Source: an uncultured Planctomycetota bacterium (GTDB lineage: Bacteria; Planctomycetota; Brocadiia; JAADGH01; CAYPFP01). From it: a stretch of DNA of 64,000 bases. The stretch covers positions 64,230-128,229 of the forward strand of contig CAYPFP010000003.1 in NCBI GenBank assembly GCA_964409935.1. Direction: 5' to 3'. Every line of letters starts with the position of its first letter. Positions within the stretch are counted from its first letter, which is position 1. Under the pieces are notes generated by a model that ran no database searches, had not been told where the DNA came from, and saw nothing but the letters and a program-made list of their open reading frames with translations. The translations under genes were made by a program, and so were the position numbers. Positions 1-64,000 of this stretch are shown piece after piece.

Positions 1-384
1 GGCCACCAGCACGCCCGCCAGCCACCGCACGCCTTTGGAGTAGCGCTTCTCGAAGAGTTCCGGCAGCGTCATGGCGCCGGAGGCCCGCAGCCGGTTGATG
101 ACGAACCCCGTCCGCCCCACGATCCACATGGCGCCGGCCATGCAGATGCCTGGCAGAGCTCCCGCGAAACCGTTCAGGTATCCCGCCTGCGCCGTGTACA
201 TCACCGTGACGATCCCCACCTCTGTCGCAGCCAACGAGGCGATGCCGAGGTAGACGTTCATCTCGCGCCCCGCGACCAGATAGTCTTCCACCTTGCCCAC
301 GTACCGCCGCATCCACAGCCCCGCCGCGAATGTCAGCACGAGGTACACGACGATGATGGCCCAGTCAAAGCCGGCGAAATGCAT
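1..384 (-). CDS. sodium:solute symporter (SSF) family transporter, N-terminal fragment (gene runs off window start)
   Basis: Minus-strand reading frame from ATG at 382-384 to window edge; translation MHFAGFDWAIIVVYLVLTFAAGLWMRRYVGKVEDYLVAGREMNVYLGIASLAATEVG... has TM helices and motifs typical of SSF/SLC5 N-termini; not in ORF track because it is partial. Confidence 0.5.
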   Translation of the reverse strand, partial: MHFAGFDWAIIVVYLVLTFAAGLWMRRYVGKVEDYLVAGREMNVYLGIASLAATEVGIVTVMYTAQAGYLNGFAGALPGICMAGAMWIVGRTGFVINRLRASGAMTLPELFEKRYSKGVRWLAGVLVA

Positions 385-432
385 GCGTTGCTCCTCAATC
401 GCTACCGTTCGGGACCGTCTCCGTTTTCGTCC

Positions 433-3153
433 TCACTGAGCAAGCAGTTCCACGCTGTCCACCCCGAACCACGGCCTGGCCCCGACGTGCCCTTCCTTGA
501 GCATGTTTTCGATGGTCAGCCGGTTCGTCCCCGTCTTGAGCGCGCCGGCCGGGATGTCGTACTCTTGCCGGCTGAGCTTTCCCTCCGGGAACGGCCCCTC
601 CCCCTCGAATACCGCCCGCCCGTTCAGCGATATCCGGATCGGCACCTGCGTCCCGCGCTCCACCGGGCACGACATCCCCACCACCGCCAGTCGCGCCTTC
701 GCGGGCACAACCCCCACGCGGAAGTAAGTCGTCATCATATGGTACGGATTTTCCCGCTGCGCGTAAATGTAGTTCCCCTTCGCGGACAAAGTTCGTCCTC
801 CGATCTTGATCCCCGCGTGATAGAGCACTTGTCCGCCGCCTGCGAACTCCGTTCCGAAGATGGTGAGGCTCTTGCCCGGTTCAAGCGTCCGGACCTTCGC
901 CGGGTCTTCCGCCTCAAGCTCCTGTTTCAGCCGCCGGTACGATCCGACGACCATGCTCGCGGCCAGCGCATTTCGGGCGCCGGCGTGCGACGACGCGTAC
1001 GACGCCGACTCCGTGTCCGCCTCCAGGACCTTCGCCAGCGCAGAGGCGTCTCGGTACGCCTCCCCCGCCTCGGCGAACTTTCCTTCCCGCTTTAACGTGA
1101 CCGTCCGGATGAGGCGGTCGTAGAAGTGGATGGTGTTCCACGCATACATCAATCCCTGCCGGTCCTCTTCCACGCGCGCCGCCTGGTCCGGTGTCAAGGC
1201 CTGCTTCGCGGCCTCCTCGATCAGGCCGCGCGCCCGGTCAACGTGCCGCACCATCTCGACGAAATCCGGCCCGTCGTCGGTTTCGGGATGAAACTCTTCG
1301 TAGCGCATGTGCTTGAACGGAAACAGCTTTGGCGCGTCTCGCTCCAACCCCTTCGCCAGCGAGCCTCGCATCAGGCGGCAGTTGGCCAGCGCCCGCTCCA
1401 ACCGCAGGTAACATTCCCGCATGGTCTCCTTCGCCGCTCCGTACCTGCCGGCCAGGTAGTCTGCGAAGAGCGCCTCCGCATCCAGTCCGGGCTTCCACAG
1501 CATCTTCGCCATCTGGTAGTTCGTCAGCGCGCGCGTTCCCCAGTTACGGGTGGTGCAGTGCATGTAGTGCATGTGCCGCGCGCCGGTCCGGTGGTAATGC
1601 GGGATGTCCGAGGACATGGTATGGCGGAACACGATCGGCAGGCACTTGAAGACGGAGACGTTGTAGTACTCGCCGATGAAGATCTGCCCCTGGTAATGCC
1701 GTTGAGGATCGGCGGCCCATCCGACGTACTGCTTGACATACCGCTGGTTGATTTCCGTGCACGTCGGATCGTCGAAGGTGTGAACGTAGCATCGCCCGAT
1801 GGGGAAGAACGTCGCGGTGCAGTTCTCGTAATCAAAATCCGCCGGCAGCGCGCGGGTCGGGGGCTCGATCACGTCGGCGTAGGCGAGGAAGGCGATCTGC
1901 ACGTTCCGGTGGAGCCGCTGCTCCTTCATGGCCTTCTTGATCTCGGCCCGCAGCCGGTGCACCAGCAGCAAGTTCCGGTCCGTCGGGGTTCCCAGCGCCT
2001 TGCAGTCTTCGCACTCGCACCACTTCCCGCCGTCGAGCGTCCAGAAATTGATGCTGTCGGCGTCCTGCCATTTGCCGTCAATCAGGCACTGCACGACGTT
2101 CTTCATCAACTCGCTGCACGCGTGGGGGTTCGACGTGCAGAAGTTGTCGCCGCCGTCGCCGTGGATGTTGAAGCTGCGCTTTCCGAGCCGCAGGCCGTAC
2201 CACTCCGGGTGCGCCTCGGAGTACTGGAGCTTTCCATCGCCGTTTGTGTCGCCGCGAAAATCGGCCGATATCGGATAGGGATCGTCCGGTCTGGCGGAAT
2301 CTCGCGGAAACTTCGGGTGCTTGTACGGGTATTCCGCACGGGGACTGAGAAACTCGTGCTGATGCAGATGCCCCCCGCACGTCAGCAACAGCCCCCGCTT
2401 CTTCAGGGCGGGGTGGTTCGACTGCGCGTCCGTCCAGAGGTTCATCTTGTTGCGGGCCATCCAGTCGAAGAAGTCCTCGTTGCCCCGATCCTCCCACGCC
2501 CAGAACCCGCGCGTGGAGAAGGCGGGCTGTTCCCGGACATTCATGTCCGGGATTTCCTCCAGCGCCCGCCGGGGCACATGCTCATTTGTCTTTCCAGGCC
2601 CGAACCAGCGCACCCCCAGCCGCTCCAGAAAATCGTACACGCCATACAACGTGCCGACGCGTTCTTCGCCGCCGATGAAGATCACGCGCCGCCCGGCGGC
2701 CGTTGCGCTCCTGATCACGAACCCCTCCCGCCCCAGGCCCTCGACTCCCGGCGCCCCGCCCCACAACCGTTCCGCCGTGCGGTTGGATTTTGGACTGCCG
2801 ATGACGATTCGGACGGCCTCCCCCGGCGGCCCCGCTGCCGGGTCGTCGTCCGGCGTCGGCTCGTCGTCGGCGATCCGGATCTCCGCCCCCGTCATTCTGC
2901 TCAGGTACTCGCGCAGTTCCGTCGCCGCGAAGCACTCCGTGCACACCGTGTCGTCTCTGGTGTCCGCGTCGCTGGTACGACGCGCCGCGTCGCTGGTACG
3001 ACGCGCCGCGTCGCGCCAGTTGACGTTCGCCTCGTCCTGCGCCGCCGCCTCCGCCGAGGCATGCTTCCCCAAGTTCACCACAATCGTCGCGCCGCCCTCC
3101 GCCGTCGCGCAGAAAGCGGCAGCCAGAACGAGCGCGGCCCCGAATACCTTCAT
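433..3153 (-). CDS. secreted DUF4838-like putative glycoside hydrolase (GH20b-like N-domain + TIM-barrel-like core); carries in-frame REP-A tandem repeat (ARRTSDAARRTSDA)
   Basis: 906-aa ORF with signal peptide MKVFGAALVLAAAFCATAEG; GVYDFLERLGVRWF-type motif region; 10-nt gap to upstream gene; family assignment from memory of motifs only. Confidence 0.55.
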   Translation of the reverse strand: MKVFGAALVLAAAFCATAEGGATIVVNLGKHASAEAAAQDEANVNWRDAARRTSDAARRTSDADTRDDTVCTECFAATELREYLSRMTGAEIRIADDEPTPDDDPAAGPPGEAVRIVIGSPKSNRTAERLWGGAPGVEGLGREGFVIRSATAAGRRVIFIGGEERVGTLYGVYDFLERLGVRWFGPGKTNEHVPRRALEEIPDMNVREQPAFSTRGFWAWEDRGNEDFFDWMARNKMNLWTDAQSNHPALKKRGLLLTCGGHLHQHEFLSPRAEYPYKHPKFPRDSARPDDPYPISADFRGDTNGDGKLQYSEAHPEWYGLRLGKRSFNIHGDGGDNFCTSNPHACSELMKNVVQCLIDGKWQDADSINFWTLDGGKWCECEDCKALGTPTDRNLLLVHRLRAEIKKAMKEQRLHRNVQIAFLAYADVIEPPTRALPADFDYENCTATFFPIGRCYVHTFDDPTCTEINQRYVKQYVGWAADPQRHYQGQIFIGEYYNVSVFKCLPIVFRHTMSSDIPHYHRTGARHMHYMHCTTRNWGTRALTNYQMAKMLWKPGLDAEALFADYLAGRYGAAKETMRECYLRLERALANCRLMRGSLAKGLERDAPKLFPFKHMRYEEFHPETDDGPDFVEMVRHVDRARGLIEEAAKQALTPDQAARVEEDRQGLMYAWNTIHFYDRLIRTVTLKREGKFAEAGEAYRDASALAKVLEADTESASYASSHAGARNALAASMVVGSYRRLKQELEAEDPAKVRTLEPGKSLTIFGTEFAGGGQVLYHAGIKIGGRTLSAKGNYIYAQRENPYHMMTTYFRVGVVPAKARLAVVGMSCPVERGTQVPIRISLNGRAVFEGEGPFPEGKLSRQEYDIPAGALKTGTNRLTIENMLKEGHVGARPWFGVDSVELLAQ
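2966..3017. repeat. REP-A hairpin repeat GCGTCGCTGGTACGACGCGCC, 2 tandem copies + partial, in-frame in CDS
   Basis: Stem GCGTCG/CGACGC with loop CTGGTA; 21-nt unit = 7 codons (ARRTSDA). Confidence 0.85.
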
Positions 3154-3163
3154 CCCTTATCCC

Positions 3164-4861
3164 TCATTGCGCCTTCAGGTAGACGACTCCCGGCTTGATA
3201 AGCTCCGCCAGCGTCAACCCGCAGAAACCCGTCGCCGCCATGGAGAACTCGCCCCAGGGCAGGTCCGGCTCCACCATGACCCCGATGCGCCTGGCGAATT
3301 CGGGACGGCACAGGAACGCCTTGCATCGTTTCACCCCCTCGCGCACCTCGGCAGCTTCTGCCATGCTACGGTGATATTCGATGAGGACCAGCGGCATGGC
3401 CGCGGCCTTCGAGTTCGTCCACGGATGGGTCGGCGGCCACCACACGCCGTTCTCCCGCGCCTGCAAAAGCCCTTGCGAACCGAAAAGGTGCCGCTCGTAC
3501 ACGCGTCGCTGGTACGACGCGCCGCGCCGCGTCTTTCCCTTGAGCGCCTTGTCCTTCGACCAATGCCACGTCCACAGGATGGCTTCGTGGTAGTAGTAGA
3601 TGTCGCCGAAGTGTGTGACCTTCAGCGCGCGCGCTTCTTTCTTCTGGTGATGGTGATGGATGGGGCGGCCGTCCTCCTCCCAGTTGTCCAGCAGGAAGTT
3701 CGCCGCACGCTCTGCGACCCGCAGGTATCGTTCGTCCCCCGTGATGGCGTACAGGGCGCAAAAGCTCATGCCCTGCGTGCCTGTCGCCACGCTGTACGGC
3801 ACGGTCATGTCCTCGCCCTTCCAACGCCCGTTCGTGAATCCGCCCGACGGCAGTTGCCACCTTGACGCGTACTCGTTGGAGAACCGCCGAAGGGCGTCGC
3901 GATATCTCTTCTTGCGTTCTTCGTCCACGTACGGATGCGCAACGGCCAGACAGGTCGAGATCGAGCCGACATCCGCGCAGTTTGTCGTGCCGCTCATGGC
4001 CCGCTGGAGTTCCACGCCGCTTCGTTCCGAAACGGGCTTGTTGCGGAACGCGCTTTCCCACGCCCCGTTGGGAAGCTGTTCGCCGACGAGTTTGTCCAGG
4101 ACCGCCGTCACGGCCTCCAGGTATCGCTTGTCGCCGAAGATGTCGTAGCCCGCCAGCAGGGTCCGAATCGGATAGCTGCACCGGTACCACTCGCTGGAGT
4201 TGGCTTCGAAGAACCCCTGCCCGGTTTGGTGCGCGAGCAACCAGTCGCAGTACGCCTTTAACGTCCCTTTCGCGTCGGGTGCGGGACCGGCCTCCAGTTC
4301 CGCAACCGCCGGAACTGTGTTCGGCGGTGCGACTTCGGAGTACACGCTATGTTCTTTCTGTTGCTTCTGCCCGCGGACGACCATTGCCGTCACTGTGAAG
4401 TTCGGCGCGCCTTCCACCGGCGTGATCTCGATGCACAGTCTTTCGTCGGTCACTCGGGCCGTAAACGTCTTCGTGACGAACTCGCCCTTCCTCGTGATCA
4501 GCCTCTCGACGACGAGCCGTCCCTGCGCGTAGACATTGAAGGGGCCGTGTGGAAAATCCTTGTCGCCGAACGTGACCCCGATCTCGTACTCCCCGTTATC
4601 AAGCCCGGCGATGAATTCTCCGCGGTCCCCGTGCACCAGATCGCGATTGAGCATGTCCTTGCCGCCCCGGTCGCGATTCCCGAGGTTGATGCCCTTCCAC
4701 CGGAACCGGGGGTCGTGGCTTCTGGCCTCCACGGCAACGTATCCTTTGGCGCAGGTCTCCCTGGGGCCGAAATCTATCCTGAATACATCGGTCTGCATTT
4801 GCCCAAGTACGCTCCCACAAAACCAGCACGCAAGAAGAAACGCGAATTGTCTCATGTACAT
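3164..4861 (-). CDS. secreted protein with N-terminal beta-sandwich and (alpha/alpha)6-toroid domain (polysaccharide lyase/hydrolase-like, family unresolved)
   Basis: 565-aa ORF, signal peptide MRQFAFLLACWFCGSVLG; toroid-type repeats (GAWE, SGGFTNGRW, QGMSFCALYAITGDERYL); contains single REP-A copy in-frame (GASYQRRV). Confidence 0.5.
   Translation of the reverse strand: MYMRQFAFLLACWFCGSVLGQMQTDVFRIDFGPRETCAKGYVAVEARSHDPRFRWKGINLGNRDRGGKDMLNRDLVHGDRGEFIAGLDNGEYEIGVTFGDKDFPHGPFNVYAQGRLVVERLITRKGEFVTKTFTARVTDERLCIEITPVEGAPNFTVTAMVVRGQKQQKEHSVYSEVAPPNTVPAVAELEAGPAPDAKGTLKAYCDWLLAHQTGQGFFEANSSEWYRCSYPIRTLLAGYDIFGDKRYLEAVTAVLDKLVGEQLPNGAWESAFRNKPVSERSGVELQRAMSGTTNCADVGSISTCLAVAHPYVDEERKKRYRDALRRFSNEYASRWQLPSGGFTNGRWKGEDMTVPYSVATGTQGMSFCALYAITGDERYLRVAERAANFLLDNWEEDGRPIHHHHQKKEARALKVTHFGDIYYYHEAILWTWHWSKDKALKGKTRRGASYQRRVYERHLFGSQGLLQARENGVWWPPTHPWTNSKAAAMPLVLIEYHRSMAEAAEVREGVKRCKAFLCRPEFARRIGVMVEPDLPWGEFSMAATGFCGLTLAELIKPGVVYLKAQ
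3503..3523. repeat. REP-A, single copy, in-frame in CDS
   Basis: Exact 21-mer. Confidence 0.85.
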
Positions 4862-4862
4862 T

Positions 4863-5885
4863 TCACAGGACTTCCTTCAGCCATTTCATGGCCGGTTCTT
4901 GGGGAAGGTAGTGGCCGCCTTCGTGTTCGAAGAGCTGCAAGTATCGCTCGGCGCTGAAAGCGGCGTACGCCTGCCGTATGCCCGCCCCCATGCGCGCGCG
5001 ATCTTCCTCGAACAGCAGCGGGTCTTTTTTTCCCGACATAATCATCAGCGGCTTGGGCGCGATCAACGTAAAAACCTCGCCCACGTCGCCGTGCCGCAGC
5101 AGGCCGGGCAGGAACTGCAGGCCGCACGAGGTCAGCTTGAGCGACCGCTCGCGGAAACAGTTGAGGCATCCCGAACACACTGCCGCCCTCACGCGGCTGT
5201 CGAACACCGACAGCCACATGGACATCCGCCCGCCGGTGGAATTTCCCATTACCGCGATTCGTTTCGGGTCCACGTCTTCGCGCAAGGCGATGACGTCCAC
5301 CCCCGCCTCGCCGTCCGAGATCATCAGCGAGAGCAGCGGTATCCCGTACATCTGCCCTGCCACGAACTTCGAGTTGCACATGTCGTCGTTGAACCGGAAT
5401 CCTGCCTCTACCCGTTCGCCCCATCCCCACCAGTCGGGGCAGAGGGTCACGAAGCCGGCGCGCACGGCGCCCAGCCCGTAATCATCCGGCGGGTCGTCTC
5501 CCTTGGCGGACGGCACAATCCCCGCCACGGCGTCCTTGCCGCCGTGATGGTGTCCGTGGAGGGCGAGCACGCCGGGTCGTCTTTCGCCGCGTTTGAGGCC
5601 CTTGGGCTTTAGCACGTACGCGGTCACCGTCGCTCCGGGCACGGAGTCGTACGCGATGTGCTCGCGCACGTGATCTTCCACCTCTACGCAGTCCAGCACT
5701 CGGATGTTCAGCGGCGGCCTCGGAAGGGGTTGCCCGCGCAGTTCGAGCATCTTTTCGCGGAAGCTCTGTTGCCAGGCTCTCACGCTCTCCCGCGAACCGT
5801 CGCCGGCGTAGGTCATGTCCGGTTTGCGCAGGTCGCCGTACACCCGCAGGAATTCCCTGAATGACACTCGTTTGGGGTCTATCAT
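4863..5885 (-). CDS. alpha/beta hydrolase (acetyl-xylan esterase / dienelactone hydrolase-like)
   Basis: ORF 4863..6119 trimmed to ATG at 5883-5885 (MIDPKRVSFREFL); earlier part of ORF is low-complexity; GNSTGG nucleophile-elbow (GxSxG) and HGHHHGGKD region. Confidence 0.55.
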   Translation of the reverse strand: MIDPKRVSFREFLRVYGDLRKPDMTYAGDGSRESVRAWQQSFREKMLELRGQPLPRPPLNIRVLDCVEVEDHVREHIAYDSVPGATVTAYVLKPKGLKRGERRPGVLALHGHHHGGKDAVAGIVPSAKGDDPPDDYGLGAVRAGFVTLCPDWWGWGERVEAGFRFNDDMCNSKFVAGQMYGIPLLSLMISDGEAGVDVIALREDVDPKRIAVMGNSTGGRMSMWLSVFDSRVRAAVCSGCLNCFRERSLKLTSCGLQFLPGLLRHGDVGEVFTLIAPKPLMIMSGKKDPLLFEEDRARMGAGIRQAYAAFSAERYLQLFEHEGGHYLPQEPAMKWLKEVL

Positions 5886-5949
5886 TTCCCTCGTCCTCGC
5901 CCCGTCCCTGGCGCCGCCAGGAACGGGGCACGCCATTGTTCCAATCTGT

Positions 5950-8636
5950 TCACTGATGCAGCCGCTGCATCGAGCCGTCGCGGTGCTCCACCTCAACAAG
6001 CGTCGCGCCGTCCTTGATCGGCGGTTCGGCGCGGAGCGCGCCGACCGTCCGCCCGTCATCCGGGAAACGCAGCAGCCCGTAGAAGTCATGCCTGACGAGC
6101 TTCGTATACTCGTTCTCAACGCCCAGCTTGATCAGCGGGCTGTCCGGCCTGAGCCGGTAGTCTTCGCGATCAGGGTCAGAAAATCCCGGCGGCTGGTCGA
6201 GAGGCGTCGCGCCCTTGCCCTTGTCCGTGTAATTGCCCTCCACAAGGTCCTCGGCTCTTGCCCTCACGGCGGAACGGCAGCCCACCACAATGTTGTTGAG
6301 GTACGCCTGCCGGCGGTCCTTCAACGGGCACCAGCGGGTGCCGCGATTTGCCCGGCCCTCGCCCAGGTACAGGCCGTCGGCCCCCACGAGCTTCTGCCAG
6401 GCGGGCAGGGGATTCCAGCGTCCGTCAATAGTGTTGTTGACGGCCCAGTTGCGGGCGGAACTCCACGAGAGGATGGCCTCGCGGAACCACACAGGCCCGG
6501 GCCTCAGGTTAACGGATAGGTTGTTGGCGATCAGGTTAGGACCCGGCGACGCCTCGATGCCGACGCACAAGGCCCACGCGTTGCGGAAGAAGTTGCCCTC
6601 GATCCGGTTGGCGTAGTGCGACCAGTCGAGCCAGATGCCCGGCCCGCTCCCGCCGATGACGGTGTTGTAGCGGATGACGCAGCCCGTGAGGTGGAACAGT
6701 TTCATCCCTCCCGACTCCCAGAACGACGGATGGCCGGCCCAGTTGTTGTTGACCATCGTGTTGTGCTCGATGAAGACGCGGCTGCGTCCGGGTGCGGGGC
6801 CGTCCTGGTTTTCCGCCGTAAGTTTGTCCGAAGTCCCCGATCCGCTGATCCCCACATTGCCGGGGTTTACGATCCAGTTGTTGCGAATGATGATGGGCGC
6901 CGCCGTCTGGTCTTTGTGGCACCTGAACGAGATGCCGCCGACCTCGCTGTCGCGGACCAGGCAGCCCTCCAGCACTAGTCCCTCCCCGTTGAGCAACACC
7001 AGGGCGCGTTGCTGGAACTGCGCCCCGTGCCGAAGCTCGAAACCCATGACCTCGACGAAGTCGCCCTTGACGAGCACGATCTCGTTGCTCCGCGCCGAGA
7101 GGTCAAGCGGGTGGTCGTTCGGGTCGGCGTTGCCCGGCAGGCGGACGTACACGCCCAAGTCCTTCTCCGCCGGAAACGGCCCCAGCACGAGGTATTCCGA
7201 CACGTGAGGCTGCGGCCCCGCTGTCGTGGGCTTGGCGCGGTCGGGCGGCTCGCCCGCCGACGCGACCACGCCCTCCACGCCTTTCGGCACGCCGAACTTG
7301 AAACGCACTTTGTCCGGGCGTGTCGTTGTGTCGAACTCAAAGACGAGATGGTTCCAGCCTTCGCGCAGGGTGAAGTTGTCCCACGAGTCGGCGAAACCGT
7401 AGTTGCGGTACGGGTGCGGCAGGTCCAGTTGGAAGTCCCGTTCGGTGGAGTAGATGACCGACGGCAGTCGCGTGCCGTTGACCCACACGCGGTACTTGTT
7501 GACCTGCGCGTTCAGGCCCGCCCCGCACATCCGAGCGGCCCGGAATTCGCCGCCGACCAGCAGGCGCCCCGTGATCGGTTCTGGGAAGTCCGGGTGCCAT
7601 TCGATGTCTTTCTTCTTTTTCGGCTCGACCCAGACGTGCGTCGAGGTCCGGAAGACGGCGTTGGCGGACTCCGGACCATAAGCCGCGCCGAGGTCAAGGA
7701 AACCTTCGGCGTCGGCGCGCAGCAGACGCCACGTCTTGCCGAACTGCGTCTCGCCTTCCCGCGGCTTGGCCGCCCCGTCGAGCCGCAGATTGAGGAACTC
7801 GCGGGAGGCCCGGTTCAGGCAGTACTCGCCTTCCTTCAACTCCGAAGGCAGGCTGCGCTCGATGAGCGTGCGCCCGCCGACCGACATCGTCCCCAGGAGC
7901 TTTGTGAACAGATCCGCCCGGTACACGCCCGGCAGTCCCTCAACCGGCTTCCACGCGCCGGGGGGGAAGGTGTCGTTGCCGGTGATGGCGGGCATGGCGC
8001 CGTCCGCGCCTCGCACGCCCTCCAGTCGGATAGGTCTCGCCGCCGCGCCGCTCTTTTCGATCTTCACGGCCTCGCGGTAGACGCCGGCATGAACATGGAT
8101 GATGCTCCCCGCTTCGGCCCGGCTGATGGCCGCGCTGATCGTCTTCAACGGGGCGTCAGGCGTTCCGGGACCGCCGTCGTCGGCACGCGGATGTCCATTA
8201 TTGACGATGAGGGTTGGGTTGGGCGACAGATCGATGGGGGCAGGCCCGGTTGGCGGCGGCGGTTCGGGGCCGGATGGGCCCGCCGTCCGGATGTACCAGT
8301 TCCGGACTTCAGCGGCGGGCTTGCCGAAGATTGTGCGGCTGATCTCATCCGCCGTCTTGCCTTCTGTCTCGCCGTCGAGTCCGCGAATGCGATTCAGAGG
8401 GTAGTTGATGACCCACCAGCCGGGACGGCTGCAGGTCAATTTTTTCCCGTCGTACCTGACCTCCACCTCGGTTTCACCCAGAAGCAGGCGCTGTCCGCCT
8501 GATGTGATGACGGCGGGCGCCAGCGGCGGCATATCGGGGATGTTCCGTCCGGGCGGCGGCAGGGGCGCGGCCTTTTCCTGCCCTTCCGCGCTGAACATGG
8601 CCGCTAAAACAAGAAACGCTGCCAGTCTTTTCATCG
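5950..8636 (-). CDS. secreted right-handed parallel beta-helix repeat protein (pectate-lyase-like fold)
   Basis: ORF trimmed to signal-peptide start MKRLAAFLVLAAMFSAEG; repeated NN-rich beta-helix turns (IRNNWIVNPGNVGISGSG, HNTMVNNNWAG, IRYNTVIGGSGPG); overlaps upstream gene stop by 6 nt. Confidence 0.6.
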
Positions 8637-11306
8637 GCGCGCCTTGCCTTTCTGCGCCACCGTCAGCGTTCCGCCGCATCGGAGCAGAAGCGGGCTGGGG
8701 AACTTCAGCGTGTCGGCCTCCATCGAAAAGCGAACGGCTTCCCCGTTCGCCCGGACCGCTGCCCTTGCGCCCGGTTTCAAAGCCCCAAGCCGCAGCGTCG
8801 AGACCGCAAGAACCCCGTGAAGGACCGTAATCTCGACGCTGCCCCCTTTCTGTCTCAGTGTGCCCCAGCCGGTCCCCGTGGACCAGAAACAGCGGAAGTC
8901 ATCGCCTGCGATCCGTGGCGCGATGGTCAGCGCCTTGCGCGCGCCGTGATAGACGAAGCCCGACAGGGCCGGCAGCGCCGTCCAGCTTGCCATGGCCCTG
9001 GCGTAGTGGTGGCCGCATTCGGCCTCGTCCCACGGGCTGCGGCGCTCGCCGTCGTACCGCGCTCGGATCGCCGCAATCACCTCCAGCCCCTGCTCGATCA
9101 GCCCCTCATAGATCATGTGTACCGCCGCCTGGTACTCGAAGCCCGTCATCACCTCCGAGAAGTACGGAAACGGGACCTCCGGACGATTCCCTTTCGGCCA
9201 AGTGCAGATGAGCAGCGCCGACTCGTCGTTGAGGGCGTATGTGCGCATCGTGTTCCAATGGTCGTACATCCCCCGCTTGAAGTTGTGCTTGAAGAGCGAC
9301 TCCAGCGCCTTGCGCACCTTGTTTCGGTTCAGAACGTAGCCCAGTCCGAGCGCATGCGCCATGTACTGCCCCAGCAACTGGTCCACGAGACACCCGTTGC
9401 CGACCTGGAACTCGGGCCGGCCCGGATCGCCCGTTCCCATCCCGACCGTCAGCCCCGCGAGCGGTTTCTCGCCCGGCGGCAGTCCCTGTATCTTCTGGAT
9501 GTAGTACTCGCCGTTCCAGAGGTTCGCGTCAATCCAGCGGCTTCCCTTCTCGAAGAGGCCGCGACAGCGTTGCGCAAAGGCGGCTTCGCCCATTGCCTTC
9601 GCCATCTCCTCCATCGCTCGCAGCGCGCCGAGGTACATGGCGCCCATCATGGGGTTAGGCCCGAAGAACTCCACGTCGTAGGTGTTGTGTTGGCAGCCTT
9701 CCATCACGCCGTCCTGGTCGGCGTCCCACGAGCCGGCCAGCCACGCGAACTCCATCGTCTTGCGGGCCTTGGGCCACAGGACGCGCAAAAATTCGTCTTC
9801 GCCGGAAAGCTGCCATTCCCGGTACAGGCGCATGATCGTGCCCATCTGTCCGTCGGCGGCCGCCATGTTGGACGGCGGCGCCTCCCGCAGCGGCAGGCGC
9901 GTTCGGAAGCTCATGAGTCCGTCCTCGCGCGTGCTCGGACCGAACTCGACGCATCGCATCGCCCGCGCCAGCGTCGGGAACAGAAAGCCCGAGGCGTGTT
10001 CGTAGTTCCACACGTGCGTGCACGATCCGTAACAGCACCCGGTCTTGTCGTGGCAGCCTTCGAAGCCGTAGAAGTTGCCGTCGGCGGTGCGGAAACATGT
10101 TTGCGAACGCAGGGTGGACAGATTGTTGAGCGCGGCCTCTTTCACCGCTTGCGGCAGGCTGCTTTCGCAGAACGCCCGGGCGAACTTGAGCGTCTCGGCT
10201 TCCAGGTCCGCAAGCTGCGCGCCGACCTCGCGCGCCGCGGCCCAGGCGTCTCCGAATCTCGTCGCGTAATGATTGCCGACGCGTCCGGCGTTCTCCTTGT
10301 TTCCGGTGTCCCAGCCGCACACCTGGGCGGTGCGGTTCGGGAAGTGCCAGCTCAGCAGGAACGTTATGGTTTTCTCGCTGCGCGGCGGGATCGTGCACGC
10401 CGCCGCCAGCGAGGCGTGTTGCGAGGTCTTGTCGTCCGCCGCTGGAGGGCCGGGATCACTGAGCTTTCCGTCCGCCGAAAAATCGTCCCAGAACGCGAGG
10501 ATGTCGTTGTTCCATCTCTTCCGCGCCCATCGCGCGCGGAAGCTGACGGTGTCGTGAGTCGTCGCGATGGCTAGCGTCCCGTACTGCGGCGAGTCCGGCG
10601 CGACAAAATCCGATCTCAAGAGCATCCCCCGGAGGCCCTTCGCTTGGACGAACTCATTGCGGTTGCCCTGCGCCGCGCCGTCCTTGCCGTCGAAACCGAT
10701 GAAGTTCTCCAGGCTCCCGCACACCGAGGCCCTCAGCGGGCGGCTGGTCCGGTTCTTCAGCACATAGCGCAGCACGGCAACCGGCAGGCCGGAGCGCTCG
10801 GCATCGTGCGGGATGAGCGGGTTCCACGCCCCCAGTCGCACGGAGACGGGCACGTCCGGATCCGAAAGCTCGACCTGCGCCAGCGGGTACGCCGCGTGGA
10901 AAACACACTCGCGGAATCGCGGCAGACCGGCGTCCGGCCCTGCTCCGGTACTGCCGTCATACGGCGGTGTCAGGACGCCTTCGAGCACGCGCGTCACCGG
11001 CGGCTTTGCGCCGTCGCGCACCCACAAAGCGAAGAACGAATGGGCCGGTTTGTATCCCTTCGAGGCGCGGTTGACGATCTCCCAATCAATCAACTGTCCT
11101 CGTCCGCCCAGCGAGACCGTGCCGGTCCCGATCCCGCCCAGCGGAAACGCTATCCTTTGAAGCTTTCGCTCGCGATAGGTTGTCAGGATGGGCCATCGCG
11201 GACGCGGCGCGTCGTACCAGCGACGCGGCGCATCGTACCAGCGACGCGAGGCCTGCGTTGCGCGCGCTGCGCGGCCTTTCCTGCTCGATCTGCGACTGCC
11301 GGTCAT
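8631..11306 (-). CDS. GH116-family glycoside hydrolase (glucosylceramidase/beta-glucosidase-like); N-terminus carries tandem REP-A (RRWYDAPRRWYDAP)
   Basis: ORF trimmed to ATG 11304-11306 preceded by GGAGGAG SD; N-domain motif RIAFPLGGIGTGTVSLGGRGQLIDWEIVN typical of GH116; 891 aa. Confidence 0.6.
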   Translation of the reverse strand: MTGSRRSSRKGRAARATQASRRWYDAPRRWYDAPRPRWPILTTYRERKLQRIAFPLGGIGTGTVSLGGRGQLIDWEIVNRASKGYKPAHSFFALWVRDGAKPPVTRVLEGVLTPPYDGSTGAGPDAGLPRFRECVFHAAYPLAQVELSDPDVPVSVRLGAWNPLIPHDAERSGLPVAVLRYVLKNRTSRPLRASVCGSLENFIGFDGKDGAAQGNRNEFVQAKGLRGMLLRSDFVAPDSPQYGTLAIATTHDTVSFRARWARKRWNNDILAFWDDFSADGKLSDPGPPAADDKTSQHASLAAACTIPPRSEKTITFLLSWHFPNRTAQVCGWDTGNKENAGRVGNHYATRFGDAWAAAREVGAQLADLEAETLKFARAFCESSLPQAVKEAALNNLSTLRSQTCFRTADGNFYGFEGCHDKTGCCYGSCTHVWNYEHASGFLFPTLARAMRCVEFGPSTREDGLMSFRTRLPLREAPPSNMAAADGQMGTIMRLYREWQLSGEDEFLRVLWPKARKTMEFAWLAGSWDADQDGVMEGCQHNTYDVEFFGPNPMMGAMYLGALRAMEEMAKAMGEAAFAQRCRGLFEKGSRWIDANLWNGEYYIQKIQGLPPGEKPLAGLTVGMGTGDPGRPEFQVGNGCLVDQLLGQYMAHALGLGYVLNRNKVRKALESLFKHNFKRGMYDHWNTMRTYALNDESALLICTWPKGNRPEVPFPYFSEVMTGFEYQAAVHMIYEGLIEQGLEVIAAIRARYDGERRSPWDEAECGHHYARAMASWTALPALSGFVYHGARKALTIAPRIAGDDFRCFWSTGTGWGTLRQKGGSVEITVLHGVLAVSTLRLGALKPGARAAVRANGEAVRFSMEADTLKFPSPLLLRCGGTLTVAQKGKARR
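11206..11247. repeat. REP-A (reverse orientation), 2 tandem copies (second with 1 mismatch), in-frame in GH116 gene
   Basis: GGCGCGTCGTACCAGCGACGC x2, encodes RRWYDAPRRWYDAP. Confidence 0.85.
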
Positions 11307-11326
11307 CGTTCGTCTCCTCCGTCCGA

Positions 11327-12808
11327 TTACTGGGTCACGACCTTCGGTCCGCCCTGTGCGGCGGTGACATAGTCGGCCAGCGTCTGCATATGGGAGATGA
11401 ACGTTTGCGAGTACATGAGATTGAGCTTGACCTTCTCGTCCACCTCGTAACCCACTCGCCCTTCTTTGTCGCGTACCTGCTCGCGTTTGGGTTCCGCCTT
11501 CACCCATCGTCCCTGGTCATCCAGGGTCTTGAGAATCTCTTCGACTCTTGAGGTCAGGGCTGCGGCCCGCTCCGCGCGCTCTGCCGGCGTGGGCTTGCGG
11601 TCGCGCTGTTCCAGGAACCGCTGCCGTCCGTTCTTTCGTATCTCCTCGTAACGGGCGCGATACCTGCTGACGCCGTAGTTGCCCTTGAAGCTGTAATGAA
11701 CCGGCAGGTCGTCGTCTGTGTACACGAGCTGGTACGTCTTCGTAAAATAGAGCGGCTTGTTGGTGCCCGGCTCGTAGAACCTGGCCCACACGCCGGCTTC
11801 CTCGGTGCCGCCGATGCGCGAACGCTTGAACCAGTCGAGGGCCTTCCCTGCCGCGTCCAGGTAGCGCTGGTCGCCGAACTCGATATACATCTCCAGCAGA
11901 AGCCGCACATTGCCGACGGACTCCCCGCCCGTGACCGCCGGCGGCTCGAACCGGCGCGCCCAGGCGGGTTTGAGGTTCTCGTCGTACTGCTGCGCCCACG
12001 CCGCCTGCGGCTCCGGCAGTTGCGAGCGCAGGTAGAACTCAAGACACTTCTTGACGCTCTCGATGTATTCGGGTTTCCCGTACTGTTTGTACGCCTTCAG
12101 CATGGTCTGGACGCAGTCGGTCATGGTGTTGTCGTTATAGGTGGGGTACGCGCCGTATCCTTTGGGCGGCGGATAGCGCTGAGGCCAGGCGCCGTCCCAT
12201 AAACTTCCCTTGTACTGCGCGTCGAGGAAGCACTTCATCGCGCGTTGCACGGCCGCGTCTACCTCCGCGTCGTCCGCGTGTCTGTCCAGTTCCATTAGAA
12301 GGCAGGTGGCGCTTTGCGTATTGTTATCGTCGAAAGTCGCTGTGTTGCGCAGGGACGCCGCCCCCGGCGCGTCCGTTTTCAGGTGATGGTAGAGGTTCCG
12401 GTTCCGCTTCGGGTCGAACTCGATGCTGTAATCCCACCCCCCGCAGGCGAGCTGCCCCCAGGCCAGACACCGCCCCGCCGCCAAGGCCGCGTCCAGGCAC
12501 GCCTTCTCGCCGGTCGCTTCGTAGGCCCGCAGGAAGGCCATGCCCACCGAAGGCGTTCCCGGCGGCTGGACCCAGTTGGTCGTCAGGGGCAGGTCCTGGC
12601 TTTCGCCCCTCCGGTGGCTCAGCAGGTCGGTGCTGTAGACCCAGACGTAGCCGCCGTGGGAGGCGACCTTGCCGGCCCAGAACTCTCCGGCCTTTCGCAT
12701 GGCCTCGCGCGCGCGGTCAAGGAGCGTATTCTCGGCCGCATTACACGCCATGCCTGCCCCCAGAACCGCCGCCGCAAGAACGAAAATACAGATGCCTCGC
12801 ACCCGCAT
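11327..12808 (-). CDS. secreted (alpha/alpha)-toroid polysaccharide-lyase-like protein (possibly PL10-like; unresolved)
   Basis: ORF trimmed to ATG 12806-12808 (MRVRGICIFVLAAAVLGAGMA signal peptide) with AAAGGAGTG SD; 20-nt gap to next gene; first gene of a 12.8-kb same-strand array. Confidence 0.5.
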   Translation of the reverse strand: MRVRGICIFVLAAAVLGAGMACNAAENTLLDRAREAMRKAGEFWAGKVASHGGYVWVYSTDLLSHRRGESQDLPLTTNWVQPPGTPSVGMAFLRAYEATGEKACLDAALAAGRCLAWGQLACGGWDYSIEFDPKRNRNLYHHLKTDAPGAASLRNTATFDDNNTQSATCLLMELDRHADDAEVDAAVQRAMKCFLDAQYKGSLWDGAWPQRYPPPKGYGAYPTYNDNTMTDCVQTMLKAYKQYGKPEYIESVKKCLEFYLRSQLPEPQAAWAQQYDENLKPAWARRFEPPAVTGGESVGNVRLLLEMYIEFGDQRYLDAAGKALDWFKRSRIGGTEEAGVWARFYEPGTNKPLYFTKTYQLVYTDDDLPVHYSFKGNYGVSRYRARYEEIRKNGRQRFLEQRDRKPTPAERAERAAALTSRVEEILKTLDDQGRWVKAEPKREQVRDKEGRVGYEVDEKVKLNLMYSQTFISHMQTLADYVTAAQGGPKVVTQ

Positions 12809-13094
12809 GTTCACTCCTTTCAGATGGTCTGCGCCCCATCTTTCAGATGGGGCGCGCCCGCCAATCCGTCGGGCGGGCCTCATCGGCCGAAGAGCCGCGT
12901 TTCTGCGTGCCGGTTTTTCGCCACTGATTGTCCCCAATTAGCCCGCTTTGTCCATAGGAATTTTCCCAAGAGTGAGGCGCGCCGGCGTCGTTGCCCCCTT
13001 GCGCGCCCTGGAGCGAATTCGCTTGCTTTCCCCAACCGTCCGTCGGGATAATTCCCGCGACGGCGCCTGCCCTTCCGACACAAGGAGCAACGCA

Positions 13095-14165
13095 ATGAGA
13101 AAGACCGGTGACGTGATCATCCTGAGAAAACCGAAGCGCCAGCTTGCGTTTGTGGGCGCGGCGCGTCGTTCCAGCGACGCGGCGAGGCGCACAGGCGGCG
13201 AGATTCTCGTCGTCTTCCGCGAAGGCGCGGGCCACGTGGACCCCGAAGGCCGAATCCTCCTCATGCGGTCCGACGACGACGGGCGCTCCTGGTCTGGACC
13301 GCACGTCGTGGCCGACACCGACCTGGACGACCGCGACCCTTCCATCAAGGCCCTGCCCGACGGGCGTGTAGTCGTGAATTATTTTAGTTCGAAGTGTACT
13401 GCGCCCTGGGACGAGGAACACATCCGGCGCTGGATCGGGCCGGAGGGTTACGAGTTGGGCAAGCGGAACTGGTCAGCCGAGGTGGCACGCATCGGGCTGC
13501 GCTTCTCGCAGGACGGCGGACAAACGTGGGGCGATGAGGTCCGCATCGAGCGAAAGGGCGTTGCCGTCTCGGCCTCCGTGTGCGCGCTGCGCGACGGCAG
13601 TCTTCTGCTTCCGATCTATGGCCGCTTGAACACCCCAAACTACGCCGCCTATCTCATGCGTTCCACCGACGGCGGGAAGTCCTGGGGCGAACTCGAACTC
13701 ATCGCGTCGGATCCTGCCGGCGCCATGCCTTTCTCCGAACCCACCCTGCTGGCGTTGCCCGACGGCCGCCTGATCTGCCAACTGCGCACCACGGGCGCCA
13801 AGACAGACGCCGGCGCCATCTGGCAGACCGAGTCCTCCGACGGCGGCCGCTCGTGGACGCCGCCGCGCAAGCTGCCCCTTTGGGGATACCGCCAGAGTCT
13901 CGCCCTGCTCTCGAATGGGGATGTGCTCTCGGTGTACGGCTATCGCCGGTATCCGATGGGGGTGCGCGGCGCGGTCAGCCGCGACGGGGGCCGCTCGTGG
14001 GATCCGGCCGCCGAGTTGCCGATCCGTTGGGACGGCCTGCATCACGACCTGGGTTATCCGGCAGCCGTGCCCCTGGAAGACGGCCGCGCCTTTGTCGCCT
14101 ACTACATCAACACGACCGGAGACCCTTTCTCCTACATCTGCGGCAGTTGGTTGGCGCCCTCCTGA
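13095..14165 (+). CDS. BNR/Asp-box repeat (sialidase-like, GH33-like) protein, no signal peptide; contains variant REP-A copy
   Basis: ATG 13095 preceded by AGGAG SD (7-nt spacer); five S-x-D-G-G-x-(T/S)-W boxes (SDDDGRSW, SQDGGQTW, STDGGKSW, SSDGGRSW, SRDGGRSW). Confidence 0.65.
   Translation: MRKTGDVIILRKPKRQLAFVGAARRSSDAARRTGGEILVVFREGAGHVDPEGRILLMRSDDDGRSWSGPHVVADTDLDDRDPSIKALPDGRVVVNYFSSKCTAPWDEEHIRRWIGPEGYELGKRNWSAEVARIGLRFSQDGGQTWGDEVRIERKGVAVSASVCALRDGSLLLPIYGRLNTPNYAAYLMRSTDGGKSWGELELIASDPAGAMPFSEPTLLALPDGRLICQLRTTGAKTDAGAIWQTESSDGGRSWTPPRKLPLWGYRQSLALLSNGDVLSVYGYRRYPMGVRGAVSRDGGRSWDPAAELPIRWDGLHHDLGYPAAVPLEDGRAFVAYYINTTGDPFSYICGSWLAPS
13159..13179. repeat. REP-A variant (GTTCC for GTACC), in-frame in BNR gene
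   Basis: 20/21 match. Confidence 0.7.
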
Positions 14166-14186
14166 GCGCGCGGCCGACGCGGCAGA

Positions 14187-15041
14187 TCACGCCCCCTCAA
14201 CGCCCGCCATAAACTTCCTGGTGTTCTCGTAGGACATCTTGAGTTCTTTCTGGGGTTCCGGTTCGCGGTTGGGGGGACAGTCGGAAATCTCCACCATGAC
14301 CGGCCGTGTATACCCGATCTGCCGCAGCGCGGCGAACACCGACTTCCAGTTGATCAGGCCCATCCCGGGCGGCAGATGGTCGTCGCGCCGGCCCAGATTA
14401 TCCTGAAGGTGTGTGGTCCACAGTTTCTTCCCCATCCGTATGATGGCCTCGGCGGGCGAGATGCCGTACAGTTGCGCGTGGCCGGTGTCAATGCAGAAAC
14501 CGGCGTTCTTGTGCCCGCACACGCGCACAAGCTCAAGGATGAACTCCAAGTCCTCCCACGCCCCGCAGTTCTCGACGGCGACGGAGGCCCCGATGTTGGC
14601 CACCCGCTCGCACAACGGGCGCAAGACACTCAGGTTGCCGGTCATTCGCCGAGCATGGGCCGCCGCGCCCTCGTGGCTGAGCATGTGCCCCCCCGGATGA
14701 ATGACGATGACCTTCACGTTCAGCACATGACACTTCTCCAGGATCGGCGACAACGCCCCGAGCGACCGTTCGGATTCGGACTGGTCCGCCGCCAGATTCA
14801 CCCACGAATGGGCCGACCACGCCTCCAGCTTTGCCTCATCGGTCACGTTGCGCAGTTGCTCTGCTTCGGTCGTCGTCAGGTACTCGATGTGGGAAAACTC
14901 GACGTGCGTGAAACCGGCTTCGGCGAGGTCGCGCACCGCCTGGCATTGCATCTCCAGCGTGAACTGTTTTTCCACGCTCATCAAACGGCCCTTGGGATAC
15001 AGGGTGTTGCAGCCGATTGGATTGTCCATCGGTCCCGTCAT
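14187..15041 (-). CDS. sugar phosphate isomerase/epimerase (xylose-isomerase-like TIM barrel)
   Basis: ORF trimmed to ATG 15039-15041 with GAGAGGAG SD; motifs HIEY, VIVIHPGGH, CIDTGHAQLYG typical of the family. Confidence 0.6.
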   Translation of the reverse strand: MTGPMDNPIGCNTLYPKGRLMSVEKQFTLEMQCQAVRDLAEAGFTHVEFSHIEYLTTTEAEQLRNVTDEAKLEAWSAHSWVNLAADQSESERSLGALSPILEKCHVLNVKVIVIHPGGHMLSHEGAAAHARRMTGNLSVLRPLCERVANIGASVAVENCGAWEDLEFILELVRVCGHKNAGFCIDTGHAQLYGISPAEAIIRMGKKLWTTHLQDNLGRRDDHLPPGMGLINWKSVFAALRQIGYTRPVMVEISDCPPNREPEPQKELKMSYENTRKFMAGVEGA

Positions 15042-15054
15042 GCAAGATCTCCTC

Positions 15055-16686
15055 TCAAGGCGCGTAGCTCGCGCCCTCAATGTAACAATCGCCGCCTTTG
15101 TCGTTATAGTAGTACGCGGTGAACACGCGTCCGTTCCGCAACTGTATGCTGTAGGGATACCCCAGGTCAAAATGCCCGCCTTCGTGGCGGAAAACGATCT
15201 CCCGCTTCAAGTCGTAGGAGCGGCCACCGTCGGAACTCAGGCTGGCGCGGACTCCGCCAGGTTCCCGGCGGTAACCATATGATAGCAGGATGCGTCCGTC
15301 GGACAACCGGCAAAGTTGCTGCGGGAATCCCCACACCGGCAATCTCTTCGGCCAACTCCAGGTTTTCCCGCCATCCTTCGAGTAGGACTGGCGGACATAC
15401 CCGTCGGAATCCACGCGCATCGTGCATACGCCTGCCCCGCCGGGCAACAGGATCAGGTTGGGTTCGTCCCAGTATTCCCATGTCAGCGGCTTGCCATAGG
15501 GCTTGCAGTAGCTGACATCTGAATAGCGCGACCACGTGAGGCCCAGGTCTTCCGTGCGGTGAATCTCCACGAAACAGCTTTCGTCGCGGATTCTCGCGCC
15601 GACCCAATAGAGGGCGTCGTCGGGTCCGATCACCGGCCCGTGCGGGCTGAACACGGGGGCCTTGCGCCGCTCCGACCACGTTCTTCCGCCGTCCTTCGAG
15701 ATCATAAGCCAGCTTCCCGAGTACTTGCCCCATCCTTCCTTTTCCATGAGCGCGGTCTCGGCGGCGTACTTCTCGCGCAAGGGCGCTTCGCCGCGCCAAC
15801 TGTCCCACGTGTTGAAGCTGACCACCGTGGTTCCGTCCTTGAGGCACAGGATCGCCGGGTCGCGCTCGTCGGAGGGCGTGTCATAGATCACCTCGCGCGG
15901 CGACCATGCCCTGCCGCCGTCGGTGGAACGCGACATGACGATGCGCCCGCGCGGACAGACGTGCCCGTCTCCCTCGCGGCACACGACAAGAAGGTCTCCG
16001 TCGAGCAACTCGGCCACGCCCGGAAAGGCGAAGTGGCGGCCCTCCTCCTTCATGATCGCGACCCGCCTCTCCGGGATTCGGTGGACGGCCTGGGTGCGCA
16101 CATACGGCACGAATCGGATATACTGGAGGTAGAACGGCTTGCCGAGAGCGCGCACGACGATCTGTTCGGCGCTCCCGTCGGGGCGCGTCATTGGTGCGCG
16201 GACCTTCCAGTGGAACTCGAAGTCGAAGTGGCGGTTCCGGGTCGCGGCAGGCGCGGTGATGACGGTGAATTCTTCTTCGCTCGACAACCGGATGCCCAGC
16301 GTCATGCCGGGATCCACCGCGCGAAGACCGAGGTGAATGTCGCACGGTCCCTTGATGCCGGGGTCAAGCGCGAGATCCGGCGGCGCGCCCACGGCGTTCA
16401 GGAGCCGCTGCGTCCAGCCGGGGTGGCGGACGTGCCAGTAACTCTTCGGCGCCTCCTTCGCGCGGGACGACTCGCCGGTCTCCTCATGCGTGACGATGAG
16501 ACTGTCGGCGGGCTGTCCCTTCTCGAAGTTGCGCCAGACAACCGGCTGGCCCAGGTCCTCGCTCTCGATAACCTCGTCTCTCAACCCGCTCTCGCTGCCC
16601 ATAGCCTTCGCACCCAGAAGAAAAAAGATGCACCCAATCCTGGCGAAGGCCTCAAACCTCCGCCGGCTTCTCTGGTCTGAACCCAT
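15055..16686 (-). CDS. secreted BNR/Asp-box repeat sialidase-like protein (paralog of 13095..14165)
   Basis: Long ORF 15055..17376 overlaps the next gene; trimmed to ATG 16684-16686 with GAGAGGA SD, N-terminus MGSDQRSRRRFEAFARIGCIFFLLGAKAMG signal-like; Asp-boxes SRSTDGGRAWS, SKDGGRTWS, SKDGGKTWS, SSDGGRSYD. Confidence 0.6.
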   Translation of the reverse strand: MGSDQRSRRRFEAFARIGCIFFLLGAKAMGSESGLRDEVIESEDLGQPVVWRNFEKGQPADSLIVTHEETGESSRAKEAPKSYWHVRHPGWTQRLLNAVGAPPDLALDPGIKGPCDIHLGLRAVDPGMTLGIRLSSEEEFTVITAPAATRNRHFDFEFHWKVRAPMTRPDGSAEQIVVRALGKPFYLQYIRFVPYVRTQAVHRIPERRVAIMKEEGRHFAFPGVAELLDGDLLVVCREGDGHVCPRGRIVMSRSTDGGRAWSPREVIYDTPSDERDPAILCLKDGTTVVSFNTWDSWRGEAPLREKYAAETALMEKEGWGKYSGSWLMISKDGGRTWSERRKAPVFSPHGPVIGPDDALYWVGARIRDESCFVEIHRTEDLGLTWSRYSDVSYCKPYGKPLTWEYWDEPNLILLPGGAGVCTMRVDSDGYVRQSYSKDGGKTWSWPKRLPVWGFPQQLCRLSDGRILLSYGYRREPGGVRASLSSDGGRSYDLKREIVFRHEGGHFDLGYPYSIQLRNGRVFTAYYYNDKGGDCYIEGASYAP

Positions 16687-16772
16687 AGTCGTCCTCTCTT
16701 TCGCTCGATCCGAAGCCTGACACCGCCCGCGACGCCCGACCGTCGCCAGGCCCTGCATCCCCTCCGTGCTCC

Positions 16773-17846
16773 CTAGCGGCATTGCCCATGCTTCTTGACC
16801 AGTTCCACGGCGTGACAGTAGTTTTGGAAGCTCACCGTGGGAGGCACGCTGTGGTCGGAGTGGAAGATGTAACCGCCGCCCTGTTTGGCCGCCTCGACCT
16901 TGCTGATCACCTCCTCCTCCACGTCCTTGCGGGTGCCGCTGAGCTTGCGGATGTCTATGTTCCCGAACAGCGTGATCTTGCCGGCGTACATCTTTTTCAG
17001 TTCGCGAACGTCCTGCCCGCACTTGGCCTCCAGGGGCTGGATGGCGTCGAACCCGGCCTCGATGAACTTGGGGATCAGCACGTCTATCTTGCCGCACGAA
17101 TGACAGATGAACTGCCGGCCCCGCTCGTGCTGGTAGTCGGCCAGCTTCTTGTGCGCCGGGAAGATGAGCCGGTCGTAGAGTCTGGGCGAAAAAAGCGTGG
17201 CGTTCCGGTAGCCCAGGTCGGCGGGCATGAACACCCCGTCGTAGTAGACGCCCTGCTCGTCGAGCAGCCTGTACAGCCCGATCGTGAGATCGGCGTATGT
17301 CATCATGACGCGCGCCACAAAATCGGGATCGTCCATCATGAGCGTCCATATCTGCGCCTGGCCGAAAACGGGCCACGCCAGTTCATACGGGTCGGCGTGT
17401 CCGAGCGCCACGAAGCGCCCCGTGGCGACGCACCGGTCGGCGGAGTCCTTGATGTCTTTGGGCAGCCGCTCCGGCTTTGCTACCAGCCGCGCGCAGTGCT
17501 CGTCCCATTCCTTCTGCCCTTTGATGACGTGGTCTATCCAGTGCGGCGTGAAGCCCGACTTCTTCGTGAAATGCTTGCGCGTAACGCCGTTGGCGTCCCG
17601 AAAAATCTTGTGGTCTGCGGTCTCCTCGATTGTCTGCGTCGGCAGTTGCAGGCTCAGGTCGAAGCCCCCGAAACTGGCGATGTCCATGCTGAAGTAATCG
17701 GTCACCGACATCTTCTCCGGCAATCCCTCCTTGCGCCAGCGGTCAACGGTCTCGCCCCACGGGCTTTCGTGCATCCCCACGCGGTCCGGCGCCCCGCCGC
17801 TCAGCGTCACCCGAATGCGCTCCCGCGACGTCATCTTGTCTGACAC
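16773..17846 (-). CDS. uroporphyrinogen decarboxylase (URO-D) family protein (MtaA/CmuA-like methyltransferase fold)
   Basis: ORF trimmed to GTG 17844-17846 nine nt downstream of AGGAG (alternative ATG at 17832-17834); ~360 aa with URO-D-like core; function not resolvable from sequence. Confidence 0.5.
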   Translation of the reverse strand: MSDKMTSRERIRVTLSGGAPDRVGMHESPWGETVDRWRKEGLPEKMSVTDYFSMDIASFGGFDLSLQLPTQTIEETADHKIFRDANGVTRKHFTKKSGFTPHWIDHVIKGQKEWDEHCARLVAKPERLPKDIKDSADRCVATGRFVALGHADPYELAWPVFGQAQIWTLMMDDPDFVARVMMTYADLTIGLYRLLDEQGVYYDGVFMPADLGYRNATLFSPRLYDRLIFPAHKKLADYQHERGRQFICHSCGKIDVLIPKFIEAGFDAIQPLEAKCGQDVRELKKMYAGKITLFGNIDIRKLSGTRKDVEEEVISKVEAAKQGGGYIFHSDHSVPPTVSFQNYCHAVELVKKHGQCR

Positions 17847-17952
17847 TGTCGTTTTCTCCTTCCGCGCCGCGACCGGCGCGATTGAACCATCATATGATGA
17901 CGACAAGGCGTCCCCTCGTCAACACAAATGCCGCCCCCGCCGCCCGAAAATC

Positions 17953-17983
17953 TTGTGTACAATCGCGTCCCAACGGGTATAAT
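17953..17983 (+). promoter_or_regulatory. candidate sigma70-type promoter (TTGTGT/GTGTAC -35, perfect TATAAT -10 at 17978-17983) upstream of Rrf2 gene
   Basis: Perfect TATAAT hexamer 17 nt downstream of GTGTAC; intergenic divergent region. Confidence 0.3.
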
Positions 17984-18070
17984 TTCGACGGTTTAGGTCT
18001 GGAATAGCCAAGGCCGACTCCGGCGCTCGGCGCGCGCCGCGACTCGCGCCGCGGCGGAAAAAAAAAGTCT

Positions 18071-18103
18071 TGACATCCGGCTCAATATAGACTATTGTGG
18101 TCC
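18071..18103 (+). promoter_or_regulatory. candidate sigma70-type promoter TTGACA-N17-TATTGT preceded by A9 tract (UP-like)
   Basis: TTGACA at 18071-18076, TATTGT 17 nt downstream, AAAAAAAAA immediately upstream; 35 nt before Rrf2 start with GGAGGGAGG SD. Confidence 0.4.
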
Positions 18104-18137
18104 AGATGTAGTTTACCCAGGAGGGAGGCTGGACGCC

Positions 18138-18569
18138 ATGGAACTTATTCGCCAGGACACCGACTACGCGATGCGGGCCATGACCTGCATGGGGCGAACG
18201 GCCGACGGCGGCAAGTCGGAAGACTCGTCCCGCGTGACCGCCGAAAGCCTTAGCGAGTCGCAACAGATCCCGCTGAGCTTCTGTCACAAGATCCTGCGCA
18301 AACTTGTCAGCGCCCGGCTTGCGGTCAGCCGTCCCGGACGGGCGGGCGGCTTCCGCCTTGCGCGCCGGCCCGCCAACATACGTCTCTTGGACATCGTGCA
18401 GGCGATCCAAGGCCCCGTCGCCGTCAGCACTTGTATGATGGACCTGGATGCGTGCCCGCGTCAGGCCGGCTGCCCGGTCTCCCGCAAGTGGCGCGCCCTC
18501 CAGAAGGGCATCTTTGAGTTCCTCAAGACGACGACGCTTGCCGACGTGGTGAAAGGCGAGAAGAAATGA
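18138..18569 (+). CDS. Rrf2-family Fe-S transcriptional regulator (NsrR-like, heads an hcp/flavodiiron operon)
   Basis: MELIRQDTDYAMRAM Rrf2 HTH N-terminus; three-Cys cluster site CMMDLDACPRQAGC; SD GGAGGGAGG; stop overlaps next gene start (ATGA). Confidence 0.75.
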   Translation: MELIRQDTDYAMRAMTCMGRTADGGKSEDSSRVTAESLSESQQIPLSFCHKILRKLVSARLAVSRPGRAGGFRLARRPANIRLLDIVQAIQGPVAVSTCMMDLDACPRQAGCPVSRKWRALQKGIFEFLKTTTLADVVKGEKK

Positions 18570-19444
18570 AGACGACGCCCGACATTACGGGCCGGCCGGG
18601 GATTACCTGGGAACCTGAGGCCGTTGAACTGATTAATCGTGTCCCCTTCTTCGTGCGGCCTCTGGCCCGGCGGAAGGTCGCCGACTACGCCCGCGCACGA
18701 GGCGAGAGCCGGATCACCGTTGCCCTCGTCAACGCCGCCCGAGCGCAGTTCGTCAAGGACTCTGAGCCGGCGGCTCAGAAGCCTTCGGAAGACCCCGCCG
18801 ATTTCTGGCGGCTGGAGGTCTGCCGCGGGGAGGAGGCCGGTTGTCCGTTCGCCATCACTTCCCTGAAAGAGCTTCGCAATGCCCTGGAGAAGATCCTTGC
18901 TGCATCGGAGTGGGGCGCGTTCCTGGAGCGAACCGTCACAGGGCCGATCCTGCATCATCACTGCCTGAGGGTTGCGGCATGCGCGTGCCCCAATGCGTGT
19001 TCACAACCGCAGATCAAGGACATCGGGCTCATCGCGGCCCTGCGGCCGACGGCGGTCTCGCAGGCCTGTACGGGCTGCGGCCGGTGCGTCGAGGCCTGCC
19101 GGGAAGGCGCCGTGGAAGTCCGTCAGAATCGCGCCGTTCTGCATCCGGAGCGCTGCGTGGCGTGCGGTCTGTGTGTCCGCCACTGTCCGGCCAAAGCGCT
19201 TGAGACGGACGGGCTGCGCCTCAGATTTCTAGTGGGCGGCAAGCTCGGCCGACACCCCCGCTTTGCCTCGGAACTGGCACCCCATTTGCACATGGAATGC
19301 ACCGCTCCCGCCGTGGAGTCCGTCGTGGCCTTCATCAAGGCCCGGCTGCGCCCCGGCGAGCGCGTCGGCGACATGGTGGAACGCCTGGGAAAAGATGAGA
19401 TCGCGGCGCACGTCCGAACAAAACTTTGCGCCGTCGGCGCATGA
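18566..19444 (+). CDS. Fe-S protein: PCP-reductase-like N-domain + 2x[4Fe-4S] ferredoxin + nitrite/sulfite-reductase ferredoxin-like half-domain (putative electron donor for Hcp/FDP)
   Basis: VPFFVRPLARRKVADYARARGESRITVAL resembles PF08369-type domain (from memory); ferredoxin motifs CTGCGRCVEAC and CVACGLCVRHCP; translationally coupled to Rrf2 gene. Confidence 0.5.
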   Translation: MKTTPDITGRPGITWEPEAVELINRVPFFVRPLARRKVADYARARGESRITVALVNAARAQFVKDSEPAAQKPSEDPADFWRLEVCRGEEAGCPFAITSLKELRNALEKILAASEWGAFLERTVTGPILHHHCLRVAACACPNACSQPQIKDIGLIAALRPTAVSQACTGCGRCVEACREGAVEVRQNRAVLHPERCVACGLCVRHCPAKALETDGLRLRFLVGGKLGRHPRFASELAPHLHMECTAPAVESVVAFIKARLRPGERVGDMVERLGKDEIAAHVRTKLCAVGA

Positions 19445-19457
19445 AACGGAGGAACGG

Positions 19458-20648
19458 ATGAACATCGAACTGGCCAAGGGCGTGTACTGGGTCGGCGTCG
19501 TGGACTGGGAACTGCGGCACTTCCACGGCCACGAACTTTCCACCCATCGCGGAAGCGCGTACAATTCCTATCTTATCGTTGACAAGGAGGTCGTGCTGGT
19601 GGACACGGTCTGGGGGCCGTTTCAGGACCAGCTCATCGAGAACATCCGGGAGATCATTGACCCGGCGAAGATCACGATCGTCGTCGCCAACCATTCCGAG
19701 GTGGATCACTCCGGCGCGCTGCCGGCCGTGATGCGCCTGGCCCCCAATGCCTCCGTGGTCGTCTCCAAGAACGGCATGGAAAGCGTCCCCGGCCATTTCC
19801 ACCAGCCCTGGAAGTTCCGGGCCGTCAAGACAGGCGACCGCATCCCCCTCGGCCAAAACGAGTTGATCTTCGTCGAGGCCCCGATGCTCCACTGGCCTGA
19901 CAGCATGTTCACGTATCTGACCGGCCACAACATCCTGATGCCCAACGACGCCTTCGGCCAACACTATGCGACGGCGTACCGATTCAACGACCAGGTCAAC
20001 CAGGAGGAACTCTACGAGGAGGCCGTCAAGTATTACGCCAACATCGTTGCGCCGTACAGCCGCCTGGTGACGAAGAAGATTGAGGAGGTTCTGGCGCTGA
20101 ACCTTCCCATCTCCATGATCGCGCCGAGCCACGGCGTTATCTGGCGCAAAGACCCCGTCCAGATCGTGAAGAAGTACCTTGAGTACGCCGCCCAGAAGCC
20201 GCAGCCGACCGCCGTCGTCGTCTACGACACGATGTGGAACGGCACGCGGCGCATGGCCGAGGCCCTCAGCGAGGGCCTGGCCGAGCGGGGCGTGGACCAC
20301 AAGGTCTTCCACATGGCCGTGTCCGACCGCAACGACGTGCTCACGGAGATATTCAAGGCCAGGGCGGTCGTGTTGGGGTCGCCCACGCTGAACAACGGTC
20401 TTCTGCCGAGCATCATGCCCCTCATCGAGGAGTTGCGCGGGCTGAAGTTCCAGAACAAGATCGGCGCCGCCTTCGGTTCTTACGGATGGAGCGGCGAAAG
20501 CGTTCAGATCATTGAGGAGCACCTCGGCAAGGCCAAGATACCGATCGTCCGCCCCGGCGTGAAGTGCAAGTGGCAGCCGACCGCCGACGACCTGGCCGCG
20601 TGCCGCCAGTTGGGCCGCGACGTGGCCGCCGCGGTGAAAACCGGTTGA
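19458..20648 (+). CDS. flavodiiron protein (FprA/NorV-type NO/O2 reductase lacking rubredoxin domain)
   Basis: ATG 19458 with GGAGGA SD; MNIELAKGVYWVGVVDWELRHFHG..., metallo-beta-lactamase-like diiron domain (HSEVDHSGAL) + flavodoxin-like domain (GSPTLNNG, SYGWSG); close to E. coli NorV core. Confidence 0.8.
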   Translation: MNIELAKGVYWVGVVDWELRHFHGHELSTHRGSAYNSYLIVDKEVVLVDTVWGPFQDQLIENIREIIDPAKITIVVANHSEVDHSGALPAVMRLAPNASVVVSKNGMESVPGHFHQPWKFRAVKTGDRIPLGQNELIFVEAPMLHWPDSMFTYLTGHNILMPNDAFGQHYATAYRFNDQVNQEELYEEAVKYYANIVAPYSRLVTKKIEEVLALNLPISMIAPSHGVIWRKDPVQIVKKYLEYAAQKPQPTAVVVYDTMWNGTRRMAEALSEGLAERGVDHKVFHMAVSDRNDVLTEIFKARAVVLGSPTLNNGLLPSIMPLIEELRGLKFQNKIGAAFGSYGWSGESVQIIEEHLGKAKIPIVRPGVKCKWQPTADDLAACRQLGRDVAAAVKTG

Positions 20649-20660
20649 CAAACGCATATG

Positions 20661-20694
20661 GGGCGCGTCGGAGACGCGCCCCTTTTGTCGCGCA
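20661..20694 (+). terminator. intrinsic terminator GGGGCGCGTC-ggag-ACGCGCCCC-TTTT after flavodiiron gene
   Basis: Perfect 9-10 bp GC stem, 4-nt loop, T-tract; 13 nt after stop. Confidence 0.6.
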
Positions 20695-20736
20695 TATTAT
20701 GGAGTGGTTAAGTCTATATTATTTGGAGGACGAGGC

Positions 20737-22029
20737 ATGAGCATGTTTTGTTATCAGTGCGAGCAGACGGCGAAAGGGACGGGTTGCACACACGTCGGCG
20801 TATGCGGCAAGAACGAGGACATCAACAGCCTGCAGGACACGTTGATCTTCGGACTCAAGGGCATGGCCGCCTACGCCTACCACGCCCGCCAACTCGGCGT
20901 TCACGACGAACAGGTGGACGCCTTCATGGAGGAGGCCCTTTTCACCACCCTCACCAACGTGAACTTCAACCTCAACGACCACGTCAAGATGGTCCTGCGC
21001 TGCGGCGAGATGAACCTGCGCGCCATGGAGATGCTCGACAAGGCCCACACGGACCGCTTCGGCCTGCCCACCCCCGTGCAGGTGACCACGGGCACCCGCG
21101 CCGGCAAGGGCATCCTCGTCACCGGCCACGACCTGCTCGACCTCCACGAGCTTCTCAAGCAGACCGAGGGCGCGGGCGTCAACGTCTACACCCACGGCGA
21201 GATGCTGCCCGCTCACGCCTATCCCGCGCTCAGGAAGTTCAAACACCTGGCCGGCAACTACGGCGGCCCCTGGCAGAAACAGAAAGAGGAGTTTGCGGCC
21301 TTCCCCGGCGCCGTCCTGGCCACGACCAACTGCATCCTGCTCCCCACCGACGCCTACAAGGATCGCCTCTTTACGTGCAGCGTCACCGGCGTCCCCGGCG
21401 CGACCCACATCGAGGGCCGCAATTTCAAGCCCCTCATTGACAAGGCCTTGTCGTTGCCGGCGCTACCCGACCGTCAGGGCAAACCGCTGCTGACCGGCTT
21501 CCACCACACCGCCGTCCTCGCGGTGGCCGACAAGGTCATCGCCGCGGTGAAGGCCGGCAAGATCCGCCACTTCTTCCTCATCGGCGGTTGCGACGGCGCT
21601 CGTCCAGGCCGCAACTACTACACCGAGTTCGCCTCCCAAGTCCCCAAGGACTGCGTCATCCTGACGCTGGCCTGCGGCAAGTACCGGTTCAACGAAATGG
21701 ACTTCGGGGCGATTGACGGCATCCCCCGCCTGCTGGACATCGGGCAGTGCAACAACGCCTACTCCGCCGTGCAGGTGGCCGTGGCGCTCTCGAAGGTGTT
21801 CCAGTGCGGCGTGAACGACCTGCCCCTCTCGCTCGTGCTGTCCTGGTTCGAGCAGAAGGCCGTGGCGATCCTGCTGTCGCTCCTGCATCTGGGGATCAAG
21901 AACATCCGCGTCGGTCCCACGCCGCCGGCCTTCATCACCCCCAACGTGCTCAAGGTCCTGCAGGACAACTTCGACCTGAAACTCATCTCAACGCCCCAAC
22001 AGGACCTGGCCGCCATTCTGAAAAAGTAG
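20737..22029 (+). CDS. hcp: hybrid cluster protein (hydroxylamine reductase), short class (~430 aa)
   Basis: ATG 20737 with GGAGGA SD; hallmark N-terminus MSMFCYQCEQTAKGTGCTHVGVCGK; AT-rich region with ATATTAT direct repeat upstream. Confidence 0.85.
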   Translation: MSMFCYQCEQTAKGTGCTHVGVCGKNEDINSLQDTLIFGLKGMAAYAYHARQLGVHDEQVDAFMEEALFTTLTNVNFNLNDHVKMVLRCGEMNLRAMEMLDKAHTDRFGLPTPVQVTTGTRAGKGILVTGHDLLDLHELLKQTEGAGVNVYTHGEMLPAHAYPALRKFKHLAGNYGGPWQKQKEEFAAFPGAVLATTNCILLPTDAYKDRLFTCSVTGVPGATHIEGRNFKPLIDKALSLPALPDRQGKPLLTGFHHTAVLAVADKVIAAVKAGKIRHFFLIGGCDGARPGRNYYTEFASQVPKDCVILTLACGKYRFNEMDFGAIDGIPRLLDIGQCNNAYSAVQVAVALSKVFQCGVNDLPLSLVLSWFEQKAVAILLSLLHLGIKNIRVGPTPPAFITPNVLKVLQDNFDLKLISTPQQDLAAILKK

Positions 22030-22042
22030 CAGGAAACAAGAA

Positions 22043-22085
22043 GGGGACGCATCTCTCCCCGGAACAGGGAGTTGCGTCCCCTTTT
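22043..22085. terminator. bidirectional intrinsic terminator between convergent hcp and FGE-like genes
   Basis: GGGGACGC-atCTCCCcggaacaGGGAGtt-GCGTCCCC followed by TTTT on plus strand and T-rich run on minus strand. Confidence 0.55.
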
Positions 22086-22121
22086 GCCTTCGACGGCCCA
22101 GGCGGCAACGGCCACCAGCCG

Positions 22122-22967
22122 CTACGGATCCATCGCGCACCTGAACCCCAGATCCTCCGCCTTGTAGTCCAACGGCGCCTGCATGTCGAAATGGACCAGG
22201 GCGTTGATCCGGCCGACCGATTTGTAGCTGCCGCCCTTGATGATTACGAGCGTCGCCGCCTCTCCCGCGACGCCGGCGTCCGTCGTGAACTCCCAGACGT
22301 TGCCGGCCATATCCAGGAGGCCGTAGGGGCTGGCGCCCTGGGGGAACGTGCCGACCGTCATGGCGTAGTCGCCGTCCGACTCGCCGGTGTTGCACTTCTT
22401 CGAATCGAAATCCTGCCCCCACGGATAGAGCCGGTAGTCGTCCCCGCGCGCGGCCCGCTCCCACTCGATGACGGTGGGCAGACGGACCCCCGCCCATTCG
22501 CAGTAGGCGCGAGCATCCGCCTGAGTCAGGTTGACGACGGGGCGTTCCGCGCCGCCCGCCGGGTAGTTGCCTCCTGCCCATCCTTCCGGCGCCGCATGCC
22601 CGGCGGCGTCAACGAACTTCTTATACTCCCGGTTCGTGACCTCCTTGGTATCCATGTAAAACGCGGGCACAACGACCTGGCCGAAGACCTTGGCCGTGAG
22701 GGTGGCAAGGTTCCTGGCCGGGGGCAGATTGAGCTGGCCGAGCAGATGCACCATGTCCGACCGTCTTGCCCCGATGTAGACCTTGCCCGCCGGGATGAAC
22801 ACCATCCCCCGGCTCGCCGCCTTCGCTTGCGCCGGAGAAGGCCCGCGCGTCTGCGGTTCCGCGGCCCGCAGTGGGCCGACGAAAAAGGCCAGCGCGCAAC
22901 ACGCAGCGACCGCCAGTGACGCCTTCTGTCTCATGTCTCGATCATCCCGTCCCACGGCCAATAGCAT
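22122..22967 (-). CDS. formylglycine-generating enzyme (FGE/SUMF1) family protein, secreted
   Basis: FGE-sulfatase domain motifs (RGGSYKS-like KGGSYKSVG, MAGNVWEFT); start ATG overlaps upstream stop as TGATG (alternative start M at 22934 before signal peptide ASLAVAACCALAFFVG). Confidence 0.65.
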   Translation of the reverse strand: MLLAVGRDDRDMRQKASLAVAACCALAFFVGPLRAAEPQTRGPSPAQAKAASRGMVFIPAGKVYIGARRSDMVHLLGQLNLPPARNLATLTAKVFGQVVVPAFYMDTKEVTNREYKKFVDAAGHAAPEGWAGGNYPAGGAERPVVNLTQADARAYCEWAGVRLPTVIEWERAARGDDYRLYPWGQDFDSKKCNTGESDGDYAMTVGTFPQGASPYGLLDMAGNVWEFTTDAGVAGEAATLVIIKGGSYKSVGRINALVHFDMQAPLDYKAEDLGFRCAMDP

Positions 22968-23821
22968 CACCGCTGAATAGTTCCGCCTTCGCCACCGCCT
23001 CCCCCGAAGACGGGATTAAGTCCTTCCGCCAAGGGCTCCCAGTTGCAGTCGTACTTCTTGGCGCGGGCGACCTCCCGCGCCTTTCTATACGTGTCGAAAC
23101 CGCTCGGCCGGACCACGAAGAAGATGAATGTATCGGCAGGTTTCTTCTCTCGAAGCATTTTGGCGAACTCGGAGCCTGGCGTGACCATTGACCCCGCGTC
23201 AGTGTACTCCCATACAACATAGATGCCGGCGCCCATCCGGAACGCTGATTTCACAGTCCCCACACGGTCCTTCTCGCAGAGCACGGGCCAGCCCCCCTTT
23301 TTCGTCGCCGTCGCCACGGGGGCGTTGAATTTGATCTCCACCTCCGCTTTCTTGACCGGCTCTATCTGGGCCATCTTGCGCTGGAGGTCCTCGGCCTCGG
23401 AGGTCAGCTCGGCGACCTCGCCCTCTGTCTGGGCCTTGCGCGCCGCCAGGTTCTGCGCCTCGCTTTGAAGTTTGGATACGGCGGCCTTGCCCTCCTCGAA
23501 TTTCCACTGGGCCTCCGCCGCCTTCTTCCTTTCCAGCGCAAGCTGCTGCTCGGCCGTGGCCGCGTCTCTTTCCGTCTGCGCCTGCTCCGCCTGCACTCGC
23601 CCCGTGTGCGCCTGAACCTCCCTGAGGCGGCGCCCAAGCTCCTCGGACTTCGCCTCGATCTCCTTCGTTTCCGCCACTACCCGCTCGCACTCCAGGAGAC
23701 CGCTGTTGTTGAGCAGCACCATCAACAGCACGAACACCAGCGCGCCGATCGTGTTGGCCAGAATGTCAAGGAAGGAGAAGTTGAAGATGCTGACTTCTTT
23801 CCTTCGACCGCCCAAGCTCAT
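22967..23821 (-). CDS. ExbD/TolR-like single-pass membrane protein with ~130-aa coiled coil and novel C-terminal domain
   Basis: N-terminus RKEVSIFNFSFLDILANTIGALVFVLLMVLL resembles ExbD TM signature; long EAQ-rich coiled coil; C-terminal domain FFVVRPSGFDTYRKAREVARAKKYDCNWEPL paralogous to next gene; GGAAGG SD. Confidence 0.5.
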   Translation of the reverse strand: MSLGGRRKEVSIFNFSFLDILANTIGALVFVLLMVLLNNSGLLECERVVAETKEIEAKSEELGRRLREVQAHTGRVQAEQAQTERDAATAEQQLALERKKAAEAQWKFEEGKAAVSKLQSEAQNLAARKAQTEGEVAELTSEAEDLQRKMAQIEPVKKAEVEIKFNAPVATATKKGGWPVLCEKDRVGTVKSAFRMGAGIYVVWEYTDAGSMVTPGSEFAKMLREKKPADTFIFFVVRPSGFDTYRKAREVARAKKYDCNWEPLAEGLNPVFGGGGGEGGTIQR

Positions 23822-23843
23822 ACACGCGCCTTCCGAGCCTCGC

Positions 23844-24638
23844 TCACTTGAAACTGATCTCCCAATCCGCGTTCACCGGCTCCCATCCCATCGTGACCTG
23901 AAGCGCCTTCGCCAGTTCGCGGGCCTTCTCGAAGGCATCGAGGCCGTCCGGGCGAACCAGGAAAACGACATATTCCTTCGTCCGTGAATTCTTGATTCGA
24001 ACCAGCATCTGGCGGAAAGCGGACTCCTGCGTGGCGAGGGACTTCTGCGGCGTCTCTTCCTTGGTCCGCTTGCCGGGGGAACCGTGGTTGATGACGCCGC
24101 TGGCCGCGCACTCGACGACGTTCGGGATCAGCTTTTTCTCCTCGAAATCCATCTTTAATATCTTCCCGCTGGATTCGTCCTTTCCGCGTTGCGACAGTTG
24201 CCCTTTGAGGACTTCTACCCTCCCCGCCGCCTTGTCCTTCTCCTCCTGCTGTTGCGCCTGCTCGGTTTCCAGCTTCTCGATACCGGCACGCGCCTGGGCC
24301 GTCTGTTCCTGCTGCTCCTTGATTTGCGCTTCCGCTCTTTGGGTCTGATCTCGGGCGCTCTGAACCAGCTCGGCGGCGGGGTTTTTCCGCTTCGTGTCGG
24401 CCAGGTTCTTCTCGGCCTGGGCCGCCTCTCCGGAGGCCTTCTCGACGGCGGTCTCCACACTGCTTTTGCGCGCTTTGGCCTCCTCAAACGCCTGTTTCGC
24501 CTGGAGCAGCCCCCGCGTGTCCGCCGTCGTGCACACCACCATGACCACGATGAAGATCAACGCCCCGACGGTGCACGCAAGAATGTCGAGGAAGGAGAAG
24601 CTGAATATCTCTATCTCGCGCGATCGTCGTCCGGCCAT
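23844..24638 (-). CDS. ExbD/TolR-like coiled-coil membrane protein (paralog of 22967..23821)
   Basis: N-terminus SREIEIFSFSFLDILACTVGALIFIVVMVV; coiled coil; C-terminal FLVRPDGLDAFEKARELAKALQVTMGWEPV; GAGGAG SD. Confidence 0.5.
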   Translation of the reverse strand: MAGRRSREIEIFSFSFLDILACTVGALIFIVVMVVCTTADTRGLLQAKQAFEEAKARKSSVETAVEKASGEAAQAEKNLADTKRKNPAAELVQSARDQTQRAEAQIKEQQEQTAQARAGIEKLETEQAQQQEEKDKAAGRVEVLKGQLSQRGKDESSGKILKMDFEEKKLIPNVVECAASGVINHGSPGKRTKEETPQKSLATQESAFRQMLVRIKNSRTKEYVVFLVRPDGLDAFEKARELAKALQVTMGWEPVNADWEISFK

Positions 24639-24710
24639 CTGTGCCGCTCCTCGGCCCGTTTCTCGGGGCCGATCGCTTGTTCATGCCGCGCCCCGCCGGG
24701 GGCGCCGTCC

Positions 24711-25631
24711 TTACGTGGCGGTCTTGTCCAGCTTCTCGGTCAACCGCTTCATGCCTTCCTCCTGAGCCGCGATAATCTTGTCAATCGCCTGGTTCATCCC
24801 GGCGTCGCCCGCCCCCGGCGCCTGCTCAAGCACCTTGTTGAGGAGGTTTTCGATGCAATAGTCCTTGATGTCTGCGAGCAGCCCCTCCTCCTGGCTCTGC
24901 AGGGCCGACATCGCGAACATCATGATCACGCTCATGACGAGGGACACCAGCGTGGTCTCGAAGGCGACGGCCAGGTTACGAGTCACGTCGTTCAGGGCCT
25001 CCTTCAGCTTGGCCATGTCGCCGGCGTGCTGCACCACCTGGTTGAAGTTGCCGATGGCCGCGCTGATCCCCACCACCGTCCCGATAAAGCCCAACACCGG
25101 CACGGCCCAGATGAAGACCTTGACGGTGGTGTAACTGCTGTCCACGCTCTCGGCGTCCAGCGCCGCCTGTTCGCTCAGGATGTCGTCCATCTTGGTCCCC
25201 GCGCCCACGGTCTTTCTCCGCATGAGCGCCCGCCAGATGCGGTTCACCAGCATCAGCGACTTCTGGCGCCCGTCGAGCTTGTTGATCCTTCGGATGATCT
25301 CCTGCGCCTTCTCCGAAGTGATGTACTCGCTGTGCTCGACGGGGAGCAGGCTCAGTCCGAAGGCCGTCCGCTGCTCCCGCACCTTGAATAGTTTCAGGCC
25401 CAGGATGGCCAGCCCCCAGAAGGCCAGGTACATCACCTCATAGGGTATCCACCCCCGCTGGCAGAAGAGGTTGTACATGTAGCCGTCCCATGCCGTCCTG
25501 AACAGAAGCAGCGGGATCAGCACGTAGAAGAGCACCGTGGCCGCCAGCCCCAATCCCGCCGCCAGCAGCAGGTTGACCGACGTTCCCGTGCGTTGGACGG
25601 AAACCTCGTCCTTTTGTTCTTTTGTTTCCAT
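24711..25631 (-). CDS. MotA/TolQ/ExbB-family proton channel protein
   Basis: Three TM helices plus motifs VPVLGFIGTVVGISAAIGNF and AVAFETTLVSLVMSVIMMF typical of ExbB/TolQ; GGAGGAAG SD. Confidence 0.65.
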   Translation of the reverse strand: METKEQKDEVSVQRTGTSVNLLLAAGLGLAATVLFYVLIPLLLFRTAWDGYMYNLFCQRGWIPYEVMYLAFWGLAILGLKLFKVREQRTAFGLSLLPVEHSEYITSEKAQEIIRRINKLDGRQKSLMLVNRIWRALMRRKTVGAGTKMDDILSEQAALDAESVDSSYTTVKVFIWAVPVLGFIGTVVGISAAIGNFNQVVQHAGDMAKLKEALNDVTRNLAVAFETTLVSLVMSVIMMFAMSALQSQEEGLLADIKDYCIENLLNKVLEQAPGAGDAGMNQAIDKIIAAQEEGMKRLTEKLDKTAT

Positions 25632-25667
25632 GATCGTGCTTCCTCCAGACCATCAACATTCGGCGCG

Positions 25668-28600
25668 TCAGTCGGATGAGTAGACCGCCACGTCGTCAAA
25701 GGCAACCTGGATCGGGGCATCGCACACGAAAAAGCCCACCGCCCCCTCCGAGAACGATTTGTCCGTCAGCGTCGCCACCTCGTAGTTGTTGATCATGAAC
25801 TTCATGGCGGGGCCGTAACAGACGACCTCGAGCGTGTTCTCCTGCCGCAGACCTCTGCGGAGATGTTTGGTCGCGGTCTCTTTGACAAGCTCGAACACAA
25901 CGCCGCCCTTCGTGCCGAATATCTTGCACGCCCCGGCTGAAGAGATGAGGAAGTAGTAGGCGCTCAAGGTCTGGCGCGTGGCCCGGAAGCATAGTCCGTA
26001 ATAGCCCGCGCTCGACCCGCTTGTCTGTTGCGCGTCGGCGCGAAAGGCGAAATCCTTGAAGGTCTTGTCGGGATAGAAGGCCCAGTCCTGTCCTCGAACC
26101 ACTTCCACAATATACTTGCCGCTTCGGACTTCTACGCGCAGCAGATCGTCGTTTCGCTGGGTCCAACCGGCGGCGCGCCCGCTGAAATCTTCGCGCAGCG
26201 CGAGCGTTCGCGGCCTGGGGACGGACATCTTCTTGGAGGGCTGCTTCTCCGGGGCTGCCGGCGTCGTCGTCGCTGCCTTGGTGGTCTTCTCCGGCGCGGG
26301 GGTGGCGGGCGCAGGCGGGGCGGGCGCGGGCGGGGTTTCGGCCTTCTTCGGCTCCGGCTTCTCGGCCTCTGGCGGAGGCTGCTTCGCGGCGGGCGGCTTC
26401 AGGCTGTATACCGCCACGGCGTCCACGGCTATCTCCAGCGGCAGCTTGAAGGCCCAGAAGCCGATGTTCCCGCTATCGGAGGAGGCGTCCGAAATCTCCT
26501 TGATGAACACGCCGTTGACGTACAGCCGCAGACGATCGCCCTGACACCGCGCTTCGAGAACGTTGTAGACGTCCGGCCCCGTCTTGACGGCCGCCGACTT
26601 CGTTGTCTCGGCCAGCACCTTGGTCTCTCCGCCGAAGGCCTTGATCACCGCGTAGGTGCCGGCGACGTCCTCGCCTTCGGTGGCGATGAGGAAGCGGTAT
26701 CCTTCGCCCTCGGCATCTCCCCGGAGCAGCAGCCCGAAATAGGCCGCCTTCATGTCGCTCACGCACCGCACGCGCGCCAGCATCACGAAATCGTCGAACT
26801 CCTTCTGCGCCAGACCGCAATAGCCGGGCATCCGCTGCAGGATGTGGTACTCGCCTTCCTGGATCATGGCCTTCATCTCTTCGGTGTCCTGCAGGGGCCA
26901 CTCCGTCTTTCCCGAATCGAAGGTTTCGTCCAGCAGGGCCTCGCCGATCACCGCCCGGCTCTCGCCGGACATGCACTCGATCAGGGGAGGCTGCTTGCTC
27001 TGGGAGGGCTTGCTTTCCGCCCGCTCCCTGTCCGGCCTGGCGGCGGCCCTCGGGGGCGGCGCTTTCGGCGACGGTGGGGCTTTCTGCGTGGCTTCGCCGC
27101 GCGCCAGCGCGACCATGGTTTGCGCCTTGCGGACGTCGTCTTCTCCGGATGTCCAGCTCAACGCCTCCGTGTAAGCGGCCGCCGCCTTATCGAACTGCGC
27201 CTCTTTGCGGTATTCGTCCCCTGTGGATAGGAAATGCGAGTACGCCGTCTCGCTCAGGGAGGCCGCCCCTTCGCGCGCCAGGTGCACCAGGTCGTTCTCC
27301 CCGAATTCGGGCGCGACTTGCGCCGCCAGGTTGTAGAGGTTTCTGGCCTCCGCGAACTGCGCATGGGCAACCATCCGCCCGGCGTCCAGAATCCGGTTTC
27401 GCGTGAGTTTCTCGTATTGGGATATCTTCGCGACCCACTGGTCGGCGGTCTCGGCTTGTTTGGCGTCGCTGCGCGCCAGGGCGGCCATCGCGACCGCCTC
27501 TTGCAGCCGTCCCTGAGTCGCGAGTTTCTTGACCTCCGCCACGAGGTCGGCCGGCGCCGGCGCGGCCCCTTCGGTTCCCGTCTTTGGCTTTCCATGTCCC
27601 CGCGCTACGAAAAAGGCGGCAGCCGCCAGCGCCGCCACGACGACGACGGCGGCCACGGCAATGGGCATGATGCGCGCGGCGGGCTTCTCGACCTTGCGCG
27701 GGTAACGTTTCTGGAGGACGTCGGCGATGATCTGCCCGACGGCTTCATCCGCGAGGCCCGTGGACCTGGCCTGGATGCGCCAATCGGCGATCCGCGCCTC
27801 GCTCGGCCGCCCCGCCGCCAGGATAGCCTCTCCCATCTTCCGCACCAGGTCCGCCTTGATCTCTCTCAAGCGCCGGTCGTAATACGCCCTCTCTTGGCGG
27901 TCGCTCAGTTGCGACTGCGCGCGCCGCACCTCCGCGACCAGTTGAGCCGCAATCGGGCCGTGCTCGGGCGAGTCCGTAAAACGCTGCAGTCTTACCAGTT
28001 GCGCCTGCGCGGCAGACCTGACCTGCTCGCTCGATGCGCTGAATTCGGGCAGGTTCAGCAACTGGTAGAAATTGGGCGGGCGGTCGGCCGACACGACCCC
28101 GATCCAGTCCCGGTACACGTCGCGTAGCAACGGTCTTTCCACCGCCGGACTTGCCGCCCGCTGCGCCGGTTTGCCTTGCAGCCGGTCCAGGACGACCTGG
28201 AGTCTTGCCGCCACGTCCCTGGCGCTGGAGAAGCGACGTTCCGGCGACTTGTGCAGCATCCGCTCCAGTATCTCCACCACGTCGTCGGGCGTCGAGGGGG
28301 CGAAGTTCCGTATGGGCATGGGATGTTTTTCGACGTGCGCGCGCATGATCTCCAGCGCGTTGCGGCCCGTCACCGGCAGGCGTCCCGCCAGCATCTCGTA
28401 GTACATCACCCCCAGCGCGTAGATGTCCGAACTCGGCGTTACCACGCGCCCTTCGCACTGTTCCGGCGACATGTACAACGGCGTGCCCAGCGGCTCGCCC
28501 GTCATTGTGACCTTGCGCCCTTCCGGAAAGTCCGAAAGGTTCTTCGACAGGCCGAAATCAGCCACCTTCACCGTCCCGTCCTTCGCCAACAGCACGTTCG

Positions 28601-29018
28601 ACGGCTTGATGTCCCGATGCACGATCCTCTTCTCGTGCGCGAAGGCCAGCGCCAGCGCTATGTCGCGCACGATCCGCGTGGCCTCCGTCAACGGCATTCG
28701 TCCGCGCTTCTCCAGCGCTTCGGCCAGCGACGCACCCTCCACGAGCTGCATCTCGACGAAGGCGATCCCCTGATCTTCTCCGGCCCGGTAGACGGTGACG
28801 ATATTGGGGTGATCCAGTTGGGCGGCGTTCTGCGCCTCCCGCAGGAACCGCTCGGAGAACGTCGGGTGCAGTTCGACCAGTTGTTCGGGCAGCACCTTGA
28901 CGGCCACGGCCCGCTTCAAACGGACATTCATGGCCCGGTACACGACGCCCATCGCGCCCCGCCCCAGCAATGCTTCGATGAAACAGTCGCCTAGCTGTTT
29001 GCCGACCAGATCGCCCAC
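25668..29018 (-). CDS. Ser/Thr protein kinase with J-domain-like module, TM helix, TPR-like region and two C-terminal DUF1080/LamG-like domains
   Basis: GTG start with GAGAGGG SD; kinase motifs GRGAMGVVY, HRDIKPSNVLL, DFGLSK, GTPLYMSPEQ; TM IMPIAVAAVVVVAALAAAAFFVA; repeated C-terminal jellyroll ending ...VDAVAVYS / ...DDVAVYS. Confidence 0.8.
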   Translation of the reverse strand: MGDLVGKQLGDCFIEALLGRGAMGVVYRAMNVRLKRAVAVKVLPEQLVELHPTFSERFLREAQNAAQLDHPNIVTVYRAGEDQGIAFVEMQLVEGASLAEALEKRGRMPLTEATRIVRDIALALAFAHEKRIVHRDIKPSNVLLAKDGTVKVADFGLSKNLSDFPEGRKVTMTGEPLGTPLYMSPEQCEGRVVTPSSDIYALGVMYYEMLAGRLPVTGRNALEIMRAHVEKHPMPIRNFAPSTPDDVVEILERMLHKSPERRFSSARDVAARLQVVLDRLQGKPAQRAASPAVERPLLRDVYRDWIGVVSADRPPNFYQLLNLPEFSASSEQVRSAAQAQLVRLQRFTDSPEHGPIAAQLVAEVRRAQSQLSDRQERAYYDRRLREIKADLVRKMGEAILAAGRPSEARIADWRIQARSTGLADEAVGQIIADVLQKRYPRKVEKPAARIMPIAVAAVVVVAALAAAAFFVARGHGKPKTGTEGAAPAPADLVAEVKKLATQGRLQEAVAMAALARSDAKQAETADQWVAKISQYEKLTRNRILDAGRMVAHAQFAEARNLYNLAAQVAPEFGENDLVHLAREGAASLSETAYSHFLSTGDEYRKEAQFDKAAAAYTEALSWTSGEDDVRKAQTMVALARGEATQKAPPSPKAPPPRAAARPDRERAESKPSQSKQPPLIECMSGESRAVIGEALLDETFDSGKTEWPLQDTEEMKAMIQEGEYHILQRMPGYCGLAQKEFDDFVMLARVRCVSDMKAAYFGLLLRGDAEGEGYRFLIATEGEDVAGTYAVIKAFGGETKVLAETTKSAAVKTGPDVYNVLEARCQGDRLRLYVNGVFIKEISDASSDSGNIGFWAFKLPLEIAVDAVAVYSLKPPAAKQPPPEAEKPEPKKAETPPAPAPPAPATPAPEKTTKAATTTPAAPEKQPSKKMSVPRPRTLALREDFSGRAAGWTQRNDDLLRVEVRSGKYIVEVVRGQDWAFYPDKTFKDFAFRADAQQTSGSSAGYYGLCFRATRQTLSAYYFLISSAGACKIFGTKGGVVFELVKETATKHLRRGLRQENTLEVVCYGPAMKFMINNYEVATLTDKSFSEGAVGFFVCDAPIQVAFDDVAVYSSD

Positions 29019-29156
29019 CGTCGCGCCCTCTCAGACACTCCGCGCCTCTACGCCCGATTCGTCCGCCGGTCCGACCGCCTGATCCGGATGCGCCGCCGAG
29101 TCTTGCCCCTCGTTCCGGCTCGTATCGTAACAGGACCATGGGGCGTTCTCAAGCCT

Positions 29157-30518
29157 CTACGGCTTCACCGAATACACCACAAAATCGTCGAATGCCGCCT
29201 TCGTGCCCTTGCCTTGGACCAGCGTCCCCACACGCCCCTTCAGGAAGTTGGCGTCGGTTACGGTCGCGGCATGGATGAAAGTCCCATCTATGAAAAACCG
29301 AAGCGAGTCGCCTTTGCACAGGGCCTCAAGAACGTATTCCTTGCCCCGTGCACTGGCTTTTCCCGCCTTTGGGGCCTCGGCAAGCGTGGCTGTCGGCCCT
29401 TCCTTGCCCCAAAGTCGCACCTGCCCGCCCTTCTCGGTAATCACCAGTTGGTAGCCCCTCCACTCATAGCCTTTCACTCCGGAAGGCACCCTCAGCAACA
29501 TCCCGCATGACCGGGGCTTGCCGTCCGGATGCTCCAAACACGTCGTTCTGACCGAAACGACAAAGTCCTCGAAATTTCCCCAGGCGTCCCCAGGGAATCC
29601 CCCGATACACTCCACTATAAACCGTCCGCCCGCGATGGATCGTATGCCATGGTGTGTCCGGCGAATCTCTCCGTCGGCCATATGATTCCACCGCTCGACG
29701 TGCAAGGGAACACCCATCGCCTCCCGCAACTCCCGCGCCACAGGCTGGGGCAACGTGGATTTGTATGGCGGCAGGGCGTCCTTCTTCACGGAGAACACGA
29801 TCAAGTCGTCAAAGCGCGCCGTGAAGCTTTCCTTTCCAGCCGCCACACACGCAAATCGCCCCCGCACTGGTAGATCGGTCTGCACTTCCGCCGTTGCCGC
29901 GTCGCTGGTACGACGCGCCGCGTCGCTGGTACGACGCGCCGCGCCGTTGAGCCACCCCTTGACCCGGTCCCCCACGCATCTCCCTTCGACGATGTTCCTC
30001 TCCTCCATCCCGAATTTCATCAGGGCCGGCGAAAGCCTCTCATACACTCGATGCAGTCGCCGGTCCCCTCCGTGCAATTCCACCATCCTCCCAAAGCGAA
30101 GCGCCAGTTCAAGAGCGGCGTTTCCGTCCTCCCGGAACTTGACGGCGGCGGTCGCCGTGGGGTCCCCGGCGCCCGAAACGGCGACCTGGAAGATGAAGTC
30201 GTCGAACCACCGTTCGAGACGAGCCAGGGTGTAGGACCTCTCCCTCTCGTCCACCAGGAAATACGCGCCGTCCCGGATGAGGCAAGACGCAGGCCCCGTG
30301 GGAATGATGGGCCAGCCGTGCACGCCCCCCGGGGGGGCGTTATCATCGAATGGTTCGTACAGCAGCAGCTTGTCCGCCAGCTTCTGGTTTTCCGGCTGGA
30401 GACGCCGTCGCAGTTCCTCAACCTTCGGTCCGACCGCCGCCTGCGGCAACTCTCTCTCCTGCGCGACCGCCGGTCCGACCGCCGGTCCCTGCCCCCCCCG
30501 CAAGGCCAAGCCTCTCAT
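29157..30518 (-). CDS. protein with two DUF1080/LamG-like domains; start uncertain, probably C-terminal part of a frameshifted larger gene; carries tandem REP-A (ARRTSDAARRTSDA)
   Basis: Tool ORF 29157..30674 has junk N-terminus overlapping upstream ORF; first plausible ATG M53; domains end AFDDFVVYSVKP like kinase C-terminus; C8 homopolymer in overlap. Confidence 0.45.
   Translation of the reverse strand: MRGLALRGGQGPAVGPAVAQERELPQAAVGPKVEELRRRLQPENQKLADKLLLYEPFDDNAPPGGVHGWPIIPTGPASCLIRDGAYFLVDERERSYTLARLERWFDDFIFQVAVSGAGDPTATAAVKFREDGNAALELALRFGRMVELHGGDRRLHRVYERLSPALMKFGMEERNIVEGRCVGDRVKGWLNGAARRTSDAARRTSDAATAEVQTDLPVRGRFACVAAGKESFTARFDDLIVFSVKKDALPPYKSTLPQPVARELREAMGVPLHVERWNHMADGEIRRTHHGIRSIAGGRFIVECIGGFPGDAWGNFEDFVVSVRTTCLEHPDGKPRSCGMLLRVPSGVKGYEWRGYQLVITEKGGQVRLWGKEGPTATLAEAPKAGKASARGKEYVLEALCKGDSLRFFIDGTFIHAATVTDANFLKGRVGTLVQGKGTKAAFDDFVVYSVKP
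29889..29930. repeat. REP-A, 2 exact tandem copies, in-frame in DUF1080 gene
   Basis: Encodes ARRTSDAARRTSDA, same peptide as at 2966. Confidence 0.85.
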
Positions 30519-31647
30519 GTATGAGCGGCACGTTGAGCAGCAGAATCCTGAACTCGCCCCCTGCCCCGCTCCCCACATAGTAGACCAGCCTAGTCCCGTC
30601 AGGCGACCACGCATGATGGCCGCGCACCCCGCTGCCTTCCATCGTGAGCTGACGCTTCGCCGTCCCGGCCTCATCCATCAGCCAGATATTGTTCATGTGA
30701 TAGAACGAGATTATCCGTCCGTCCGGCGACCATGCCGGACACGCGCCCACATTGGCCTTCATGAGAACGGCGCAATCTCCGTCAATGCGCTGCACCTGGA
30801 TGCCTGAAGACTCCTGCGCCCAATACGCGACAACGGCCTCCCTGGGCGAAGCCGCCGGACAGGTTTCCGACCCGTTGGTATGAGTCAACTGCCTTGCATT
30901 CCTGCCGTCCAGATCCGCAACCCACAGGTCCCAACGCCCGCCCTTCCGACTCATATAGCAGATGCGCCCCCCGTCGCTCGTAAACGTCGGCCAAACGGCT
31001 GAATCGGGCACGCACGAGGACAGTTGACGCGTTTCAAGGTCCAATATCCGAATGGCCATGTCGTGCGACCATATGGCCGCCTTGTCGCCAAGGGGGGACA
31101 CGGCCGGCTTGCGCGCCCGCGGAGAATGCCACGGCGCAATGGCCTTCGTGGCCACGCTAAGAACCAGCGCCGTGTCCCCGTGGTACTCGGCTGCGCCGGG
31201 TCGCGGCTCAAGCTCCACCAGAATGCTATTCCCATCGCGAAACCAGGCAAGCCGCCCCACAAGCGTGTTAGGCGGGCAGGCCATGGGTATGCGCGTCAGC
31301 AAGCTGGCAAAGTCCATCTGGCCTGGCGGGGGCAGCGCCGTATCAGGAACCGGCGCAGGCGGAGGCGGGGCTTCCGGCGCAGGCGGCGGCGGGGCCGCTT
31401 CCGGCGCGGGCGGCGCCCGGACCAGCATCATCGTGCGCGCAATCGAAAGCTCCAGCAGCATCTCCACCGCCTGCTTCTGGTAGGCCCCGATCTGGTACTG
31501 CTTTACGATGCGCATCCGCTCTTTCGCCGCCCGCTCGATGACGTCGGGGTCCCCCTCGTCCTTCGCGATGCCCAGCAATTGATGCCCCGCCGGCGGCCTC
31601 GACGGCGCCTCAACCCCAAGCCATTCCCTGTAGAAATCCCTGCCCAT
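30418..31647 (-). CDS. J-domain-like N-terminal module + Pro-rich linker + PD40/TolB-like beta-propeller; last ~30 codons look like out-of-frame read-through
   Basis: MGRDFYREWLGVEAPSRPPAGHQLLGIAKDEGDPDVIERAAKERMRIVKQYQIGAYQKQAVEMLLELS; repeats WSPDGRIISFY, WSPDGTRLVYY; tail LGLAGGAGTGGRTGGRAGERVAAGGGRTEG; overlaps next ORF by >=100 nt. Confidence 0.5.
   Translation of the reverse strand: MGRDFYREWLGVEAPSRPPAGHQLLGIAKDEGDPDVIERAAKERMRIVKQYQIGAYQKQAVEMLLELSIARTMMLVRAPPAPEAAPPPPAPEAPPPPAPVPDTALPPPGQMDFASLLTRIPMACPPNTLVGRLAWFRDGNSILVELEPRPGAAEYHGDTALVLSVATKAIAPWHSPRARKPAVSPLGDKAAIWSHDMAIRILDLETRQLSSCVPDSAVWPTFTSDGGRICYMSRKGGRWDLWVADLDGRNARQLTHTNGSETCPAASPREAVVAYWAQESSGIQVQRIDGDCAVLMKANVGACPAWSPDGRIISFYHMNNIWLMDEAGTAKRQLTMEGSGVRGHHAWSPDGTRLVYYVGSGAGGEFRILLLNVPLIHERLGLAGGAGTGGRTGGRAGERVAAGGGRTEG
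31413..31545. repeat. ~133-nt near-identical segment (92-nt perfect core) shared with 34607..34739; encodes the J-like module
   Basis: Manual alignment of the two gene 5' regions. Confidence 0.8.
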
Positions 31648-31662
31648 GCTTCGCGCGACCCC

Positions 31663-33723
31663 CTATTGTTTCGCCGCAAAGACGGCGATCTCCATGAACA
31701 TTGCAGCCACATTCGTTCCCGGAGGAGCCAGCAACCTAAGCCCGATCTTCTGCCTGGACGGACTGGACACCTTGCCCCTCCAGAGAAGGTCTCCGTCCTG
31801 CCAGACCTCAACATTCTCACCGATTGCGCAAATCTGAGCCTTTCTAAACCCGGAGACCCACCCCATGCCCTTGAAGGTTAGAGTACCGGTATTCAGCTTT
31901 CTCTCAGTGAAGCTCGATTTCTGGTCTCCCAGGCGAATGTCTACATCGTGGTCGTTGCTCCCGGCGAACATCCATCGCACCACAATGTCCGCATCCGCCT
32001 GGGGAACAGGTGCTGCCAAACGAACCGCAAAAGCCAAGATGAAGTCCGTGCATTCGCCTGTAAAGTTCGCTTCGAGGGTGCTCTGTCCCGTGGAGCGTGA
32101 GCGGAGGATGACAGGTGAAGAGGTGGAAGTTCCCGGCGCAGTACTGCCCCCTTCCACCTTCCACATCCCCGAGCCGCTGCCTGCCATAAGCCCGTCATAG
32201 GCTATGAGGTCGCCCGCTCGGCGCAGGTTCTCAGCGGAAAGCAGGCGCCGCGCACGCCCCAATTGGCCCGCCTGCAATGTCGGGCTGGGCGTCGTCCCGG
32301 CAGGCGCGCCGGTTCCTGTTCGTGTCGCCGACGCCGGCGGGGGGCCAAACGGTAGTTTGAAGGCCGTCCCCAGCGCGATGGAGCGAACCTCGTGGCTCGA
32401 GTCCGTCGCGCCGATTCGCTGCAACTTCTCTCTGGCCGCCTCTTGCCGGAAGCCGGCCAGGGCATGGCATATCGCCGCCCTGACCTCCGGCAGCAGCTCT
32501 GTGTCCACGCAGGTGAGCAGCGCATCCATCGCCGCCTGTGTACCGTGTTCGCCCAGCGACAGGGCGGCCCGCGCTCGAACGCGCCATTCCTTGTCCGACT
32601 TCATGGACTTCGCCAACGCCGCCGTTGCGGCGCGGGCCTCGTGTTCCCGCAGGAAGGCCGCGGCCAGGTATCGTTTCACATCGGACACGTTCGATTCGAG
32701 GATCGAGCACAAGGCCGAAGGGTCCCCCTGCGCGTGCTCCATCCCATACCGTCCCGCCGCCCAGATCCGCACCTTGTCAAAGCCGGCCTCCATCTTCTCC
32801 GGCGCCGGTTCCCGATCCAGGAACAAGACGCAAACGCCAAGACGCCGCACAAACATCTTCTTGTCGGAGCCGGTCGCGCCGAACGGCGAGACCAAGAGGC
32901 AACGCCGGTCGGTCTCTTCCAGCGCCGCTTTCCTTCCCTCCCAGTATGTGCGGAATGCCTGTAACGCCTCGCTGCGTGGCGTTGTCATCGAGACAGGAAA
33001 TTGCAGGTTCCGGGCCACCTGCCAGCACATGCATGGCAAGCCCTTCTCCGGACCTTGCGATCCGCTTCGAGGGGGACGCGAGGTCGCGTAGCCAAGCAGG
33101 ACATCAACAGCCTCCACCCTCGCCACACCCTCGAGTGCGCGCTCCGCCCAATATGACCACACACCCCTTGCGGGATTCGTGGCGTCAAGCGACACGACGA
33201 GAATCTCAAACGACGGCTCGTCCCCCAGGGCCGCAAGCGCCCCAAGTTCCACTGCCGCGAGGTACGAGCGGACCCAGTGTTCTTCCTTGCGCAGGCTTTC
33301 GATCAACGCCTTCGCCGCCTCGCTCATCGCGGGGTAGGAGGTCTTGAACGTGACCGGAGGTATGGGGATGAACTCGCCGGGGAATTCCACGGCGGACATG
33401 GGGGGGAGCGTGGTGGGCGCCGCCGGCGCGGGCACAGTCGCCGGAACCGGCGCAGGCGGGGCCGCATCGGGAACCGGACCGGGCGGAGGAGGAGGCGGCG
33501 CTTCCGGCGCGGGCGTCGCCAGGGCGACCACCTTCCTGTGGAGTTCCTCCAGCAGTTCCCTGCCTGACGCCAGACACGCGCAGTCTTTGTAACGCTCGTC
33601 TACCGTCAACTGTCTCAGGGCCACGATGGCGCCGCTCAAGTCCGTCTGCGCCTGCCGGCGGCAGGCCTCGATCTTCTGCGCCCCCTCCGCCTCCAGAGCG
33701 TATCGCTCCCGCTCCTTGCGCAA
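31663..33723 (-). CDS. HEAT-repeat + C-terminal DUF1080/LamG-like domain protein; TTG start as called by ORF tool, more likely the C-terminal part of a frameshifted giant gene
   Basis: Start codon is TTG at the printed sequence; frame stays open a further 84 nt upstream; HEAT/PBS-lyase-like repeats (LPEVRAAICHALAGF, SHEVRSIALGTAF); jellyroll ending IGLRLLAPPGTNVAAMFMEIAVFA. Confidence 0.45.
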   Translation of the reverse strand: MRKERERYALEAEGAQKIEACRRQAQTDLSGAIVALRQLTVDERYKDCACLASGRELLEELHRKVVALATPAPEAPPPPPPGPVPDAAPPAPVPATVPAPAAPTTLPPMSAVEFPGEFIPIPPVTFKTSYPAMSEAAKALIESLRKEEHWVRSYLAAVELGALAALGDEPSFEILVVSLDATNPARGVWSYWAERALEGVARVEAVDVLLGYATSRPPRSGSQGPEKGLPCMCWQVARNLQFPVSMTTPRSEALQAFRTYWEGRKAALEETDRRCLLVSPFGATGSDKKMFVRRLGVCVLFLDREPAPEKMEAGFDKVRIWAAGRYGMEHAQGDPSALCSILESNVSDVKRYLAAAFLREHEARAATAALAKSMKSDKEWRVRARAALSLGEHGTQAAMDALLTCVDTELLPEVRAAICHALAGFRQEAAREKLQRIGATDSSHEVRSIALGTAFKLPFGPPPASATRTGTGAPAGTTPSPTLQAGQLGRARRLLSAENLRRAGDLIAYDGLMAGSGSGMWKVEGGSTAPGTSTSSPVILRSRSTGQSTLEANFTGECTDFILAFAVRLAAPVPQADADIVVRWMFAGSNDHDVDIRLGDQKSSFTERKLNTGTLTFKGMGWVSGFRKAQICAIGENVEVWQDGDLLWRGKVSSPSRQKIGLRLLAPPGTNVAAMFMEIAVFAAKQ

Positions 33724-35032
33724 TCGGGCCTCCCACCCCCCGACCCGCAGGTTTTGCGGGAATTCGTCCCACGCGCTCGGCGACGAACTCGCCGATACGC
33801 TGGCCGGTCATTGGAAAACCCATGGCGCGCAACTCCTCTACCCGCGCACAAGCCGGTGGACGCGCGCGGCCGGTCGCCAGCTCGTCGGCCCTTTTCTTCG
33901 TCTCCTCCAGTCGAGTCAACGCGGCGGCCTGCACCTCCACCTCGACGATCTTCCTCTTCCTCTGCGCCTCCTTCCCATACTTCGACTCCGGCGCGCAATC
34001 CAGCACGGCCTGGTAACGCCTCACTATCTCCGCGTACTCGCCCGGATTCCTGGAATGGTATTGCGCCGCCTCGGCGTGGAGGTCTTTCGCCTCGGCCAGC
34101 CGCTCGTATTCCCTCCTTGCGCGCGCCCCTCGCAAACCTGCCGCCGTCAGCGCCGGCAGTTCCGACAACTCCTCGGCGGCATCCCTGTATTGCTCGCGTT
34201 CGGCCAGCCGCTGCGCCCGGTCCAGCGCCGGCCAGACCTCCTGTTCCCGCCACCACTGCCCGAAACCCGCCGTCACCATCGTCATCAGGACGACGCCCGC
34301 TGCCACGATCGCCATGTCCCGGCGGCGGCGGTGCCCGCGTTTCCACACGGCGTTGTCCACGATCTTGCGCGCCAGTTCCCCATCAATGCCCATCCGCGCC
34401 GCATGAGCCAGCAGCCGTTCCGTCAAGGCCGACCGCACCCCGCCCTGCATCAGCAGGAAGTCGCAGATCTCGCCGAAGGCCGCGGCCGCCGCGCCTCTGC
34501 CCGCCGTTTCGGGCCTCGTCTCCGGCGCCGCCTCCATCATGACGATCTCTTCGGCTTGGACCGGCGCCGCCCGGGCCGCCCGCGCCGCCGCCTCCCGCGC
34601 CCGGACCAGCATCATCGTGCGCGCAATCGAAAGCTCCAGCAGCATCTCCACCGCCTGCTTCTGGTAGGCCCCGATCTGGTACTGCTTCACGATGCGCATC
34701 CGATCCTTCGTCGCCCGCTCGATGACGGCGACATCTGTTTCCTCCGGACGCACGCCGAGCAGTTCCTCATGCGAAGGGGGCCTCTTGCCGGGCGGGATTC
34801 CCAGCCACTGCGTGTAGAAATCTTCTTGTTGGGGCGCGCGAGGCTTAGGGGCTTCCGGTTTGGGGACCGTGTGGAGCGGCGAGGGGACGGTGAGATTCGC
34901 CGCGCAGCGCGGACACCGCGTTGTCCGGCCAACCACCTCTCTTATGGCCGTAAGCACATGCCCGCACCGAGGACACTTGAACTGGAACGTGTCGTTCATG
35001 GATGTCCGCCTGTCTCCAGGACAACGCGGCAC
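33206..35032 (-). CDS. Zn-ribbon + J-domain-like module + TM helix + TPR/coiled-coil protein; 3' ~170-215 codons are out-of-frame low-complexity read-through over the next gene
   Basis: FKCPRCGHVLTAIREVVGRTTRCPRCAANL zinc ribbon; J-like module identical over ~30 aa to 30418..31647 gene; TM MAIVAAGVVLMTMVTAGFGQWW; tail GRGVGGPIAQGAGAIRSGGGGG... is compositional junk; 517-nt out-of-frame overlap with next ORF. Confidence 0.45.
   Translation of the reverse strand: MPRCPGDRRTSMNDTFQFKCPRCGHVLTAIREVVGRTTRCPRCAANLTVPSPLHTVPKPEAPKPRAPQQEDFYTQWLGIPPGKRPPSHEELLGVRPEETDVAVIERATKDRMRIVKQYQIGAYQKQAVEMLLELSIARTMMLVRAREAAARAARAAPVQAEEIVMMEAAPETRPETAGRGAAAAAFGEICDFLLMQGGVRSALTERLLAHAARMGIDGELARKIVDNAVWKRGHRRRRDMAIVAAGVVLMTMVTAGFGQWWREQEVWPALDRAQRLAEREQYRDAAEELSELPALTAAGLRGARARREYERLAEAKDLHAEAAQYHSRNPGEYAEIVRRYQAVLDCAPESKYGKEAQRKRKIVEVEVQAAALTRLEETKKRADELATGRARPPACARVEELRAMGFPMTGQRIGEFVAERVGRIPAKPAGRGVGGPIAQGAGAIRSGGGGGAEDRGLPPAGADGLERRHRGPETVDGRRALQRLRVSGVRQGTAGGTPQEGGRPGDARAGSAASSSARSGSRCGPACAGSGDCARAGGAHHAPPHVRRGIPRRVHPHTSGHVQDLLPRDERGGEGVDRKPAQGRTLGPLVPRGSGTWGACGPGGRAVV
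34607..34739. repeat. partner of 31413..31545 duplicated segment
   Basis: Manual alignment. Confidence 0.8.
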
Positions 35033-35208
35033 GCACGTACAGTGATTGTATTATATTACGGGATTTGCACAGGCACAAGCGGACGTTTTCTTGAGGTGTG
35101 CGGCGGCAGATGTCCCCGTTCACGTAGTGCCAGGCACGCGCCAAGCGTCTGGCGCGAGCCAGGCACTATGTATGCGGCTGCCCCCCACGGATGCGGTCCC
35201 CAGACCGG

Positions 35209-36702
35209 CTATTCGAGAATAATCGTCGCTACAGCCTCCTGGGCCTCTTCGACCTCCCGTTCCGAAAGCCCGCTTTCGCGCACGATTTCGGTGGAGGCTA
35301 CCTTCCCCGTGGACAGCTCCCTGGCGCCGACGGCGAACCGGCCGTCCGCCGTATACTCATATGTGACCTCCACCAGCGCCCCCTTGGGCAGCCCGACCGA
35401 GAAGTCCGAAATGACGCATTCGCCTATCTTTATGCAGGCGCTGGGGTCGGGGGCCTCTCCTTCCAGAATGCCGATGCGTATCTCGCGCTCGCCCTCCCGT
35501 ATCGTGCGAAACATCTTGGTCACCGAACACGGCAGCGGCGAGTTCTTGCGAATCATGACGAGGTTCTTGTCGCGGTCTTTCTCGCGAACGATGATCCCCA
35601 AGCTGTGGGAGTTGACGTTGGTGACCTTCTTCTGGAACATGCCCCGGAGAATGGCCCCATGGATGGCCGCGCCATGCGCAACGATCTCGTCTACCGGCAG
35701 CGAGTTCACCGGCTCTTTCTTCGTCAGTTCGCGCAGCATCTGCGCCACCATGGGCATTCGGGTCGAGCCGCCCACCAGCAGCACCTTGTCCACGTCCTTC
35801 CACGTCAGGCTGGCGTCATCGAGCACCATCTCCGTCGAGAGCTTGGTGTGTCCGAGCAGGTGGGCCGTGATGCGCTCGAAAATCTCGCGGGTGACGTCCA
35901 CCGAGATGCGGTGACCGGCGTGCGAGCACGGGATGCGCACACGCGACCGCGTGCTCAGCGTCTTCTTGGCCTCCTCGACCTCGTTGTATAGCGCCTGGAA
36001 GGACTGCGCGTCGTCGCGGGGATCGGCTCCGCACTGGCGCAGGAAGGCGTCGGCGACGTAGTTGGCCAGGGCCATGTCCCAGTCCTTGCCTCCCAGCCTC
36101 ACATCGCCGCCCGTGGCCAGCATCCGGATGCTGTCCGGCTCGATGCGGATCAACGTGACGTCGAAGGTGCCTCCGCCCAGGTCGTAAACGAGCGCCGTCT
36201 GCGGCTCGTCGCCCTTGATCCCCATCCCGTACGCCAGCGCCGCCGCCGTAGGCTCGTTGATGATGTCTACCACATTCAAGCCGGCGATTCGCCCCGCGTC
36301 CTGGGTGGCCTTGCGGCGCGTGTCGTCGAAAAAGGCCGGCACCGTAATCACCACGTCCTGAAACGGGCCGACTTGCGCCTCGGCGTCTTGTTTCAGTTTC
36401 ATCAGGATGAACGCCGATAGCGTCTCGGGCGAGTACTCCTTGCCCCGGAACTGGAATCGGAAACTCGGATTCCCCATCTCGCGCTTGATGCACTGAACCA
36501 CGCGGTCCGGATCAACCAGGGCAACGCGTTTGGCCTCCCGCCCCACCACGATGGCCTCGTCCTCGAACAGAATCACCGACGGCGTCGCAAAGTCGCCCTC
36601 CCGGTTGCGGATCGTGACCGGCTTGCCGTACACGTCCACGTAGGCGATCTCCGAGAACGTCGTGCCGAGGTCTATGCCCAGAACCGTCCCGTTTGGCGGC
36701 AT
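35209..36702 (-). CDS. Hsp70-family ATPase (non-canonical, 497 aa: full NBD + truncated substrate-binding domain)
   Basis: GIDLGTTFSEIAY, DLGGGTFDVTLI, VLLVGGSTRMPMV Hsp70 phosphate/adenosine motifs; AAGGAGG SD; first gene after promoter. Confidence 0.75.
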   Translation of the reverse strand: MPPNGTVLGIDLGTTFSEIAYVDVYGKPVTIRNREGDFATPSVILFEDEAIVVGREAKRVALVDPDRVVQCIKREMGNPSFRFQFRGKEYSPETLSAFILMKLKQDAEAQVGPFQDVVITVPAFFDDTRRKATQDAGRIAGLNVVDIINEPTAAALAYGMGIKGDEPQTALVYDLGGGTFDVTLIRIEPDSIRMLATGGDVRLGGKDWDMALANYVADAFLRQCGADPRDDAQSFQALYNEVEEAKKTLSTRSRVRIPCSHAGHRISVDVTREIFERITAHLLGHTKLSTEMVLDDASLTWKDVDKVLLVGGSTRMPMVAQMLRELTKKEPVNSLPVDEIVAHGAAIHGAILRGMFQKKVTNVNSHSLGIIVREKDRDKNLVMIRKNSPLPCSVTKMFRTIREGEREIRIGILEGEAPDPSACIKIGECVISDFSVGLPKGALVEVTYEYTADGRFAVGARELSTGKVASTEIVRESGLSEREVEEAQEAVATIILE

Positions 36703-36762
36703 CGAACGACCCCTCCTTTACACCTCCCGTACATGCGCCGGATACCGGACTTGCTGGCCTTC

Positions 36763-36792
36763 ATTTAACTTTAATCCGGAGGGCGTGTCAAG
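36763..36792 (-). promoter_or_regulatory. near-consensus sigma70-type promoter TTGACA-N18-TTAAAT (minus strand) upstream of Hsp70-like gene, preceded by A-tract
   Basis: Minus-strand read GAAAAAACTTGACAcgccctccggattaaagTTAAAT; about 50 nt upstream of Hsp70 start. Confidence 0.45.
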
Positions 36793-36862
36793 TTTTTTCA
36801 CCAGACAGGCTAATGGGCTTGCATCGCCTCGCTAAGGGCATGGATGCGCCGCGACCTGGGCC

Positions 36863-37312
36863 TTATTCGCCGCACCGCAGCAGGCCGAATCCCGTGCGGG
36901 CGTCCTGTACCCGAACGGCCTGAAGGCCCGTGATCTCGATGAGGAGTATCTCCAGGATATGCCATGTGACGATGCCGGCGCGGATGCATCCGCTTCGGCT
37001 CTGGGTGCCCCGCCCGAACGCGGCGTGCATGTGCAGAATCGGTCTGCCTTTCTCGTCGGGGAAGATGGTGCCGACGGCGGTTACTTCGTGCACCCCCTGA
37101 AGCGCCGCAATCATCGGAACGGGCGGCAGTTTGCGCCCGTCCTCGGGTCCCACCACGAACTTGCTGCCGTCTTGCGCGCCGCCGACCATGACGGCAAGGC
37201 CCGATTGCACCTTCTTTTCGGCCGCGAACTTTTCCAGCGTCTCCGGCATGGGGTCGCCATGTTCGAGTCGAATGGCGAAGACCCGGCCCACGGCGCCTTC
37301 GGAATATTGCAT
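36863..37312 (-). CDS. DUF296 (PPC) domain protein
   Basis: ORF 36863..37480 trimmed to ATG 37310-37312 (upstream part runs through the tRNA); HMHAAFGRG...GCIRAGIVTWH motif region typical of DUF296. Confidence 0.5.
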   Translation of the reverse strand: MQYSEGAVGRVFAIRLEHGDPMPETLEKFAAEKKVQSGLAVMVGGAQDGSKFVVGPEDGRKLPPVPMIAALQGVHEVTAVGTIFPDEKGRPILHMHAAFGRGTQSRSGCIRAGIVTWHILEILLIEITGLQAVRVQDARTGFGLLRCGE

Positions 37313-37372
37313 GTCGCGGCACTCCAGCCCGGCGGACCGAGTCGGCCGGCCGGAATAAGCGTTGGGGCGAGA

Positions 37373-37449
37373 TGGCGCGCCCGCCGAGACTCGAACTCGG
37401 AACCAACGGGTTCGAAGCCCGCTACTCTGTCCAATTGAGCTACAGGCGC
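37373..37449 (-). tRNA. tRNA-Arg (anticodon TCG), 77 nt, CCA encoded
   Basis: Manual fold: acceptor GCGCCTG/CGGGCGC (7 bp, one G-U), D-arm GCTC-AATTGGACA-GAGT, anticodon arm GCGGG-CTTCGAA-CCCGT (U33, anticodon UCG, A37), variable TGGTT, T-arm CCGAG-TTCGAGT-CTCGG, discriminator G, CCA. Confidence 0.8.
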
Positions 37450-37557
37450 GCTGTTTTTTGCAACGCTCGTTAAACGGCATCCTCTGCCGCTTACGTCGTC
37501 CTTACTCTATCTTATCGTCCAGCGTCAAGTCAAGCGCATTGCCCGATCACTTTTGTG

Positions 37558-37586
37558 TTTACAGCGCCTTTGGTCATAGGTTATTA
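37558..37586 (+). promoter_or_regulatory. candidate sigma70-type promoter TTTACA-N17-TTATTA upstream of ABC exporter gene
   Basis: AT-rich divergent region between tRNA and ABC gene; hexamers spaced 17 nt. Confidence 0.35.
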
Positions 37587-37673
37587 AATAGTGGGAATGC
37601 CGTCTCTGGCGCGGTTGAAGACGGCAGCCCCTTTCTAGTCCCCTGAGCATTGCGTCCCTTTGGGCTTGGCCCC

Positions 37674-39491
37674 ATGCAGAAAAACGATTCTCTCCGCCAG
37701 CAGCTCAAAGGCACGCTGCATCTGGGGCGCGCGTTGGGTCTGGTGTGGCGGATCGCGCCGGGCTGGACGCTGGTCGGCAGCGCCCTGTTGTTCGTCCAGG
37801 GCCTGCTCCCCCTGGCGGCCCTGTACCTGATGAAGCTGATCGTGGACGCTGTGACCGGCGGTCTGGCGTCGCCGGACAAGTCGGGCGTCTTCCACCGGCT
37901 GGCGCTCCTTGTCGGTCTGGCGGGCGGTGTGGCGGCGCTCATTGCGCTGTGCCGCGCGCTTGCCGAGCTTATCACCGAAGCGCAGGGCATTGTGGTCGAG
38001 GACCACATCTCCGAAATTCTGCACGCCAAGTCCGTGGCCGCCGACCTGGCGTACTACGAGAATGCCGACTATTACGACGCCCTTCACCGCGCTCAGCAGC
38101 ACGCGGCCTTCCGCCCGTCGGGTATCGTGAACAGCCTCGTGCACATCGCGCAGAACGCCGTGGCGCTTGCGGCCGTCATCGGTCTGTTATTCACGCTTCA
38201 CTGGGTCGTGGCGGGAATCCTCTTTGTGGCGGTGGTCCCCGGGGTCCTGGCTCGTATCCGCTACTCCAACCGCATGTTCCGCTGGCACCGCCGCCGCACT
38301 TCCACCGACCGGCGCACGTCCTATATTCATACACTGCTCACTCACGGCGCCTATGCCAAGGAAGTGCGGCTCTTCGACCTGGGCAGGCTTTTCATCGAGT
38401 GGTTCCGCGACCTGCGCAAGCAGCTTCGGCGCGAGCGCCTGGGCATCACCGTGAGGCGGTCGGTGGCCGAGTTTCTCTGGCATCTGTGCGCAACCGCCAT
38501 CATATTTACCACCTATTTCTACATCGCCTACCGCGCCGTTCACGGCGCCATAACGTTGGGCGACATGGTCATGTACTTCGGCGCGTTCCAGACCGGTCTG
38601 GGTTACTTGCGTCAATTGCTCTTCAGCCTGGCCGGCCTGTACGAGGACAACCTGTTCCTCTCCAACTTCTACGAGTTTGTTGACCTCAAGCCTCGCATCG
38701 CCGAGCCGGCCGATCCCAAGCCCGTGCCTCGCCCCATGCAGCAGGGCTTTGTCTTCGACCATGTCGCCTTCCGCTATCCCGCCAGCGACAAGAAGGCCCT
38801 CGACGATGTCTGCCTGACCATCGGCCCCAACCAGGTCGTGGCGCTGGTGGGCGAGAACGGCAGCGGCAAGACCACGCTGGTCAAGCTCCTGTGCCGCCTC
38901 TACGACCCCGACAGCGGGAGCATAACGCTGGACGGGACCCCGCTTCGCGAGTTGGGCCTGGCGGACCTGCGCCGCCAACTTGGCGTGATCTTCCAGGACT
39001 ACATCCGTTACAATTTCACGGCCCGGCAGAACATCTGGCTCGGAAACATCGAGGTTGCCCCGCAGGACGCCAAGATAGTGGAATCGGCGCAACTGTCCGG
39101 CGCCGACCGCGTCATATCGAGATTGCCTCGCGGTTACGAAACCCCTCTGGGGCGTTGGCTTGATAACGGCCACGAGCTGAGCGCCGGCGAATGGCAGAAG
39201 CTGGCCCTGGCCCGCGCCTTCCTTCGCGATGCGCAGCTCATCGTGCTCGACGAGCCGGCCAGCTCCCTGGACGCCCGCACGGAGTACGAGGTCTACCAGA
39301 AATTCCGCGAACTGGCCAAAGGGCGGTCCGCGCTGCTCATCAGCCACCGCTTCTCGACCGTTCGCATGGCCGACTACATCTACGTCCTCGACGAAGGCCG
39401 CATCGTCGAACACGGCGCGCACGGCGACCTGATTCGCCTCGGCGGCAGGTACGCCCGCTTGTTCGAGATGCAGGCGCAGTACTATAAATGA
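37674..39491 (+). CDS. ABC transporter, fused permease/ATPase (MsbA-like exporter)
   Basis: Six-TM N-terminal half; Walker A GENGSGKTT; signature LSAGEWQKLALARAF; Walker B LIVLDEPAS; ATG 37674 chosen over TTG 37650. Confidence 0.75.
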   Translation: MQKNDSLRQQLKGTLHLGRALGLVWRIAPGWTLVGSALLFVQGLLPLAALYLMKLIVDAVTGGLASPDKSGVFHRLALLVGLAGGVAALIALCRALAELITEAQGIVVEDHISEILHAKSVAADLAYYENADYYDALHRAQQHAAFRPSGIVNSLVHIAQNAVALAAVIGLLFTLHWVVAGILFVAVVPGVLARIRYSNRMFRWHRRRTSTDRRTSYIHTLLTHGAYAKEVRLFDLGRLFIEWFRDLRKQLRRERLGITVRRSVAEFLWHLCATAIIFTTYFYIAYRAVHGAITLGDMVMYFGAFQTGLGYLRQLLFSLAGLYEDNLFLSNFYEFVDLKPRIAEPADPKPVPRPMQQGFVFDHVAFRYPASDKKALDDVCLTIGPNQVVALVGENGSGKTTLVKLLCRLYDPDSGSITLDGTPLRELGLADLRRQLGVIFQDYIRYNFTARQNIWLGNIEVAPQDAKIVESAQLSGADRVISRLPRGYETPLGRWLDNGHELSAGEWQKLALARAFLRDAQLIVLDEPASSLDARTEYEVYQKFRELAKGRSALLISHRFSTVRMADYIYVLDEGRIVEHGAHGDLIRLGGRYARLFEMQAQYYK

Positions 39492-39567
39492 CGCGCTCCC
39501 GGCCCGGCGCGTCTGTGTCTTGTACGTTCTTGGGGGACACTACGGATTGCGTGACTTGGTGACACAA

Positions 39568-40785
39568 ATGAGTCGGGAGTTCGAGTTGCTTCTCTGTTGC
39601 GCGCGCACCCGCATCGGCGCCGCAACCCGATCGCGCGCGCTCGGTCTCATCCGCCGGAAGCCCCGCTGGAGCGACTTCCTCAAGCTCGCCGACTGGCACG
39701 GCGTCAAGGCCCTTGTCTTCCATGGTCTGAAGGTCCTCGGACCTGACCGCATCCCGCTCGTTGTCTTCAATCAGTTGGCCGACGCCTTTCTCGAAAACCG
39801 GAAACGCAATGCCTACGTCGCCGGCGAACTGCTTCGGCTGCTGACGCGCCTGGGTACCGCCGGGATTCCGGCCATTCCCTACAAAGGTCCGGCGCTGGCG
39901 TCCCTGGTCTATGGCAAGCTCACTCTTCGGCAGTTCTCCGACCTCGACATCCTGGTGCGAAAGGGCGATGTCTTTCGCGCCGCTGAGATTCTTGCCGACT
40001 GCGGCTATGCGTCCAAGCTCAAGATGACCCCCTCGCAACTGTCCGCCTTCGTGGAGTACCACTACGACGCTCCTTTCTGGGGCGGACCCCAGGGCGGATT
40101 CGTGGAGCTTCAGTGGCGTGTCGCCCCCCGCTTCTTCGGCTTCAACTTCGACCCGTGGGAGCGGCTCGAAACCGTCTCTCTCTACGGAAAAACCGCCAGG
40201 GGCATCCCCGCCGAGGAACTGCTGCTGGTGCTGTGTTTTCATGGCTGTTGGCATCTGTGGGCGCGGTTGTCCATGATCTCAGACGTCGCGGAATTGCTCC
40301 GCTTCCATCCGAAGATGGATTGGGATCGTGTCGAAGGTCTGGCCGCACGATATGGAGGGCAACGGCTCCTGTGTCTCGGCCTGCATCTGGCGCACACGCT
40401 GCTGGAGGTCCCTGTCCCCGACAGAATCCTGACGCTGATTCGGCAGGACTCGCGAATCGGGCCTTTGGCACAGGAAGCCGCGCGATATCTCTCCGAAGCC
40501 GCAGCGCCCGGCCAGTGGCGTACGGCGCTCTTTCACATCCGCGCGCGCGAACGCCTCAGCGACAGAGTCCGCTATGCCCTGGACCTGGCGGTCACGCCGA
40601 CCGTCCTGGACTGGAGGTGGCTCCCTCTACCCGACTTGCTGTTGCCTTTGTACTATCTTGTCCGCCCTGCGCGGTTTGCGGTCCGGCTGACGGCGTCTCT
40701 TGGTTCGGCTGCGCTCTCGCGCCTTGTCCGCGCCCCCCACGTCGGGGCCGCCCCCGACGTCGGGGGCGCTCAGGAGTCATCATGA
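39568..40785 (+). CDS. nucleotidyltransferase-family protein (uncharacterised NTase, PF14907-like); C-terminus encoded by tandem REP-B (RAPHVGAAPDVGG)
   Basis: 405 aa from ATG 39568; family call from overall similarity memory only; 3' end overlaps next ORF start (ATGA). Confidence 0.45.
   Translation: MSREFELLLCCARTRIGAATRSRALGLIRRKPRWSDFLKLADWHGVKALVFHGLKVLGPDRIPLVVFNQLADAFLENRKRNAYVAGELLRLLTRLGTAGIPAIPYKGPALASLVYGKLTLRQFSDLDILVRKGDVFRAAEILADCGYASKLKMTPSQLSAFVEYHYDAPFWGGPQGGFVELQWRVAPRFFGFNFDPWERLETVSLYGKTARGIPAEELLLVLCFHGCWHLWARLSMISDVAELLRFHPKMDWDRVEGLAARYGGQRLLCLGLHLAHTLLEVPVPDRILTLIRQDSRIGPLAQEAARYLSEAAAPGQWRTALFHIRARERLSDRVRYALDLAVTPTVLDWRWLPLPDLLLPLYYLVRPARFAVRLTASLGSAALSRLVRAPHVGAAPDVGGAQESS
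40731..40769. repeat. REP-B iterated palindrome (core CCCGACGTCGGG), 2 tandem copies (first CACGTC variant), at 3' end of nucleotidyltransferase gene
   Basis: 18-nt period; contains GACGTC. Confidence 0.85.
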
Positions 40786-41213
40786 CGAACTCGGCCGTCT
40801 CTCATTCGCGCGCTTCGTCTGAATGGTACAGGAGGTCCCGCTGGGGCGTGCTCTGCCACTATCCGGCCGCGCCGCCGAGCGTCGAGGGAAAGAGCCTGCT
40901 GCCGGCCATGCGCGACCCCGGACAAAAAGTGCGCTACACCCTCTATTTCGCCTACACCGACAAGCACCGGGCCGTGAAAAATCGCCGCCACAAGCTTATC
41001 GAGTACGTCGTCAACGGCAAGCACTCCATGACGCAGTTGTTCGACTTGGCGGAGGACCCCTGGGAACTTCGCAACTTGGCGGCAGACCCCGCCCATGCTC
41101 AAACGAGGGACCTCCTGCGGGCCGAGATGGCCCGCTATCGCGACGCCTGGGACGACGCCGCTTCCCCCTGGGGCGAGACGTTCTGGCGTGTCCTTCGGCC
41201 CCAATGCCCATAG
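40782..41213 (+). pseudogene. sulfatase C-terminal domain remnant (143 aa) with its own SD; N-terminal catalytic domain absent
   Basis: HKLIEYVVNGKHSMTQLFDLAEDPWELRNLAADPAH is the classic arylsulfatase C-terminal motif block; AGGAG 5 nt upstream of ATG; sits immediately after a tandem REP-B. Confidence 0.5.
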
Positions 41214-41224
41214 GAGAACCTGCG

Positions 41225-44143
41225 ATGCCGAAATGCCTCGGCCTCTTGCTCTGCGTCGTGATCGCCGGCTGTGCGGCGCGGCCCTCGCTGTGGGTGGATA
41301 TGGGTCAGCCCAACGCCGAACACGGCCTCGCGGTTCCGTCTGCCGGCGACGGCATGAACGCGCCGGATACCATCGCCGGCCGGCCGTGCCGCCACATCGT
41401 CGGCACCAAGTCCCTCTACCTCTATATCCAGGCCGACGAGGCGTCTGTGCCGCCCGGCAACCACGACGCCTACCTCGCCGTCGAATACTTCGACCGCGCG
41501 CCCGGCGTCGCCAGGGTCGAGTACGACGCGGCCCCGGAGCGCAAGGAACTGAACAGTTGGTACACGACCGCCCCGGACGTCATCGTCATGGTGGGCAGCG
41601 GGCAGTGGCGCCGCGCCGTCGTGCATCTGCCCAATGCCCGCTTCGGCAAGGGCCAAAACCATCGCTCCGACCTGCGCCTGTGCAGCCCCGACATCGCCGT
41701 GGGCCGAATCGAGATCCACTTCTCCAAGCCCGCCGACTACGCCGGCGGCGGCCTTGACCCCGCCCTCGTCGAGAAGGTGCGCGCGCAGATCGGCAAGGGA
41801 ATGGAACTGACCTTCGGGGCCGGCACGGGGGACGTCGGCCTCGGTCTTGCGCAACTGCTTCGCGCCCTGGGCGCCACCAGCGTGGAATCCTACGTCACCT
41901 GGCAGACCGTCGAGGACGGCGGGCAGGGCCGTTGGGACTGGAGCCGCTGGGACCGGCAGATGGACCTCCTCCAGCAGGCGGGCCTCAAGTGGGTGCCCCT
42001 CGTCATTACGGGTCCGGGCTACGCCACGCCGAAGTGGTTCCGGGAATCCGACCGCTCGGTCCCTTACGTCTGTCTGGAGCACGGGCAGCCGTCAAAGATT
42101 CAATCTCTCTGGAACCCGAAGTGGCGCGCCTGGGTGGAGAGATTCCTGCGCGCTTTTGCCGAACGCTACCGCAGTCGCGGGGTGCTCGAATCGGTCATGA
42201 TCGGCATCACGGGAACCTACGGCGAGTCCCTGTACCCCTCCGGACCCGAAACCGGCTGGACGTACAAGATCCCCGGTCCCTTCCACAATCATCTTGGCTG
42301 GTGGGCGGGCGACGCCTTTGCGGTCGCGGACTTCCGCAGGTATTTGCAGAAACGTTACGCCGACGTGGCGGCCCTCAATCGGGCCTGGAACGCCAATGTC
42401 TCCTCTCTTGACGCCGTGACGCCCTTCCTGCCCGACGAGGCCGTTTCGCCCCTCGCCCGACGTTGGGCGCTCGCCCGACGTCGGGCGCGCGCCCGCCTCG
42501 ATCTGGTCAACTGGTACACACAGGCCATGACCGACTGGTCGGTCTTCTGGGTTGCCTCGCTGCGCAAACACCTGCCCGACACGGCCTTCTACCTCAGCGT
42601 CGGCGGCGCGGGCGAGCCGGTCCTGGGCGCGGACTTCTCCGCCATCGCCAAGGCCATCGCCCCTTACGCCGCCGGCATTCGCATCACCAACGAGGCCAGC
42701 GACTACGCTGTCAACTTCACCATCACGCGCGAGGTCGCCACGGCGTGCCGCGCCTTCGGCACGTGTATCGGCAACGCGCCCGACGTCGGGCGCGAACCCG
42801 CCGGCGGCGTCACCCCCGACGGCAACGTGGCGCGTCTCTACAACGCCACGGCCTCCGGCGCGCGACAGCTCTTCTGCTACACCAACAACGTCCTGCAGAA
42901 CGCCGAGGCCATCGCAAGCTTCCGGCAATACGCCCCTTTCCTGGAGCGCCGCTTGCCGCGCGTTCACGCGGCCGTCTACCTGCCCAAGACCGCCTGGGCG
43001 CTGGAACCCGACTCCAGGCAGCGGCTCTTCGCCATCGCGAAACTTCTGCGCGACCGCGCCGACCTGGAGTTCATTGACCGAACGACGCTCGGCGCACCGG
43101 CTTTGCGCGACGTGCGCGTAATGGCCATGGCGGAAGCGCCTTGGGCCGAGGCCGCCGAGATACAGGCCCTGCGCGACTGGGTCGCCGGAGGCGGCGTCCT
43201 GCTGGCGCCCATCCACCCTGATCGCCCCCTGCTCCGCACGCCGGAAGGCAGCCTGGCCGAACGCGACGCCCTCTTTGCCTCTCCGCCCGCCGACGCGCAG
43301 CCCCTGCGCATGACCCTGGACGGCAAGCCGCCGCGACGCTTCAGCCTGCAAATCGGCAAGGACCCCGATGCCGACTTCCTCTTCGGCGACTGGCACAGCC
43401 AGGAAAAAGGCGGCGAGTTCCCGGACCCGCCCGAAGCCACAAAGCGCTGGGGCGGCGCGCGGGCGGGCATTTACCTCCCCTGCGACCCCGCCTCCGACGC
43501 GACACTGTCGCTCCTGGCGTACCTCCACCCCAACTCCCTCCCCGCCGTCGGGCGCTCGCCCAACGTTGGGCGCTCGCCCGACGTTGGGCGCGTCGTCGTC
43601 AACGGCGTGCAGGTGGGAACCGTGGACAAGCCGGGACCGCACAGGTATTCGTTCGCCGTTCCCCGCGCCGTCCTTCAGGGGCGGCCGGTCGCGGAAATGA
43701 CCCTGGAGATAACCACCTTCAAGCCGCAGAACTTCGGCGTGAAGGATTCGCGCGACCTGGGGCTGGGTGTCTGCCTGGTGGAACTCAGCGCCAGGGGGGC
43801 CGAAAACGAGCCGCCCGCCCTTCCCGCACTGCGACCGGAGTTGGACTGGGAATGCCTCTTGCGCGACTGCGTGCGCCGGATCGGCAATGGCGTTACGCTG
43901 GCCGTCCCGTGCCGAACCGCCTACGAGCTGTCTGAGGTGGTCGTGCAGACCCTCGTCCATCCGGAGCGATTCACGCCGGGCGCCAAGGGCATCGTACTGC
44001 CCTCTCCCGCGCGCGACGGCGTTTTTGCGACCCAGTTCGACAAGGGCGTGCTCTTCTACAATGCCAACGCCGAGCCGAAGAGCGCCGACGGCGTAACGGT
44101 GCCTGCTCGCGGCATCGCCTGGAAGGCCGGCGAACGACCATGA
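41225..44143 (+). CDS. lipoprotein, putative glycoside hydrolase with GH42-like TIM barrel; contains three REP-B insertions
   Basis: ATG 41225 with AGGAGAA SD; lipobox VIAGC; SYVTWQTVEDGGQGRWDWSRWDRQMDLLQQAGLKWVPLVITG resembles GH42-type catalytic barrel; 972 aa. Confidence 0.5.
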   Translation: MPKCLGLLLCVVIAGCAARPSLWVDMGQPNAEHGLAVPSAGDGMNAPDTIAGRPCRHIVGTKSLYLYIQADEASVPPGNHDAYLAVEYFDRAPGVARVEYDAAPERKELNSWYTTAPDVIVMVGSGQWRRAVVHLPNARFGKGQNHRSDLRLCSPDIAVGRIEIHFSKPADYAGGGLDPALVEKVRAQIGKGMELTFGAGTGDVGLGLAQLLRALGATSVESYVTWQTVEDGGQGRWDWSRWDRQMDLLQQAGLKWVPLVITGPGYATPKWFRESDRSVPYVCLEHGQPSKIQSLWNPKWRAWVERFLRAFAERYRSRGVLESVMIGITGTYGESLYPSGPETGWTYKIPGPFHNHLGWWAGDAFAVADFRRYLQKRYADVAALNRAWNANVSSLDAVTPFLPDEAVSPLARRWALARRRARARLDLVNWYTQAMTDWSVFWVASLRKHLPDTAFYLSVGGAGEPVLGADFSAIAKAIAPYAAGIRITNEASDYAVNFTITREVATACRAFGTCIGNAPDVGREPAGGVTPDGNVARLYNATASGARQLFCYTNNVLQNAEAIASFRQYAPFLERRLPRVHAAVYLPKTAWALEPDSRQRLFAIAKLLRDRADLEFIDRTTLGAPALRDVRVMAMAEAPWAEAAEIQALRDWVAGGGVLLAPIHPDRPLLRTPEGSLAERDALFASPPADAQPLRMTLDGKPPRRFSLQIGKDPDADFLFGDWHSQEKGGEFPDPPEATKRWGGARAGIYLPCDPASDATLSLLAYLHPNSLPAVGRSPNVGRSPDVGRVVVNGVQVGTVDKPGPHRYSFAVPRAVLQGRPVAEMTLEITTFKPQNFGVKDSRDLGLGVCLVELSARGAENEPPALPALRPELDWECLLRDCVRRIGNGVTLAVPCRTAYELSEVVVQTLVHPERFTPGAKGIVLPSPARDGVFATQFDKGVLFYNANAEPKSADGVTVPARGIAWKAGERP
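42453..42488. repeat. REP-B, 2 tandem 18-mers (GACGTTGGG and GACGTCGGG variants)
   Basis: In-frame in GH42-like gene. Confidence 0.85.
42776..42793. repeat. REP-B, single 18-mer GCGCCCGACGTCGGGCGC
   Basis: Perfect 18-nt palindrome. Confidence 0.85.
43543..43592. repeat. REP-B, ~2.7 tandem copies (CAACGTTGGG / GACGTTGGG variants)
   Basis: Encodes GRSPNVGRSPDVGR. Confidence 0.85.
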
Positions 44144-44637
44144 GGAACATCTGGACGCTTGTACATTTTTTCAGAACCCAGGCGCTGTCCGACCCCGCCT
44201 GCGCGGGATTGGCCCCGCCCTTGCGCGAGGCGCTGGGCTTCCGCCATGTCCTCAGGAATCTGCCCATCGGCGTTCCGCCCGACGGCTTGGCGGACGCGGC
44301 GGCGGAATCGCTGGCGGGCGATTTTGGCTGGGCGTGTCTGAGCGGCGGAGAACGCGCCCGTTTGGAGGAAGCCGTCAAGCGCTGGGAGAAGTCCCGTCCC
44401 GCGCCGACCTCGCCGCCCCCGCCAACCCCCGCTGCGCTCCTCCGCGACCGTTTCCATTGCTTCGGCGGATACACAACCGCTCACACATGCGCCGATTACG
44501 AGCGCGTGATAACGGAGGGTCTCAGTGGGATTCTGCAACAGATAGAGCGCCGCCGGCCGGCGTCGGGGGCACCCCCGACGTCGGGCGCCGACACGACGCA
44601 ACCGTTTCGCCGACCGGAAGTTGGAGAGGACCAATGA
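44140..44637 (+). CDS. hypothetical protein (165 aa); carries REP-B and the 27-nt repeat
   Basis: ATGA overlap with upstream stop and 4-nt overlap with downstream start; no recognisable domain; could be non-coding spacer. Confidence 0.3.
   Translation: MRNIWTLVHFFRTQALSDPACAGLAPPLREALGFRHVLRNLPIGVPPDGLADAAAESLAGDFGWACLSGGERARLEEAVKRWEKSRPAPTSPPPPTPAALLRDRFHCFGGYTTAHTCADYERVITEGLSGILQQIERRRPASGAPPTSGADTTQPFRRPEVGEDQ
44274..44300. repeat. 27-nt exact repeat TCCGCCCGACGGCTTGGCGGACGCGGC (copy 1)
   Basis: Identical to 48735..48761; contains CCGCC...GGCGG inverted repeat. Confidence 0.85.
44557..44588. repeat. REP-B, 1.7 copies
   Basis: In hypothetical ORF. Confidence 0.8.
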
Positions 44638-47069
44638 GCCAACAAGCGATTTCCGCCCGCCAAGCAGTCGGACGGGCCAGGCCGGTCTGGCTGAGCGGCC
44701 GCGAGCGCGAGATGAACGTGCACGCGGGCTTCGTCTGCAGATTCCCGGTCCGGCAGGCGAAAAGCCTCCGCTTCGTCCTCACCGGCTCGACGTTCTACCG
44801 CGTCTTCCTGAACGGGAAGTTTGTCCACTACGGCCCGGCGCGCGGCCCCCACGGCTACGTTCGCATTGATGTGTGCGACCTGACGCCGCACGTGTCCCCG
44901 CCAGACGGACGGGCGGGCGGCGTCGAGGGGGTTATCGCCGTTGAGGTGGCCGGTTATTATTGCAGCAGCTACTACACGATCCGAATCCCGTCGTTCCTGC
45001 AGGCCGAGGTCCTTCAGGACGGGCAGGCGATATGTGCAACGGGTCACGGCGATGCCTTCAGGGCCTTCCCGTTGAAGGGGCGGCTGCAGAAGGTCATGCG
45101 CTACTCGTTCCAGAGGCCCTTCTCCGAGGTGTACGCGCTGGACAACGCCGACCCTCAGGCCCGTTGGACCACGCATCCCGTGCCTGATGCGGAGACGCCG
45201 TCGGTCGTAAGCCCGAACGTGGACTATCTGCCGAGGGAGGTCCCGGCGCCCGCTTTCGACGTGGTCCTGCCGAAGGCCGTCCTCGAGACCGGCGCGGCGT
45301 GCAAGATCAGCCATCCGCCCGGCTTCAAACACGCCTCGCACAGGTTCATTGACGCCATTTCGGAAAACGTACATGGATATCCGCTGACCGACATCGTCCA
45401 GCGGCCTTTCGAGACGCTGCAGGATTACATATTCGCGCCCGGTTCACGCGGTCTGACCGCCGGGCCGCGCAGCGCCGCCGGAGACCTCGACCTGACGCTC
45501 CACGAGGGCGAATACGTCCTTCTGGACATGGGCCTCAACAACAACGGCTTCATCCAGTCCGTCCTCACCGCGCACGAAGACAGCGAGGCGCTTGTATTCT
45601 TCGACGAGAAGCTCATTGACGGTCGCATCCAGCCCAGAAGCTGGTCGTCCGTGAACGTCGTGAAGTACGCGCTGAAGAGAAGCGCCGAGCCTTACGTGCT
45701 GGAGTCGTTCGAGACGTACGGCTACCGTTACATCCAGTACTTTGTGACCAAAGGCAAGGTCACGCTGCGCCGCGCGGCCCTGCGGGAGTATTCGTGCCCA
45801 GAATTCCGGAACACTTCGTTCCAGTGCGAGGATGAAAGGGTCGCCGCCGTGTTTGGGGCGGCGGTGGAGACCTACCGGCAGAACACGTTGGACGTCTTCA
45901 TGGACTGCCCGACGCGCGAACGGGCGGGCTGGCTGTGCGACAGCTACTTCACCGCGCAGTCGGCGCAGTATTTCTCCGGCAACGCCGTGGTCGAGAAGGT
46001 CATGCTGGAGAACTTTGTGCGGGCGAAGGGATTCCCCGGCCTGCCCGCGGGCATGCTGCCCATGTGCTATCCGGCCGACCACCCCAACGGCGTCTTCATT
46101 CCGCAATGGGCCATGTGGTACGTCGTCGAGCTGGAGGGCTACCTCAAGCGCGCCCCCGACGTCGGGGGCACGCCCGACGCCGACAGGGAGACCTTCCGAA
46201 AGGTCTGCCTCGACCTGATCGGGTTCCTGAACCGGTACCGCAACTCGGACGGACTGCTCGAACGCCTGCCAAGCTGGAACTTCGTGGAATGGTCCGACGC
46301 CAACAAGTGGGTCCAAGACGTAAACTATCCCACCAACATGCTTTACGCCAGGGTCCTCGATCTTGTCGGCGATTGGTTCGACCCCGCCCTCAAGGACCAG
46401 GCGAAGGCGATACGGGCGAAGGTCGTCGAACAGTCGTTCAACGGCAGACACTTCGCGGACAACGCCGTTCGACGCCCGGACGGACGCCTTGTCGTCACGG
46501 GCAACGCATCGGAGATATGCCAGTACTTTGCGTTCTTCTTCGGCACGGCCGAGCCGTCCGACAGCCGCTTCGCGCCGCTGGCCGACCTGGTCCTCAACAC
46601 CTTCGGCCCGGAACGAAAGGCGAAGGGCATCATGCCCGAGATCGCATACGCCAACGCCTTCATCGGCAACTATCTGAGAATGGAAATTCTGTTGCGCTGG
46701 CGCCGGTACGACCAGATTATCCGCGAGACCCTCGGCTACTTCCACAAGATGGCCGCGCTCACCGGCACGCTCTGGGAACACGACAGCATCACCGGCAGCC
46801 TGAACCACGGCTTCGCCTCCTATGCGGGCGTCGTGATTATCAAGTGCCTGCTGGGAATACAGGAGATTGACCTTGCGGCGCGCACGGTGACGCTCGACTT
46901 CGGCGACGCCAAGATCGCCGCCGCCGGCGAGGTCGGCACGCCCTTCGGCGCCATCGCGGTGAGGCGCGAGGTCAAAGACGGGAGGGTGCGCATCGAGTAC
47001 TCGGTCCCCAAACAATTCAACTCGCGGATCAGCCTGGCGGCCGATGATATCGCGCTGGTGGAAAGGTAA
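44634..47069 (+). CDS. alpha-L-rhamnosidase (GH78 family)
   Basis: ATG 44634 with GGAGAGGA SD; six-hairpin domain motif FMDCPTRERAGWLCDSYF (GH78 DCPxRER(L/A)GW(T/L)GD); GYRYIQYF; contains one REP-B (APDVGGTPDAD). Confidence 0.65.
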   Translation: MSQQAISARQAVGRARPVWLSGREREMNVHAGFVCRFPVRQAKSLRFVLTGSTFYRVFLNGKFVHYGPARGPHGYVRIDVCDLTPHVSPPDGRAGGVEGVIAVEVAGYYCSSYYTIRIPSFLQAEVLQDGQAICATGHGDAFRAFPLKGRLQKVMRYSFQRPFSEVYALDNADPQARWTTHPVPDAETPSVVSPNVDYLPREVPAPAFDVVLPKAVLETGAACKISHPPGFKHASHRFIDAISENVHGYPLTDIVQRPFETLQDYIFAPGSRGLTAGPRSAAGDLDLTLHEGEYVLLDMGLNNNGFIQSVLTAHEDSEALVFFDEKLIDGRIQPRSWSSVNVVKYALKRSAEPYVLESFETYGYRYIQYFVTKGKVTLRRAALREYSCPEFRNTSFQCEDERVAAVFGAAVETYRQNTLDVFMDCPTRERAGWLCDSYFTAQSAQYFSGNAVVEKVMLENFVRAKGFPGLPAGMLPMCYPADHPNGVFIPQWAMWYVVELEGYLKRAPDVGGTPDADRETFRKVCLDLIGFLNRYRNSDGLLERLPSWNFVEWSDANKWVQDVNYPTNMLYARVLDLVGDWFDPALKDQAKAIRAKVVEQSFNGRHFADNAVRRPDGRLVVTGNASEICQYFAFFFGTAEPSDSRFAPLADLVLNTFGPERKAKGIMPEIAYANAFIGNYLRMEILLRWRRYDQIIRETLGYFHKMAALTGTLWEHDSITGSLNHGFASYAGVVIIKCLLGIQEIDLAARTVTLDFGDAKIAAAGEVGTPFGAIAVRREVKDGRVRIEYSVPKQFNSRISLAADDIALVER
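46150..46184. repeat. REP-B, 1 copy + half-site, in GH78 gene
   Basis: GCGCCCCCGACGTCGGGGGC. Confidence 0.85.
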
Positions 47070-47072
47070 CGG

Positions 47073-48029
47073 ATGTCGGTTGTTTCGTTGTGCGGAGTGA
47101 TTCTAATCTGCGCCATCTGGGGCGCGGGTTTTTCGTTCATGAAGGTCGGGCTGCGCTACCTGCCCCCCTTCCTGTACGTCGGCATACGGTTCCTCGTGAC
47201 GGCGGCGTGCGTGTGGCTTTACATGCGCCTGCTGCTCATCCCGTGGCGGGTGCCCAGGCGGGCCATCCTGCCCATGGCGATTCTGGTGGCCCTCTTCTTC
47301 ATACAGCAGGGCGCCATCTTTATCGGGCTGCTCTACACGACGGCGGGACGGATGGGCGTCATCCTCAACACCCAGCCCATCATCACGGCTATCCTGGCCC
47401 ATCGGTTCGTCGAGCACGACAGGCTCACGTGGGGAAAGACCGCGGGCCTGATCATGGCCATATCCGGCGTGTTCTTCGTCTTTCGCGAGTCCTTCTGCCA
47501 CTTCGACAACCGTATGCTCGTTGGCGACCTGCTGGCCCTGCTGGCCGCCTCCGGATGGGGGATACAGAACATCGTGACCAAGCACACGGTCCGGCACGTC
47601 CCGCCGCCGGCAATCACGGCGTGGCAGGCGGCAGTCTCCTGGGTCTTCTTCATTGCGGCCGGCGCGTTCCTCGATCCCGGTCCGATCCCGAAACAACCGC
47701 TCGACTTCGCCTTCTTCGGCGCCACCGCCTACACGATTTTCATCGCCACGGTCTTCGGGTTCGTCGGATGGGTGTACCTGTTCGAACACAACAACCCGAG
47801 CCGGATAACGTCTTTCTGTTTCGTCACGCCCATCGCGAGCGTCTTCTTCGGCTGGCTGATCCTCGGCGAGCCGATCAGCCGCGACATCATCGCGGCCACG
47901 GCCCTGGTGGGCGTCGGCATTTTTGCGGCCAATTTCCAGTTCCAGCCGCGTCCGCCAAGCCGTCCGGCGGACGCGCCGCGTCCGCGCCCGTCCGCCCCTG
48001 CGGAACGGACCGGCGCGCCCGCGTCATAG
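47073..48029 (+). CDS. DMT-superfamily (EamA-like) transporter
   Basis: 10 predicted TM helices, duplicated EamA halves; 3 nt after GH78 stop. Confidence 0.6.
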   Translation: MSVVSLCGVILICAIWGAGFSFMKVGLRYLPPFLYVGIRFLVTAACVWLYMRLLLIPWRVPRRAILPMAILVALFFIQQGAIFIGLLYTTAGRMGVILNTQPIITAILAHRFVEHDRLTWGKTAGLIMAISGVFFVFRESFCHFDNRMLVGDLLALLAASGWGIQNIVTKHTVRHVPPPAITAWQAAVSWVFFIAAGAFLDPGPIPKQPLDFAFFGATAYTIFIATVFGFVGWVYLFEHNNPSRITSFCFVTPIASVFFGWLILGEPISRDIIAATALVGVGIFAANFQFQPRPPSRPADAPRPRPSAPAERTGAPAS

Positions 48030-48059
48030 CGGCGACTGTTTTGCGAAGCGAGGTTTGAG

Positions 48060-48722
48060 GTGGAAAAACGACTGTACGGCGCGATCTTCGACATGGACGG
48101 CGTCCTCGTGGATTCCAGCGAAGCGCATTACGTGGCGTGGCACATGCTCGGCGAGGAGGTCGGCGTGCCCTTCGAGAGGAAGCTGTTCGACCATACGTTC
48201 GGCATGACCAATTTTCACATCATCCCCATGTGGCTCGGAGCGCGCGCCAAACAGGCCGACGTGGCCGCGCTCTCAGCCCACAAGGAGGACCTGTACCGCA
48301 AGGCGGCGCGCTCGGTCCTCAAGCCGCTGGACGGCGCGCCCGAACTGCTGAAGTCGCTTTCGGCGGCAGGTTTTCGCATGGCCGTCGGTTCGTCCGGTCC
48401 CCGCGCCAATGTGGACATGGTGCTGGAGATCCTCGGCGCAAGACACCATTTCAAGGCCATATCGTCGCTAGAGGACGTGACCGAGGGCAAACCCGACCCG
48501 CAGGTGTTCCTGGTGGCGGCGCGCCGACTGGGCCTGCCGCCCTCGCGTTGCGTCGTAGTGGAAGACGCGCCTCAAGGCGTACAGGCGGGCCTTGCAGCCG
48601 GGGCCAAGGTGCTGGCCGTCACCAGCACGCGCCAGGCCGACGCCCTGGCCGGCGCACACCTGATCGTCCGCTCCCTGCGCGAAGCCGACGCTTCCATACT
48701 CCAGGCGCTGGTGGACGGCTGA
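48060..48722 (+). CDS. HAD-superfamily hydrolase (beta-phosphoglucomutase-like)
   Basis: GTG start with GAGG SD; motif I FDMDGVLVDS, motif III K, motif IV VVEDAPQGVQAG. Confidence 0.65.
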   Translation: MEKRLYGAIFDMDGVLVDSSEAHYVAWHMLGEEVGVPFERKLFDHTFGMTNFHIIPMWLGARAKQADVAALSAHKEDLYRKAARSVLKPLDGAPELLKSLSAAGFRMAVGSSGPRANVDMVLEILGARHHFKAISSLEDVTEGKPDPQVFLVAARRLGLPPSRCVVVEDAPQGVQAGLAAGAKVLAVTSTRQADALAGAHLIVRSLREADASILQALVDG

Positions 48723-48734
48723 CGACGCGGCGCG

Positions 48735-48761
48735 TCCGCCCGACGGCTTGGCGGACGCGGC
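48735..48761. repeat. 27-nt exact repeat (copy 2), intergenic between convergent HAD and apbE genes
   Basis: Identical to 44274..44300. Confidence 0.85.
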
Positions 48762-48783
48762 CCCAGGACCGGGGCGCGGGGCT

Positions 48784-49701
48784 TCAGGTCATCCATGCGC
48801 CGAAGCGCTTGCTCTCGTACCCGCCAGGCCCCCGCCCCAGGAGCATCGCGCCCACATCGGGATGTCGTCTGCAGTACTCCTCCACTTCGGCCGCCGACAT
48901 CACCATGAAGGCCGTCGAGACAGCGTCGGATTCCGCGCCGGCGCGGGCCTTGGCCCAGGCGCCCAGACGCTGCGCCCCTGTCGAGACAGGGGCGACCTCG
49001 ACCGGGCGCCCTGTTCGCGGGTCAATGATATGCTTTCCGTGGAGCAGCAGCCCCGACCCGCTGAGGGCGCAGTCGCGCAGGCGCACGCCGCCGAGCGACT
49101 CGGCCTGCCGTTCGGGGTCGCGGATGGCGACCGGCCAGGAACCGATCGCCAGGGCCGTGCTCTGGCCGGAGTTCAGCAGCGCGTCCTCGATGCTCCAGTC
49201 GCGCAGCACAGCGGCCATCTGGTCGAGGGCGTACCCCTTGCCCACCGCGCCGAGGTCCACCTTCACGCCGTCGGCAAGGACGCCGACTGTGTGCTCCTTC
49301 GCGTCCGTGCGCAGCAGGCGCATGCCGGTGCGCGCCCTGGCCGCCGCAAGCTCTTCCTCCGAAGGAGCGCCCTGCGCCGCCTGCCAACACTCCAGCAATG
49401 CCCCGATGGCGACGTCGAAAGCGCCGTTGGTCTCGGCGTGGACCCTCATGGCCAACTGGATGCACTCGAACGCGGCGATGCCGACGCGGACCGATTCGCC
49501 CGCGCGCAGGCTGTTGATCTGCGCCACATCGCTGTACGCGACGAAGCGGCTGAGTTCCTTCTCCAGGCGCGCGAGTTCCCCGAAGGCCGCGCGCGCCGCC
49601 TGTTGCGCGTAATTCTCATCCGCGCCTCGAATCACGATCTCGAAGGCGGCGTTCATGGCCTCGCGCGAGAATCGGTGGAGCGGCGCTTCGTAAAGGGTCA
49701 T
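48784..49701 (-). CDS. apbE: FAD:protein FMN transferase (ApbE family)
   Basis: ORF trimmed to ATG 49699-49701, which overlaps the upstream GT39 stop (ATGA); motifs AMNAAFEIVI, DLGAVGKGYALD typical of ApbE. Confidence 0.65.
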   Translation of the reverse strand: MTLYEAPLHRFSREAMNAAFEIVIRGADENYAQQAARAAFGELARLEKELSRFVAYSDVAQINSLRAGESVRVGIAAFECIQLAMRVHAETNGAFDVAIGALLECWQAAQGAPSEEELAAARARTGMRLLRTDAKEHTVGVLADGVKVDLGAVGKGYALDQMAAVLRDWSIEDALLNSGQSTALAIGSWPVAIRDPERQAESLGGVRLRDCALSGSGLLLHGKHIIDPRTGRPVEVAPVSTGAQRLGAWAKARAGAESDAVSTAFMVMSAAEVEEYCRRHPDVGAMLLGRGPGGYESKRFGAWMT

Positions 49702-51431
49702 GGCGATTTGGCGGGCGAACGCCCGACGTCGGGGGCGCGCCCCTTCATGAAGGCGTCCCAAGCGTCGTTCCTGACGTAAAGCCAGAGGTGGACGTGGGGG
49801 CGCAGGCCGTAACAGCTCGTGCGATACGCGTCATGCAGTCTTGATTCCACTTCGGGCTGGATTCGGGCGGAGACGATGACTACGGCGGCGTCCTTCCCCA
49901 GGTCGTCGGGAACCTTGTTCCAGTAGCCGACCCGCGAGAACTCGCGCAGATACCACGGCAACGGCCAGTAGTCGTCGTCGTGAGCGATGACCTTGATGAG
50001 AATGTTGCGGCCTTCCGGCAAGGCCCGGGCAATCTCCTCGACCCGCGCCACAAGGTGAAGGACGTCTGTGACGGGGTGGGCGTACACGTACGGGTTGCGG
50101 TTGTCGGCATAGTAGATGAAGTTGGCGCGACAGGTCTGCTGGGCAAGATTGTAGAGACAGGCGACCAGGAAGAGTCCGGCGCAGACCTGCGTCGGCCGGT
50201 TGGGCATGGCCTTCAGAATCGCCGCCGCGCCGACGCCGGCCAGCAAGATCATCCCGTGCAGGAAACCCAACATGCACCAGGGGGTCTTGTAGGGGATGAG
50301 CGAGTAGGCCAGCGTCATGAGAAGGGTGTAGACGGCGATGAACCGCAGGAGGGGCGCATGGCCCTCCAAGCCGCTGCTTTTCGCGAAGATCACGACCAGG
50401 CCGGCAACCGCCAGCGCCAGGATGAGCGCCTCGCTCCACCACGGGCCGGGCGCGTATTTTACGTAAAAGAGCAACTTGAGATAGAAATACCACGGGTGGA
50501 GGTGCACTGTGTTTGAGCCGGCCTTGTCGAGATAGCCCGCATAGGCGCGAACGGAGTCCAGCACCCCGGCGGGATTCGTGAAAAAGGAGGAATACAGAAC
50601 GAACGACACCGCACAGGCCGCCGCCAAACCCGCGAGCAGGCCGACCCTGCCGGTCGGCGGGAGCGCGCCTCTCCAGGAAAAAGCGGCGCCCGCATTCCGC
50701 CGCTCTATCCGGCCCGACAACCACGTGACGGCCAAGGCCCCCAGCATGGCGGCGTAGGCGATGATGCACGTCTCCTTGGTGGCGTGCATGAGGCCGAGGG
50801 CTGCGCCGGCCACGACCGCCCACACGACGCGGCGGCTCCTGCCCCCGGGGCAGGCCTGAACGTAGCGCCAACCTGCCGCGATGGCGGCGAAGGTGAAGAA
50901 GACGAGGAGCATCTCCTGGATATAGAAGCGGCTGTAGAAGACCATCGCGGGAGAGAAGGCAGTCAGAAGGGCCGCGCAGACGGCCGCGCCGCGACCGAGG
51001 CCGTCGGCCATAAGCAACATCAACAGCACCACTCCGATGCCAAAGATAACAGGGACGATTCGAAAGGCCCGCTTATCGCACTCGAGCGGGTCGCCGTCGG
51101 ATGCCATCCGCACCGACAGCAACGAAAGGTAATAGAGGCTCGGACCGTGATACTCGACGGGGTCGTAGCGATAGACGCCGGTCTGAGCGAGGTCAAGGGT
51201 CTTGAAGGCCTGGACGGCCTCGTCGCCGTGCAAAGGGCGTTCGCCCAGGCGCGGCAAGCGCAGGGCCGCCGCGGCGGCAACCGCCGTCAGGATGAGAACG
51301 GCAAAAAGGAGTCGCCGAGCCAGGCTTTCCGGCGCGGGGGCCGCGGGGCGATACGACGCACCGAGATTATTCCCGTTGTGCGCGACAGGACCGTCGGAAA
51401 GACCGGGCGCGGTTGTGTGCTGGGCGCTCAA
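49698..51431 (-). CDS. GT39/ArnT-like (PMT-type, GT-C fold) glycosyltransferase; start uncertain; C-terminus carries REP-B (GRAPDVGRSP)
   Basis: ORF 49698..51668 has low-complexity N-terminus; protein must begin before TM1 RRLLFAVLILTAV and loop motif LHGDEAV; only in-frame candidate is TTG at 51429-51431; 12 TM helices. Confidence 0.5.
   Translation of the reverse strand: MSAQHTTAPGLSDGPVAHNGNNLGASYRPAAPAPESLARRLLFAVLILTAVAAAAALRLPRLGERPLHGDEAVQAFKTLDLAQTGVYRYDPVEYHGPSLYYLSLLSVRMASDGDPLECDKRAFRIVPVIFGIGVVLLMLLMADGLGRGAAVCAALLTAFSPAMVFYSRFYIQEMLLVFFTFAAIAAGWRYVQACPGGRSRRVVWAVVAGAALGLMHATKETCIIAYAAMLGALAVTWLSGRIERRNAGAAFSWRGALPPTGRVGLLAGLAAACAVSFVLYSSFFTNPAGVLDSVRAYAGYLDKAGSNTVHLHPWYFYLKLLFYVKYAPGPWWSEALILALAVAGLVVIFAKSSGLEGHAPLLRFIAVYTLLMTLAYSLIPYKTPWCMLGFLHGMILLAGVGAAAILKAMPNRPTQVCAGLFLVACLYNLAQQTCRANFIYYADNRNPYVYAHPVTDVLHLVARVEEIARALPEGRNILIKVIAHDDDYWPLPWYLREFSRVGYWNKVPDDLGKDAAVVIVSARIQPEVESRLHDAYRTSCYGLRPHVHLWLYVRNDAWDAFMKGRAPDVGRSPAKSP
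49719..49742. repeat. REP-B, 1 copy at GT39 3' end / 18 nt upstream of apbE start
   Basis: ACGCCCGACGTCGGGGGCGCGC. Confidence 0.85.
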
Positions 51432-51459
51432 TATCGCACAGATCTCAGTTAATGCCGGA

Positions 51460-52137
51460 TTATCTGGCAGGTTTGCCGTAGACTTCAAGCTCGATGTAAT
51501 GGTTCTGGTCGTTGCCGGTGTTGCCCTTGCTGTAGAAGCGAACGTAGCGGGTCTTGACGCCCTTGCAGTCAACCAGCTTGCCTTCGAAGGTCTCGAAGTA
51601 CTCGGGGTCCTTGCCGATGCCGAGGCCGGCGGAATTGTCCTGGTCGTTGTTGAAGAGGGTCTGGACATTGGTGATGAAGTCGGCGTCGTCGGCCGCCTGC
51701 ACGACCACGTCGTGGTAAACGCGCGGGTCCTGGTGGTAGTGCCAGATGACTACGGCGTAAATGCTGCACGGTTCCTGCAGGTCCACCTGCACGTACTGAA
51801 CGCCTTGCTTGAGTTCGACGAAGCTGCCGTCGGTGGCCTCCTTGTCGCCATCCACGATCATCTCGAGATCGCCGATGGTCGGCTGGGAGTCGCTGCTGGT
51901 GACGGGCTTTTTGGCGGCGACGTTGGTCGTGCCTTCCGGGGCCAGGAAGGGCGGACGGACCTTGCCCGAGGGTTTCTCGACCGTCGTGCCCGCCGGGACG
52001 TTCTTGGGCGTGCCGATGAAGACGGGGCGGGGGAGCTTGATCTCGATCGGCACGAGTTTTTCCTCGGCCTGCGCCCGCAGCCCTGCCGCCAGAACAATGG
52101 CGGAAACCAACGCGATGCCGGCTTTGCTCGTTCTCAT
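51460..52137 (-). CDS. secreted discoidin (F5/8 type C)-like domain protein
   Basis: Signal peptide MRTSKAGIALVSAIVLAAGLRAQA; GAAGGAGG SD; galactose-binding-like jellyroll segments; 225 aa. Confidence 0.5.
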   Translation of the reverse strand: MRTSKAGIALVSAIVLAAGLRAQAEEKLVPIEIKLPRPVFIGTPKNVPAGTTVEKPSGKVRPPFLAPEGTTNVAAKKPVTSSDSQPTIGDLEMIVDGDKEATDGSFVELKQGVQYVQVDLQEPCSIYAVVIWHYHQDPRVYHDVVVQAADDADFITNVQTLFNNDQDNSAGLGIGKDPEYFETFEGKLVDCKGVKTRYVRFYSKGNTGNDQNHYIELEVYGKPAR

Positions 52138-52140
52138 TGC

Positions 52141-52827
52141 CTAGTTACCTCCTTCAGTGTCCTTCCACCAGTCCGGATGATGGTGTCTTGCCCAATGGGA
52201 ACAGACGCGACCCGTAATCATGGCGCCCAACGTGCCCGGGTTGGCCAGGGCGCCCAGGTAGAGATGCCCTATCACGGCCAGGGCCAGCGCCAGCGCGCAG
52301 TAGCGATGGATGTCGAGCAGGGCCTGCTGCCCCGCCGCGTCGAAGAGCGGGACCATCCGCCCCGCGCCGGACAACCCCAGACCGACGGCCAGAAGGCCGA
52401 TGAGCCAGAAATATATCTTCTGTCCGGCGTTGAAGCGGCCCGCCGGCAAGTCGTCCTTTTTCCAGAGATAGCCGCCGAAATGCCTGAGCCACTCCAGGTC
52501 GCGGCGCTCGAAATGCCCGTCGGCGGACCAGATGAGTCCGATGATGGCGATCGTCGCGGCGAAGACGGGCGCCGCCGCGAAATGCGCCAGCCACAGCCAC
52601 CCGCGAAGGGGACCGCCGCAGACGAGGACCGCCCAAAACCCCGTGACCGCCAGCGTGAAGAGGCTGAGGATGGCCAGCAGGTGGACGCAACGCTCCCCCA
52701 GGCTGAAGCGGTGGATGTGGGGCGGCTCCGAGTGGCGCACGATGTGTCTCGACCGCAGCGCCACGTGGTACGCAATCAGACCGGCCGCCGTGCCCAGAAA
52801 GCCGGCCATGGCAATCCATCGGAACAT
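52141..52827 (-). CDS. b-type cytochrome membrane subunit (cytochrome b561 / formate-dehydrogenase-gamma-like, 4 TM, conserved His)
   Basis: ORF trimmed to ATG 52825-52827 with GGGAGG SD; His in TM helices (AYHVALRSRH, HLLAI, LAHF, IGHLY); 16 nt after multihaem gene. Confidence 0.55.
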   Translation of the reverse strand: MFRWIAMAGFLGTAAGLIAYHVALRSRHIVRHSEPPHIHRFSLGERCVHLLAILSLFTLAVTGFWAVLVCGGPLRGWLWLAHFAAAPVFAATIAIIGLIWSADGHFERRDLEWLRHFGGYLWKKDDLPAGRFNAGQKIYFWLIGLLAVGLGLSGAGRMVPLFDAAGQQALLDIHRYCALALALAVIGHLYLGALANPGTLGAMITGRVCSHWARHHHPDWWKDTEGGN

Positions 52828-52843
52828 CAGGCCTCCCAGCCTC

Positions 52844-54757
52844 CTAATCCAGTCGCCTCGGTTTTCTGACAAACACCCTTCGGAGGGCCGCGCCAAGGCC
52901 GTGCGTCACGAACGTCGCCAGCAGGAGCAGCACAAGGACGCCCGCAACGAGGTTGACCCACGCCCAAACTTTGCGATGGCGGACGGTGGCGTTCAAAGCC
53001 TCCACGTCGCTGAGATTGAAGCCCGCCAGTTCGTGCATGGGCCTGGCCGCAGGCGTTTCGAGCCGGGCCGGCCCCGTCGCCGCGACGTTTCCGAAGAAGA
53101 ACGGCTTCTTCGCCGCGTGGCAGTCCGAGCAGCCGCGCGCGCCGAGCGCCTTGCCGGCCGGGCGAACGTCGTGCGCCACCGGCCAGGCGTACGGGGCCGC
53201 CGCCGGATGTTCGGCGCCGGCCAGCTTGCCGTCGGCGGACTTGCGGTAAATTCTTCCCGCGCACACATAGACAAGCTCGCCGTCGCGCTTCTGACCCGAG
53301 AGGGCCTCGAAAATCTTCAGGACCTGGGCCTCCGCCAGGGGCTTCCAGTCGTCGGCCTTGCCCTCGCTACCGCCCAGCGCCTTGTGAGCCGCCTCGGCCA
53401 CGACGCCGTGGGCCAGCGGGGCAACGGCGTCGCCCTTCATGATACCCCAAAACGCGGGCCAAAGCACCCGGTGAGGCGCGATCTTGCCGTCGGGCAGCCT
53501 CAGGAACACAGGCTCGACGACGAAGGGCGGAACGTCCTCGCGGCGGTGCATGCTCTGAACACCCAGTTCGTGGGCGCGGGCCAGGCGAACGCTGTGGGGT
53601 TGTTCGGCGGGGCGCGCGCCGGAATGGCACGCGGTGCAGGCCAGCTTTTTCATGTGCTCCGGCGGAAAACCCGCGTGGACGGACCTGGGCGCGCCGAGCC
53701 TCCCTACGTCATGGCAGCCCTCGCACGTGAAGGGACGGGCGGACTTGCCGCCCTCGTCGCCGCGCGTCATGGCGTGGTTGAGACCGTTGCGGTGGCAGTC
53801 CGCGCAGGCGATACCCCGCGCAATATGAACGTCCTCATCGGTCTTCCATTCCACGCTATTTTTCATGCCGGCGAGGCGGGCGGAGTGGCAGAAATAACAG
53901 CGGTCGGAGGGCGGCTTGCGGGGGATGTCGAGGAAGACGCGGTCGTTGGCGTCGAACCGCTTGGCGTCGTAGATGACCTTGACGTTGGCGGCGGGGCGCT
54001 CGGCAGCGGCGGGGTCGGCGTCGGCCAGGATGTCGCCTCCGCCGGCGCCGGCGTCCTTGGCCGAACCGCGAACGACGGCCAGACCCTCGGCGGCAACGGG
54101 CGCCCATTTGAAGTTGAGAGCGGCGATCTGCTTGCCCCACTCCGCCTGATCGCGAGCGGCATCCCCGCTGTGACAGCTCATGCAGTCAATCTCAAGCCTG
54201 CCCGAGGTCTTCCACTTGGCCTGCGGGTCTTCAGGCTTCTGGGCGGACAGGTCGGCCAGGCCGCCGCCGGGCGTGTACGGGCCGAAGCGCAACGTGAACT
54301 GCCAGGGCGTGAGACCCGCCTCGGCAGGGCGCCGGGCGTTTGCCCAGGGACGGCTCGACAACGGCAATTGTGTGCCCGACGCGAGGTCCGTGAGGATCCA
54401 CGGCTCGCCGGGCCGGCCCGCGGGCGCGTGGGACTCATGGGCGTTGAAGTGCCAGCCCGACCGGACGCTCGCCAGATCGTGGCATTTTCCGCATGTCCCC
54501 TCCGGCGAGAAAACCCGCGCGTTCTCGCCCTTGGGCGAGATCACCTCGCCCTCCGCGTCGTAAAGCGAGAGGCGATGGACGTAGGCCGCTCGACTGTCCG
54601 TTCGCGCCCCCGACGTCGGGGGCGCCCCCGACGTCGGGGGCGGCGTCTGCGGGGCCTTGCCTTCGGCCCCGCCCGAAGCGGCCGGCGGCACAACACAAAC
54701 GACCCACGCCAGGAAGCCCAGCGCGGCCAGACAGCGTCGGGTGATGTGGCGAGCCAT
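52844..54757 (-). CDS. heptahaem c-type cytochrome with C-terminal membrane anchor; N-terminal region has tandem REP-B (PPPTSGAPPTSGA)
   Basis: ORF trimmed to ATG 54755-54757 with AAGGTG SD; signal peptide; seven CxxCH (CGKCH, CMSCH, CYFCH, CADCH, CEGCH, CTACH, CSDCH); TM VWAWVNLVAGVLVLLLLATFV. Confidence 0.75.
   Translation of the reverse strand: MARHITRRCLAALGFLAWVVCVVPPAASGGAEGKAPQTPPPTSGAPPTSGARTDSRAAYVHRLSLYDAEGEVISPKGENARVFSPEGTCGKCHDLASVRSGWHFNAHESHAPAGRPGEPWILTDLASGTQLPLSSRPWANARRPAEAGLTPWQFTLRFGPYTPGGGLADLSAQKPEDPQAKWKTSGRLEIDCMSCHSGDAARDQAEWGKQIAALNFKWAPVAAEGLAVVRGSAKDAGAGGGDILADADPAAAERPAANVKVIYDAKRFDANDRVFLDIPRKPPSDRCYFCHSARLAGMKNSVEWKTDEDVHIARGIACADCHRNGLNHAMTRGDEGGKSARPFTCEGCHDVGRLGAPRSVHAGFPPEHMKKLACTACHSGARPAEQPHSVRLARAHELGVQSMHRREDVPPFVVEPVFLRLPDGKIAPHRVLWPAFWGIMKGDAVAPLAHGVVAEAAHKALGGSEGKADDWKPLAEAQVLKIFEALSGQKRDGELVYVCAGRIYRKSADGKLAGAEHPAAAPYAWPVAHDVRPAGKALGARGCSDCHAAKKPFFFGNVAATGPARLETPAARPMHELAGFNLSDVEALNATVRHRKVWAWVNLVAGVLVLLLLATFVTHGLGAALRRVFVRKPRRLD
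54604..54641. repeat. REP-B, 2 exact tandem copies in multihaem cytochrome gene
   Basis: GCCCCCGACGTCGGGGGC x2. Confidence 0.9.
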
Positions 54758-54762
54758 TTTTC

Positions 54763-56106
54763 TTACACCTTGAAATCTTCGGGCTTGAAGACAAGACTGC
54801 GTCCTTCGGCCACGGCCTCGTTCACGCGCAGGACCGTCACAGCGGTCTCGTAGGCCTTGTCGGCCGGACACGTGAGCGGCGTGCCGTTGCGGACGGCGTC
54901 GAAGAAGTTCTCCAGGTGCGGCTGATGGATGGGCTTTTGGAGGTCGGCGGCCATCTTGAGCGACTGCGCGTCCTTCTTGCCGTCGGCGCGGCGCGTCTCG
55001 CCGATCTTGAGTTCGATGGCGTCCTTGCCCATCTTGGAGACCTTGGCCGCGTCGTCCTCCCATTCGCGTTTCTTGGCGCGGACTTCGCGCATCATATAGC
55101 CGATGTTGGTGTCCTCGGAGATGACGAGGGTGCCCTCATCGCCCATGAAGGTCTCGTAGTAGCCGCCGAAGCTGGTGGCGTTGAGGACCTGGTAGAAGCC
55201 CCGCACCGTTCCGTCGGGAGAAGCGTACTGGTAGATGGCCATGACGTTGTCGTACCACTCGCGATCCTCGTAGTAATCCAGGCCGCCGCTGGCCGTGACC
55301 GACTGGGGCGGGCAGCCGACAAACCAGTTGAAGATGTCAATCTGGTGGGAGCCGAGGTCGGCGATGGCGCCGGCGGAAAACTTCTTGAACCAGCGCCAGT
55401 TGCGGAACTGCTGCATCGTCTCGTAGCCGTAGCGGGTCAGCGTCTCCTTGTCCATCTCGTATTTTTGCGGCCAGCCGAGGTCCTGGCTCTGGTCAATCGA
55501 GCGGTTCCACTGGCCGTAAACGTGCACGAGCTTTCCGCAGATCTTGTCCTTCTCGATGAGGCGTTTGCCGTGCCAGTAACGGGGATTGCTGCGGCGCTGG
55601 TGGCCGATCTGGAGGAGCTTTCCGGACTGGCGCGCGGCCAGGACCATCTGCTTTGCGCCTTCGAGGGTGTTGGCCATCTCCTTTTCGCAGTAGACGTGCT
55701 TGCCGGCCTTCAGACAGGCAAGAGTCTGCTCGGCGTGGACCCAATCGGGCGTGGCGATGAGGACGGCGTCCATCTCCTGCTCCTTCGCCAGCATCTCCTG
55801 ATAGTCGGCGTAGACGTTGACGGGCTGGTCGTATTTCTTGAGGATGTTGGCGGCGTAGGTCTGGCTGTAGGGCCAGACGTCGCAGACGGCACGGAACCGG
55901 ATGCCGGGTATCTTGAGGCAGGCCGCCAGAAGGACGCGCCCTTGGCTGCCCGCACCCACGAGGGCGACGTTGAGGTCCTGCACCTTCGGCGCGGCCTCCT
56001 GGCCGAACACCCCGCCTGCCAACAACACGCCCGCCCCGCCCACCGTAGCGGAACGGATAAAATCGCGGCGACTCAGTTCGGACTTCTCCAGCTCCTTCTC
56101 ACTCAT
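54763..56106 (-). CDS. Tat-exported Gfo/Idh/MocA-family oxidoreductase
   Basis: Tat motif SRRDFIRSATVGGAGVLLAGG; Rossmann VALVGAGSQG; 447 aa; 5 nt before cytochrome c gene. Confidence 0.7.
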   Translation of the reverse strand: MSEKELEKSELSRRDFIRSATVGGAGVLLAGGVFGQEAAPKVQDLNVALVGAGSQGRVLLAACLKIPGIRFRAVCDVWPYSQTYAANILKKYDQPVNVYADYQEMLAKEQEMDAVLIATPDWVHAEQTLACLKAGKHVYCEKEMANTLEGAKQMVLAARQSGKLLQIGHQRRSNPRYWHGKRLIEKDKICGKLVHVYGQWNRSIDQSQDLGWPQKYEMDKETLTRYGYETMQQFRNWRWFKKFSAGAIADLGSHQIDIFNWFVGCPPQSVTASGGLDYYEDREWYDNVMAIYQYASPDGTVRGFYQVLNATSFGGYYETFMGDEGTLVISEDTNIGYMMREVRAKKREWEDDAAKVSKMGKDAIELKIGETRRADGKKDAQSLKMAADLQKPIHQPHLENFFDAVRNGTPLTCPADKAYETAVTVLRVNEAVAEGRSLVFKPEDFKV

Positions 56107-56156
56107 AACATCCTGCCTTTCGCGGATTTCAAAAGCCCAACCATGAACACTTGATC

Positions 56157-59100
56157 TTACTTCGCTTTTTCAGGCTGAAGGGGGAAATTTACGCCGGCTG
56201 GCGGCTCGGCCTGGAACTTAAGGCCGTCAATGCGCTTGTCGTTCATATCGCGGAAACGGGCGCAGGCCGACCAATGGCCGCCTCCCTGGGTAATCTTCAT
56301 GAGGAGACAATTCCAGCCCTCCTGGAGCGTGGCGCGGACCGTGTCTTCGCCCGGCTTCGTGGGTCTGGCGACGTTGTTGGCGTGTATGAGTTGCCCGTTG
56401 AGCCAGACCTTCACGCCGTCGTCGCTGCCGATTTCGAGCAGAGCGTCCTGCTTTCTGGGCGCCTGGACATAGGTGCGCAGATAGCCAGCGCAGTTGCTGC
56501 CGCCCAACGCCCTGTCCATCTCGATAAGGCCGGGCTTGGGACCGGCCGGCATCGGCGCCCACTTGGCGTCGGCCGCGCGCCCGACGTCGGGCGAGGGCAG
56601 TTCGGGCGCGAACGCCTTGTCGAACAACTGTGAAGCGCCCATACCCGTCTCCGAGTACGGCCCGGAGACTTGCCAGACGGCGATGCAGTCGTCATAGGTG
56701 GCGCTCGCGCCGAGCACGCCCGCAAGCTGCTTCTTCAAGGCGGCGTCCTTGGTCTCGAGGATGACCCCCTTGAGGGCGAGCTTCGTCTCGGCGGGCCAGG
56801 CGGTCATCGTGGCGCGCGCGATCTGGGGAAGAATCTCGGCCGCCTGGGCGTTGGCGGATTCATCCTTCAGGTCGGCGATGGCGGCGTCGAGGGCCTTGGG
56901 ATCGCCCATGAGCAACACGCCCTGCGGAGAGGCGCCGTCGGCGGCGCCTGCCGCGGGGCAGGCGCGCACGCGCACACAGGCCGCCCACTGGCTGCCGCCC
57001 TGCGTCACCTTGAGCAGCAACGTATTCCATCCCTTCTTCAACGCCACCTCCACCTTGTCGGCGCCGGGCGAACAACTGCGGTTGACGTTCTGGCTGACCA
57101 CGACCTCTTTGTTGAACCAGGCCTTCAAGCCGTCGTCGCTGCCCATCTCCAGACGCGCCTTCTGGTCCTTGTCGGAGCGCACCCACGCCTGCAAGTAGGC
57201 CACGCGGTTGTTGCCCTTGATGTTATCCATCTTGTCCATCTCGATCTTCCACGCCTTGGAACGGTCGGCGCCACCGCTGACGGCCTGCCACTTCACGTTC
57301 TTGGCGTCGGCTTGTTCGGGGGGGAATTCCGTGTCGAAGAGCTTCTTTTCGTTCTTGCGGCCCTCGGAATACGGACCCGACAGCATCCATGCGGTAACGT
57401 AGTCGTCGTACTGGGCGATGCGCTCGAAAGCGGCCTTGATCTGCTTCTGAACCGCCTCGTCCTTGTAGGCGTCGGCGACGGCCTTGAGTTCGGCCTCGGC
57501 CTGCGCGCGATGCTGAAGGCTGACCGGCTCGGCGACCTTGACCAAGGCCAGGACGGTCTCGGCACGGAGGGCTTCGTCGGCCAGCAACGGCCTGAGCAGA
57601 TTGAAGGCGCCGGGGTCCTGCAACTGCGCCACACCCGCGATCACGAGCTTCTTCTCTTCAGGGCGCTGCGCCACGGAGAGGCCGTTTTCCAGCATCTTCA
57701 GCGTCTCTTCGGGAGCGCGATCGCAGGGCAGCCCCACCACGCGCACGTAGCCGCGCAAGGCAAGCACACGGTACTTCTGGTCCTGGGAACTCTTGGCCAG
57801 TTCCAGGAGCGCCGGGGCCGACGCCGCGTCGGGCCAGTCGCACAACGACCGCAGGGCGGCCTCGCTGACCTCCGCGTTCTCGTCCTTGAGACAGGAGAAG
57901 ACCTGGTCGAGCGCCTTCTGCCCGCCGACCATGCCCAACGTGCGAAGCAGCGAGCACTTCACCGGCGGCGTTGCGCCGGCGAAGGCAGCGATGACGGGCT
58001 TCGCCTGGTCCTCGCCCTCCACGCGCTCGCGCCCCGCGCGCTCGCGCCCCGCGCGCTCGCGCCCCGCGCGCAGGCACGTCGCCGCGACGGCCTTCTCGGC
58101 CTCCTTCTGATCCTTGTCCTTCGCCTTGACGAGGATGGCCACAAGAACGGGCAGTTCCTTCTCGTCGGCGAGGTTGGCCAGCGCCTTGAGCGCCTCGACA
58201 CGCACACCGACATCGGCGTCCTCGGCGGATTTCAGGAGCGTCGGCACGACCTTGTCGGACTTGCGGGCGGCCAGGGTCTTCACCAGCTCGATGCGACCGG
58301 CAGGGTCGGCCTCGGACAGGCCCTTGATGATGGCGTCAATCACCCCTTCGCCGGGGATACGCGCGAGCGCGGCGGCTGCCGCGAGTTGCTCGGCCTCCTT
58401 CGTCTTGACCAGGGCCGAGACGAGCGTCCGGCTGGCGGATTCGTCGGCGAGAAGGCCCATGCCCTCGTACGCGGCGATGCGCACGTCGGGAGCGGCATCC
58501 TGGGCGGCCTCCACCAGCGTGGGCACTACGCTCTTGTCGCCCCGGTTGGCCAGCACACGCAGCAACAGGGTCTTGATGTCGGGCGCGCGCCCGACGTCGG
58601 GCGCGGCGCCCTTGACCTGCGCGATGAGCGCCTGGGTCACGTCGTTGCCGGGCATGGTCTGCATGGACGTCATGGCCGAACCGCGAATCTTCATGTCCTT
58701 GTCGGCGAGGGCCTGCAGGAGGGTCGGAAGCTCGGAGATGCCGCCGGCATTGGCTATACCGGCCAAGGCGGCGCACTTCAAGTGCGCCTCGCCGTCGAGC
58801 AACTTCCGGTACATGGCAAGCGCGGACGCCTTATCGTTGTTCGTGCAGAGGGCGTCGGCCAGGACGAGGTAGGAATCGGCGGCGACGGTCCGAGCGCGAG
58901 CGGAACCCTTGGACATGGCCGCGACGATGAGGTCGGTGGAGGCCTTGTCGCCGAGGGCGGCCAGCCCCCTGACGGCGGCGGAGCGCACGGCGTCGTCGTC
59001 ATTGGCGGCGAACTTGGCAAAAACGTCGGCGTTGGCCTTGTCGGTGTGGTAGGCCAAGGCCTGGAGCAGAGCCGCCCGCCACGCGGGGTCCGCCGCCTTT

Positions 59101-59633
59101 TCGAGGGCCGCGCGAAGGGCGGCGGCGGCCTGCGGGGCGGGATTGCCTTCGAGCGCCCGCCTCGCGCAGTCGCGAATGATAGAGTCCTTGTCGTCCAGCA
59201 ACGCCGTAACGGCGGCCACGGCCTCGGCGCGGCCCACGCGTTCGAGTTGCAGAAGCAACCACGCCTTGGCCGGATTCGGCGTGTCGGCGGCGAGCCTGGC
59301 GGCAATGGCCTTGCAGACGGCGGCGCGCTCGGCCTCGGCGCCCGGACGGCCGGCGCGCCAGCAGATGGCCTGGAGGTCCTGCTGCGGCTGCTTCGCCTCG
59401 GCGGGGTCCTCGCTGCCCATCTTCGGGAGCAGGGCCTCGATCACTTTGGCGTAGGCCGCATCGAGCTGCGCAGGCGTACGCTCCTTGGCCTTCTCTTCGC
59501 CCTTGAGTTCCTTGATGAGCATCTCAAGCTCGGCGCCCGGCGCCGCAGCATCCTGCGCCGGCAGCGGCCTGTGAGCCATGCCCGACAGGACGGCGAGCAG
59601 CGAAGCCACAATGACGAAGTTCAGACGTTTCAT
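56157..59633 (-). CDS. secreted HEAT-repeat protein with two C-terminal LamG/concanavalin-like domains; carries two REP-B copies and a 3x15-nt VNTR (RERAGx3)
   Basis: ORF trimmed to ATG 59631-59633 (MKRLNFVIVASLLAVLSGMA) with AGAGGAAAGG SD; PBS-lyase-type HEAT repeats; C-terminal IGSDDGVKVWLNG-type jellyrolls. Confidence 0.6.
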   Translation of the reverse strand: MKRLNFVIVASLLAVLSGMAHRPLPAQDAAAPGAELEMLIKELKGEEKAKERTPAQLDAAYAKVIEALLPKMGSEDPAEAKQPQQDLQAICWRAGRPGAEAERAAVCKAIAARLAADTPNPAKAWLLLQLERVGRAEAVAAVTALLDDKDSIIRDCARRALEGNPAPQAAAALRAALEKAADPAWRAALLQALAYHTDKANADVFAKFAANDDDAVRSAAVRGLAALGDKASTDLIVAAMSKGSARARTVAADSYLVLADALCTNNDKASALAMYRKLLDGEAHLKCAALAGIANAGGISELPTLLQALADKDMKIRGSAMTSMQTMPGNDVTQALIAQVKGAAPDVGRAPDIKTLLLRVLANRGDKSVVPTLVEAAQDAAPDVRIAAYEGMGLLADESASRTLVSALVKTKEAEQLAAAAALARIPGEGVIDAIIKGLSEADPAGRIELVKTLAARKSDKVVPTLLKSAEDADVGVRVEALKALANLADEKELPVLVAILVKAKDKDQKEAEKAVAATCLRAGRERAGRERAGRERVEGEDQAKPVIAAFAGATPPVKCSLLRTLGMVGGQKALDQVFSCLKDENAEVSEAALRSLCDWPDAASAPALLELAKSSQDQKYRVLALRGYVRVVGLPCDRAPEETLKMLENGLSVAQRPEEKKLVIAGVAQLQDPGAFNLLRPLLADEALRAETVLALVKVAEPVSLQHRAQAEAELKAVADAYKDEAVQKQIKAAFERIAQYDDYVTAWMLSGPYSEGRKNEKKLFDTEFPPEQADAKNVKWQAVSGGADRSKAWKIEMDKMDNIKGNNRVAYLQAWVRSDKDQKARLEMGSDDGLKAWFNKEVVVSQNVNRSCSPGADKVEVALKKGWNTLLLKVTQGGSQWAACVRVRACPAAGAADGASPQGVLLMGDPKALDAAIADLKDESANAQAAEILPQIARATMTAWPAETKLALKGVILETKDAALKKQLAGVLGASATYDDCIAVWQVSGPYSETGMGASQLFDKAFAPELPSPDVGRAADAKWAPMPAGPKPGLIEMDRALGGSNCAGYLRTYVQAPRKQDALLEIGSDDGVKVWLNGQLIHANNVARPTKPGEDTVRATLQEGWNCLLMKITQGGGHWSACARFRDMNDKRIDGLKFQAEPPAGVNFPLQPEKAK
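56563..56592. repeat. REP-B, half-site + 1 copy in HEAT-repeat gene
   Basis: GCGCGCCCGACGTCGGGCG. Confidence 0.8.
58023..58067. repeat. perfect 3 x 15-nt tandem repeat CGCGCTCGCGCCCCG (in-frame VNTR, RERAG x3)
   Basis: Three exact copies inside HEAT-repeat gene. Confidence 0.85.
58575..58605. repeat. REP-B, half-site + 1 copy in HEAT-repeat gene
   Basis: GCGCCCGACGTCGGGCGCG. Confidence 0.8.
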
Positions 59634-59649
59634 GGAGCCTTTCCTCTTG

Positions 59650-60924
59650 TCACAGGGTCCACGGGGCGCGCTTGGGCCGGTCCAGCCAACGGTTGGCCTC
59701 GTCGTCACCGACAAACCTCTCATTCACGGGATCCCACCTCAACGGACGCTTGAGCCAGTAGGCGATGTTGCCCAAGTGGCAGATGATCACCGAACGGCAT
59801 CCGATCTCGACGTCGCAGATCGGTTTGCGGCGGGTCTTGACACAGTCCAGGAAGTCCGCCTTGTGGCCGGCGTTTCGGGGCAGATGCACGTCGTTGGGAC
59901 CGAGAGGCTCGGTCGCTACGGCTTCGGGAATCGCGGTGAGTTTTTCGCGACTGACCTCCACCTTGCCGTCGGCGCCCGTGAAAGTAACGCCGCTGGACTG
60001 ACCATGATACATAAGGACGCCGTTCTCGTACCTGTACGTCAGGAGCTTGACGTCCTTGGAGTCGGGAGGAATGATCTCGACCGGCCCCGTATGGTCGGTG
60101 TTCAGGCCCCACTGAGCGATGTCGAACATGTGGGCGCCGATGTCGGTCATGCTGCCGCCGGAGTAGTCGCGGAAAGGACGCCACGTAAAAGGATGCAGGC
60201 CGTCGTTGTAAGGCCGCCACGGGGCGGGGCCGAGCCACATATCCCAGTCCAGGCCGTCCGGGACCGATTGGGCGGGCAGGTAGCAGTCGCTCGACGGCCC
60301 GCCGCAGCCCACATGCACCGTGACCACCTTGCCGATGCGGCCGCTGCGGACGTACTCGCACGCCGTGCGGAACAAACCGCGAAACTCCGAGCGCTGCTGG
60401 CTGCCGGTCTGGAAGACGCGCCCGTACCGGCGCACGGCGTTGACCATCTGGCGCGCCTCGCGAATGGTCAGCGAGAGGGGCTTCTCGCAGTAGATGTCCT
60501 TGCCGGCCTTCGCCGCCAGGATACATTGGACGGCGTGCCAGTGGTCGGGCGTGCCGATACTCACGGCGTCAATGTCGGGGCGTTCGAGCAGTTCGCGGAA
60601 ATCGTTGTAGGCCTCGCAGCCCTTGAACGACGCGTTCTTGGAGACGTTCGCGTAGTAGTCGGCAACGACCTTGGCGGCGGAGTCGCGCATGGCGCGGTCC
60701 ACGTCGCAGACCGCGACCATCTGGACCTCCGGGTAGCCCATGAACGAACGCATGTTGCCGGCGCCCATGCCGCCCACGCCGATAGCGCCCATGACGATGC
60801 GGTTGCTCGGCGCGGGACGACCCTCGGCGCCCAAAGCAGCGGCGGAGATAATCGTCGGAGCGGCGACAAAGGCCGCCGCGCCTTTCAGGAACTCGCGCCG
60901 CGAAACAACCGTCTTCTTCCTCAT
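59650..60924 (-). CDS. Tat-exported Gfo/Idh/MocA-family oxidoreductase (tandem paralog 3 of 3)
   Basis: ATG 60922-60924 with GAGAAGG SD; Tat motif SRREFLKGAAAF; IVMGAIGVGGMGAGN; C-terminus DDEANRWLDRPKRAPWTL shared by paralogs. Confidence 0.65.
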   Translation of the reverse strand: MRKKTVVSRREFLKGAAAFVAAPTIISAAALGAEGRPAPSNRIVMGAIGVGGMGAGNMRSFMGYPEVQMVAVCDVDRAMRDSAAKVVADYYANVSKNASFKGCEAYNDFRELLERPDIDAVSIGTPDHWHAVQCILAAKAGKDIYCEKPLSLTIREARQMVNAVRRYGRVFQTGSQQRSEFRGLFRTACEYVRSGRIGKVVTVHVGCGGPSSDCYLPAQSVPDGLDWDMWLGPAPWRPYNDGLHPFTWRPFRDYSGGSMTDIGAHMFDIAQWGLNTDHTGPVEIIPPDSKDVKLLTYRYENGVLMYHGQSSGVTFTGADGKVEVSREKLTAIPEAVATEPLGPNDVHLPRNAGHKADFLDCVKTRRKPICDVEIGCRSVIICHLGNIAYWLKRPLRWDPVNERFVGDDEANRWLDRPKRAPWTL

Positions 60925-60942
60925 CGGCCTTCTCATCTTCGA

Positions 60943-62208
60943 TTACAACGACCACGGAGCGCGCCGAGGCCGGTCCAGCCAGCGGTTGGCCTCGTCGTCT
61001 CCGATAAACCGTTCCTTTACGGAGTCCCACTTCAGCGGCCGCCTGAGCCAGTAGGCGATATTGCCCAGATGGCAGACAGTCACGGAGCGGCATCCCGTCT
61101 CGACGTCACAGATGGGCCGTTTGCGCGTACGAATGGCCTGGAGCCAGTCGTCATGGTGATTTCGGCTCCTGTAAAGCTGAATCTCGCCCGGTCCGACAGG
61201 CTGCCGAAGTATGGCCTCCGGTTCGGCGCTCAGGTAATTGCGATTGACCTCAATGGCCCCTTCCGTGCCCGTGAAGAGGATTCCTTTTCCCTTGCCGGTA
61301 ACGCCGCCGTGATACACGCGCACGCCGTTGGCGTACGTGAAGGTCAAAAGCTTCACGTCCTTGCCGTCCGGAGGCGCGATCTCAACCGGCCCGCTCTCGT
61401 CCATGCCCATCGCCCACTGAACAATGTCGAAGTGGTGCGAACCCCAGTTCGTCATCTGGCCGCCGGAGTAGTCGCGGTACTCTCGCCACGAATAGGGGTG
61501 GATGCCCTTGTTGAAGGGGCGCCACGGGGCGGGACCGAGCCAAAGGTCCCAGTCGAGTCCGGCGGGCGCAGGCTGCGCCGGCAGATAGCAATCGCGCGAC
61601 GGCCCTCCGACATTCACGTTGGCGCTGACAAGTCTCCCGATGCGCCCGTTGCGGACCCACTCGCAGGCCGTGCGAAAGCCGCTCGAAGACCGCTGCTGGC
61701 TGCCCGTCTGAAAGACACGGCTGTGCCGGCGCACGACGTTCACCATCTCGCGCGCCTCGCGGATGGTGAGAGACATGGGTTTCTCGCAGTAGACGTCCTT
61801 TCCCGCCTTGACGGCGGCGATGCAGTTCAGCACGTGCCAGTGATCGGGCGTCGAGACGACGACGGCGTCAATGTCGGGACGCTCGACCAGGTCGCGGAAA
61901 TCGTTGTAGGCCTCGCAACCCCGATAGTCCTTCACGTGCCGCTCGGCGTAGCGCTCCTCGACGAACTCCTTTGCGGCCGTGCGCTTCCGGGCGTCCACGT
62001 CGCAGACGGCCAGCACGTGCACGTCGGTCCGGCCGAGAAAACTCTTCAAGTGGTTGCCGCCCATGCCGCCCACACCGATAAGGCCGAGTGTAATCCGGCC
62101 GCTCGGCGGCGGCACACCCGCCGCCCCCAGGGCCGAAGCAGGCACAAAGGCCGGCAACGCCAGCACCGACACCGCGTCCTTCAGAAAACCACGACGCGTC
62201 AACGTCAT
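60943..62208 (-). CDS. Tat-exported Gfo/Idh/MocA-family oxidoreductase (tandem paralog 2 of 3)
   Basis: ATG 62206-62208 with GAGGATGG SD; Tat motif TRRGFLKD; C-terminus DDEANRWLDRPRRAPWSL. Confidence 0.65.
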   Translation of the reverse strand: MTLTRRGFLKDAVSVLALPAFVPASALGAAGVPPPSGRITLGLIGVGGMGGNHLKSFLGRTDVHVLAVCDVDARKRTAAKEFVEERYAERHVKDYRGCEAYNDFRDLVERPDIDAVVVSTPDHWHVLNCIAAVKAGKDVYCEKPMSLTIREAREMVNVVRRHSRVFQTGSQQRSSSGFRTACEWVRNGRIGRLVSANVNVGGPSRDCYLPAQPAPAGLDWDLWLGPAPWRPFNKGIHPYSWREYRDYSGGQMTNWGSHHFDIVQWAMGMDESGPVEIAPPDGKDVKLLTFTYANGVRVYHGGVTGKGKGILFTGTEGAIEVNRNYLSAEPEAILRQPVGPGEIQLYRSRNHHDDWLQAIRTRKRPICDVETGCRSVTVCHLGNIAYWLRRPLKWDSVKERFIGDDEANRWLDRPRRAPWSL

Positions 62209-62256
62209 CCGCACCATCCTCAACGAGAAGACGACCGCACGGAGTCCGGCGGGATA

Positions 62257-63642
62257 TCAAAGCGACCACGGGGCGCGCCGAGGCCGGTCCAGCCAACGGT
62301 TCGCCTCGTCGTCGCCGACAAACTGTTCTTTCAGGGGGTCCCACTTCAGCGGCCGCTTGAGCCAGTATGCGATGTTGCCCAGATGACAGACCGTCACGGA
62401 ACGGTGACCGATCTCCACGTCGCAGATGGGCCGCTTGCGCGACTTCACGCACTCGATAAAATCGGCGTGGTGGCCCGGACTCTTGTACAGGTGGATTTCG
62501 CCGGGCCGAGTAGGTTCCTTCATGAGGCCTTCAGGCTCGGTGAAGAGCTTGCCGCGATTAACGCTGATCGTGCCTTCCGTGCCGGTGAACAAGACGCCGC
62601 CCGCCTTCCCCGTGTTGCCGCCGTGGCAAACGGGCACGCCGTTGGCGTACTTGAACGTCAGGAGCTTCACGTCCTTGCCGTCCGGGGGCGTGATGTCGAC
62701 CGGACCGCTGCCGTCCATGTCCAACCCCCATTGGGCGATGTCGAAATGATGAGCGCCCCAGTCGGTCATGCTCCCGCCGGAGTAGTCGCGGAAACTGCGC
62801 CAGGCGAAGGGGTGCAGGGCCTTGTTGTAAGGACGCCAGGGAGCAGGGCCGAGCCACATATCCCAGTCCAGACCTTCAGGGATCGGCTCGGCGGGCAGGT
62901 AGCAGTCGGCCGACGGCCCGCCCACGCTCACGTTCACGCTGACCAGGCGGCCGATACGACCGTTGCGGACCATCTCGCAGGCGAAACGAAACTCGCTCGA
63001 AGAACGCTGCTGGCTGCCGGTCTGAAAGACACGGTGATAGCGGCGAACGGCGTTGGCCAGTTCGCGGCCCTCGCGGATGGTGAGCGTAAGGGGCTTTTCG
63101 CAGTAGATGTCCTTGCCGGCCTTCGCCGCGGCAACACCGATGAGGGCGTGCCAATGATCGGGCGTGCCGATCATGACCGTATCAATGTCCTTGCGGTCGA
63201 GCAGGTCGCGGAAATCGTTGTAGGCCTCGCAGCCCTTGAAGGAGCCGGCGGCGGCGTCCTTGGCGTAACGGTCCTCGACCATCTTCCTGGCTTCATCGCG
63301 CATGGAGGCGTCCACGTCGCAGACGGCGACGACCTGCACTTCGGGCCGGCCCATAAACGCGCCCAGGTTCCCCCTGCCCATGCCCCCGACGCCGATGCCG
63401 CCCATGACGATGCGATCGCTCGGCGCAGGACGGCCGTCGGCGCCCAGAGCAGAGGCGGGAATGAATGCCGGAATCGGCACGGCAGCGGCCGCGGCGAGAG
63501 TGGCCGTCGAAGCAACTGCGGACCTCAGGAAGCCCCTCCGCGAGATGCGGCTTGCCCTGAACGCCCCCGACGTCGGGGGCGCGCCCAGCCCGCCAGACGG
63601 ATGGGCGGGCGGGGGCGAGATTCGTTCAGGGCTTGCGGACAT
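62257..63642 (-). CDS. Tat-exported Gfo/Idh/MocA-family oxidoreductase (tandem paralog 1 of 3); N-terminus has REP-B (GAPPTSGA)
   Basis: ATG 63640-63642 with AGAGAGG SD; Tat motif SRRGFLRSAVAS; C-terminus DDEANRWLDRPRRAPWSL. Confidence 0.65.
   Translation of the reverse strand: MSASPERISPPPAHPSGGLGAPPTSGAFRASRISRRGFLRSAVASTATLAAAAAVPIPAFIPASALGADGRPAPSDRIVMGGIGVGGMGRGNLGAFMGRPEVQVVAVCDVDASMRDEARKMVEDRYAKDAAAGSFKGCEAYNDFRDLLDRKDIDTVMIGTPDHWHALIGVAAAKAGKDIYCEKPLTLTIREGRELANAVRRYHRVFQTGSQQRSSSEFRFACEMVRNGRIGRLVSVNVSVGGPSADCYLPAEPIPEGLDWDMWLGPAPWRPYNKALHPFAWRSFRDYSGGSMTDWGAHHFDIAQWGLDMDGSGPVDITPPDGKDVKLLTFKYANGVPVCHGGNTGKAGGVLFTGTEGTISVNRGKLFTEPEGLMKEPTRPGEIHLYKSPGHHADFIECVKSRKRPICDVEIGHRSVTVCHLGNIAYWLKRPLKWDPLKEQFVGDDEANRWLDRPRRAPWSL
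63562..63584. repeat. REP-B, 1 copy in N-terminus of Gfo/Idh/MocA paralog
   Basis: CGCCCCCGACGTCGGGGGCGCGC. Confidence 0.85.
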
Positions 63643-63730
63643 GGTCTGACCTCTCTGTCTTCTCACGGTTTTCTGCCCGCCCGGCTATCCGCCACAGACG
63701 TGCAACGCCAACGTGATAAATTATGAGGGA

Positions 63731-63759
63731 ATTGTACTGATACGCGCCTTCATTTTCAA
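63731..63759 (-). promoter_or_regulatory. near-consensus sigma70-type promoter TTGAAA-N17-TACAAT (minus strand) driving the three Gfo/Idh/MocA paralogs
   Basis: Minus-strand read TTGAAAatgaaggcgcgtatcagTACAAT; ~80 nt upstream of first gene start. Confidence 0.5.
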
Positions 63760-63760
63760 C

Positions 63761-63779
63761 GAAAACCCCGCCTGGGGCG
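63761..63779 (-). terminator. short intrinsic terminator-like hairpin CCCCaggcGGGG + UUUUC after the partial DUF1080 gene
   Basis: 2 nt after stop at 63781-63783; 4-5 bp GC stem only, hence low confidence. Confidence 0.25.
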
Positions 63780-63780
63780 C

Positions 63781-64000
63781 CTACGGCTGCCGGTCCAATT
63801 CCTTCACGCGGATGTTGCGAAACTCCACGTGAGCGCCGTGCCCCATGAAGCCAATGAAGCCCTTGTCGCGTTTCAGGCCGGGATGCTCCTTCTTGTCCAG
63901 AGGTTCGATCTTGGAGATATCGGCGTCCACGATGACAACGCCGTTGAGGGTGACGGTAATGAGCGGCCCGACGGCTTTGATCTCCTCCGAGTTCCACTCG
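63781..64000 (-). CDS. DUF1080 (3-keto-disaccharide hydrolase-like / LamG-type) domain protein, C-terminal fragment (gene runs off window end)
   Basis: Minus-strand frame ...[72 protein letters not shown] with hallmark DUF1080 ending G-H-G[13 protein letters not shown]; stop TAG at 63781-63783. Confidence 0.65.

Follow-up and report, generated by a model that had tools for sequence, protein, structure and literature searches.

A 21-nt hairpin repeat carried in frame by five unrelated genes of a Planctomycetota bacterium: a probable DNA-level insertion element

We found that a 21-nt hairpin sequence, GCGTCGCTGGTACGACGCGCC (hereafter REP-A), lies in frame within five unrelated genes of a 64-kb window, i.e. 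the whole stretch of Planctomycetota DNA that was analysed. The reading that we consider most probable, with a probability of about 0.6, is that REP-A is a lineage-private hairpin repeat acting at the DNA level, a selfish or neutral ‘coding REP’ that colonizes coding sequence. Its best analogue is the Rickettsia palindromic element (RPE), of which it would be a miniature counterpart: on this reading, REP-A resembles the selfish ‘coding palindromes’ of Rickettsia on a much smaller scale, with five unrelated enzyme genes hit in frame.

With 0–1 mismatch allowed, the 21-mer has eight matches in the window, at five loci. The chance expectation is 0, as no match was seen in 100 dinucleotide-preserving shuffles; the 21-nt stem-loop at five loci reported in a first-pass annotation of this DNA was thus borne out, with eight units. 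Six of the eight copies are identical and each of the two variant units has a single-base difference. The fold consists of a GC-rich stem, (C)GCGTCG/CGACGC(G), with a 6-nt loop, CTGGTA, and a 1–3-nt spacer; in its context the unit reads GCC-GCGTCG...CGACGC-GCC. As ssDNA the hairpin has a predicted energy of −7.2 kcal/mol (z = −2.3), and a 6-bp stem such as this is present in only 1.4% of the window's 21-mers. That REP-A is free of stop codons in all six frames is unremarkable, since the same holds for 49% of the 21-mers in the window. TRF detected 21-nt periods (2.3–2.4 copies) at all three dimer loci, and the three dimers are all head-to-tail with 3-nt spacing. The three tandem dimers had been described as perfect; two are, while the third, in the GH116 gene, contains one mismatch.

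Host A (433..3153, minus strand; 906 aa) has DUF4838 and GH67N-like domains, according to Pfam and orthologues, and a signal peptide. It carries a perfect head-to-tail dimer of 2 × 21 nt at 2966..3007 (plus strand), read on the minus strand as ARRTSDA-ARRTSDA (residues 50–63). Host B (3164..4861, minus strand; 565 aa), which has a signal peptide, combines a beta-sandwich with an alpha/alpha-toroid and gives weak Pec_lyase/GH127-like matches, carries a single perfect unit at 3503..3523 (plus strand), read on the minus strand as GASYQRR (residues 447–453). Host C (8631..11306, minus strand) is GH116 beta-glucosidase-like by Pfam; its dimer at 11206..11247 (minus strand), one unit of which has a C→T change in the 3′ stem arm, encodes RRWYDAP-RRWYDAP (residues 21–34). 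The start codon of host C is the ATG at 11306, which follows GGAGGAG, and there is no in-frame ATG, GTG or TTG from the repeat to the conserved WPIL motif. Host D (13095..14165, plus strand; 356 aa), which is BNR/sialidase-like (BNR_2), carries a single unit, the loop of which has a T→A change, at 13160..13180 (minus strand), read on the plus strand as ARRSSDA (residues 23–29). Host E (29157..30674, minus strand) is a DUF1080 protein (3-keto-disaccharide hydrolase-like; 430 aa in its database version); its perfect dimer at 29899..29940 (plus strand) is read on the minus strand as ARRTSDA-ARRTSDA and, in the first DUF1080-like half, comes immediately after the WLNG strand.

Every one of the five loci is intragenic and in frame, and the identities of the ORFs concerned are supported by Pfam. 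The hosts named in the first-pass annotation (DUF4838-like, toroid, GH116, BNR and DUF1080 proteins) agree with Pfam, the match of the toroid protein being Pec_lyase-like. The hosts had also been taken to be secreted throughout; obvious signal peptides were seen only in hosts A and B.

The dimer loci 2964–3013 and 29897–29946 are identical at 49 of 50 positions, and these 47–49-nt identical dimers are separated by 27 kb. The two had been singled out as identical before, and the near-identity stands, with the second dimer at 29899–29940 and not at 29889–29930. Four loci form local pairs: 2966/3503, 537 bp apart, and 11206/13160, 1.9 kb apart. REP-A spans 3–30 kb of the window and a second repeat family, REP-B, 40.7–63.6 kb; the positions of the repeats confirm the earlier remark that the two families occupy separate halves. 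This local clustering and segregation hint at local templated spread.

The single 21-mer is read in three frames, as ARRTSDA at three loci (including ARRSSDA in host D), as GASYQRR in host B and as RRWYDAP in host C. Two of these frames, ARRTSDA and RRWYDAP, had been recognized earlier and both are present; the third, GASYQRR, had been missed, as had the ARRSSDA form in host D. There is no synonymous variation among the copies, which are nucleotide-identical apart from the two single-base variants, and the ARRTSDA frame carries CGT-CGT, CGT being a rare codon (9% of Arg codons). The inserts are defined by DNA, not by protein. By Kyte-Doolittle sum, each frame in use is more hydrophilic than any of the three unused ones; the corresponding probability, (1/2)^5 = 0.03, comes from a test chosen post hoc.

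Exactly 14 aa are missing at the insert in 19/19 orthologues of host A, and exactly 7 aa in 27/27 orthologues of host B, with conserved flanks in both cases; for host D an exact 7-aa gap, again with conserved flanks, was observed in a BNR paralogue located in the window. Alignment with insert-free relatives had been proposed as a check, and its outcome was an exact gap of 14 residues for host A and of 7 residues each for hosts B and D. For host C, the repeat motif was found in 0 of 18 GH116 relatives. One of these, L006, is syntenic (order Pec_lyase→GH116) and 77% identical at the aa level; the repeat is absent there and the N-terminus is short. Homologues of host E were sought and none were found; its own C-terminal DUF1080 domain is ∼12–13 residues shorter at the insert point, which is a weak comparison. 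With no orthologues, host E provides weak evidence; in host C the N-terminus varies among homologues. Judging by these alignments, the REP-A inserts are derived insertions. The opposite observation, a heptapeptide conserved in distant homologues, was made in 0/19 sequences for host A, 0/27 for host B and 0/18 for GH116, and the host D paralogue is also without it. The exact gaps, the three frames and the rare CGT codons support the earlier proposal of spread at the DNA level rather than ancestry or a peptide motif.

In the AF2 model of host B (mean pLDDT 93) the insert coincides with an internal stretch with pLDDT <50 (residues 443–445), and forms a low-pLDDT loop between helices 438–441 and 450–460. 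In the model of host A (mean pLDDT 88) the insert coincides with residues 48–62, also with pLDDT <50; this protein has one further internal stretch of that kind, residues 101–103. The low pLDDT at the inserts is partly due to the alignment gaps there. As modelled, the inserts sit in tolerated loop positions. The first-pass annotation had placed them near N-termini or in interdomain linkers; the linker assignment did not hold for hosts B and E, where the inserts are in intradomain loops.

Searches in 596 Gb of genomes, JGI metagenomes and IMG/VR gave only single chance matches to the REP-A family, all of them within unrelated conserved genes. REP-A-like repeats were absent from the relatives L006 and L007, and no Rfam family matched. 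These results suggest that REP-A is private to one Planctomycetota lineage. An independent Logan assembly (contig L005) bears the host B insert, so the sequence is real; the contig terminates within the host A unit, as expected of a multi-copy repeat.

The junctions bear on how REP-A could have spread. At the five loci, junction homology on the left and right sides is (2,7), (1,3), (1,5), (4,3) and (3,3) nt, with totals of 4–9 nt and just 1–4 nt on the 5′ side. A total of ≥4 nt has a probability of 0.048 at a random window site and, for five loci together, of 2.7e-7. A common target motif with CGCG-type flanks had been suggested, and a common junction, C^GCG(Y)C, is indeed present at 5/5 sites; among oriented CGCG sites, 23% are CGCGYC. 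The insertion phase is consistent as well: the allowed start offset is −1..+3 at 5/5 loci and only whole units were inserted. A permuted hairpin, GTA-CGACGC-GCC-GCGTCG, was ruled out as the insertion phase, as start offsets are only −1..+3.

On the preferred reading, REP-A would have been copied into at least five unlinked chromosomal sites, each within a protein-coding gene. Since the insert lengths are multiples of 21 nt, translation stays in frame, and a surface loop or an N-terminal segment of the host protein would be lengthened by 7 or 14 hydrophilic residues. Selection would keep only those copies whose frame gives a hydrophilic, loop-compatible peptide. We tentatively suggest that REP-A moves as an ssDNA hairpin by means of a trans-acting hairpin-specific enzyme, possibly an HUH/Y1 transposase of the RAYT or IS200/IS605 type, which would insert it at CGCG without a variable target duplication. 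Head-to-tail dimers could be due to replication slippage, or to the element's 3′ end supplying a new CGCG target. IS200/IS605-type ssDNA substrates have subterminal hairpins and insert 3′ of a fixed tetra- or pentanucleotide, with a strand bias, no target duplication and a TnpA. In REP-A, the hairpin and the fixed CGCG junction are present, and there is no TnpA gene in the window. Other points speak against the enzyme: no transposase, RAYT, Y1_Tnp or integrase domain was found in the about 45 ORFs of the window; lagging-strand targeting by IS200/IS605 predicts an orientation bias, while we observed three units in plus and two in minus orientation, i.e. no strand bias (n = 5); and the variable 4–9-nt junction homology suits microhomology copying equally well as a fixed enzymatic target.

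Such copying is the main rival: enzyme-free template switching onto an existing REP-A through CG-rich microhomology (CGCG/GCGTCG) and then back, with dimers produced by slippage. The variable junction homology, the local pairs, the spatial segregation of the two families and the lack of a transposase in 64 kb all fit this explanation, and CGTC-type REPs of other bacteria are also without an associated transposase (PMC3733652). Still, it leaves identical 47–49-nt dimers lying 27 kb apart to be accounted for, the 5′-side homology is small, and two imprecise switches would not ensure whole units in one phase at 5/5 loci. We regard template switching as doubtful, and favour, by inference, a trans-acting hairpin/ssDNA enzyme that targets CGCG.

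We give little credence to a larger cut-and-paste transposon having left REP-A behind as an excision footprint or a minimal remnant (two TIRs and a target duplication). Two TIR ends could underlie the inverted-repeat layout, and a duplication of 4 bp, CGCG, formally fits every junction; with identical junctions, a duplication and a fixed target are indistinguishable. Independent excisions are, however, usually heterogeneous, while 6/8 REP-A units are identical; the 3-nt tail is constant and not site-specific, head-to-tail dimers occur at three loci, and no parent element was found in the window or in public collections. MITEs have TIRs and a site-specific TSD; the stem arms could likewise be taken as such TIRs, and the size of REP-A is below the MITE range (about 50–500 bp).

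It is also very improbable that the hairpin is a selected DNA or RNA signal, such as a nucleoid, gyrase or uptake-protein site or a translation-modulating mRNA structure. The hairpin is stable, and classical REPs bind gyrase or IHF and stabilize mRNA (PMC3733652); the host genes and the intragenic positions are unrelated, though, the element is absent from relatives with the same genes, and there is no match in Rfam. Four of the five loci share one orientation relative to transcription, which is not significant (p about 0.4).

Finally, a functional protein module (linker, sorting signal, or protease or modification site) under amino-acid selection is largely refuted: the ARRTSDA frame at 3/5 loci, the hydrophilic, Arg-rich peptides and, in host D, the ARRT that follows the insert and echoes the motif in different codons could be cited for it, but a single DNA sequence yields three different peptides, the models show the inserts as disordered loops, none of the orthologues or paralogues examined has the motif at the amino-acid level, and the copies are nucleotide-identical with rare CGT codons and no synonymous variation.

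Intragenic REPs and RPEs have been documented mostly in Opitutus terrae (PVC superphylum) and R. conorii (PMC3733652; PMC10969869). RPEs are about 100–150 bp long with one conserved peptide per family, according to the summary of Ogata et al. 2000 in PMC10969869. They resemble REP-A in being palindromic selfish DNA, in frame in unrelated housekeeping or enzyme genes and absent from orthologues, with the peptide added at tolerated structural positions and several families per genome. REP-A shares the in-frame insertion absent from orthologues and departs from the RPE in length and in the single peptide: it has a 21-nt unit (inserts of 21 or 42 nt), three frames and head-to-tail tandem dimers, is found in one Planctomycetota genome, not in Alphaproteobacteria, and has no sequence similarity to RPEs.

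Intragenic REPs of the GTAG and CGTC superfamilies occur notably in Opitutus terrae, and in R. conorii as RPE-4/RPE-6 (Di Nocera et al. 2013, PMC3733652). Like REP-A, they are 20–40-nt stem-loops with 6–9-bp stems and several coexisting families, with singles or dimers wholly within ORFs encoding extra amino acids, which gives a precedent in the PVC superphylum. Unlike REP-A, classical REPs are mostly extragenic (REP-A is intragenic at 5/5 loci, with no RAYT in the window) and head-to-tail dimers are rare to absent among them. In size and shape REP-A agrees with the GTAG superfamily (20–40-bp dispersed stem-loops; here 21 nt, a 6–7-bp stem and five loci); we rejected membership, as neither strand has an unpaired GTAG (GYAG/GTRG/GTGG) tag and there is only GTA in the loop. 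CGTC-superfamily REPs have an unpaired terminal CGTC, an 8–9-bp stem that starts with A/T pairs, a 4–5-nt loop and a CCA-like tail (PMC3733652); in REP-A the CGTC (nt 2–5) is paired in a 6–7-bp all-GC stem, the loop has 6 nt and the tail is GCC, so this class was rejected too.

The REPIN-type layout of extragenic, inverted (HH/TT) dimers was rejected for intragenic loci with head-to-tail dimers. REPIN/RAYT and IS200/IS605 systems are similar to REP-A in being hairpin-defined, with a short fixed junction and no variable TSD, and a REP-A dimer, with two hairpins on one strand, recalls the pair of left-end and right-end hairpins to which a TnpA dimer binds (PMC3116915; PMC6006769). REPINs differ in being inverted pairs, intergenic and located beside a RAYT gene; the window is without an HUH gene, and REP-A has no orientation bias.

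PARCELs are, like REP-A, tandem coding repeats with DNA dyad symmetry, dispersed among unrelated ORFs. PARCEL domains, however, are amphipathic and 25 residues long, show conservation at the protein level, are detected by HMM and spread horizontally, while REP-A adds 7 residues, is defined by DNA and appears private to one lineage. The SDRs of the cyanobacterium Nostoc described by Elhai et al. in 2008, a study cited in PMC3116915 and PMC5861425, are reportedly about 21–27 nt long, dispersed and apparently mobile; a secondary structure is predicted for them and no transposase is obvious. They are also said to be richer in AT and to lie mostly between genes or inside other repeats. REP-A resembles them in tiny size, dispersal and structure, although systematic in-frame insertion into coding sequence is not described for SDRs.

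REP-A, a 21-nt hairpin unit, is a real repeat, private to its lineage, that colonises coding sequence in frame. We searched the window with GCGTCGCTGGTACGACGCGCC, allowing up to three mismatches, and observed eight units at five loci; dinucleotide-preserving shuffles yielded matches in 0 of 100 cases. Both units are perfect in the dimers at 2966-3007 (+) and 29899-29940 (+), as is the single unit at 3503-3523 (+); the dimer at 11206-11247 (-) has C->T in the stem of one unit, and the single unit at 13160-13180 (-) has T->A in the loop. The first-pass annotation had listed the same five loci, with the last dimer placed 10 nt off and three dimers called perfect where two are. TRF detected 21-nt periods at all three dimer loci. 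Relaxing the search to five substitutions added one chance-like match, while the generic pattern GCGTCG-N3-9-CGACGC matched seven of the eight units and nothing else in the window, the eighth being missed because of its stem C->T. As single-stranded DNA the unit adopts a hairpin of 6 bp with a loop of 6 nt (-7.2 kcal/mol), and such a stem is present in just 1.4% of window 21-mers. The dimer forms two hairpins, with energies of -16 and -20 kcal/mol for the two strands. Six of the eight units have the same sequence; between the two perfect dimers, 49 of 50 positions agree.

The window has a GC content of 64-65% and is ~95% coding according to our own gene list; all five loci fall within ORFs with high GC3 and Pfam support. 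Host A (433-3153, -; DUF4838 plus GH67N-like, with signal peptide) carries ARRTSDA twice at residues 50-63; host B (3164-4861, -; beta-sandwich plus alpha/alpha toroid) carries GASYQRR at residues 447-453; host C (8631-11306, -; GH116) has RRWYDAP twice at residues 21-34; host D (13095-14165, +; BNR_2) has ARRSSDA at residues 23-29; and host E (29157-30674, -; DUF1080) again has ARRTSDA twice. A single DNA sequence is translated in three frames across the hosts, one more than had been listed at first. In host C the ATG at 11306 has GGAGGAG just upstream, and from the repeat to the conserved WPIL...IAFPLGGIGTG motif there is no in-frame ATG, GTG or TTG; thus, the repeat is almost certainly translated.

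Comparison with homologues, which the first-pass annotation had proposed as a check, gave exact gaps in three hosts. All 27 orthologues of host B (41-73% identity) read ...ALK-KI-------RRVY... against ...ALKGKTRRGASYQRRVY... in the window, a clean 7-residue gap within a well-conserved block. The 19 orthologues of host A read ...EANVNW--------------RDAD..DD.ICTECFAA..., the window protein having 14 residues more; removal of the 42 nt restores VNWRDAD. For host D, a BLASTP alignment with the window's second BNR gene paired AFVGAARRSSDAARRTGGEILVV with AFPGVAEL-------LDGDLLVV, an exact 7-residue gap to a paralogue. The evidence for host C is weaker because N-termini vary in the GH116 family: the closest representative (77% identity) has an N-terminus starting MAKHNVKPWPVLTTY, and its contig, which is syntenic with this region (Pec_lyase, then GH116), contains no tandem repeat and no REP-A. 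A homologue search for host E found none; its C-terminal DUF1080 domain aligns to its own N-terminal half (E = 2e-4) and is ~12-13 residues shorter at the insert, which may be taken as weak support for insertion. A 19.5-kb contig of a relative at 72% amino acid identity has no comparable repeats. Overall, the analysis shows the inserts to be derived, in frame, defined by their DNA and located in loops.

The heptapeptide motif was absent from all homologues examined; its conservation there is what the first-pass annotation had set against its own reading. Together with the use of three frames, the identity of nucleotides and the rare Arg codon CGT in the ARRTSDA frame (9% of Arg codons), this absence indicates that REP-A is a DNA-level element. 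Of the six possible frames, the hosts use the three that are most hydrophilic, with Kyte-Doolittle sums (our own calculation) of -10 to -15; the other three score +2 to -5. Such frame use suggests survivorship selection, with a post hoc probability of (1/2)^5 = 0.03. The absence of stops in all six frames was rejected as an adaptation, as it is true of 49% of window 21-mers.

AlphaFold2 models of hosts A and B were built on the orthologue alignments and reached mean pLDDT of 88.3 and 93.3, respectively. In host B residues 443-445 are the sole internal stretch with pLDDT <50, and the block 441-450 (mean 57) is a loop that connects helices 438-441 and 450-460. In host A, pLDDT is <50 for residues 48-62, which lie in the coil that follows helix 34-39 and precedes helix 65-88. 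The inserts in both proteins are thus modelled as disordered surface loops, with the caveat that alignment gaps at the insert positions lower pLDDT by themselves.

To define the target, we reconstructed empty sites in unit orientation: GGTGTCC^GCGTCGCGCC, CGTACAC^GCGCCGCGTC, AGGCCTC^GCGTCCGCGA, CCTCGCC^GCGCCCACAA and CGTTGCC^GCGCCGTTGA. Flank homology (left, right), counted against the cyclic unit, was (2,7), (1,3), (1,5), (4,3) and (3,3) in this order; a total of ≥4 has a probability of 0.048 at random window sites, and the five loci together give 2.7e-7. The insertion phases common to all five loci are offsets -1 to +3, which places the boundary within C|G|C|G|T. Two readings fit: either an element that ends in CGCG was inserted 3' of CGCG without duplication, or 4 bp (CGCG) were duplicated. 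The sequence continues with YC at all five sites, CGCGYC making up 23% of oriented CGCG sites (p ~6e-4). The results show a CG-rich junction common to the five sites, in line with the shared CGCG-type motif that had been suggested for checking. An alternative phase, GTA-CGACGC-GCC-GCGTCG-CTG, mimicking a GTAG-type REP, was rejected, since only offsets -1 to +3 are allowed. In host D the ancestral codons directly 3' of the insert (13181-13192; GCG AGG CGC ACA) encode ARRT, the first four residues of the ARRTSDA unit in different codons, which may be a coincidence or target resemblance. The syntenic contig (Logan SRR27730043_151411, 5 kb) has 54% GC versus ~64% in the window, a large difference for relatives that are fairly close; the window may owe its targets for the repeats to its GC-rich, CGCG-rich composition.

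Di Nocera et al. (PMC3733652) distinguish two REP superfamilies by their tags, GTAG and CGTC. REP-A is without the unpaired GTAG tag of the former, and its CGTC, unlike the tag of the latter, is base-paired within the stem. Single and dimeric REPs within genes, adding residues to the protein, are known and are most numerous in R. conorii and in Opitutus terrae, a member of the PVC superphylum; few REP dimers are head-to-tail, and CGTC REPs come without a transposase (PMC3733652). Rickettsia palindromic elements (RPEs) are the classic case of in-frame insertion (PMC10969869), compared with which REP-A is far smaller, uses three frames and forms head-to-tail dimers. REP-A works like an intragenic REP or a mini-RPE, yet it belongs to none of those families. 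An Rfam scan of the window gave no match for REP-A, its sole match being a tRNA: tRNA-Arg (anticodon TCG; 37373-37449, -), which Rfam and ARAGORN both give as the window's only RNA gene. As annotated, ORF 36863-37480 overlaps this tRNA with its 5' end, thus the true start of the ORF probably lies further downstream.

Bacterial genes are normally purged of selfish repeats, with Rickettsia as the textbook exception; here, such repeats reside in frame in a free-living, gene-dense, GC-rich Planctomycetota-like genome, with a unit near the lower size limit of a recognisable element. As its target (C^GCG) and phase are well defined, REP-A is a compact system in which the movement of REP-like hairpins lacking a transposase can be studied; it also shows how enzymes acquire neutral loop insertions of 7 or 14 residues. 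In annotation such repeats could be misread as low-complexity linkers or protein motifs.

With regard to the mode of spread, we tentatively favour, at a probability of about 0.35, mobilisation by a trans-acting enzyme acting on hairpins or ssDNA, of the REP-associated transposase (RAYT) or IS200/IS605 type. Such an enzyme would fit because the element is essentially a hairpin with a fixed short junction and no variable target duplication, and because the two same-strand hairpins of the dimer resemble left and right IS ends. Counting against it, Pfam scans of the ~45 ORFs of the 64-kb window revealed no transposase, orientation is 3:2 with no bias, and the length of junction homology varies. 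The main rival, which we consider rather unlikely, is enzyme-free template switching via CG-rich microhomology; in its favour, REP-A loci occur in local pairs, and REP-A (3-30 kb) is spatially segregated from the second, palindromic family, REP-B (40.7-63.6 kb); that the two occupy separate halves had been noticed at first reading. It is similarly doubtful that at least two ultra-small families (21-nt REP-A, 18-nt REP-B), coding-preferring or coding-exclusive, spread via a CG-rich target and by a route that has nothing to do with RAYTs. The route would be either an unrecognised hairpin-specific enzyme or replication-coupled copying with one arm templating the other; the two families occur in the window at about one per 2-5 kb. 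If true, no smaller autonomous-looking unit of in-frame selfish DNA would be known, and a free-living bacterium would possess a systematic source of new surface loops. As to the dimers, the unit restores CGCG at its 3' end, so that reinsertion would produce exactly the perfect head-to-tail arrangement; they could also have arisen by slippage. Local de novo birth from the flanks was rejected, given the same 21-mer at five unrelated sites, as was a sequencing-adapter or assembly artefact, given in-frame copies, a specific target and agreement of an independent assembly.

The host B insert is present in that assembly as well (Logan, run SRR11582140; 2.9-kb contig SRR11582140_36112), and the same contig ends, at its positions 2922-2942, exactly within the first REP-A unit of host A. 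A contig end inside a repeat is typical for multi-copy repeats; repeats of the REP-A type fragment short-read and de Bruijn-graph assemblies in this way. The MAGs that supply the best homologues carry the annotations Planctomycetes, Planctomycetota or Phycisphaerae, from which the taxonomic assignment is inferred.

The exact 21-mer had two single matches in 596 Gb of species-representative genomes (GTDB) and two in JGI metagenomes, three of the four being in the same conserved Xanthobacteraceae gene (L002, 5207-5227; L003, 44-64; L004, 13088-13108). This gene encodes ...PIYRRRWYDAPLRALL... and happens to encode RRWYDAP by chance. An 18-mer core gave 10 single matches in IMG/VR, all within conserved phage genes. 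As these matches are single and located in unrelated conserved genes, we rejected them as chance; single 21-mer matches in GC-rich genomes are no evidence of a REP-A family. No such family was found elsewhere in the GTDB species genomes, JGI metagenomes and IMG/VR, the source genome not being among them, and by these searches REP-A is private to its lineage.

REP-B is represented by 15 copies of the palindrome core CCCGACGTCGGG (≤1 mismatch) within 40731-63577, at a density of ~one per 1.5 kb, with none in the first 40 kb; examples are at 40731-40769, 42452-42495, 42779-42790, 43546-43591, 44574-44585, 46155-46166, 49722-49733, 54604-54642, 56580-56591, 58590-58601 and 63566-63577. All copies are within ORFs, part of them as 18-nt tandem arrays; the frame encodes PDVG in 10 of 15 and PTSG or RRR in the others. 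At 43546-43591 a variant, CCCAACGTTGGG, adjoins CCCGACGTTGGG/CCCGACGTCGGG, with G->A and C->T on opposite arms. As these paired changes keep the palindrome perfect, they hint that what REP-B conserves may be the hairpin, or arm-to-arm templating.

Other repeats were observed in the window. A CG-rich 15-nt tandem repeat, CTCGCGCCCCGCGCG (58011-58071, 4.1 copies), encodes (RAGRE)n in frame within a 1188-aa HEAT-repeat ORF (56157-59723, -). Three tandem GFO_IDH_MocA oxidoreductase paralogues (families D1-D3) occupy 59650-63666, ~1.3 kb apart and with 67-79% nucleotide identity; a fourth family member, with a TAT signal, is located at 54763-56106. Finally, a 146-nt direct repeat with 93% identity (31401-31546 and 34585-34730) lies at the 5' ends of the neighbouring minus-strand ORFs 30418-31647 and 33206-35032, both of which encode a common N-terminal segment, MLLELSIARTMMLVRA..., followed by Pro/Ala-rich repeats.

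Follow-up and report, generated by a model that had tools for sequence, protein, structure and literature searches.

The window, a stretch of 64,000 nucleotides from an uncultured Planctomycetota bacterium, carries on its minus strand (36702-22122) a gene cluster that joins a lidless Hsp70 and HPD-less J-like membrane receptors to a motor of the MotA/TolQ type, whose two TolR-like subunits have long stalks. The cluster is best read as an accessory module for trans-envelope sensing or for immunity, in which a motor driven by the proton motive force would cooperate with the Hsp70 and with receptors tagged by J-like domains. The probability that the cluster is one functionally linked accessory envelope system, built from two recurrent modules, is about 0.5. 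Nothing equivalent to the Hsp70/J-like and MotA/TolR-like cluster was found in the literature searched, in line with an earlier note on this DNA that did not recognise a described system. The observation made in that note is largely real, with corrections to the gene count, the module count and the promoter spacer; its interpretation is supported in part.

Organisation of the gene cluster

All ORFs of the cluster have the same orientation. They encode an Hsp70, three J-like proteins (one of them a Ser/Thr kinase), a MotA/ExbB protein, two proteins with a transmembrane (TM) helix and a coiled coil, and an FGE-fold protein. Pfam matches over the cluster include HSP70, Zn ribbon, HEAT_2, PD40, 3keto-disac_hyd/DUF1080, Pkinase, MotA_ExbB and FGE-sulfatase, and thus bear out the modular picture of Zn ribbon, HEAT, PD40 and DUF1080 jellyroll domains drawn before. 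Eleven co-oriented genes had been counted. The co-orientation holds, but ten ORFs are present as read, corresponding to about eight genes. Two ORF pairs overlap out of frame: 35032-33206 with 33723-31663, and 31647-30418 with 30674-29157. In both pairs, G-runs are the points where the GC3 signal switches frame. Within the 64-kb window, a homopolymer of 8 or more bases occurs only at the second junction (C8, plus strand, 30492-30499). Most simply, each pair is one long gene interrupted by a single-base indel, giving eight genes. In the sequence as it stands, frameshifts affect two of the three J-like genes, which might be pseudogenes.

Strand and spacing suggest an operon. The gaps of about 210 nt between Hsp70 and J-like protein 1 and of 138 nt ahead of the kinase could hold internal promoters. 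An AGGAGG (36717-36712, minus strand) lies 9-10 nt ahead of the Hsp70 ATG. Further upstream, a promoter-like TTGACA-N17-TTAAAT (36763..36791, minus strand) was read from the sequence; the hexamer pair reported earlier is present, with a spacer of 17 and not 18 nt. A consensus scan did not call the pair, and its -10 hexamer breaks the rule of the scanner. It carries no evidential weight, since the promoter-like matches in the region are not in excess over shuffles. Terminator-like matches are not enriched over shuffles either, which makes a hairpin with a T-rich tail 62 nt past the last gene (22043..22060, minus strand) weak evidence.

The lidless Hsp70

The first gene (35209..36702, minus strand) encodes an Hsp70 paralogue of 497 amino acids (PF00012, 1e-122). 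The match ends at position 512 of the 599 profile positions, starting at 1, and hence the lid is missing. Pfam coverage and an alignment to DnaK and HscC of E. coli define a nucleotide-binding domain (NBD), an SBD-beta and a short helix, as fits the short Hsp70-family ATPase noted earlier. ATPase motifs are retained. The linker, with the motif NVNSHSLG, reads KKVTNVNSHSLG where DnaK has VLLLD. The position of DnaK R167 is occupied by Asp. Among the 113 top homologues, this Asp is present in 112 and VNSHSLG in 104. The protein scores under every cut-off of the NCBIfam DnaK and HscA models. In DnaK, R167 is the partner of the HPD aspartate.

J-like domains and their proteins

To judge by profile similarity, the shared module of about 80 amino acids is a true J domain by descent that is devoid of HPD. 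A profile built from 40 modules matched the J-domain structures of CbpA and DnaJ (E=5e-5), and about 50 J-domain chains fill its match list. PF00226 was matched by 23 of the 40 modules. The HPD triad occurred in none of 209 J-like domains, so that the J-like module without HPD proposed earlier is confirmed. In its place, the loop has the consensus (Y/F)QxGxH, with a glycine in 181 of the 209 domains. The family also has an N-terminal extension, FDPYxxWLGIPxxxQPP, and tandem copies are common. It is large, with 8367 clusters at 50% identity (E<=1e-3), and has many domain architectures.

The cluster has three copies of the module according to an HMM scan of the six-frame translation, one fewer than the four proteins assumed before. 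Copy 1 (34580..34828, minus strand) has the loop KQYQIGAY instead of KYHPD. About 135 nt are near-identical between copy 1 and copy 2 (31393..31641, minus strand). The AlphaFold2 model of copy 2 has four helices (pLDDT 89); Foldseek ranked J domains first, with a probability of 0.9 but an E-value of about 0.7. Copy 3 lies within the kinase (27855..28124, minus strand) and has kept the helix IV motif ERAYYDRRL.

J-like protein 1 (31663..34999, minus strand; Zn_ribbon_8 9e-5, HEAT_2 2e-17, J-like HMM 2e-40) consists of Zn ribbon, J-like domain, TM helix, TPR-like helical region, HEAT repeats and a probable C-terminal jellyroll. It is read as two ORFs due to a +1/-1 shift at about 33740-33800, located by the GC3 switch and frame translations. 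J-like protein 2 (29157..31647, minus strand; PD40 2e-16, 3keto-disac_hyd 2e-4, J-like 7e-39) has a J-like domain, a Pro-rich linker, a PD40 beta-propeller and two DUF1080-like jellyrolls. Its frameshift is at the G8 run opposite the aforementioned C8; deletion of one G fuses the frames. The third protein is a receptor Ser/Thr kinase (25668..29018, minus strand; Pkinase 1e-52, 3keto-disac_hyd 9e-12 in two stretches). Its kinase domain, with the motifs HRDIKPSN, DFG and VAVK, is followed by the J-like domain (amino acids 303-390, 2e-35 in the HMM scan), a TM helix, a helical region and two DUF1080 jellyrolls. The jellyrolls had been placed in the periplasm. This does not apply to all of them, because J-like protein 2 has neither a TM segment nor a signal peptide and appears to be cytoplasmic. 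It is the DUF1080 and FGE folds that suggest a possible sensing of periplasmic glycans.

Hsp70s and J-like domains covary. In independent loci, strong J-like matches adjoin only Hsp70s without R167. The replacement is Asp in the window, in L001/L002 and in L091-93, and Gln in L142. In 20 of 23 cases, DnaKs with R167 and VLLLD adjoin a DnaJ that bears HPD.

The MotA-like trio and the FGE-fold protein

The MotA/TolQ/ExbB-family membrane protein (24711..25631, minus strand; 306 amino acids) matches PF01618 (1e-10), in agreement with the channel type assigned before. Its last two TM helices contain the motifs PxLGFxGTVxG and AF(D/E)TTL. In the family alignment, P178, G181, G184, T185, G188, F224, T226 and T227 are invariant. 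Two TolR/ExbD-like subunits follow, CC1 (23844..24638, minus strand; 264 amino acids) and CC2 (22967..23821, minus strand; 284 amino acids). CC1 has a basic N-terminus, a TM helix with an Asp in the motif FSFLDILAC, about 120 helical or coiled-coil residues and an alpha/beta C-terminal domain that is TolR-like. CC2 shares this architecture, with the TM motif FSFLDILAN. An FSFLDIL-type motif is also present in the homologues P0390-P0393. Pfam ExbD matched none of the window proteins. TM motif, predicted fold and gene context point to the ExbD/TolR likeness, and the TM Asp, the long helical inserts and the TolR-like domain support the earlier description as ExbD-like proteins with long coiled coils.

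Of 80 PVC loci taken from 576 matches, nearly all have kept the trio of MotA and two TolR-like genes. The trio is an independent module, widely conserved in the PVC superphylum. The eight-gene array is therefore composed of two modules, which occur together only in a minority subtype. A tolQ-like gene accompanied by paired tolR-like genes has been noted in the literature on PVC bacteria as a putative force transducer.

The last gene (22122..22970, minus strand; FGE-sulfatase 4e-40) encodes a secreted FGE-fold protein, possibly a lipoprotein. A start at 22934 is more likely. The protein has the signal peptide MRQKASLAVAACCALAFFVGPLRA, a possible lipobox VAAC and the C-terminal segment GGSYKSVGRINA...LGFRC. 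The Cys pair is absent at the position of catalytic FGE, and scores were far under the cut-offs of the GldK, EgtB and SenA models.

Recurrence of the gene combination

The earlier note would have been refuted by a gene order not conserved in any related genome. This is not the case: the order Hsp70, MotA, CC, CC recurs, together with FGE, kinase or J-like domains, beside the closest MotA homologues (L003 and L142/L143, 45% and 43% identity). These lie on two other contigs that are distantly related and come from different samples. In L003, a kinase-TM-FGE fusion precedes Hsp70, MotA, CC and CC, with 22 nt between Hsp70 and MotA. In L142/L143, the gap is 1 nt, and the trio is followed by a protein with J-like domain, Zn ribbon, TM helix and two FGE domains. 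The Hsp70s directly upstream of MotA belong to the same lineage as the window Hsp70. A J-like domain was not found on the 10.6-kb contig of L003; the J-like tag is thus not obligatory for the link between Hsp70 and motor.

Hsp70 and trio were found together in three independent instances only and in none of the 80 GTDB species loci, where the Hsp70 of L068 is an ordinary DnaK. FSFLDIL-type trios in L146/147 and L148 adjoin GAP1-N2/GAP1-M genes, as does the related MotA in L145. Of the five independent FSFLDIL-type trios examined, none stands alone; each has Hsp70 or GAP1-N2 genes as neighbours.

Comparison with known systems

HscC of E. coli with DjlB and DjlC is also a non-housekeeping Hsp70 paralogue encoded beside dedicated membrane-anchored J-type partners. 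Both HscC and the window Hsp70 (32% identity only) lack the NBD stretch corresponding to DnaK residues ~76-101, and neither is expected to need GrpE. HscC has kept R167 and the lid, whereas the window Hsp70 has Asp, no lid and a rewritten linker. DjlB and DjlC retain an HPD/HPE triad in place of the (Y/F)QxGxH loop, and HscC is not associated with a MotA-type motor. Mitochondrial Pam16/Tim16 and DNAJB13 are examples that resemble the window module: a J fold that lost the HPD triad and is located at a membrane with an Hsp70 system. Pam16 works by pairing with the HPD-bearing J protein Pam18. In contrast, the window cluster has no HPD-bearing J protein, its Hsp70 has lost the residue contacting HPD, and its J-like family has the additional N-terminal extension and tandem copies.

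MotA/TolQ/ExbB-type motors share several features with the window: a MotA_ExbB subunit in which Thr and acidic residues of the TM helices are conserved, partners that combine an Asp in the TM helix with a periplasmic domain of TolR fold, and two different TolR-like genes after the A gene. They differ in lacking the helical inserts that both window partners have. The window, in turn, has no TolA/TonB-like or vWA transducer, and its motor is genetically coupled to Hsp70, J-like receptors and a kinase. In Zorya (ZorAB), too, a motor of the MotAB family has been repurposed to sense the envelope and to signal to cytoplasmic components. The window lacks the ZorB peptidoglycan-binding domain and the ZorC/D/E effectors, and its long extension is periplasmic, on the B-type subunits, unlike the long cytoplasmic tail of ZorA. 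GAP1-N2 GTPase-centric conflict systems have Hsp70/DnaJ, kinase-Zn ribbon and FGS themes (Kaur, Burroughs, Iyer and Aravind 2020; PMC7159879). They share with the window Hsp70 and J-domain proteins, kinase and Zn ribbon, planctomycete FGS/FGE and a membrane-proximal action. The main text of PMC7159879 does not mention MotA or ExbB and labels the J domains simply as DnaJ. The window has neither the defining GAP1 protein nor the TRAFAC GTPase.

Alternative explanations

The window Hsp70 shares 58% identity with Hsp70s of the L001 type and 45-47% with the motor-linked Hsp70s of L003 and L142. Given this kinship, the two modules of the window array may have been brought together secondarily. The nearest homologues (56-58% identity) are located in loci with one J-like protein, no motor and unrelated genes thereafter. 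Together with the stand-alone trios in nearly all PVC loci, this favours a loose or chance neighbourhood, in which a specialised Hsp70/J-like pair and receptor kinases lie uncoupled beside an independent Tol/Exb-like motor and an FGE protein. The size and architectural variety of the J-like family make many copies in a planctomycete genome likely, which renders adjacency easier. Such a neighbourhood is nevertheless unlikely: Hsp70 is directly upstream of MotA in the two closest trio relatives from different samples, FGE is fused there to a kinase or a J-like domain of families that the window also has, and none of the five FSFLDIL-type trios examined stood alone.

The GAP1 genes beside related trios, the themes shared with GAP1-N2 systems, including planctomycete FGS effectors (PMC7159879), and the patchy distribution suggest a Zorya-like anti-phage or "conflict" system. 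Its motor would sense phage-induced perturbation of the envelope and signal to a kinase effector, with thresholding by Hsp70. The kinase domain has matches to the PD-T4-6 and MAD6 kinase models, and an FGE domain without the catalytic Cys pair is consistent with a binding role. This explanation is unlikely. PADLOC matched no system and provided only generic kinase and weak ZorA matches, the latter confined to the TM region (E=9e-6); the PD-T4-6 matches reflect the generic Hanks kinase fold. A ZorB-type OmpA domain and ZorC/D-like nuclease or helicase were not found in the window, nor were GAP1, GTPase or defence genes in the window flanks. For the GAP1-N2 systems themselves, a role in conflict is only a computational prediction. 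A housekeeping envelope machine for integrity, secretion or motility, like Tol-Pal or the T9SS/gliding core GldKLMN with Hsp70 as a mere assembly chaperone and the FGE-fold protein as a GldK/PorK-like outer component, is very unlikely. A motor with a long periplasmic dimer and an FGE-fold protein parallels these machines, GldK/PorK is the best NCBIfam match of the FGE protein with its possible lipobox, and the PD40 protein resembles TolB repeats. The canonical trio is nearly universal in PVC genomes and has the putative force-transducer role mentioned above. Yet equivalog scores were far under the cut-offs (GldK 72 vs 350, TolQ 20 vs 221, TolB 62 vs 343), the PD40 protein has no export signal, and the trio subtype of the window is rare and accessory. 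In L003 and L142, an inner-membrane anchor and a fusion to a cytoplasmic kinase or J-like domain suit FGE domains of a sensor, not of an outer-membrane ring.

Working model

The sequence analysis shows the domain identities, the covariation of Hsp70 and J-like domains, the predicted TolR fold and the recurrence of the gene combination. For the preferred reading, an accessory envelope system of two modules, physical coupling, stoichiometry, signal and output are proposed as follows. Module A would be a dedicated chaperone pair of the lidless Hsp70, predicted to be ATPase-competent, and the divergent-J-domain proteins. Two of the three J-like proteins are probably bitopic inner membrane proteins, with the J-like domain in the cytoplasm next to a Zn ribbon or Ser/Thr kinase and with lectin-like or repeat domains (DUF1080 jellyrolls, HEAT) on the periplasmic side. 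The J-like domain may dock Hsp70 to the receptor tails via a rewired interface, involving the exchange of R167 for Asp and the loss of the hydrophobic VLLLD linker. Module B would be a 5:2 motor of the MotA/TolQ/ExbB type that is driven by protons, consistent with the conserved Thr and acidic residues in the last two TM helices of the MotA-like protein and the TM Asp in both inner subunits. Their inserts of ~120 residues between TM helix and TolR-fold domain may form a heterodimeric stalk reaching about 17 nm into the periplasm. The secreted, putatively non-catalytic FGE-fold protein would complete the periplasmic part.

Motor-stalk and periplasmic lectin-like domains would sense either the envelope state or a ligand. 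J-like tails would recruit Hsp70, which may set the threshold for assembly or activity of receptors and motor. Ser/Thr phosphorylation would be the output. Given the GAP1-N2 "conflict" systems next to related trios, the role of the module may lie in surveillance of the envelope or in immunity and not in housekeeping.

Gene content and sequence context

The cluster consists of ten long ORFs on the minus strand between 36702 and 22122, in a window with a G+C content of about 64% throughout. The earlier note had counted eleven genes; the ten ORFs as read reduce to eight genes once frameshifts are repaired. The first ORF (36702-35209, 497 aa) encodes an Hsp70 (HSP70 PF00012, E = 1e-122, profile positions 1-512 of 599). 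J-like protein 1 follows in two ORFs of 608 aa (35032-33206, Pfam Zn ribbon) and 686 aa (33723-31663, Pfam HEAT_2), and J-like protein 2 in two ORFs of 409 aa (31647-30418, Pfam PD40) and 505 aa (30674-29157, Pfam 3keto-disac_hyd, DUF1080). A receptor kinase of 1116 aa (29018-25668) combines a Pkinase domain (1e-52) with two 3keto-disac_hyd stretches. The array continues with a MotA-like protein of 306 aa (25631-24711; MotA_ExbB PF01618, 1e-10) and two coiled-coil (CC) proteins, CC1 (24638-23844, 264 aa) and CC2 (23821-22967, 284 aa), for which Pfam returned coiled-coil noise only. It ends with an FGE-fold protein of 282 aa (22970-22122; FGE-sulfatase PF03781, 3.8e-40). All ten ORF products were scored against NCBIfam and none reached a named equivalog.

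A promoter TTGACA-N18-TTAAAT had been proposed upstream of the Hsp70 gene. The hexamer pair is present at 36791-36763, with a spacer of 17 nt instead of 18. Promoter-like and terminator-like matches in the scans occurred at background frequency, not above shuffle expectation.

The downstream flank carries on the opposite strand a group of genes unrelated to the cluster. This group of nitrosative/oxidative stress type (18138-22029, plus strand) is convergent with the cluster end and encodes an Rrf2 regulator, an Fe-S protein (NIR_SIR and Fer4), a flavodiiron-type protein (ODP/lactamase_B and flavodoxin) and a hybrid-cluster protein (Prismane, 5e-142). Upstream are genes for a PCC-domain protein and an ABC transporter, with glycoside hydrolases farther out. 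Many polysaccharide-degrading functions are encoded in the flanks at 433-15170 and 40823-47069: GH116, GH67-like/DUF4838, pectate-lyase-like, BNR sialidase-like, beta-helix, GH14/42-like and rhamnosidase-like proteins. Such richness is typical of glycan-degrading planctomycete genomes.

Frameshifts and a duplicated segment

In two ORF pairs the members overlap in different frames, over 517 nt and 256 nt, and the third-position G+C signal changes frame within both overlaps. The first junction extends from a frame-1 stop near 33800 to about 33740, beside short G runs. The second reads CTTGCGGGGGGGGCAGGG on the coding strand; after removal of one G, the PD40 ORF fuses with the DUF1080 ORF. Its run of eight bases (30492-30499; C8 on the plus strand, G8 on the coding strand) is the sole homopolymer of at least eight bases in the 64-kb window and sits exactly at the frameshift between the J-like/PD40 ORF and the DUF1080 ORF that continues it. 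The remaining long genes of the window are intact, and both lesions are therefore localised single-base indels. They may be homopolymer sequencing errors, real pseudogenisation or the product of a slippage-prone (phase-variable) tract. The J-like modules of the two non-kinase genes share about 135 nt of near-identical sequence (34597-34730 and 31413-31546, roughly 130/135), which indicates a recent duplication or gene conversion within the cluster.

A large family of J domains without HPD

The J-like module had been assigned to four proteins; an HMM search of the six-frame translation found three copies (2e-40, 7e-39 and 2e-35), in J-like proteins 1 and 2 and in the kinase, and no further match. 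A profile of these copies was searched against 1.84 billion cluster representatives and retrieved 8367 proteins at E ≤ 1e-3, of which 3156 reached E ≤ 1e-10. Architectures are varied, and many family proteins carry two to five copies in tandem. The family consensus is FDPYxxWLGIPxxxQPPxHYxLLGxxxFExDxxVIxxAAxRQxxxVRxYQxGxHxxxAxxLLxExxxARxxLLxxxxKxxYDxxL.

Against the PDB, a three-sequence profile matched designed helical repeats only; J domains emerged with a profile of 40 sequences. Its top matches were the solved J domains of CbpA (4.7e-5) and DnaJ (6.4e-5), followed by about 50 more J-domain chains, with E-values from 5e-5 to 1e-3 for the solved J domains. The segment 'kyqsg.eh' of the family aligns on 'KYHPD' of the solved structures. 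Individual PF00226 matches were obtained for 23 of the 40 modules (best 8e-6), and several modules also matched the NCBIfam DnaJ or CbpA models; the window copies by themselves had no Pfam match. An AlphaFold (AF2) model of a window copy has four helices (pLDDT 89). Foldseek placed J domains as its best matches with a probability of 0.9 and a TM score of about 0.6, at an E-value of about 0.7 that is not significant for this small helical domain. By homology and fold, the module is a J domain (PF00226) that lacks the HPD tripeptide, as the earlier reading had it.

The HPD tripeptide lies between helices II and III of J domains and is required for the stimulation of the Hsp70 ATPase. In its place the window copies have the loops QYQIGAY (twice) and RFTDSPEHG. 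HPD was found in none of 209 J-like domains from 150 representative proteins. The family loop is (Y/F)-Q-x-G-x-H, with the glycine in 181 of the 209. The largest published survey of J proteins threw out HPD-less and multi-J-domain sequences (PMC10410713), which is maybe why the family is missing from it.

A lidless Hsp70 lineage

E. coli DnaK and HscC, taken from the annotated K-12 record, served as references for an alignment of the cluster Hsp70. The ATP-binding motifs of DnaK are kept (GIDLGTT, K70, NEPTAAA and DLGGGTFD). The C-terminus comes soon after the beta-sandwich substrate-binding domain, so that a helical lid is missing, in agreement with the first description as a short Hsp70-family ATPase. 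The protein has KKVTNVNSHSLG where DnaK has its linker VLLLDVTPLSLG, and an aspartate at the position of DnaK R167. An orthologue of DnaK, HscA or HscC was ruled out by scores (406 vs 648 bits for DnaK, 332 vs 708 for HscA) and by the absence of the lid, R167 and the hydrophobic linker VLLLD; identity with E. coli HscC is 32%. The 120 best homologues come mostly from Planctomycetota MAGs and are 47-56% identical. Aspartate occupies the R167 position in 112 of the 113 scorable sequences among them, and VNSHSLG is present in 104.

Established genetics place R167 of DnaK in contact with the aspartate of the J-domain HPD. To our knowledge, all Hsp70 machines are regarded as being switched by the contact between HPD, R167 and linker. 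J-like proteins devoid of HPD (E < 1e-10) adjoin members of the cluster's Hsp70 lineage in the independent loci L001, L002, L091-93, L142 and L132, where the L132 Hsp70 is a fragment without position 167. Where the Hsp70 has R167 and VLLLD, an HPD-bearing J protein adjoins it in 20 of 23 cases. Judged from these sequences, both sides of the canonical Hsp70/J interface covary, which suggests a rewired contact. The module could also be merely a homotypic adaptor of the 'effector-associated domain' type. This explanation is less favoured, as the module recurs beside the special Hsp70 lineage in loci with a single J-like protein.

In L001 (11552-13564) and L002 (11552-13573), the partner of the closest Hsp70 homologues is an HPD-less J-like protein with a TM helix and TPR-like repeats. 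It also has a long CxxCxGxG array of DnaJ-type zinc fingers, and the predicted topology would place this module on the periplasmic side. Several metagenome contigs encode tandem lidless Hsp70 paralogues (L090:7878-11533, L109:8390-11518 and L089), which suggests further diversification of the lineage. Both tandem Hsp70s of L090 belong to the D167/NVNSHSLG type.

The MotA-like protein and its coiled-coil partners

The channel of MotA/ExbB type recognised earlier stood up in the profile search, with a PF01618 match above the cut-off and conserved TM motifs. The last two TM helices contain an invariant P-x-L-G-F-x-G-T-V-x-G and F-(D/E)-T-T-L in the family alignment. A TolQ equivalog was ruled out (20 vs 221 bits).

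The CC1 and CC2 genes are located directly downstream. Both proteins have a basic N-terminus, a TM helix F(S/N)FSFLDILA with an aspartate (FSFLDILAC and FSFLDILAN), about 120 helix-prone charged residues and a C-terminal domain of about 100 residues that ends ...FxVRPxG(x)D(x)(F/Y)xKARExA...WEP. They had been described as ExbD-like. HMMER linked them to neither ExbD nor TolR in Pfam and in the PDB profile search. The full-length profile was swamped by coiled-coil proteins in the PDB; coil-deleted constructs found nothing there and matched PF02472 in one of 23 cases (E = 0.005). An hhalign comparison with TolR and ExbD template sequences gave a probability of 62% for TolR and 6% for ExbD. The C-terminal domain was modelled by AlphaFold (pLDDT 86, pTM 0.79) as beta-beta-beta-alpha-beta-alpha-beta. 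The TolR/ExbD-like assignment is thus accepted on this predicted fold, the TM aspartate and the adjacency to a MotA_ExbB gene; the PF02472 match expected from the ExbD label did not appear. It took a comparison of folds to bring out the periplasmic alpha/beta fold of TolR/ExbD.

Kinase and FGE-fold protein

A kinase and an FGE at the cluster end had been named in the earlier note. The Ser/Thr kinase matches PF00069 (1e-52) and has the VAVK, HRDIKPSN and DFG motifs, and the last gene product has the FGE-sulfatase fold (PF03781). We take catalytic FGEs to have a pair of cysteines shortly before the C-terminal LGFRC motif (C336/C341 in the human enzyme). The window segment IIKGGSYKSVGRINALVHFDMQAPLDYKAEDLGFRC reads without a cysteine before LGFRC. 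Identity with GldK/PorK of the T9SS (71.6 vs 350 for GldK) and with TolB of Tol-Pal (62 vs 343 bits) was ruled out with NCBIfam models.

Conservation and linkage of the modules

The trio of a MotA/TolQ/ExbB-family gene and two TolR/ExbD-like coiled-coil genes was surveyed with the MotA alignment in one genome per GTDB species. The scan confirmed 576 relatives. The best 80 of the 576 loci belong to Planctomycetota, Verrucomicrobiota, Lentisphaerota and a few Myxococcota, and in nearly all of these 80 MotA is followed by two coiled-coil homologues. This canonical trio, for example L004:10001-13511, is usually stand-alone. Its first partner of about 270 aa has LFPFLSIL with serine in 66 of 74, its second of about 371 aa has LDSLLDT with aspartate in 52 of 52; given this asymmetry, the proton-binding aspartate would be on one subunit only of the presumed dimer. 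Some Verrucomicrobiota/Opitutales loci (L006:11091-12077, L032, L037 and L044) have an insert of about 60 residues in the C-terminal domain of the first partner, YRIWRSxxGTxMDARFVxR(D/E)GxxIxLKxxxGxxIK..., which resembles a small beta domain; a similar one is present in L003.

The trio of the window belongs to a rarer subtype with FSFLDIL in both partners. Its two closest MotA relatives are in L003 (45% identity) and L142/L143 (43%). L003 encodes a kinase-TM-FGE fusion, an Hsp70 of 518 aa, MotA after 22 nt and two coiled-coil proteins. In L142/L143, an Hsp70 of 522 aa is followed after 1 nt by MotA, two coiled-coil proteins and a protein of 1172 aa that has a J-like domain at its N-terminus (E = 2.5e-15) and also contains a Zn ribbon, one TM helix and a pair of FGE domains. 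Conservation in related genomes had been named beforehand as a test of the cluster, and the gene combination is kept in these relatives: the same families recur in other fusions and orders, which is the strongest argument for a joint function. Independent Hsp70-trio instances number three only. L068 was rejected as a fourth, as it has a canonical R167 DnaK at a distance of 2 kb, and a metagenome scan with the window Hsp70 found mostly ordinary DnaK-DnaJ loci and no more motor-linked cases.

At 58% identity, the window Hsp70 is nearer to the L001-type Hsp70, from a locus where a single J-like protein is its partner and a motor is absent, than to the Hsp70s linked with a motor in L003 and L142 (45-47%). 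The latter two are 57% identical to each other and have alanine or glutamine instead of aspartate at the R167 position. L003 has no J-like domain within 10.6 kb. From the Hsp70 identities and the residues at position 167, the array may have come about when an Hsp70/J-like pair joined a trio/kinase/FGE module, instead of descending from one ancestral operon.

The remaining FSFLDIL trios (L146/147 and L148) adjoin GAP1-N2/GAP1-M genes, and so does the related MotA of L145. The loci with MotA_ExbB and PF20013/PF20014 are L145:3207-10861, L146:2810-11751 and L148:7807-18108. A GYF-domain protein with TM segments precedes the MotA-like gene of L145; it may correspond to the component that Kaur et al. 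2020 describe as 'GYF fused to a TM-rich region'. In L146, a multi-Zn-ribbon TM protein is encoded directly upstream of MotA.

Comparison with known systems

GAP1-N2 GTPase-centric systems are membrane-proximal predicted conflict systems with Hsp70 and DnaJ-fused proteins, kinase-Zn ribbon fusions and planctomycete FGS (FGE-fold) effectors as accessory themes; the main text of that study mentions neither MotA nor ExbB (Kaur et al., PMC7159879). The cluster was ruled out as a member: neither it nor the 20 flanking proteins examined include a GAP1 (PF20013/PF20014) protein or a TRAFAC GTPase, and the flanks hold no defence genes either. PADLOC gave no system-level match for the cluster, only generic kinase models and a weak ZorA. 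Zorya was ruled out on this basis, with ZorA matches confined to the TM region (E = 9e-6) and no other Zor component. Zorya combines a ZorA that has a long cytoplasmic tail, a PG-binding ZorB and the effectors ZorC/D or ZorE; the MotA-like protein of the cluster has 306 aa. Membership in the T9SS (GldKLMN) and in Tol-Pal was rejected on equivalog scores.

The earlier note did not recognise the cluster as a described system, and the literature searched contained nothing specific on a combination of Hsp70, J-like proteins, MotA and FGE. Three elements appear undescribed in that literature: the very large HPD-less J family with an Hsp70 lineage devoid of R167, linker and lid; TolR-like subunits with long coiled-coil inserts; and the repeated genetic coupling of a MotA/TolQ-type motor with members of this Hsp70 lineage, alongside receptors of the FGE, kinase or J-like kind. 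Every part of the cluster belongs to a known superfamily, and there is a real chance that the whole is a new type of machine.

Proposed function and significance

In the proposed mechanism, J-like domains on the cytoplasmic tails of receptors, flanked by a Zn ribbon or the kinase, would recruit the lidless Hsp70 via a non-HPD interface. One predicted soluble PD40/DUF1080 protein bears a J-like domain as well. A MotA-like pentamer with two aspartate-bearing TolR-like subunits could use the flow of protons to move a periplasmic stalk, which would be about 17 nm long (120 residues at 0.15 nm). It is by analogy that a 5:2 stoichiometry and a heterodimeric coiled coil are assumed. DUF1080, HEAT and FGE-fold domains in the periplasm may bind envelope or foreign ligands, and the kinase, with VAVK, HRD and DFG intact, would be the output. 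The GAP1-N2 neighbourhoods of the sister trios tip the balance slightly towards surveillance or conflict rather than envelope homeostasis; PADLOC and the window context lend no support to this leaning.

The boldest reading has two parts, and we tentatively assign it a probability of about 0.3. The cluster would represent an unrecognised class of bacterial trans-envelope machine, in which an ATP-driven Hsp70 and a proton-driven 5:2 rotary motor are joined by J-like-tagged receptor tails for envelope surveillance or immunity. Independently, an Hsp70/J-domain pair would have co-evolved a new docking and activation mode, free of HPD and R167, across thousands of planctomycete proteins.

A lineage of more than 8000 HPD-less sequence clusters is paired with Hsp70s devoid of R167, hydrophobic linker and lid. 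This pairing would be a natural experiment on other modes of Hsp70 targeting and activation. The known uses of 5:2 motors include flagella, Ton, Tol, gliding/T9SS and Zorya; a MotA/TolQ-type motor in genetic coupling with an Hsp70 would extend this list. Through the cluster, the GAP1-N2 'conflict' systems, themselves computational predictions, are linked with a membrane motor, and heterodimeric TolR-like stalks of about 120 residues suggest a way to span the wide periplasm of planctomycetes.

Follow-up and report, generated by a model that had tools for sequence, protein, structure and literature searches.

Frame breaks in two overlapping ORF pairs of a J-like-domain gene cluster, each pair best read as one ancestral gene

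The window analysed here, a stretch of 64 kb, contains on its minus strand an Hsp70-like ATPase gene at the head of a cluster, four ORFs designated A to D, and an intact paralogue with a kinase domain, designated K (Table 1). A sequence-only reading of this DNA had described A to D as two pairs of large modular genes overlapping out of frame. All four ORFs are present at the coordinates it gave, and the overlaps amount to 518 nt for A/B and 257 nt for C/D. The other same-strand overlaps checked in the window are trivial, with the downstream start lying beside the upstream stop.

Table 1. Coordinates of genes, reading frames, tracts and repeats at the locus (positions in the window).
Feature	Position	Strand	Description
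Hsp70-like ATPase	35209..36702	minus	497 aa; head of cluster
ORF A	33206..35032	minus	608 aa, GTG start
Gene A, coding part	33772..34999	minus	Zn-ribbon, J-like domain lacking HPD, one membrane helix, helical region
A-frame read-through tail	33206..33771	minus	~188 codons, G/R/A-rich, over the start of B; non-coding by composition
Likeliest A-to-B frame-break interval	33756..33782	minus	100:1 codon-likelihood support
G6 tract	33736-33741	minus	~15-45 nt downstream of the inferred A/B break
ORF B	31663..33723	minus	686 aa, TTG start
Gene B, coding part	31663..33771	minus	Helical region, Pro/Ala linker, HEAT repeats, beta-rich C-terminal domain
ORF C	30418..31647	minus	409 aa, ATG start
Gene C, coding part	30500..31647	minus	J-like domain, Pro/Ala linker, PD40 beta-propeller
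G8 tract	30492-30499	minus	In linker after the last propeller strand
C-frame tail after G8	30418..30491	minus	~24 Gly/Arg-rich codons and stop; GC3 0.52
Perfect 12-nt tandem repeat	30464..30488	minus	GGACCGGCGGTC x2.1, directly after G8
ORF D	29157..30674	minus	505 aa, ATG start
Gene D, coding part	29157..30491	minus	Linker and two DUF1080-like domains paralogous to those of kinase K
Perfect 21-nt tandem duplication inside D	29896..29943	minus	AARRTSD-AARRTSD; in-frame slippage product
K, intact neighbouring paralogue	25668..29018	minus	Ser/Thr kinase, J-like domain, membrane helix, helical region, two DUF1080

The Hsp70-like ATPase matches the Pfam HSP70 family over positions 1-512 of 599, and its C-terminal lid region is missing. 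Like the J-domain proteins (DnaJ family, PF00226) that work with Hsp70, A, C and K have in common a domain of ~80 residues, and their genes lie downstream of the Hsp70-like gene. Unlike that system, the Hsp70 is lidless, and direct reading of the sequences shows no HPD motif in the J-like domain of any of the three proteins. The J-like domain of K matches PF00226 at E = 0.0031 (18 bits, below the 27.8 cut-off) and that of A gives no match at E ≤ 1; the homologue P0128 matches at 4.1e-11. The J-like domain family has 3,952 relatives, and the copy in C is 73% identical to that in A. The membrane helix of A corresponds to residues 240-258 of the fused AB protein, and ATG 34999 is the probable start of A, though the ORF opens at GTG 35032.

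The database entry for B is the 686-aa protein from TTG 33723, with a GGGAGG motif 5 nt upstream; D was deposited as 430 aa from TTG 30449 (AGGAG 6 nt upstream), with ATG 30518 as an alternative start. D matches PF06439 (DUF1080 / 3-keto-disaccharide hydrolase) with 22.2 bits (E = 1.7e-4), under the 26.8 cut-off, and its domains align with those of K by BLASTP (9e-12, 5e-9 and 4e-7), K itself passing PF06439 at 45.8 bits. The C-terminal 193 aa of B gave no Pfam match even at E ≤ 5 and resembled neither the DUF1080 domains of K nor those of D. The architecture proposed earlier for both fused proteins, a J-like domain followed by DUF1080 as in the neighbouring kinase, is supported for CD but not for AB. 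The suggestion of surface-exposed sensors does not suit CD, for which no membrane segment or export signal is predicted.

Codon statistics show the upstream frames becoming non-coding, and the downstream frames coding, at the breaks. The tail of A has GC1/2/3 values of 0.82/0.72/0.53 and that of C 0.80/0.88/0.52, compared with a GC3 of 0.75-0.89 for real genes and 0.82 for the coding part of A, which bears out the earlier view of the two tails as read-through and junk, respectively. The beginning of D had also been called junk, and its first ~58 codons are indeed non-coding-like (0.47/0.76/0.69). The reading frames of B (686 codons) and D (~445 codons) remain open and show codon bias. As had been pointed out, B has a TTG start and its frame stays open further upstream; it extends to TGA 33810-33808, with no ATG, GTG or TTG between this stop and TTG 33723, and the B coding signal begins ahead of any start codon in that frame. 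A one-base shift at the tracts does fuse each pair: with one G deleted per tract, AB reads through without a stop for 1,122 aa and CD for 829 aa, the same +1-type correction being needed in both cases.

These data support the reading of each pair as one ancestral gene disrupted by a frame break, because the coding signal moves straight from the upstream to the downstream frame, the B-frame signal precedes any start codon, and the 518-nt overlap is unlike the other junctions checked. In addition, the relatives P0157, P0132 and P0136, which share the N-terminal module of J-like domain and membrane helix, hold this module and their C-terminal domain in one chain, and the two domains of D are paralogous to the C-terminal pair of K. 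The breaks are more than a matter of chance, given that the other overlaps are trivial and that the window's one G8 lies within the C/D break interval of only ~40 nt.

It is rather improbable that the ORFs are separate overlapping genes, an arrangement that would concern chiefly C/D, with C ending at 30418, D starting at ATG 30518 or TTG 30449 and the G8 being incidental. Codon scores slightly favour a D-frame onset at ~30521-30523, right at ATG 30518, TTG 30449 is the deposited start and follows its AGGAG motif, the C/D break lies in a linker between complete domains, and PD40 and DUF1080 are combined in no known protein among the matches listed. However, overlaps of 32-101 nt (C/D) or 518 nt (A/B) would resemble no other junction checked, the window's only G8 would fall in the C/D overlap by chance with a probability of a few percent, the GC3 of the C tail is 0.52, and for A/B no start codon stands at the onset of the B-frame signal.

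The best A/B break point is at ~33770, in GTGGGAC beside GAATTC. The longest run inside the break interval is 3 nt, and an AAAA run (33752-33755) adjoins its lower edge. The G6 tract, correctly located in the sequence-only reading, had been put forward as the break site; the ten A-frame codons from 33769 to G6 score -6.5 and the B frame +4.0, and codon windows as bad as -6.5 make up just 0.2-0.5% of true in-frame windows. Since the break more likely lies upstream of it, G6 is disfavoured as the A/B site. A homopolymer close to a break need not be where the frame was lost: here the codon-likelihood change-point moved the break ~30 nt off G6.

The G8 tract, which had been placed 1 nt off at 30493-30500, is the sole G/C run of at least 8 in the 64 kb and lies inside the C-to-D break interval (30529..30491), and its proposal as the C/D break site is a good one. 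A homopolymer of ~7-8 nt or more is present in the C/D break interval and absent from the A/B interval, where G6 lies outside 33782..33756. The 12-nt repeat that follows G8 reads GPAV-GPAV in the D frame.

In another explanation, the fused proteins would arise from the unaltered sequence, either by programmed +1 ribosomal frameshifting or by slippage during transcription. An identical +1 shift is needed at both breaks and the downstream ORFs are preserved; the G-rich Shine-Dalgarno-like stretch at the site and the +1 direction recall prfB, and GGG-G, as read from the sequence, lets tRNA-Gly re-pair in the +1 frame. Unlike prfB, neither site has an in-frame stop, a slow codon or a slippery codon of the CUU-U type: the upstream frames continue for ~25 (C) and ~188 (A) codons, there is no hungry codon at G8, and the rare codons that immediately follow the inferred A/B break, GGA and CGA, permit no +1 tRNA re-pairing. 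Downstream RNA structure at the junctions was not significant (folding z -1.0 to -1.6), the locus has no Rfam match, frameshift elements included, and for RNA polymerase slippage the tract is a G8 rather than the typical A/T run of 9 or more. We regard this explanation as barely credible.

The G8 (and perhaps G6) might alternatively change length reversibly by slipped-strand mispairing, switching the C-terminal modules on and off. Poly-G switches of comparable length are known from Neisseria and Campylobacter loci. As in the contingency loci of surface genes in Neisseria, Haemophilus and Campylobacter, the length of an intragenic G8 sets the frame; in addition, the break is at a domain boundary, and the adjoining perfect 12-nt repeat shows local slippage. 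In contrast to those loci, the C/D tract lies mid-gene at a domain linker and not near the 5' end, CD is not predicted to be membrane-bound or exported, and no tract-length variant was found in the genome and metagenome collections searched. The A/B break, moreover, is probably not at a tract. Tract enrichment over expectation, the one signature tested for the phase-variable switch suggested earlier, is absent: AB and CD together contain 8/3/1 G/C runs of at least 6/7/8, where 2,000 synonymous reshufflings predict 6.5-7.7/2.4-3.3/0.9-1.6, and window-wide runs of at least 6 are depleted (20 against ~57 expected from a Markov model). G/C tracts are thus no commoner than the Gly/Pro-rich protein sequences predict, in number and length as random codon choice would give. 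Reversible phase variation is therefore very unlikely, and we give equally little credence to G8 as a slipped-strand or recoding switch that controls the presence of the DUF1080 modules on a cytoplasmic J-like/propeller adaptor within an Hsp70-linked signalling cluster. To our knowledge, no contingency-type switch has been described before from a planctomycete-like bacterium, and this one would be the first.

The analysis shows that the frames break, where they do so, and that the fused frames read continuously. The two pairs resemble genes of draft genomes and MAGs that frameshifts at homopolymers have split or pseudogenised: two ORFs on one strand overlap out of frame, the coding signal changes frame at a G run or close to one, a low-complexity out-of-frame tail ends the upstream ORF, and a one-base edit restores a single modular protein. 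The pairs differ from such genes in that the A/B break probably lies outside homopolymers, and in that B and D, with a Shine-Dalgarno-like motif and TTG, may still be expressed. Lesions of this kind are ordinary, whether they stem from a recent slippage mutation or from an error in the consensus, and nothing indicates a deliberate genetic switch. An ordinary fixed or polymorphic indel, which the sequence-only reading did not list, is at least as likely as error or phase variation.

If the consensus were in error, AB and CD would be intact in the organism, and the deposited contig would have one base too many (or two too few) called at G8, as well as another indel, either near 33770 or at G6. 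This is possible, if doubtful. Both downstream ORFs have an intact frame, codon bias and no secondary lesions, which consensus error explains just as well as recent mutation; homopolymer miscalls occur at precisely such places as G8, whose length no other G/C run in the window reaches; tract-dependent errors would cluster in 30325-35186, which holds 9 of the 20 G/C runs of at least 6; and the contig of origin is 139 kb long and encodes proteins that are singletons in the collection. On the other side, no other broken gene was found among the ~40 ORFs examined in the window, and no break was detected at the other 18 runs (five 7-mers and thirteen 6-mers). A Logan assembly of run SRR11582140, which is independent, agrees with window positions 18546-26199 (7.65 kb) with one mismatch and no gap, the contig ending inside K, short of both junctions. 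The A/B break probably lies outside any homopolymer, and the perfect 12-nt and 21-nt tandem duplications are slippage products, untypical of read errors. From these points we tentatively infer that the breaks are present in the DNA of the organism rather than in the consensus. No orthologue or second copy of either junction was found in the searchable genome and metagenome collections, and no orthologue found shows the uninterrupted state; real mutation and consensus error are for this reason inseparable.

We therefore tentatively favour, at somewhat less than even confidence, genuine and recent mutations in the population sampled, due to slippage or indels and not programmed, at G8 for C/D and in non-repetitive sequence near 33770 for A/B. 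That they are unprogrammed is suggested by tract numbers at the codon-shuffle expectation and by the lack of an RNA structure signal or Rfam match. On this account, A+B and C+D would each derive from one modular gene of the J-like-domain family, the former with the order Zn-ribbon, J-like domain, membrane helix, helical region, HEAT repeats and beta-rich C-terminal domain, and the latter with J-like domain, PD40 propeller and two DUF1080-like domains. One surplus base (or two missing) in each would throw the frame by +1. A would then be translated into its ~188-codon out-of-frame tail and C would end with a ~25-residue Gly/Arg tail, and B and D would be made only by initiation at the internal TTG codons 33723 and 30449, each after its Shine-Dalgarno-like motif. 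B made in this way would come without the membrane anchor, which would otherwise position it outside the cytoplasm. Since B and D are open and codon-biased, a real break would have to be very recent, or B and D expressed separately.

Wider interest would arise only if the phase-variation or recoding reading, which is unlikely, were true. Consensus errors would call for no more than a corrected annotation, with two genes, one of 1,111-1,122 aa and the other of 829 aa, in place of the four deposited ORFs. Real breaks would represent recent decay or splitting of two of the three tandem J-like-domain genes downstream of a lidless Hsp70, and a small datum on the speed at which lineage-specific modular families turn over.

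Two pairs of minus-strand genes, A/B and C/D, overlap out of frame by 518 and 257 nt, and all four ORFs named in an earlier sequence-only reading are present at the coordinates it gave. According to that reading, a shift at a coding-strand poly-G tract in each overlap (G6 in A/B, G8 in C/D) would fuse each pair into one protein. The correction required is of the +1 type in either pair, and deletion of one G from each tract indeed gave stop-free in silico fusions, AB and CD. The G6 tract lies exactly where it had been placed, and the G8 tract 1 nt from the proposed 30493-30500. The frame of B is open upstream as far as a TGA, and contains no ATG, GTG or TTG between this codon and TTG 33723.

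Coordinates of the features in the window
Feature	Position	Strand	Length	Remarks
ORF A	33206..35032	-	608 aa	start GTG (ATG 34999 likelier)
ORF B	31663..33723	-	686 aa	start TTG
ORF C	30418..31647	-	409 aa	start ATG
ORF D	29157..30674	-	505 aa	start ATG
Fusion AB			1,122 aa	
Fusion CD			829 aa	start 15 nt past stop of B
Kinase K	25668..29018	-		own promoter-like site (29152..29124)
Hsp70-like ATPase	35209..36702	-		lid region missing
Gene cluster	22122-36702			
TGA upstream of B	33810-33808	-		
G8 tract	30492-30499			C/D overlap
G6 tract	33736-33741			proposed A/B site
C/D break	30529..30491			100:1 support interval, best point 30523
A/B break	33782..33756			support interval, best point 33770
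GTGGGAC	33772-33766			no homopolymer
Exact repeat	31413-31503; 34597-34687		91 nt	
Enclosing repeat	31401-31546; 34585-34730		146 nt	93% identity
GGCGGTCGGACCG	29067-29079; 30426-30438; 30471-30483	-	13 nt	three exact copies
Tandem duplication in D	29896-29943		21 nt	perfect
Adjacent C7 and G6 runs	30325-30337			coding strand
Logan contig match	18546-26199			one mismatch, no gap
tRNA-Arg(TCG)	37373-37449	-		
PCC-domain protein ORF	36863..37480			
A9 run	18058-18066			intergenic
Genes flanking A9	16773..17906; 18138..18569	-; +		divergent

In the GC3 frame plot of the window, whose G+C content is ~65% throughout, the coding signature leaves the upstream frame and enters the downstream frame within tens of bases of each tract. 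The GC content at codon positions 1/2/3 is 0.82/0.72/0.53 in the tail of A, 0.80/0.88/0.52 in the tail of C and 0.47/0.76/0.69 in the stretch of D frame that precedes G8, as against a GC3 of 0.75-0.89 in genuine genes of the window. Of the ~40 ORFs examined, none outside these two pairs is broken: the other same-strand overlaps checked are trivial, as the downstream start codon sits beside the upstream stop, and other suspicious places were normal genes on inspection. The ORF for a PCC-domain protein overlaps a tRNA-Arg gene at its nominal 5' end, so its real start must be further downstream.

The breaks were mapped using codon log-odds trained on 20 confident window genes, with a scan for the best switch point. 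For C/D, the support interval includes G8, and because this is the sole G/C run of at least eight in 64 kb, its position within an interval of ~40 nt is hardly due to chance (a few percent). G8 is a credible and sound candidate site, located in the linker between the last propeller strand (…EFRILLLNVPL…) and the first DUF1080-like domain of D, and fusion there predicts the junction peptide LGLAGGQGPAVG. For A/B, the interval is located upstream of G6, at a distance of 15-45 nt. In the A frame, the ten codons between 33769 and 33742 (GGA CGA ATT CCC GCA AAA CCT GCG GGT CGG) score -6.5, against +4.0 for the same stretch read in the B frame (W D E F P Q N L R V); among true in-frame ten-codon windows, 0.46% of 12,561, and 0.20% of 2,959 from this gene family, look as wrong. 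G6 is therefore disfavoured, and an unlikely site even if the raised indel rate of a 6-mer is taken into account; the lesion is likelier in GTGGGAC. The poly-G proposal is credible for G8 and probably wrong for G6. The predicted AB junction peptide is AERVDEFPQNLR for fusion at ~33770 and PAGRGWEARLR for fusion at G6.

Several features indirectly favour A+B and C+D each having originally been a single gene. In the B frame, the coding signal sets in ahead of any start codon. A contributes one membrane helix, at residues 240-258 of AB, whereas B lacks an export signal. Relatives sharing the N-terminal module of A carry a C-terminal domain in the same polypeptide, either a J-like domain, membrane helix, TPR and FGE-sulfatase (P0157) or two J-like domains, membrane helix and beta-sandwich (P0132 and P0136). 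The two domains of D are paralogous to the pair at the C-terminus of the adjacent intact kinase K (BLASTP 9e-12, 5e-9, 4e-7). Given the coding-signal switch and the one-chain layout of the relatives, a frameshift within one ancestral gene, as initially suspected, is the best reading. That the genes are truly separate, chiefly C and D, is improbable, although ATG 30518 is located where the D-frame signal begins, and the deposited start of D, TTG 30449, has AGGAG 6 nt upstream. TTG 33723 of B is likewise preceded by GGGAGG 5 nt upstream; Shine-Dalgarno-type motifs of this kind are used by about half of the window genes.

Uninterrupted orthologues were also sought, and no sequence crossing either junction was found in the proteins, genomes or metagenomes searched. 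Against 5.8 billion proteins, fused AB matched only B itself and one weak hit, fused CD only PD40 propeller proteins, and D alone only itself. This word-indexed search missed C with the CD query (P0003, a cluster representative, 100% identical over ~380 aa), and its negatives for low-complexity or repeat-rich queries are to be treated with caution. HMMER, run exhaustively with fused AB over 1.84 billion representatives, gave J-like and HEAT matches only, leaving the junction uncrossed. An Hsp70-anchored scan of 185,579 species genomes showed no AB or CD relatives in the flanks, and metagenome scans found nothing with protein B as query or with the exact junction pattern at tract lengths 4-14.

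The J-like … DUF1080 architecture predicted for both fusions was recovered in CD, which has a J-like domain 73% identical to that of A, a clear PD40 and a sub-threshold PF06439 match in the second domain of D. It was not recovered in AB, whose C-terminal 193 residues gave no Pfam match at E<=5 and no detectable resemblance to the DUF1080 domains in K and D. A, C and K appear to share a DnaJ domain in divergent form: PF00226 is matched at 4e-11 by the relative P0128, and below threshold, at 18 bits, by the copy in K. The HPD motif is absent from all three sequences, as read directly. The J-like family counts about 4,000 relatives, whose C-terminal domains vary greatly. The description as surface-exposed sensors applies only in part, and not to CD, since it lacks a membrane segment. 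Single-sequence AlphaFold2 gave an unusable model of fused CD (pLDDT 35.7).

Along the direction of transcription, the cluster consists of the Hsp70-like ATPase, AB, CD, K, a MotA/ExbB-like protein, two unknown proteins and an FGE-sulfatase-like protein, and it includes three tandem HPD-less J-like-domain proteins, one of them a Ser/Thr kinase. The closest relatives of the Hsp70 are in Planctomycetaceae MAGs (45-49% identity; best 48% in the 185,579-genome scan), and proteins of the deposited contig (139,026 bp) are singletons in a 15-billion-protein collection. Nothing specific was found in the literature on this gene arrangement or on sequencing run SRR11582140.

In both C and A, the 146-nt repeat, which encloses the exact 91-nt repeat, spans the C-terminal half of the J-like domain, the remainder of both genes being unrelated. 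This pattern suggests recent gene conversion between these paralogues. Two copies of the 13-mer GGCGGTCGGACCG (chance expectation 0.68, one mismatch allowed) flank the annotated TTG start of D, and the third lies between the promoter-like site and the start of the kinase; the match of the kinase-side copy extends to 17 identical bases, and to 19/20 over 29060-29079 versus 30464-30483. Its GACCG-G-CGGTC unit is a 5-1-5 palindrome, so it may represent an operator, or else a small dispersed repeat. The 21-nt duplication adds a second AARRTSD in a loop of the first DUF1080-like domain of D and represents a very recent in-frame slippage event. The adjacent C7 and G6 runs of D (CCCCCCCGGGGGG, encoding APPGG) keep the frame at present and potentially mark a second slippage-prone spot in this gene. 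In their coding parts, B, C and D (29157-33771) have a GC3 of 0.75-0.77, ~3 SD under that of 17 other window genes (0.80-0.89), with normal values for A (0.82) and K (0.83); GGG usage for Gly is 38% in the locus versus 22% in the window. Long-term decay or relaxed selection was rejected as the cause of the low GC3, since so much neutral change would have brought many stop codons, and none have accumulated.

That the breaks are genuine recent indels has close to an even chance in our estimation. Consensus error is a somewhat unlikely source, though favoured by the long, intact and codon-biased B and D, and by G8 being the most error-prone tract of the window. As 9/20 G/C runs of at least six in the window fall in 30325-35186, tract-dependent errors would cluster at this locus; however, no break was detected at the five 7-mers and thirteen other 6-mers, and the A/B break is probably outside any homopolymer. 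The longest homopolymer in the window is the intergenic A9. Replication slippage, not read error, accounts for the perfect 21-nt tandem and for a second perfect tandem, of 12 nt (GPAV twice), immediately after G8. An independent public assembly (Logan contig SRR11582140_18477, 7,654 bp) also speaks against consensus error, as its gapless match indicates that the organism's reads, which are public, are accurate enough for clean k-mer assembly; it ends inside K, short of the junctions. The 91-nt/146-nt repeat of A and C would break short-read assemblies there.

A programmed shift or phase variation, taken together, is very improbable. Synonymous reshuffling of AB and CD gave 6.5-7.7 runs of at least six, 2.4-3.3 of at least seven and 0.9-1.6 of at least eight, and 8, 3 and 1 were observed, so the suggested slipped-strand switch found no support. 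RNA folding downstream of both break sites was no better than in shuffles (z -1.0 to -1.6), and an Rfam scan of the window returned a tRNA and nothing else. Whereas prfB-type sites have a stop at the shift site, the upstream frames stay open past the break for ~25 codons in C and ~188 in A, and transcriptional slippage typically involves a long A/T run rather than a G8. The tracts arise as a side effect of Gly/Pro-rich linkers, without having been maintained beyond expectation, and what is seen here is a frame break of an ordinary kind, caused by mutation or consensus error.
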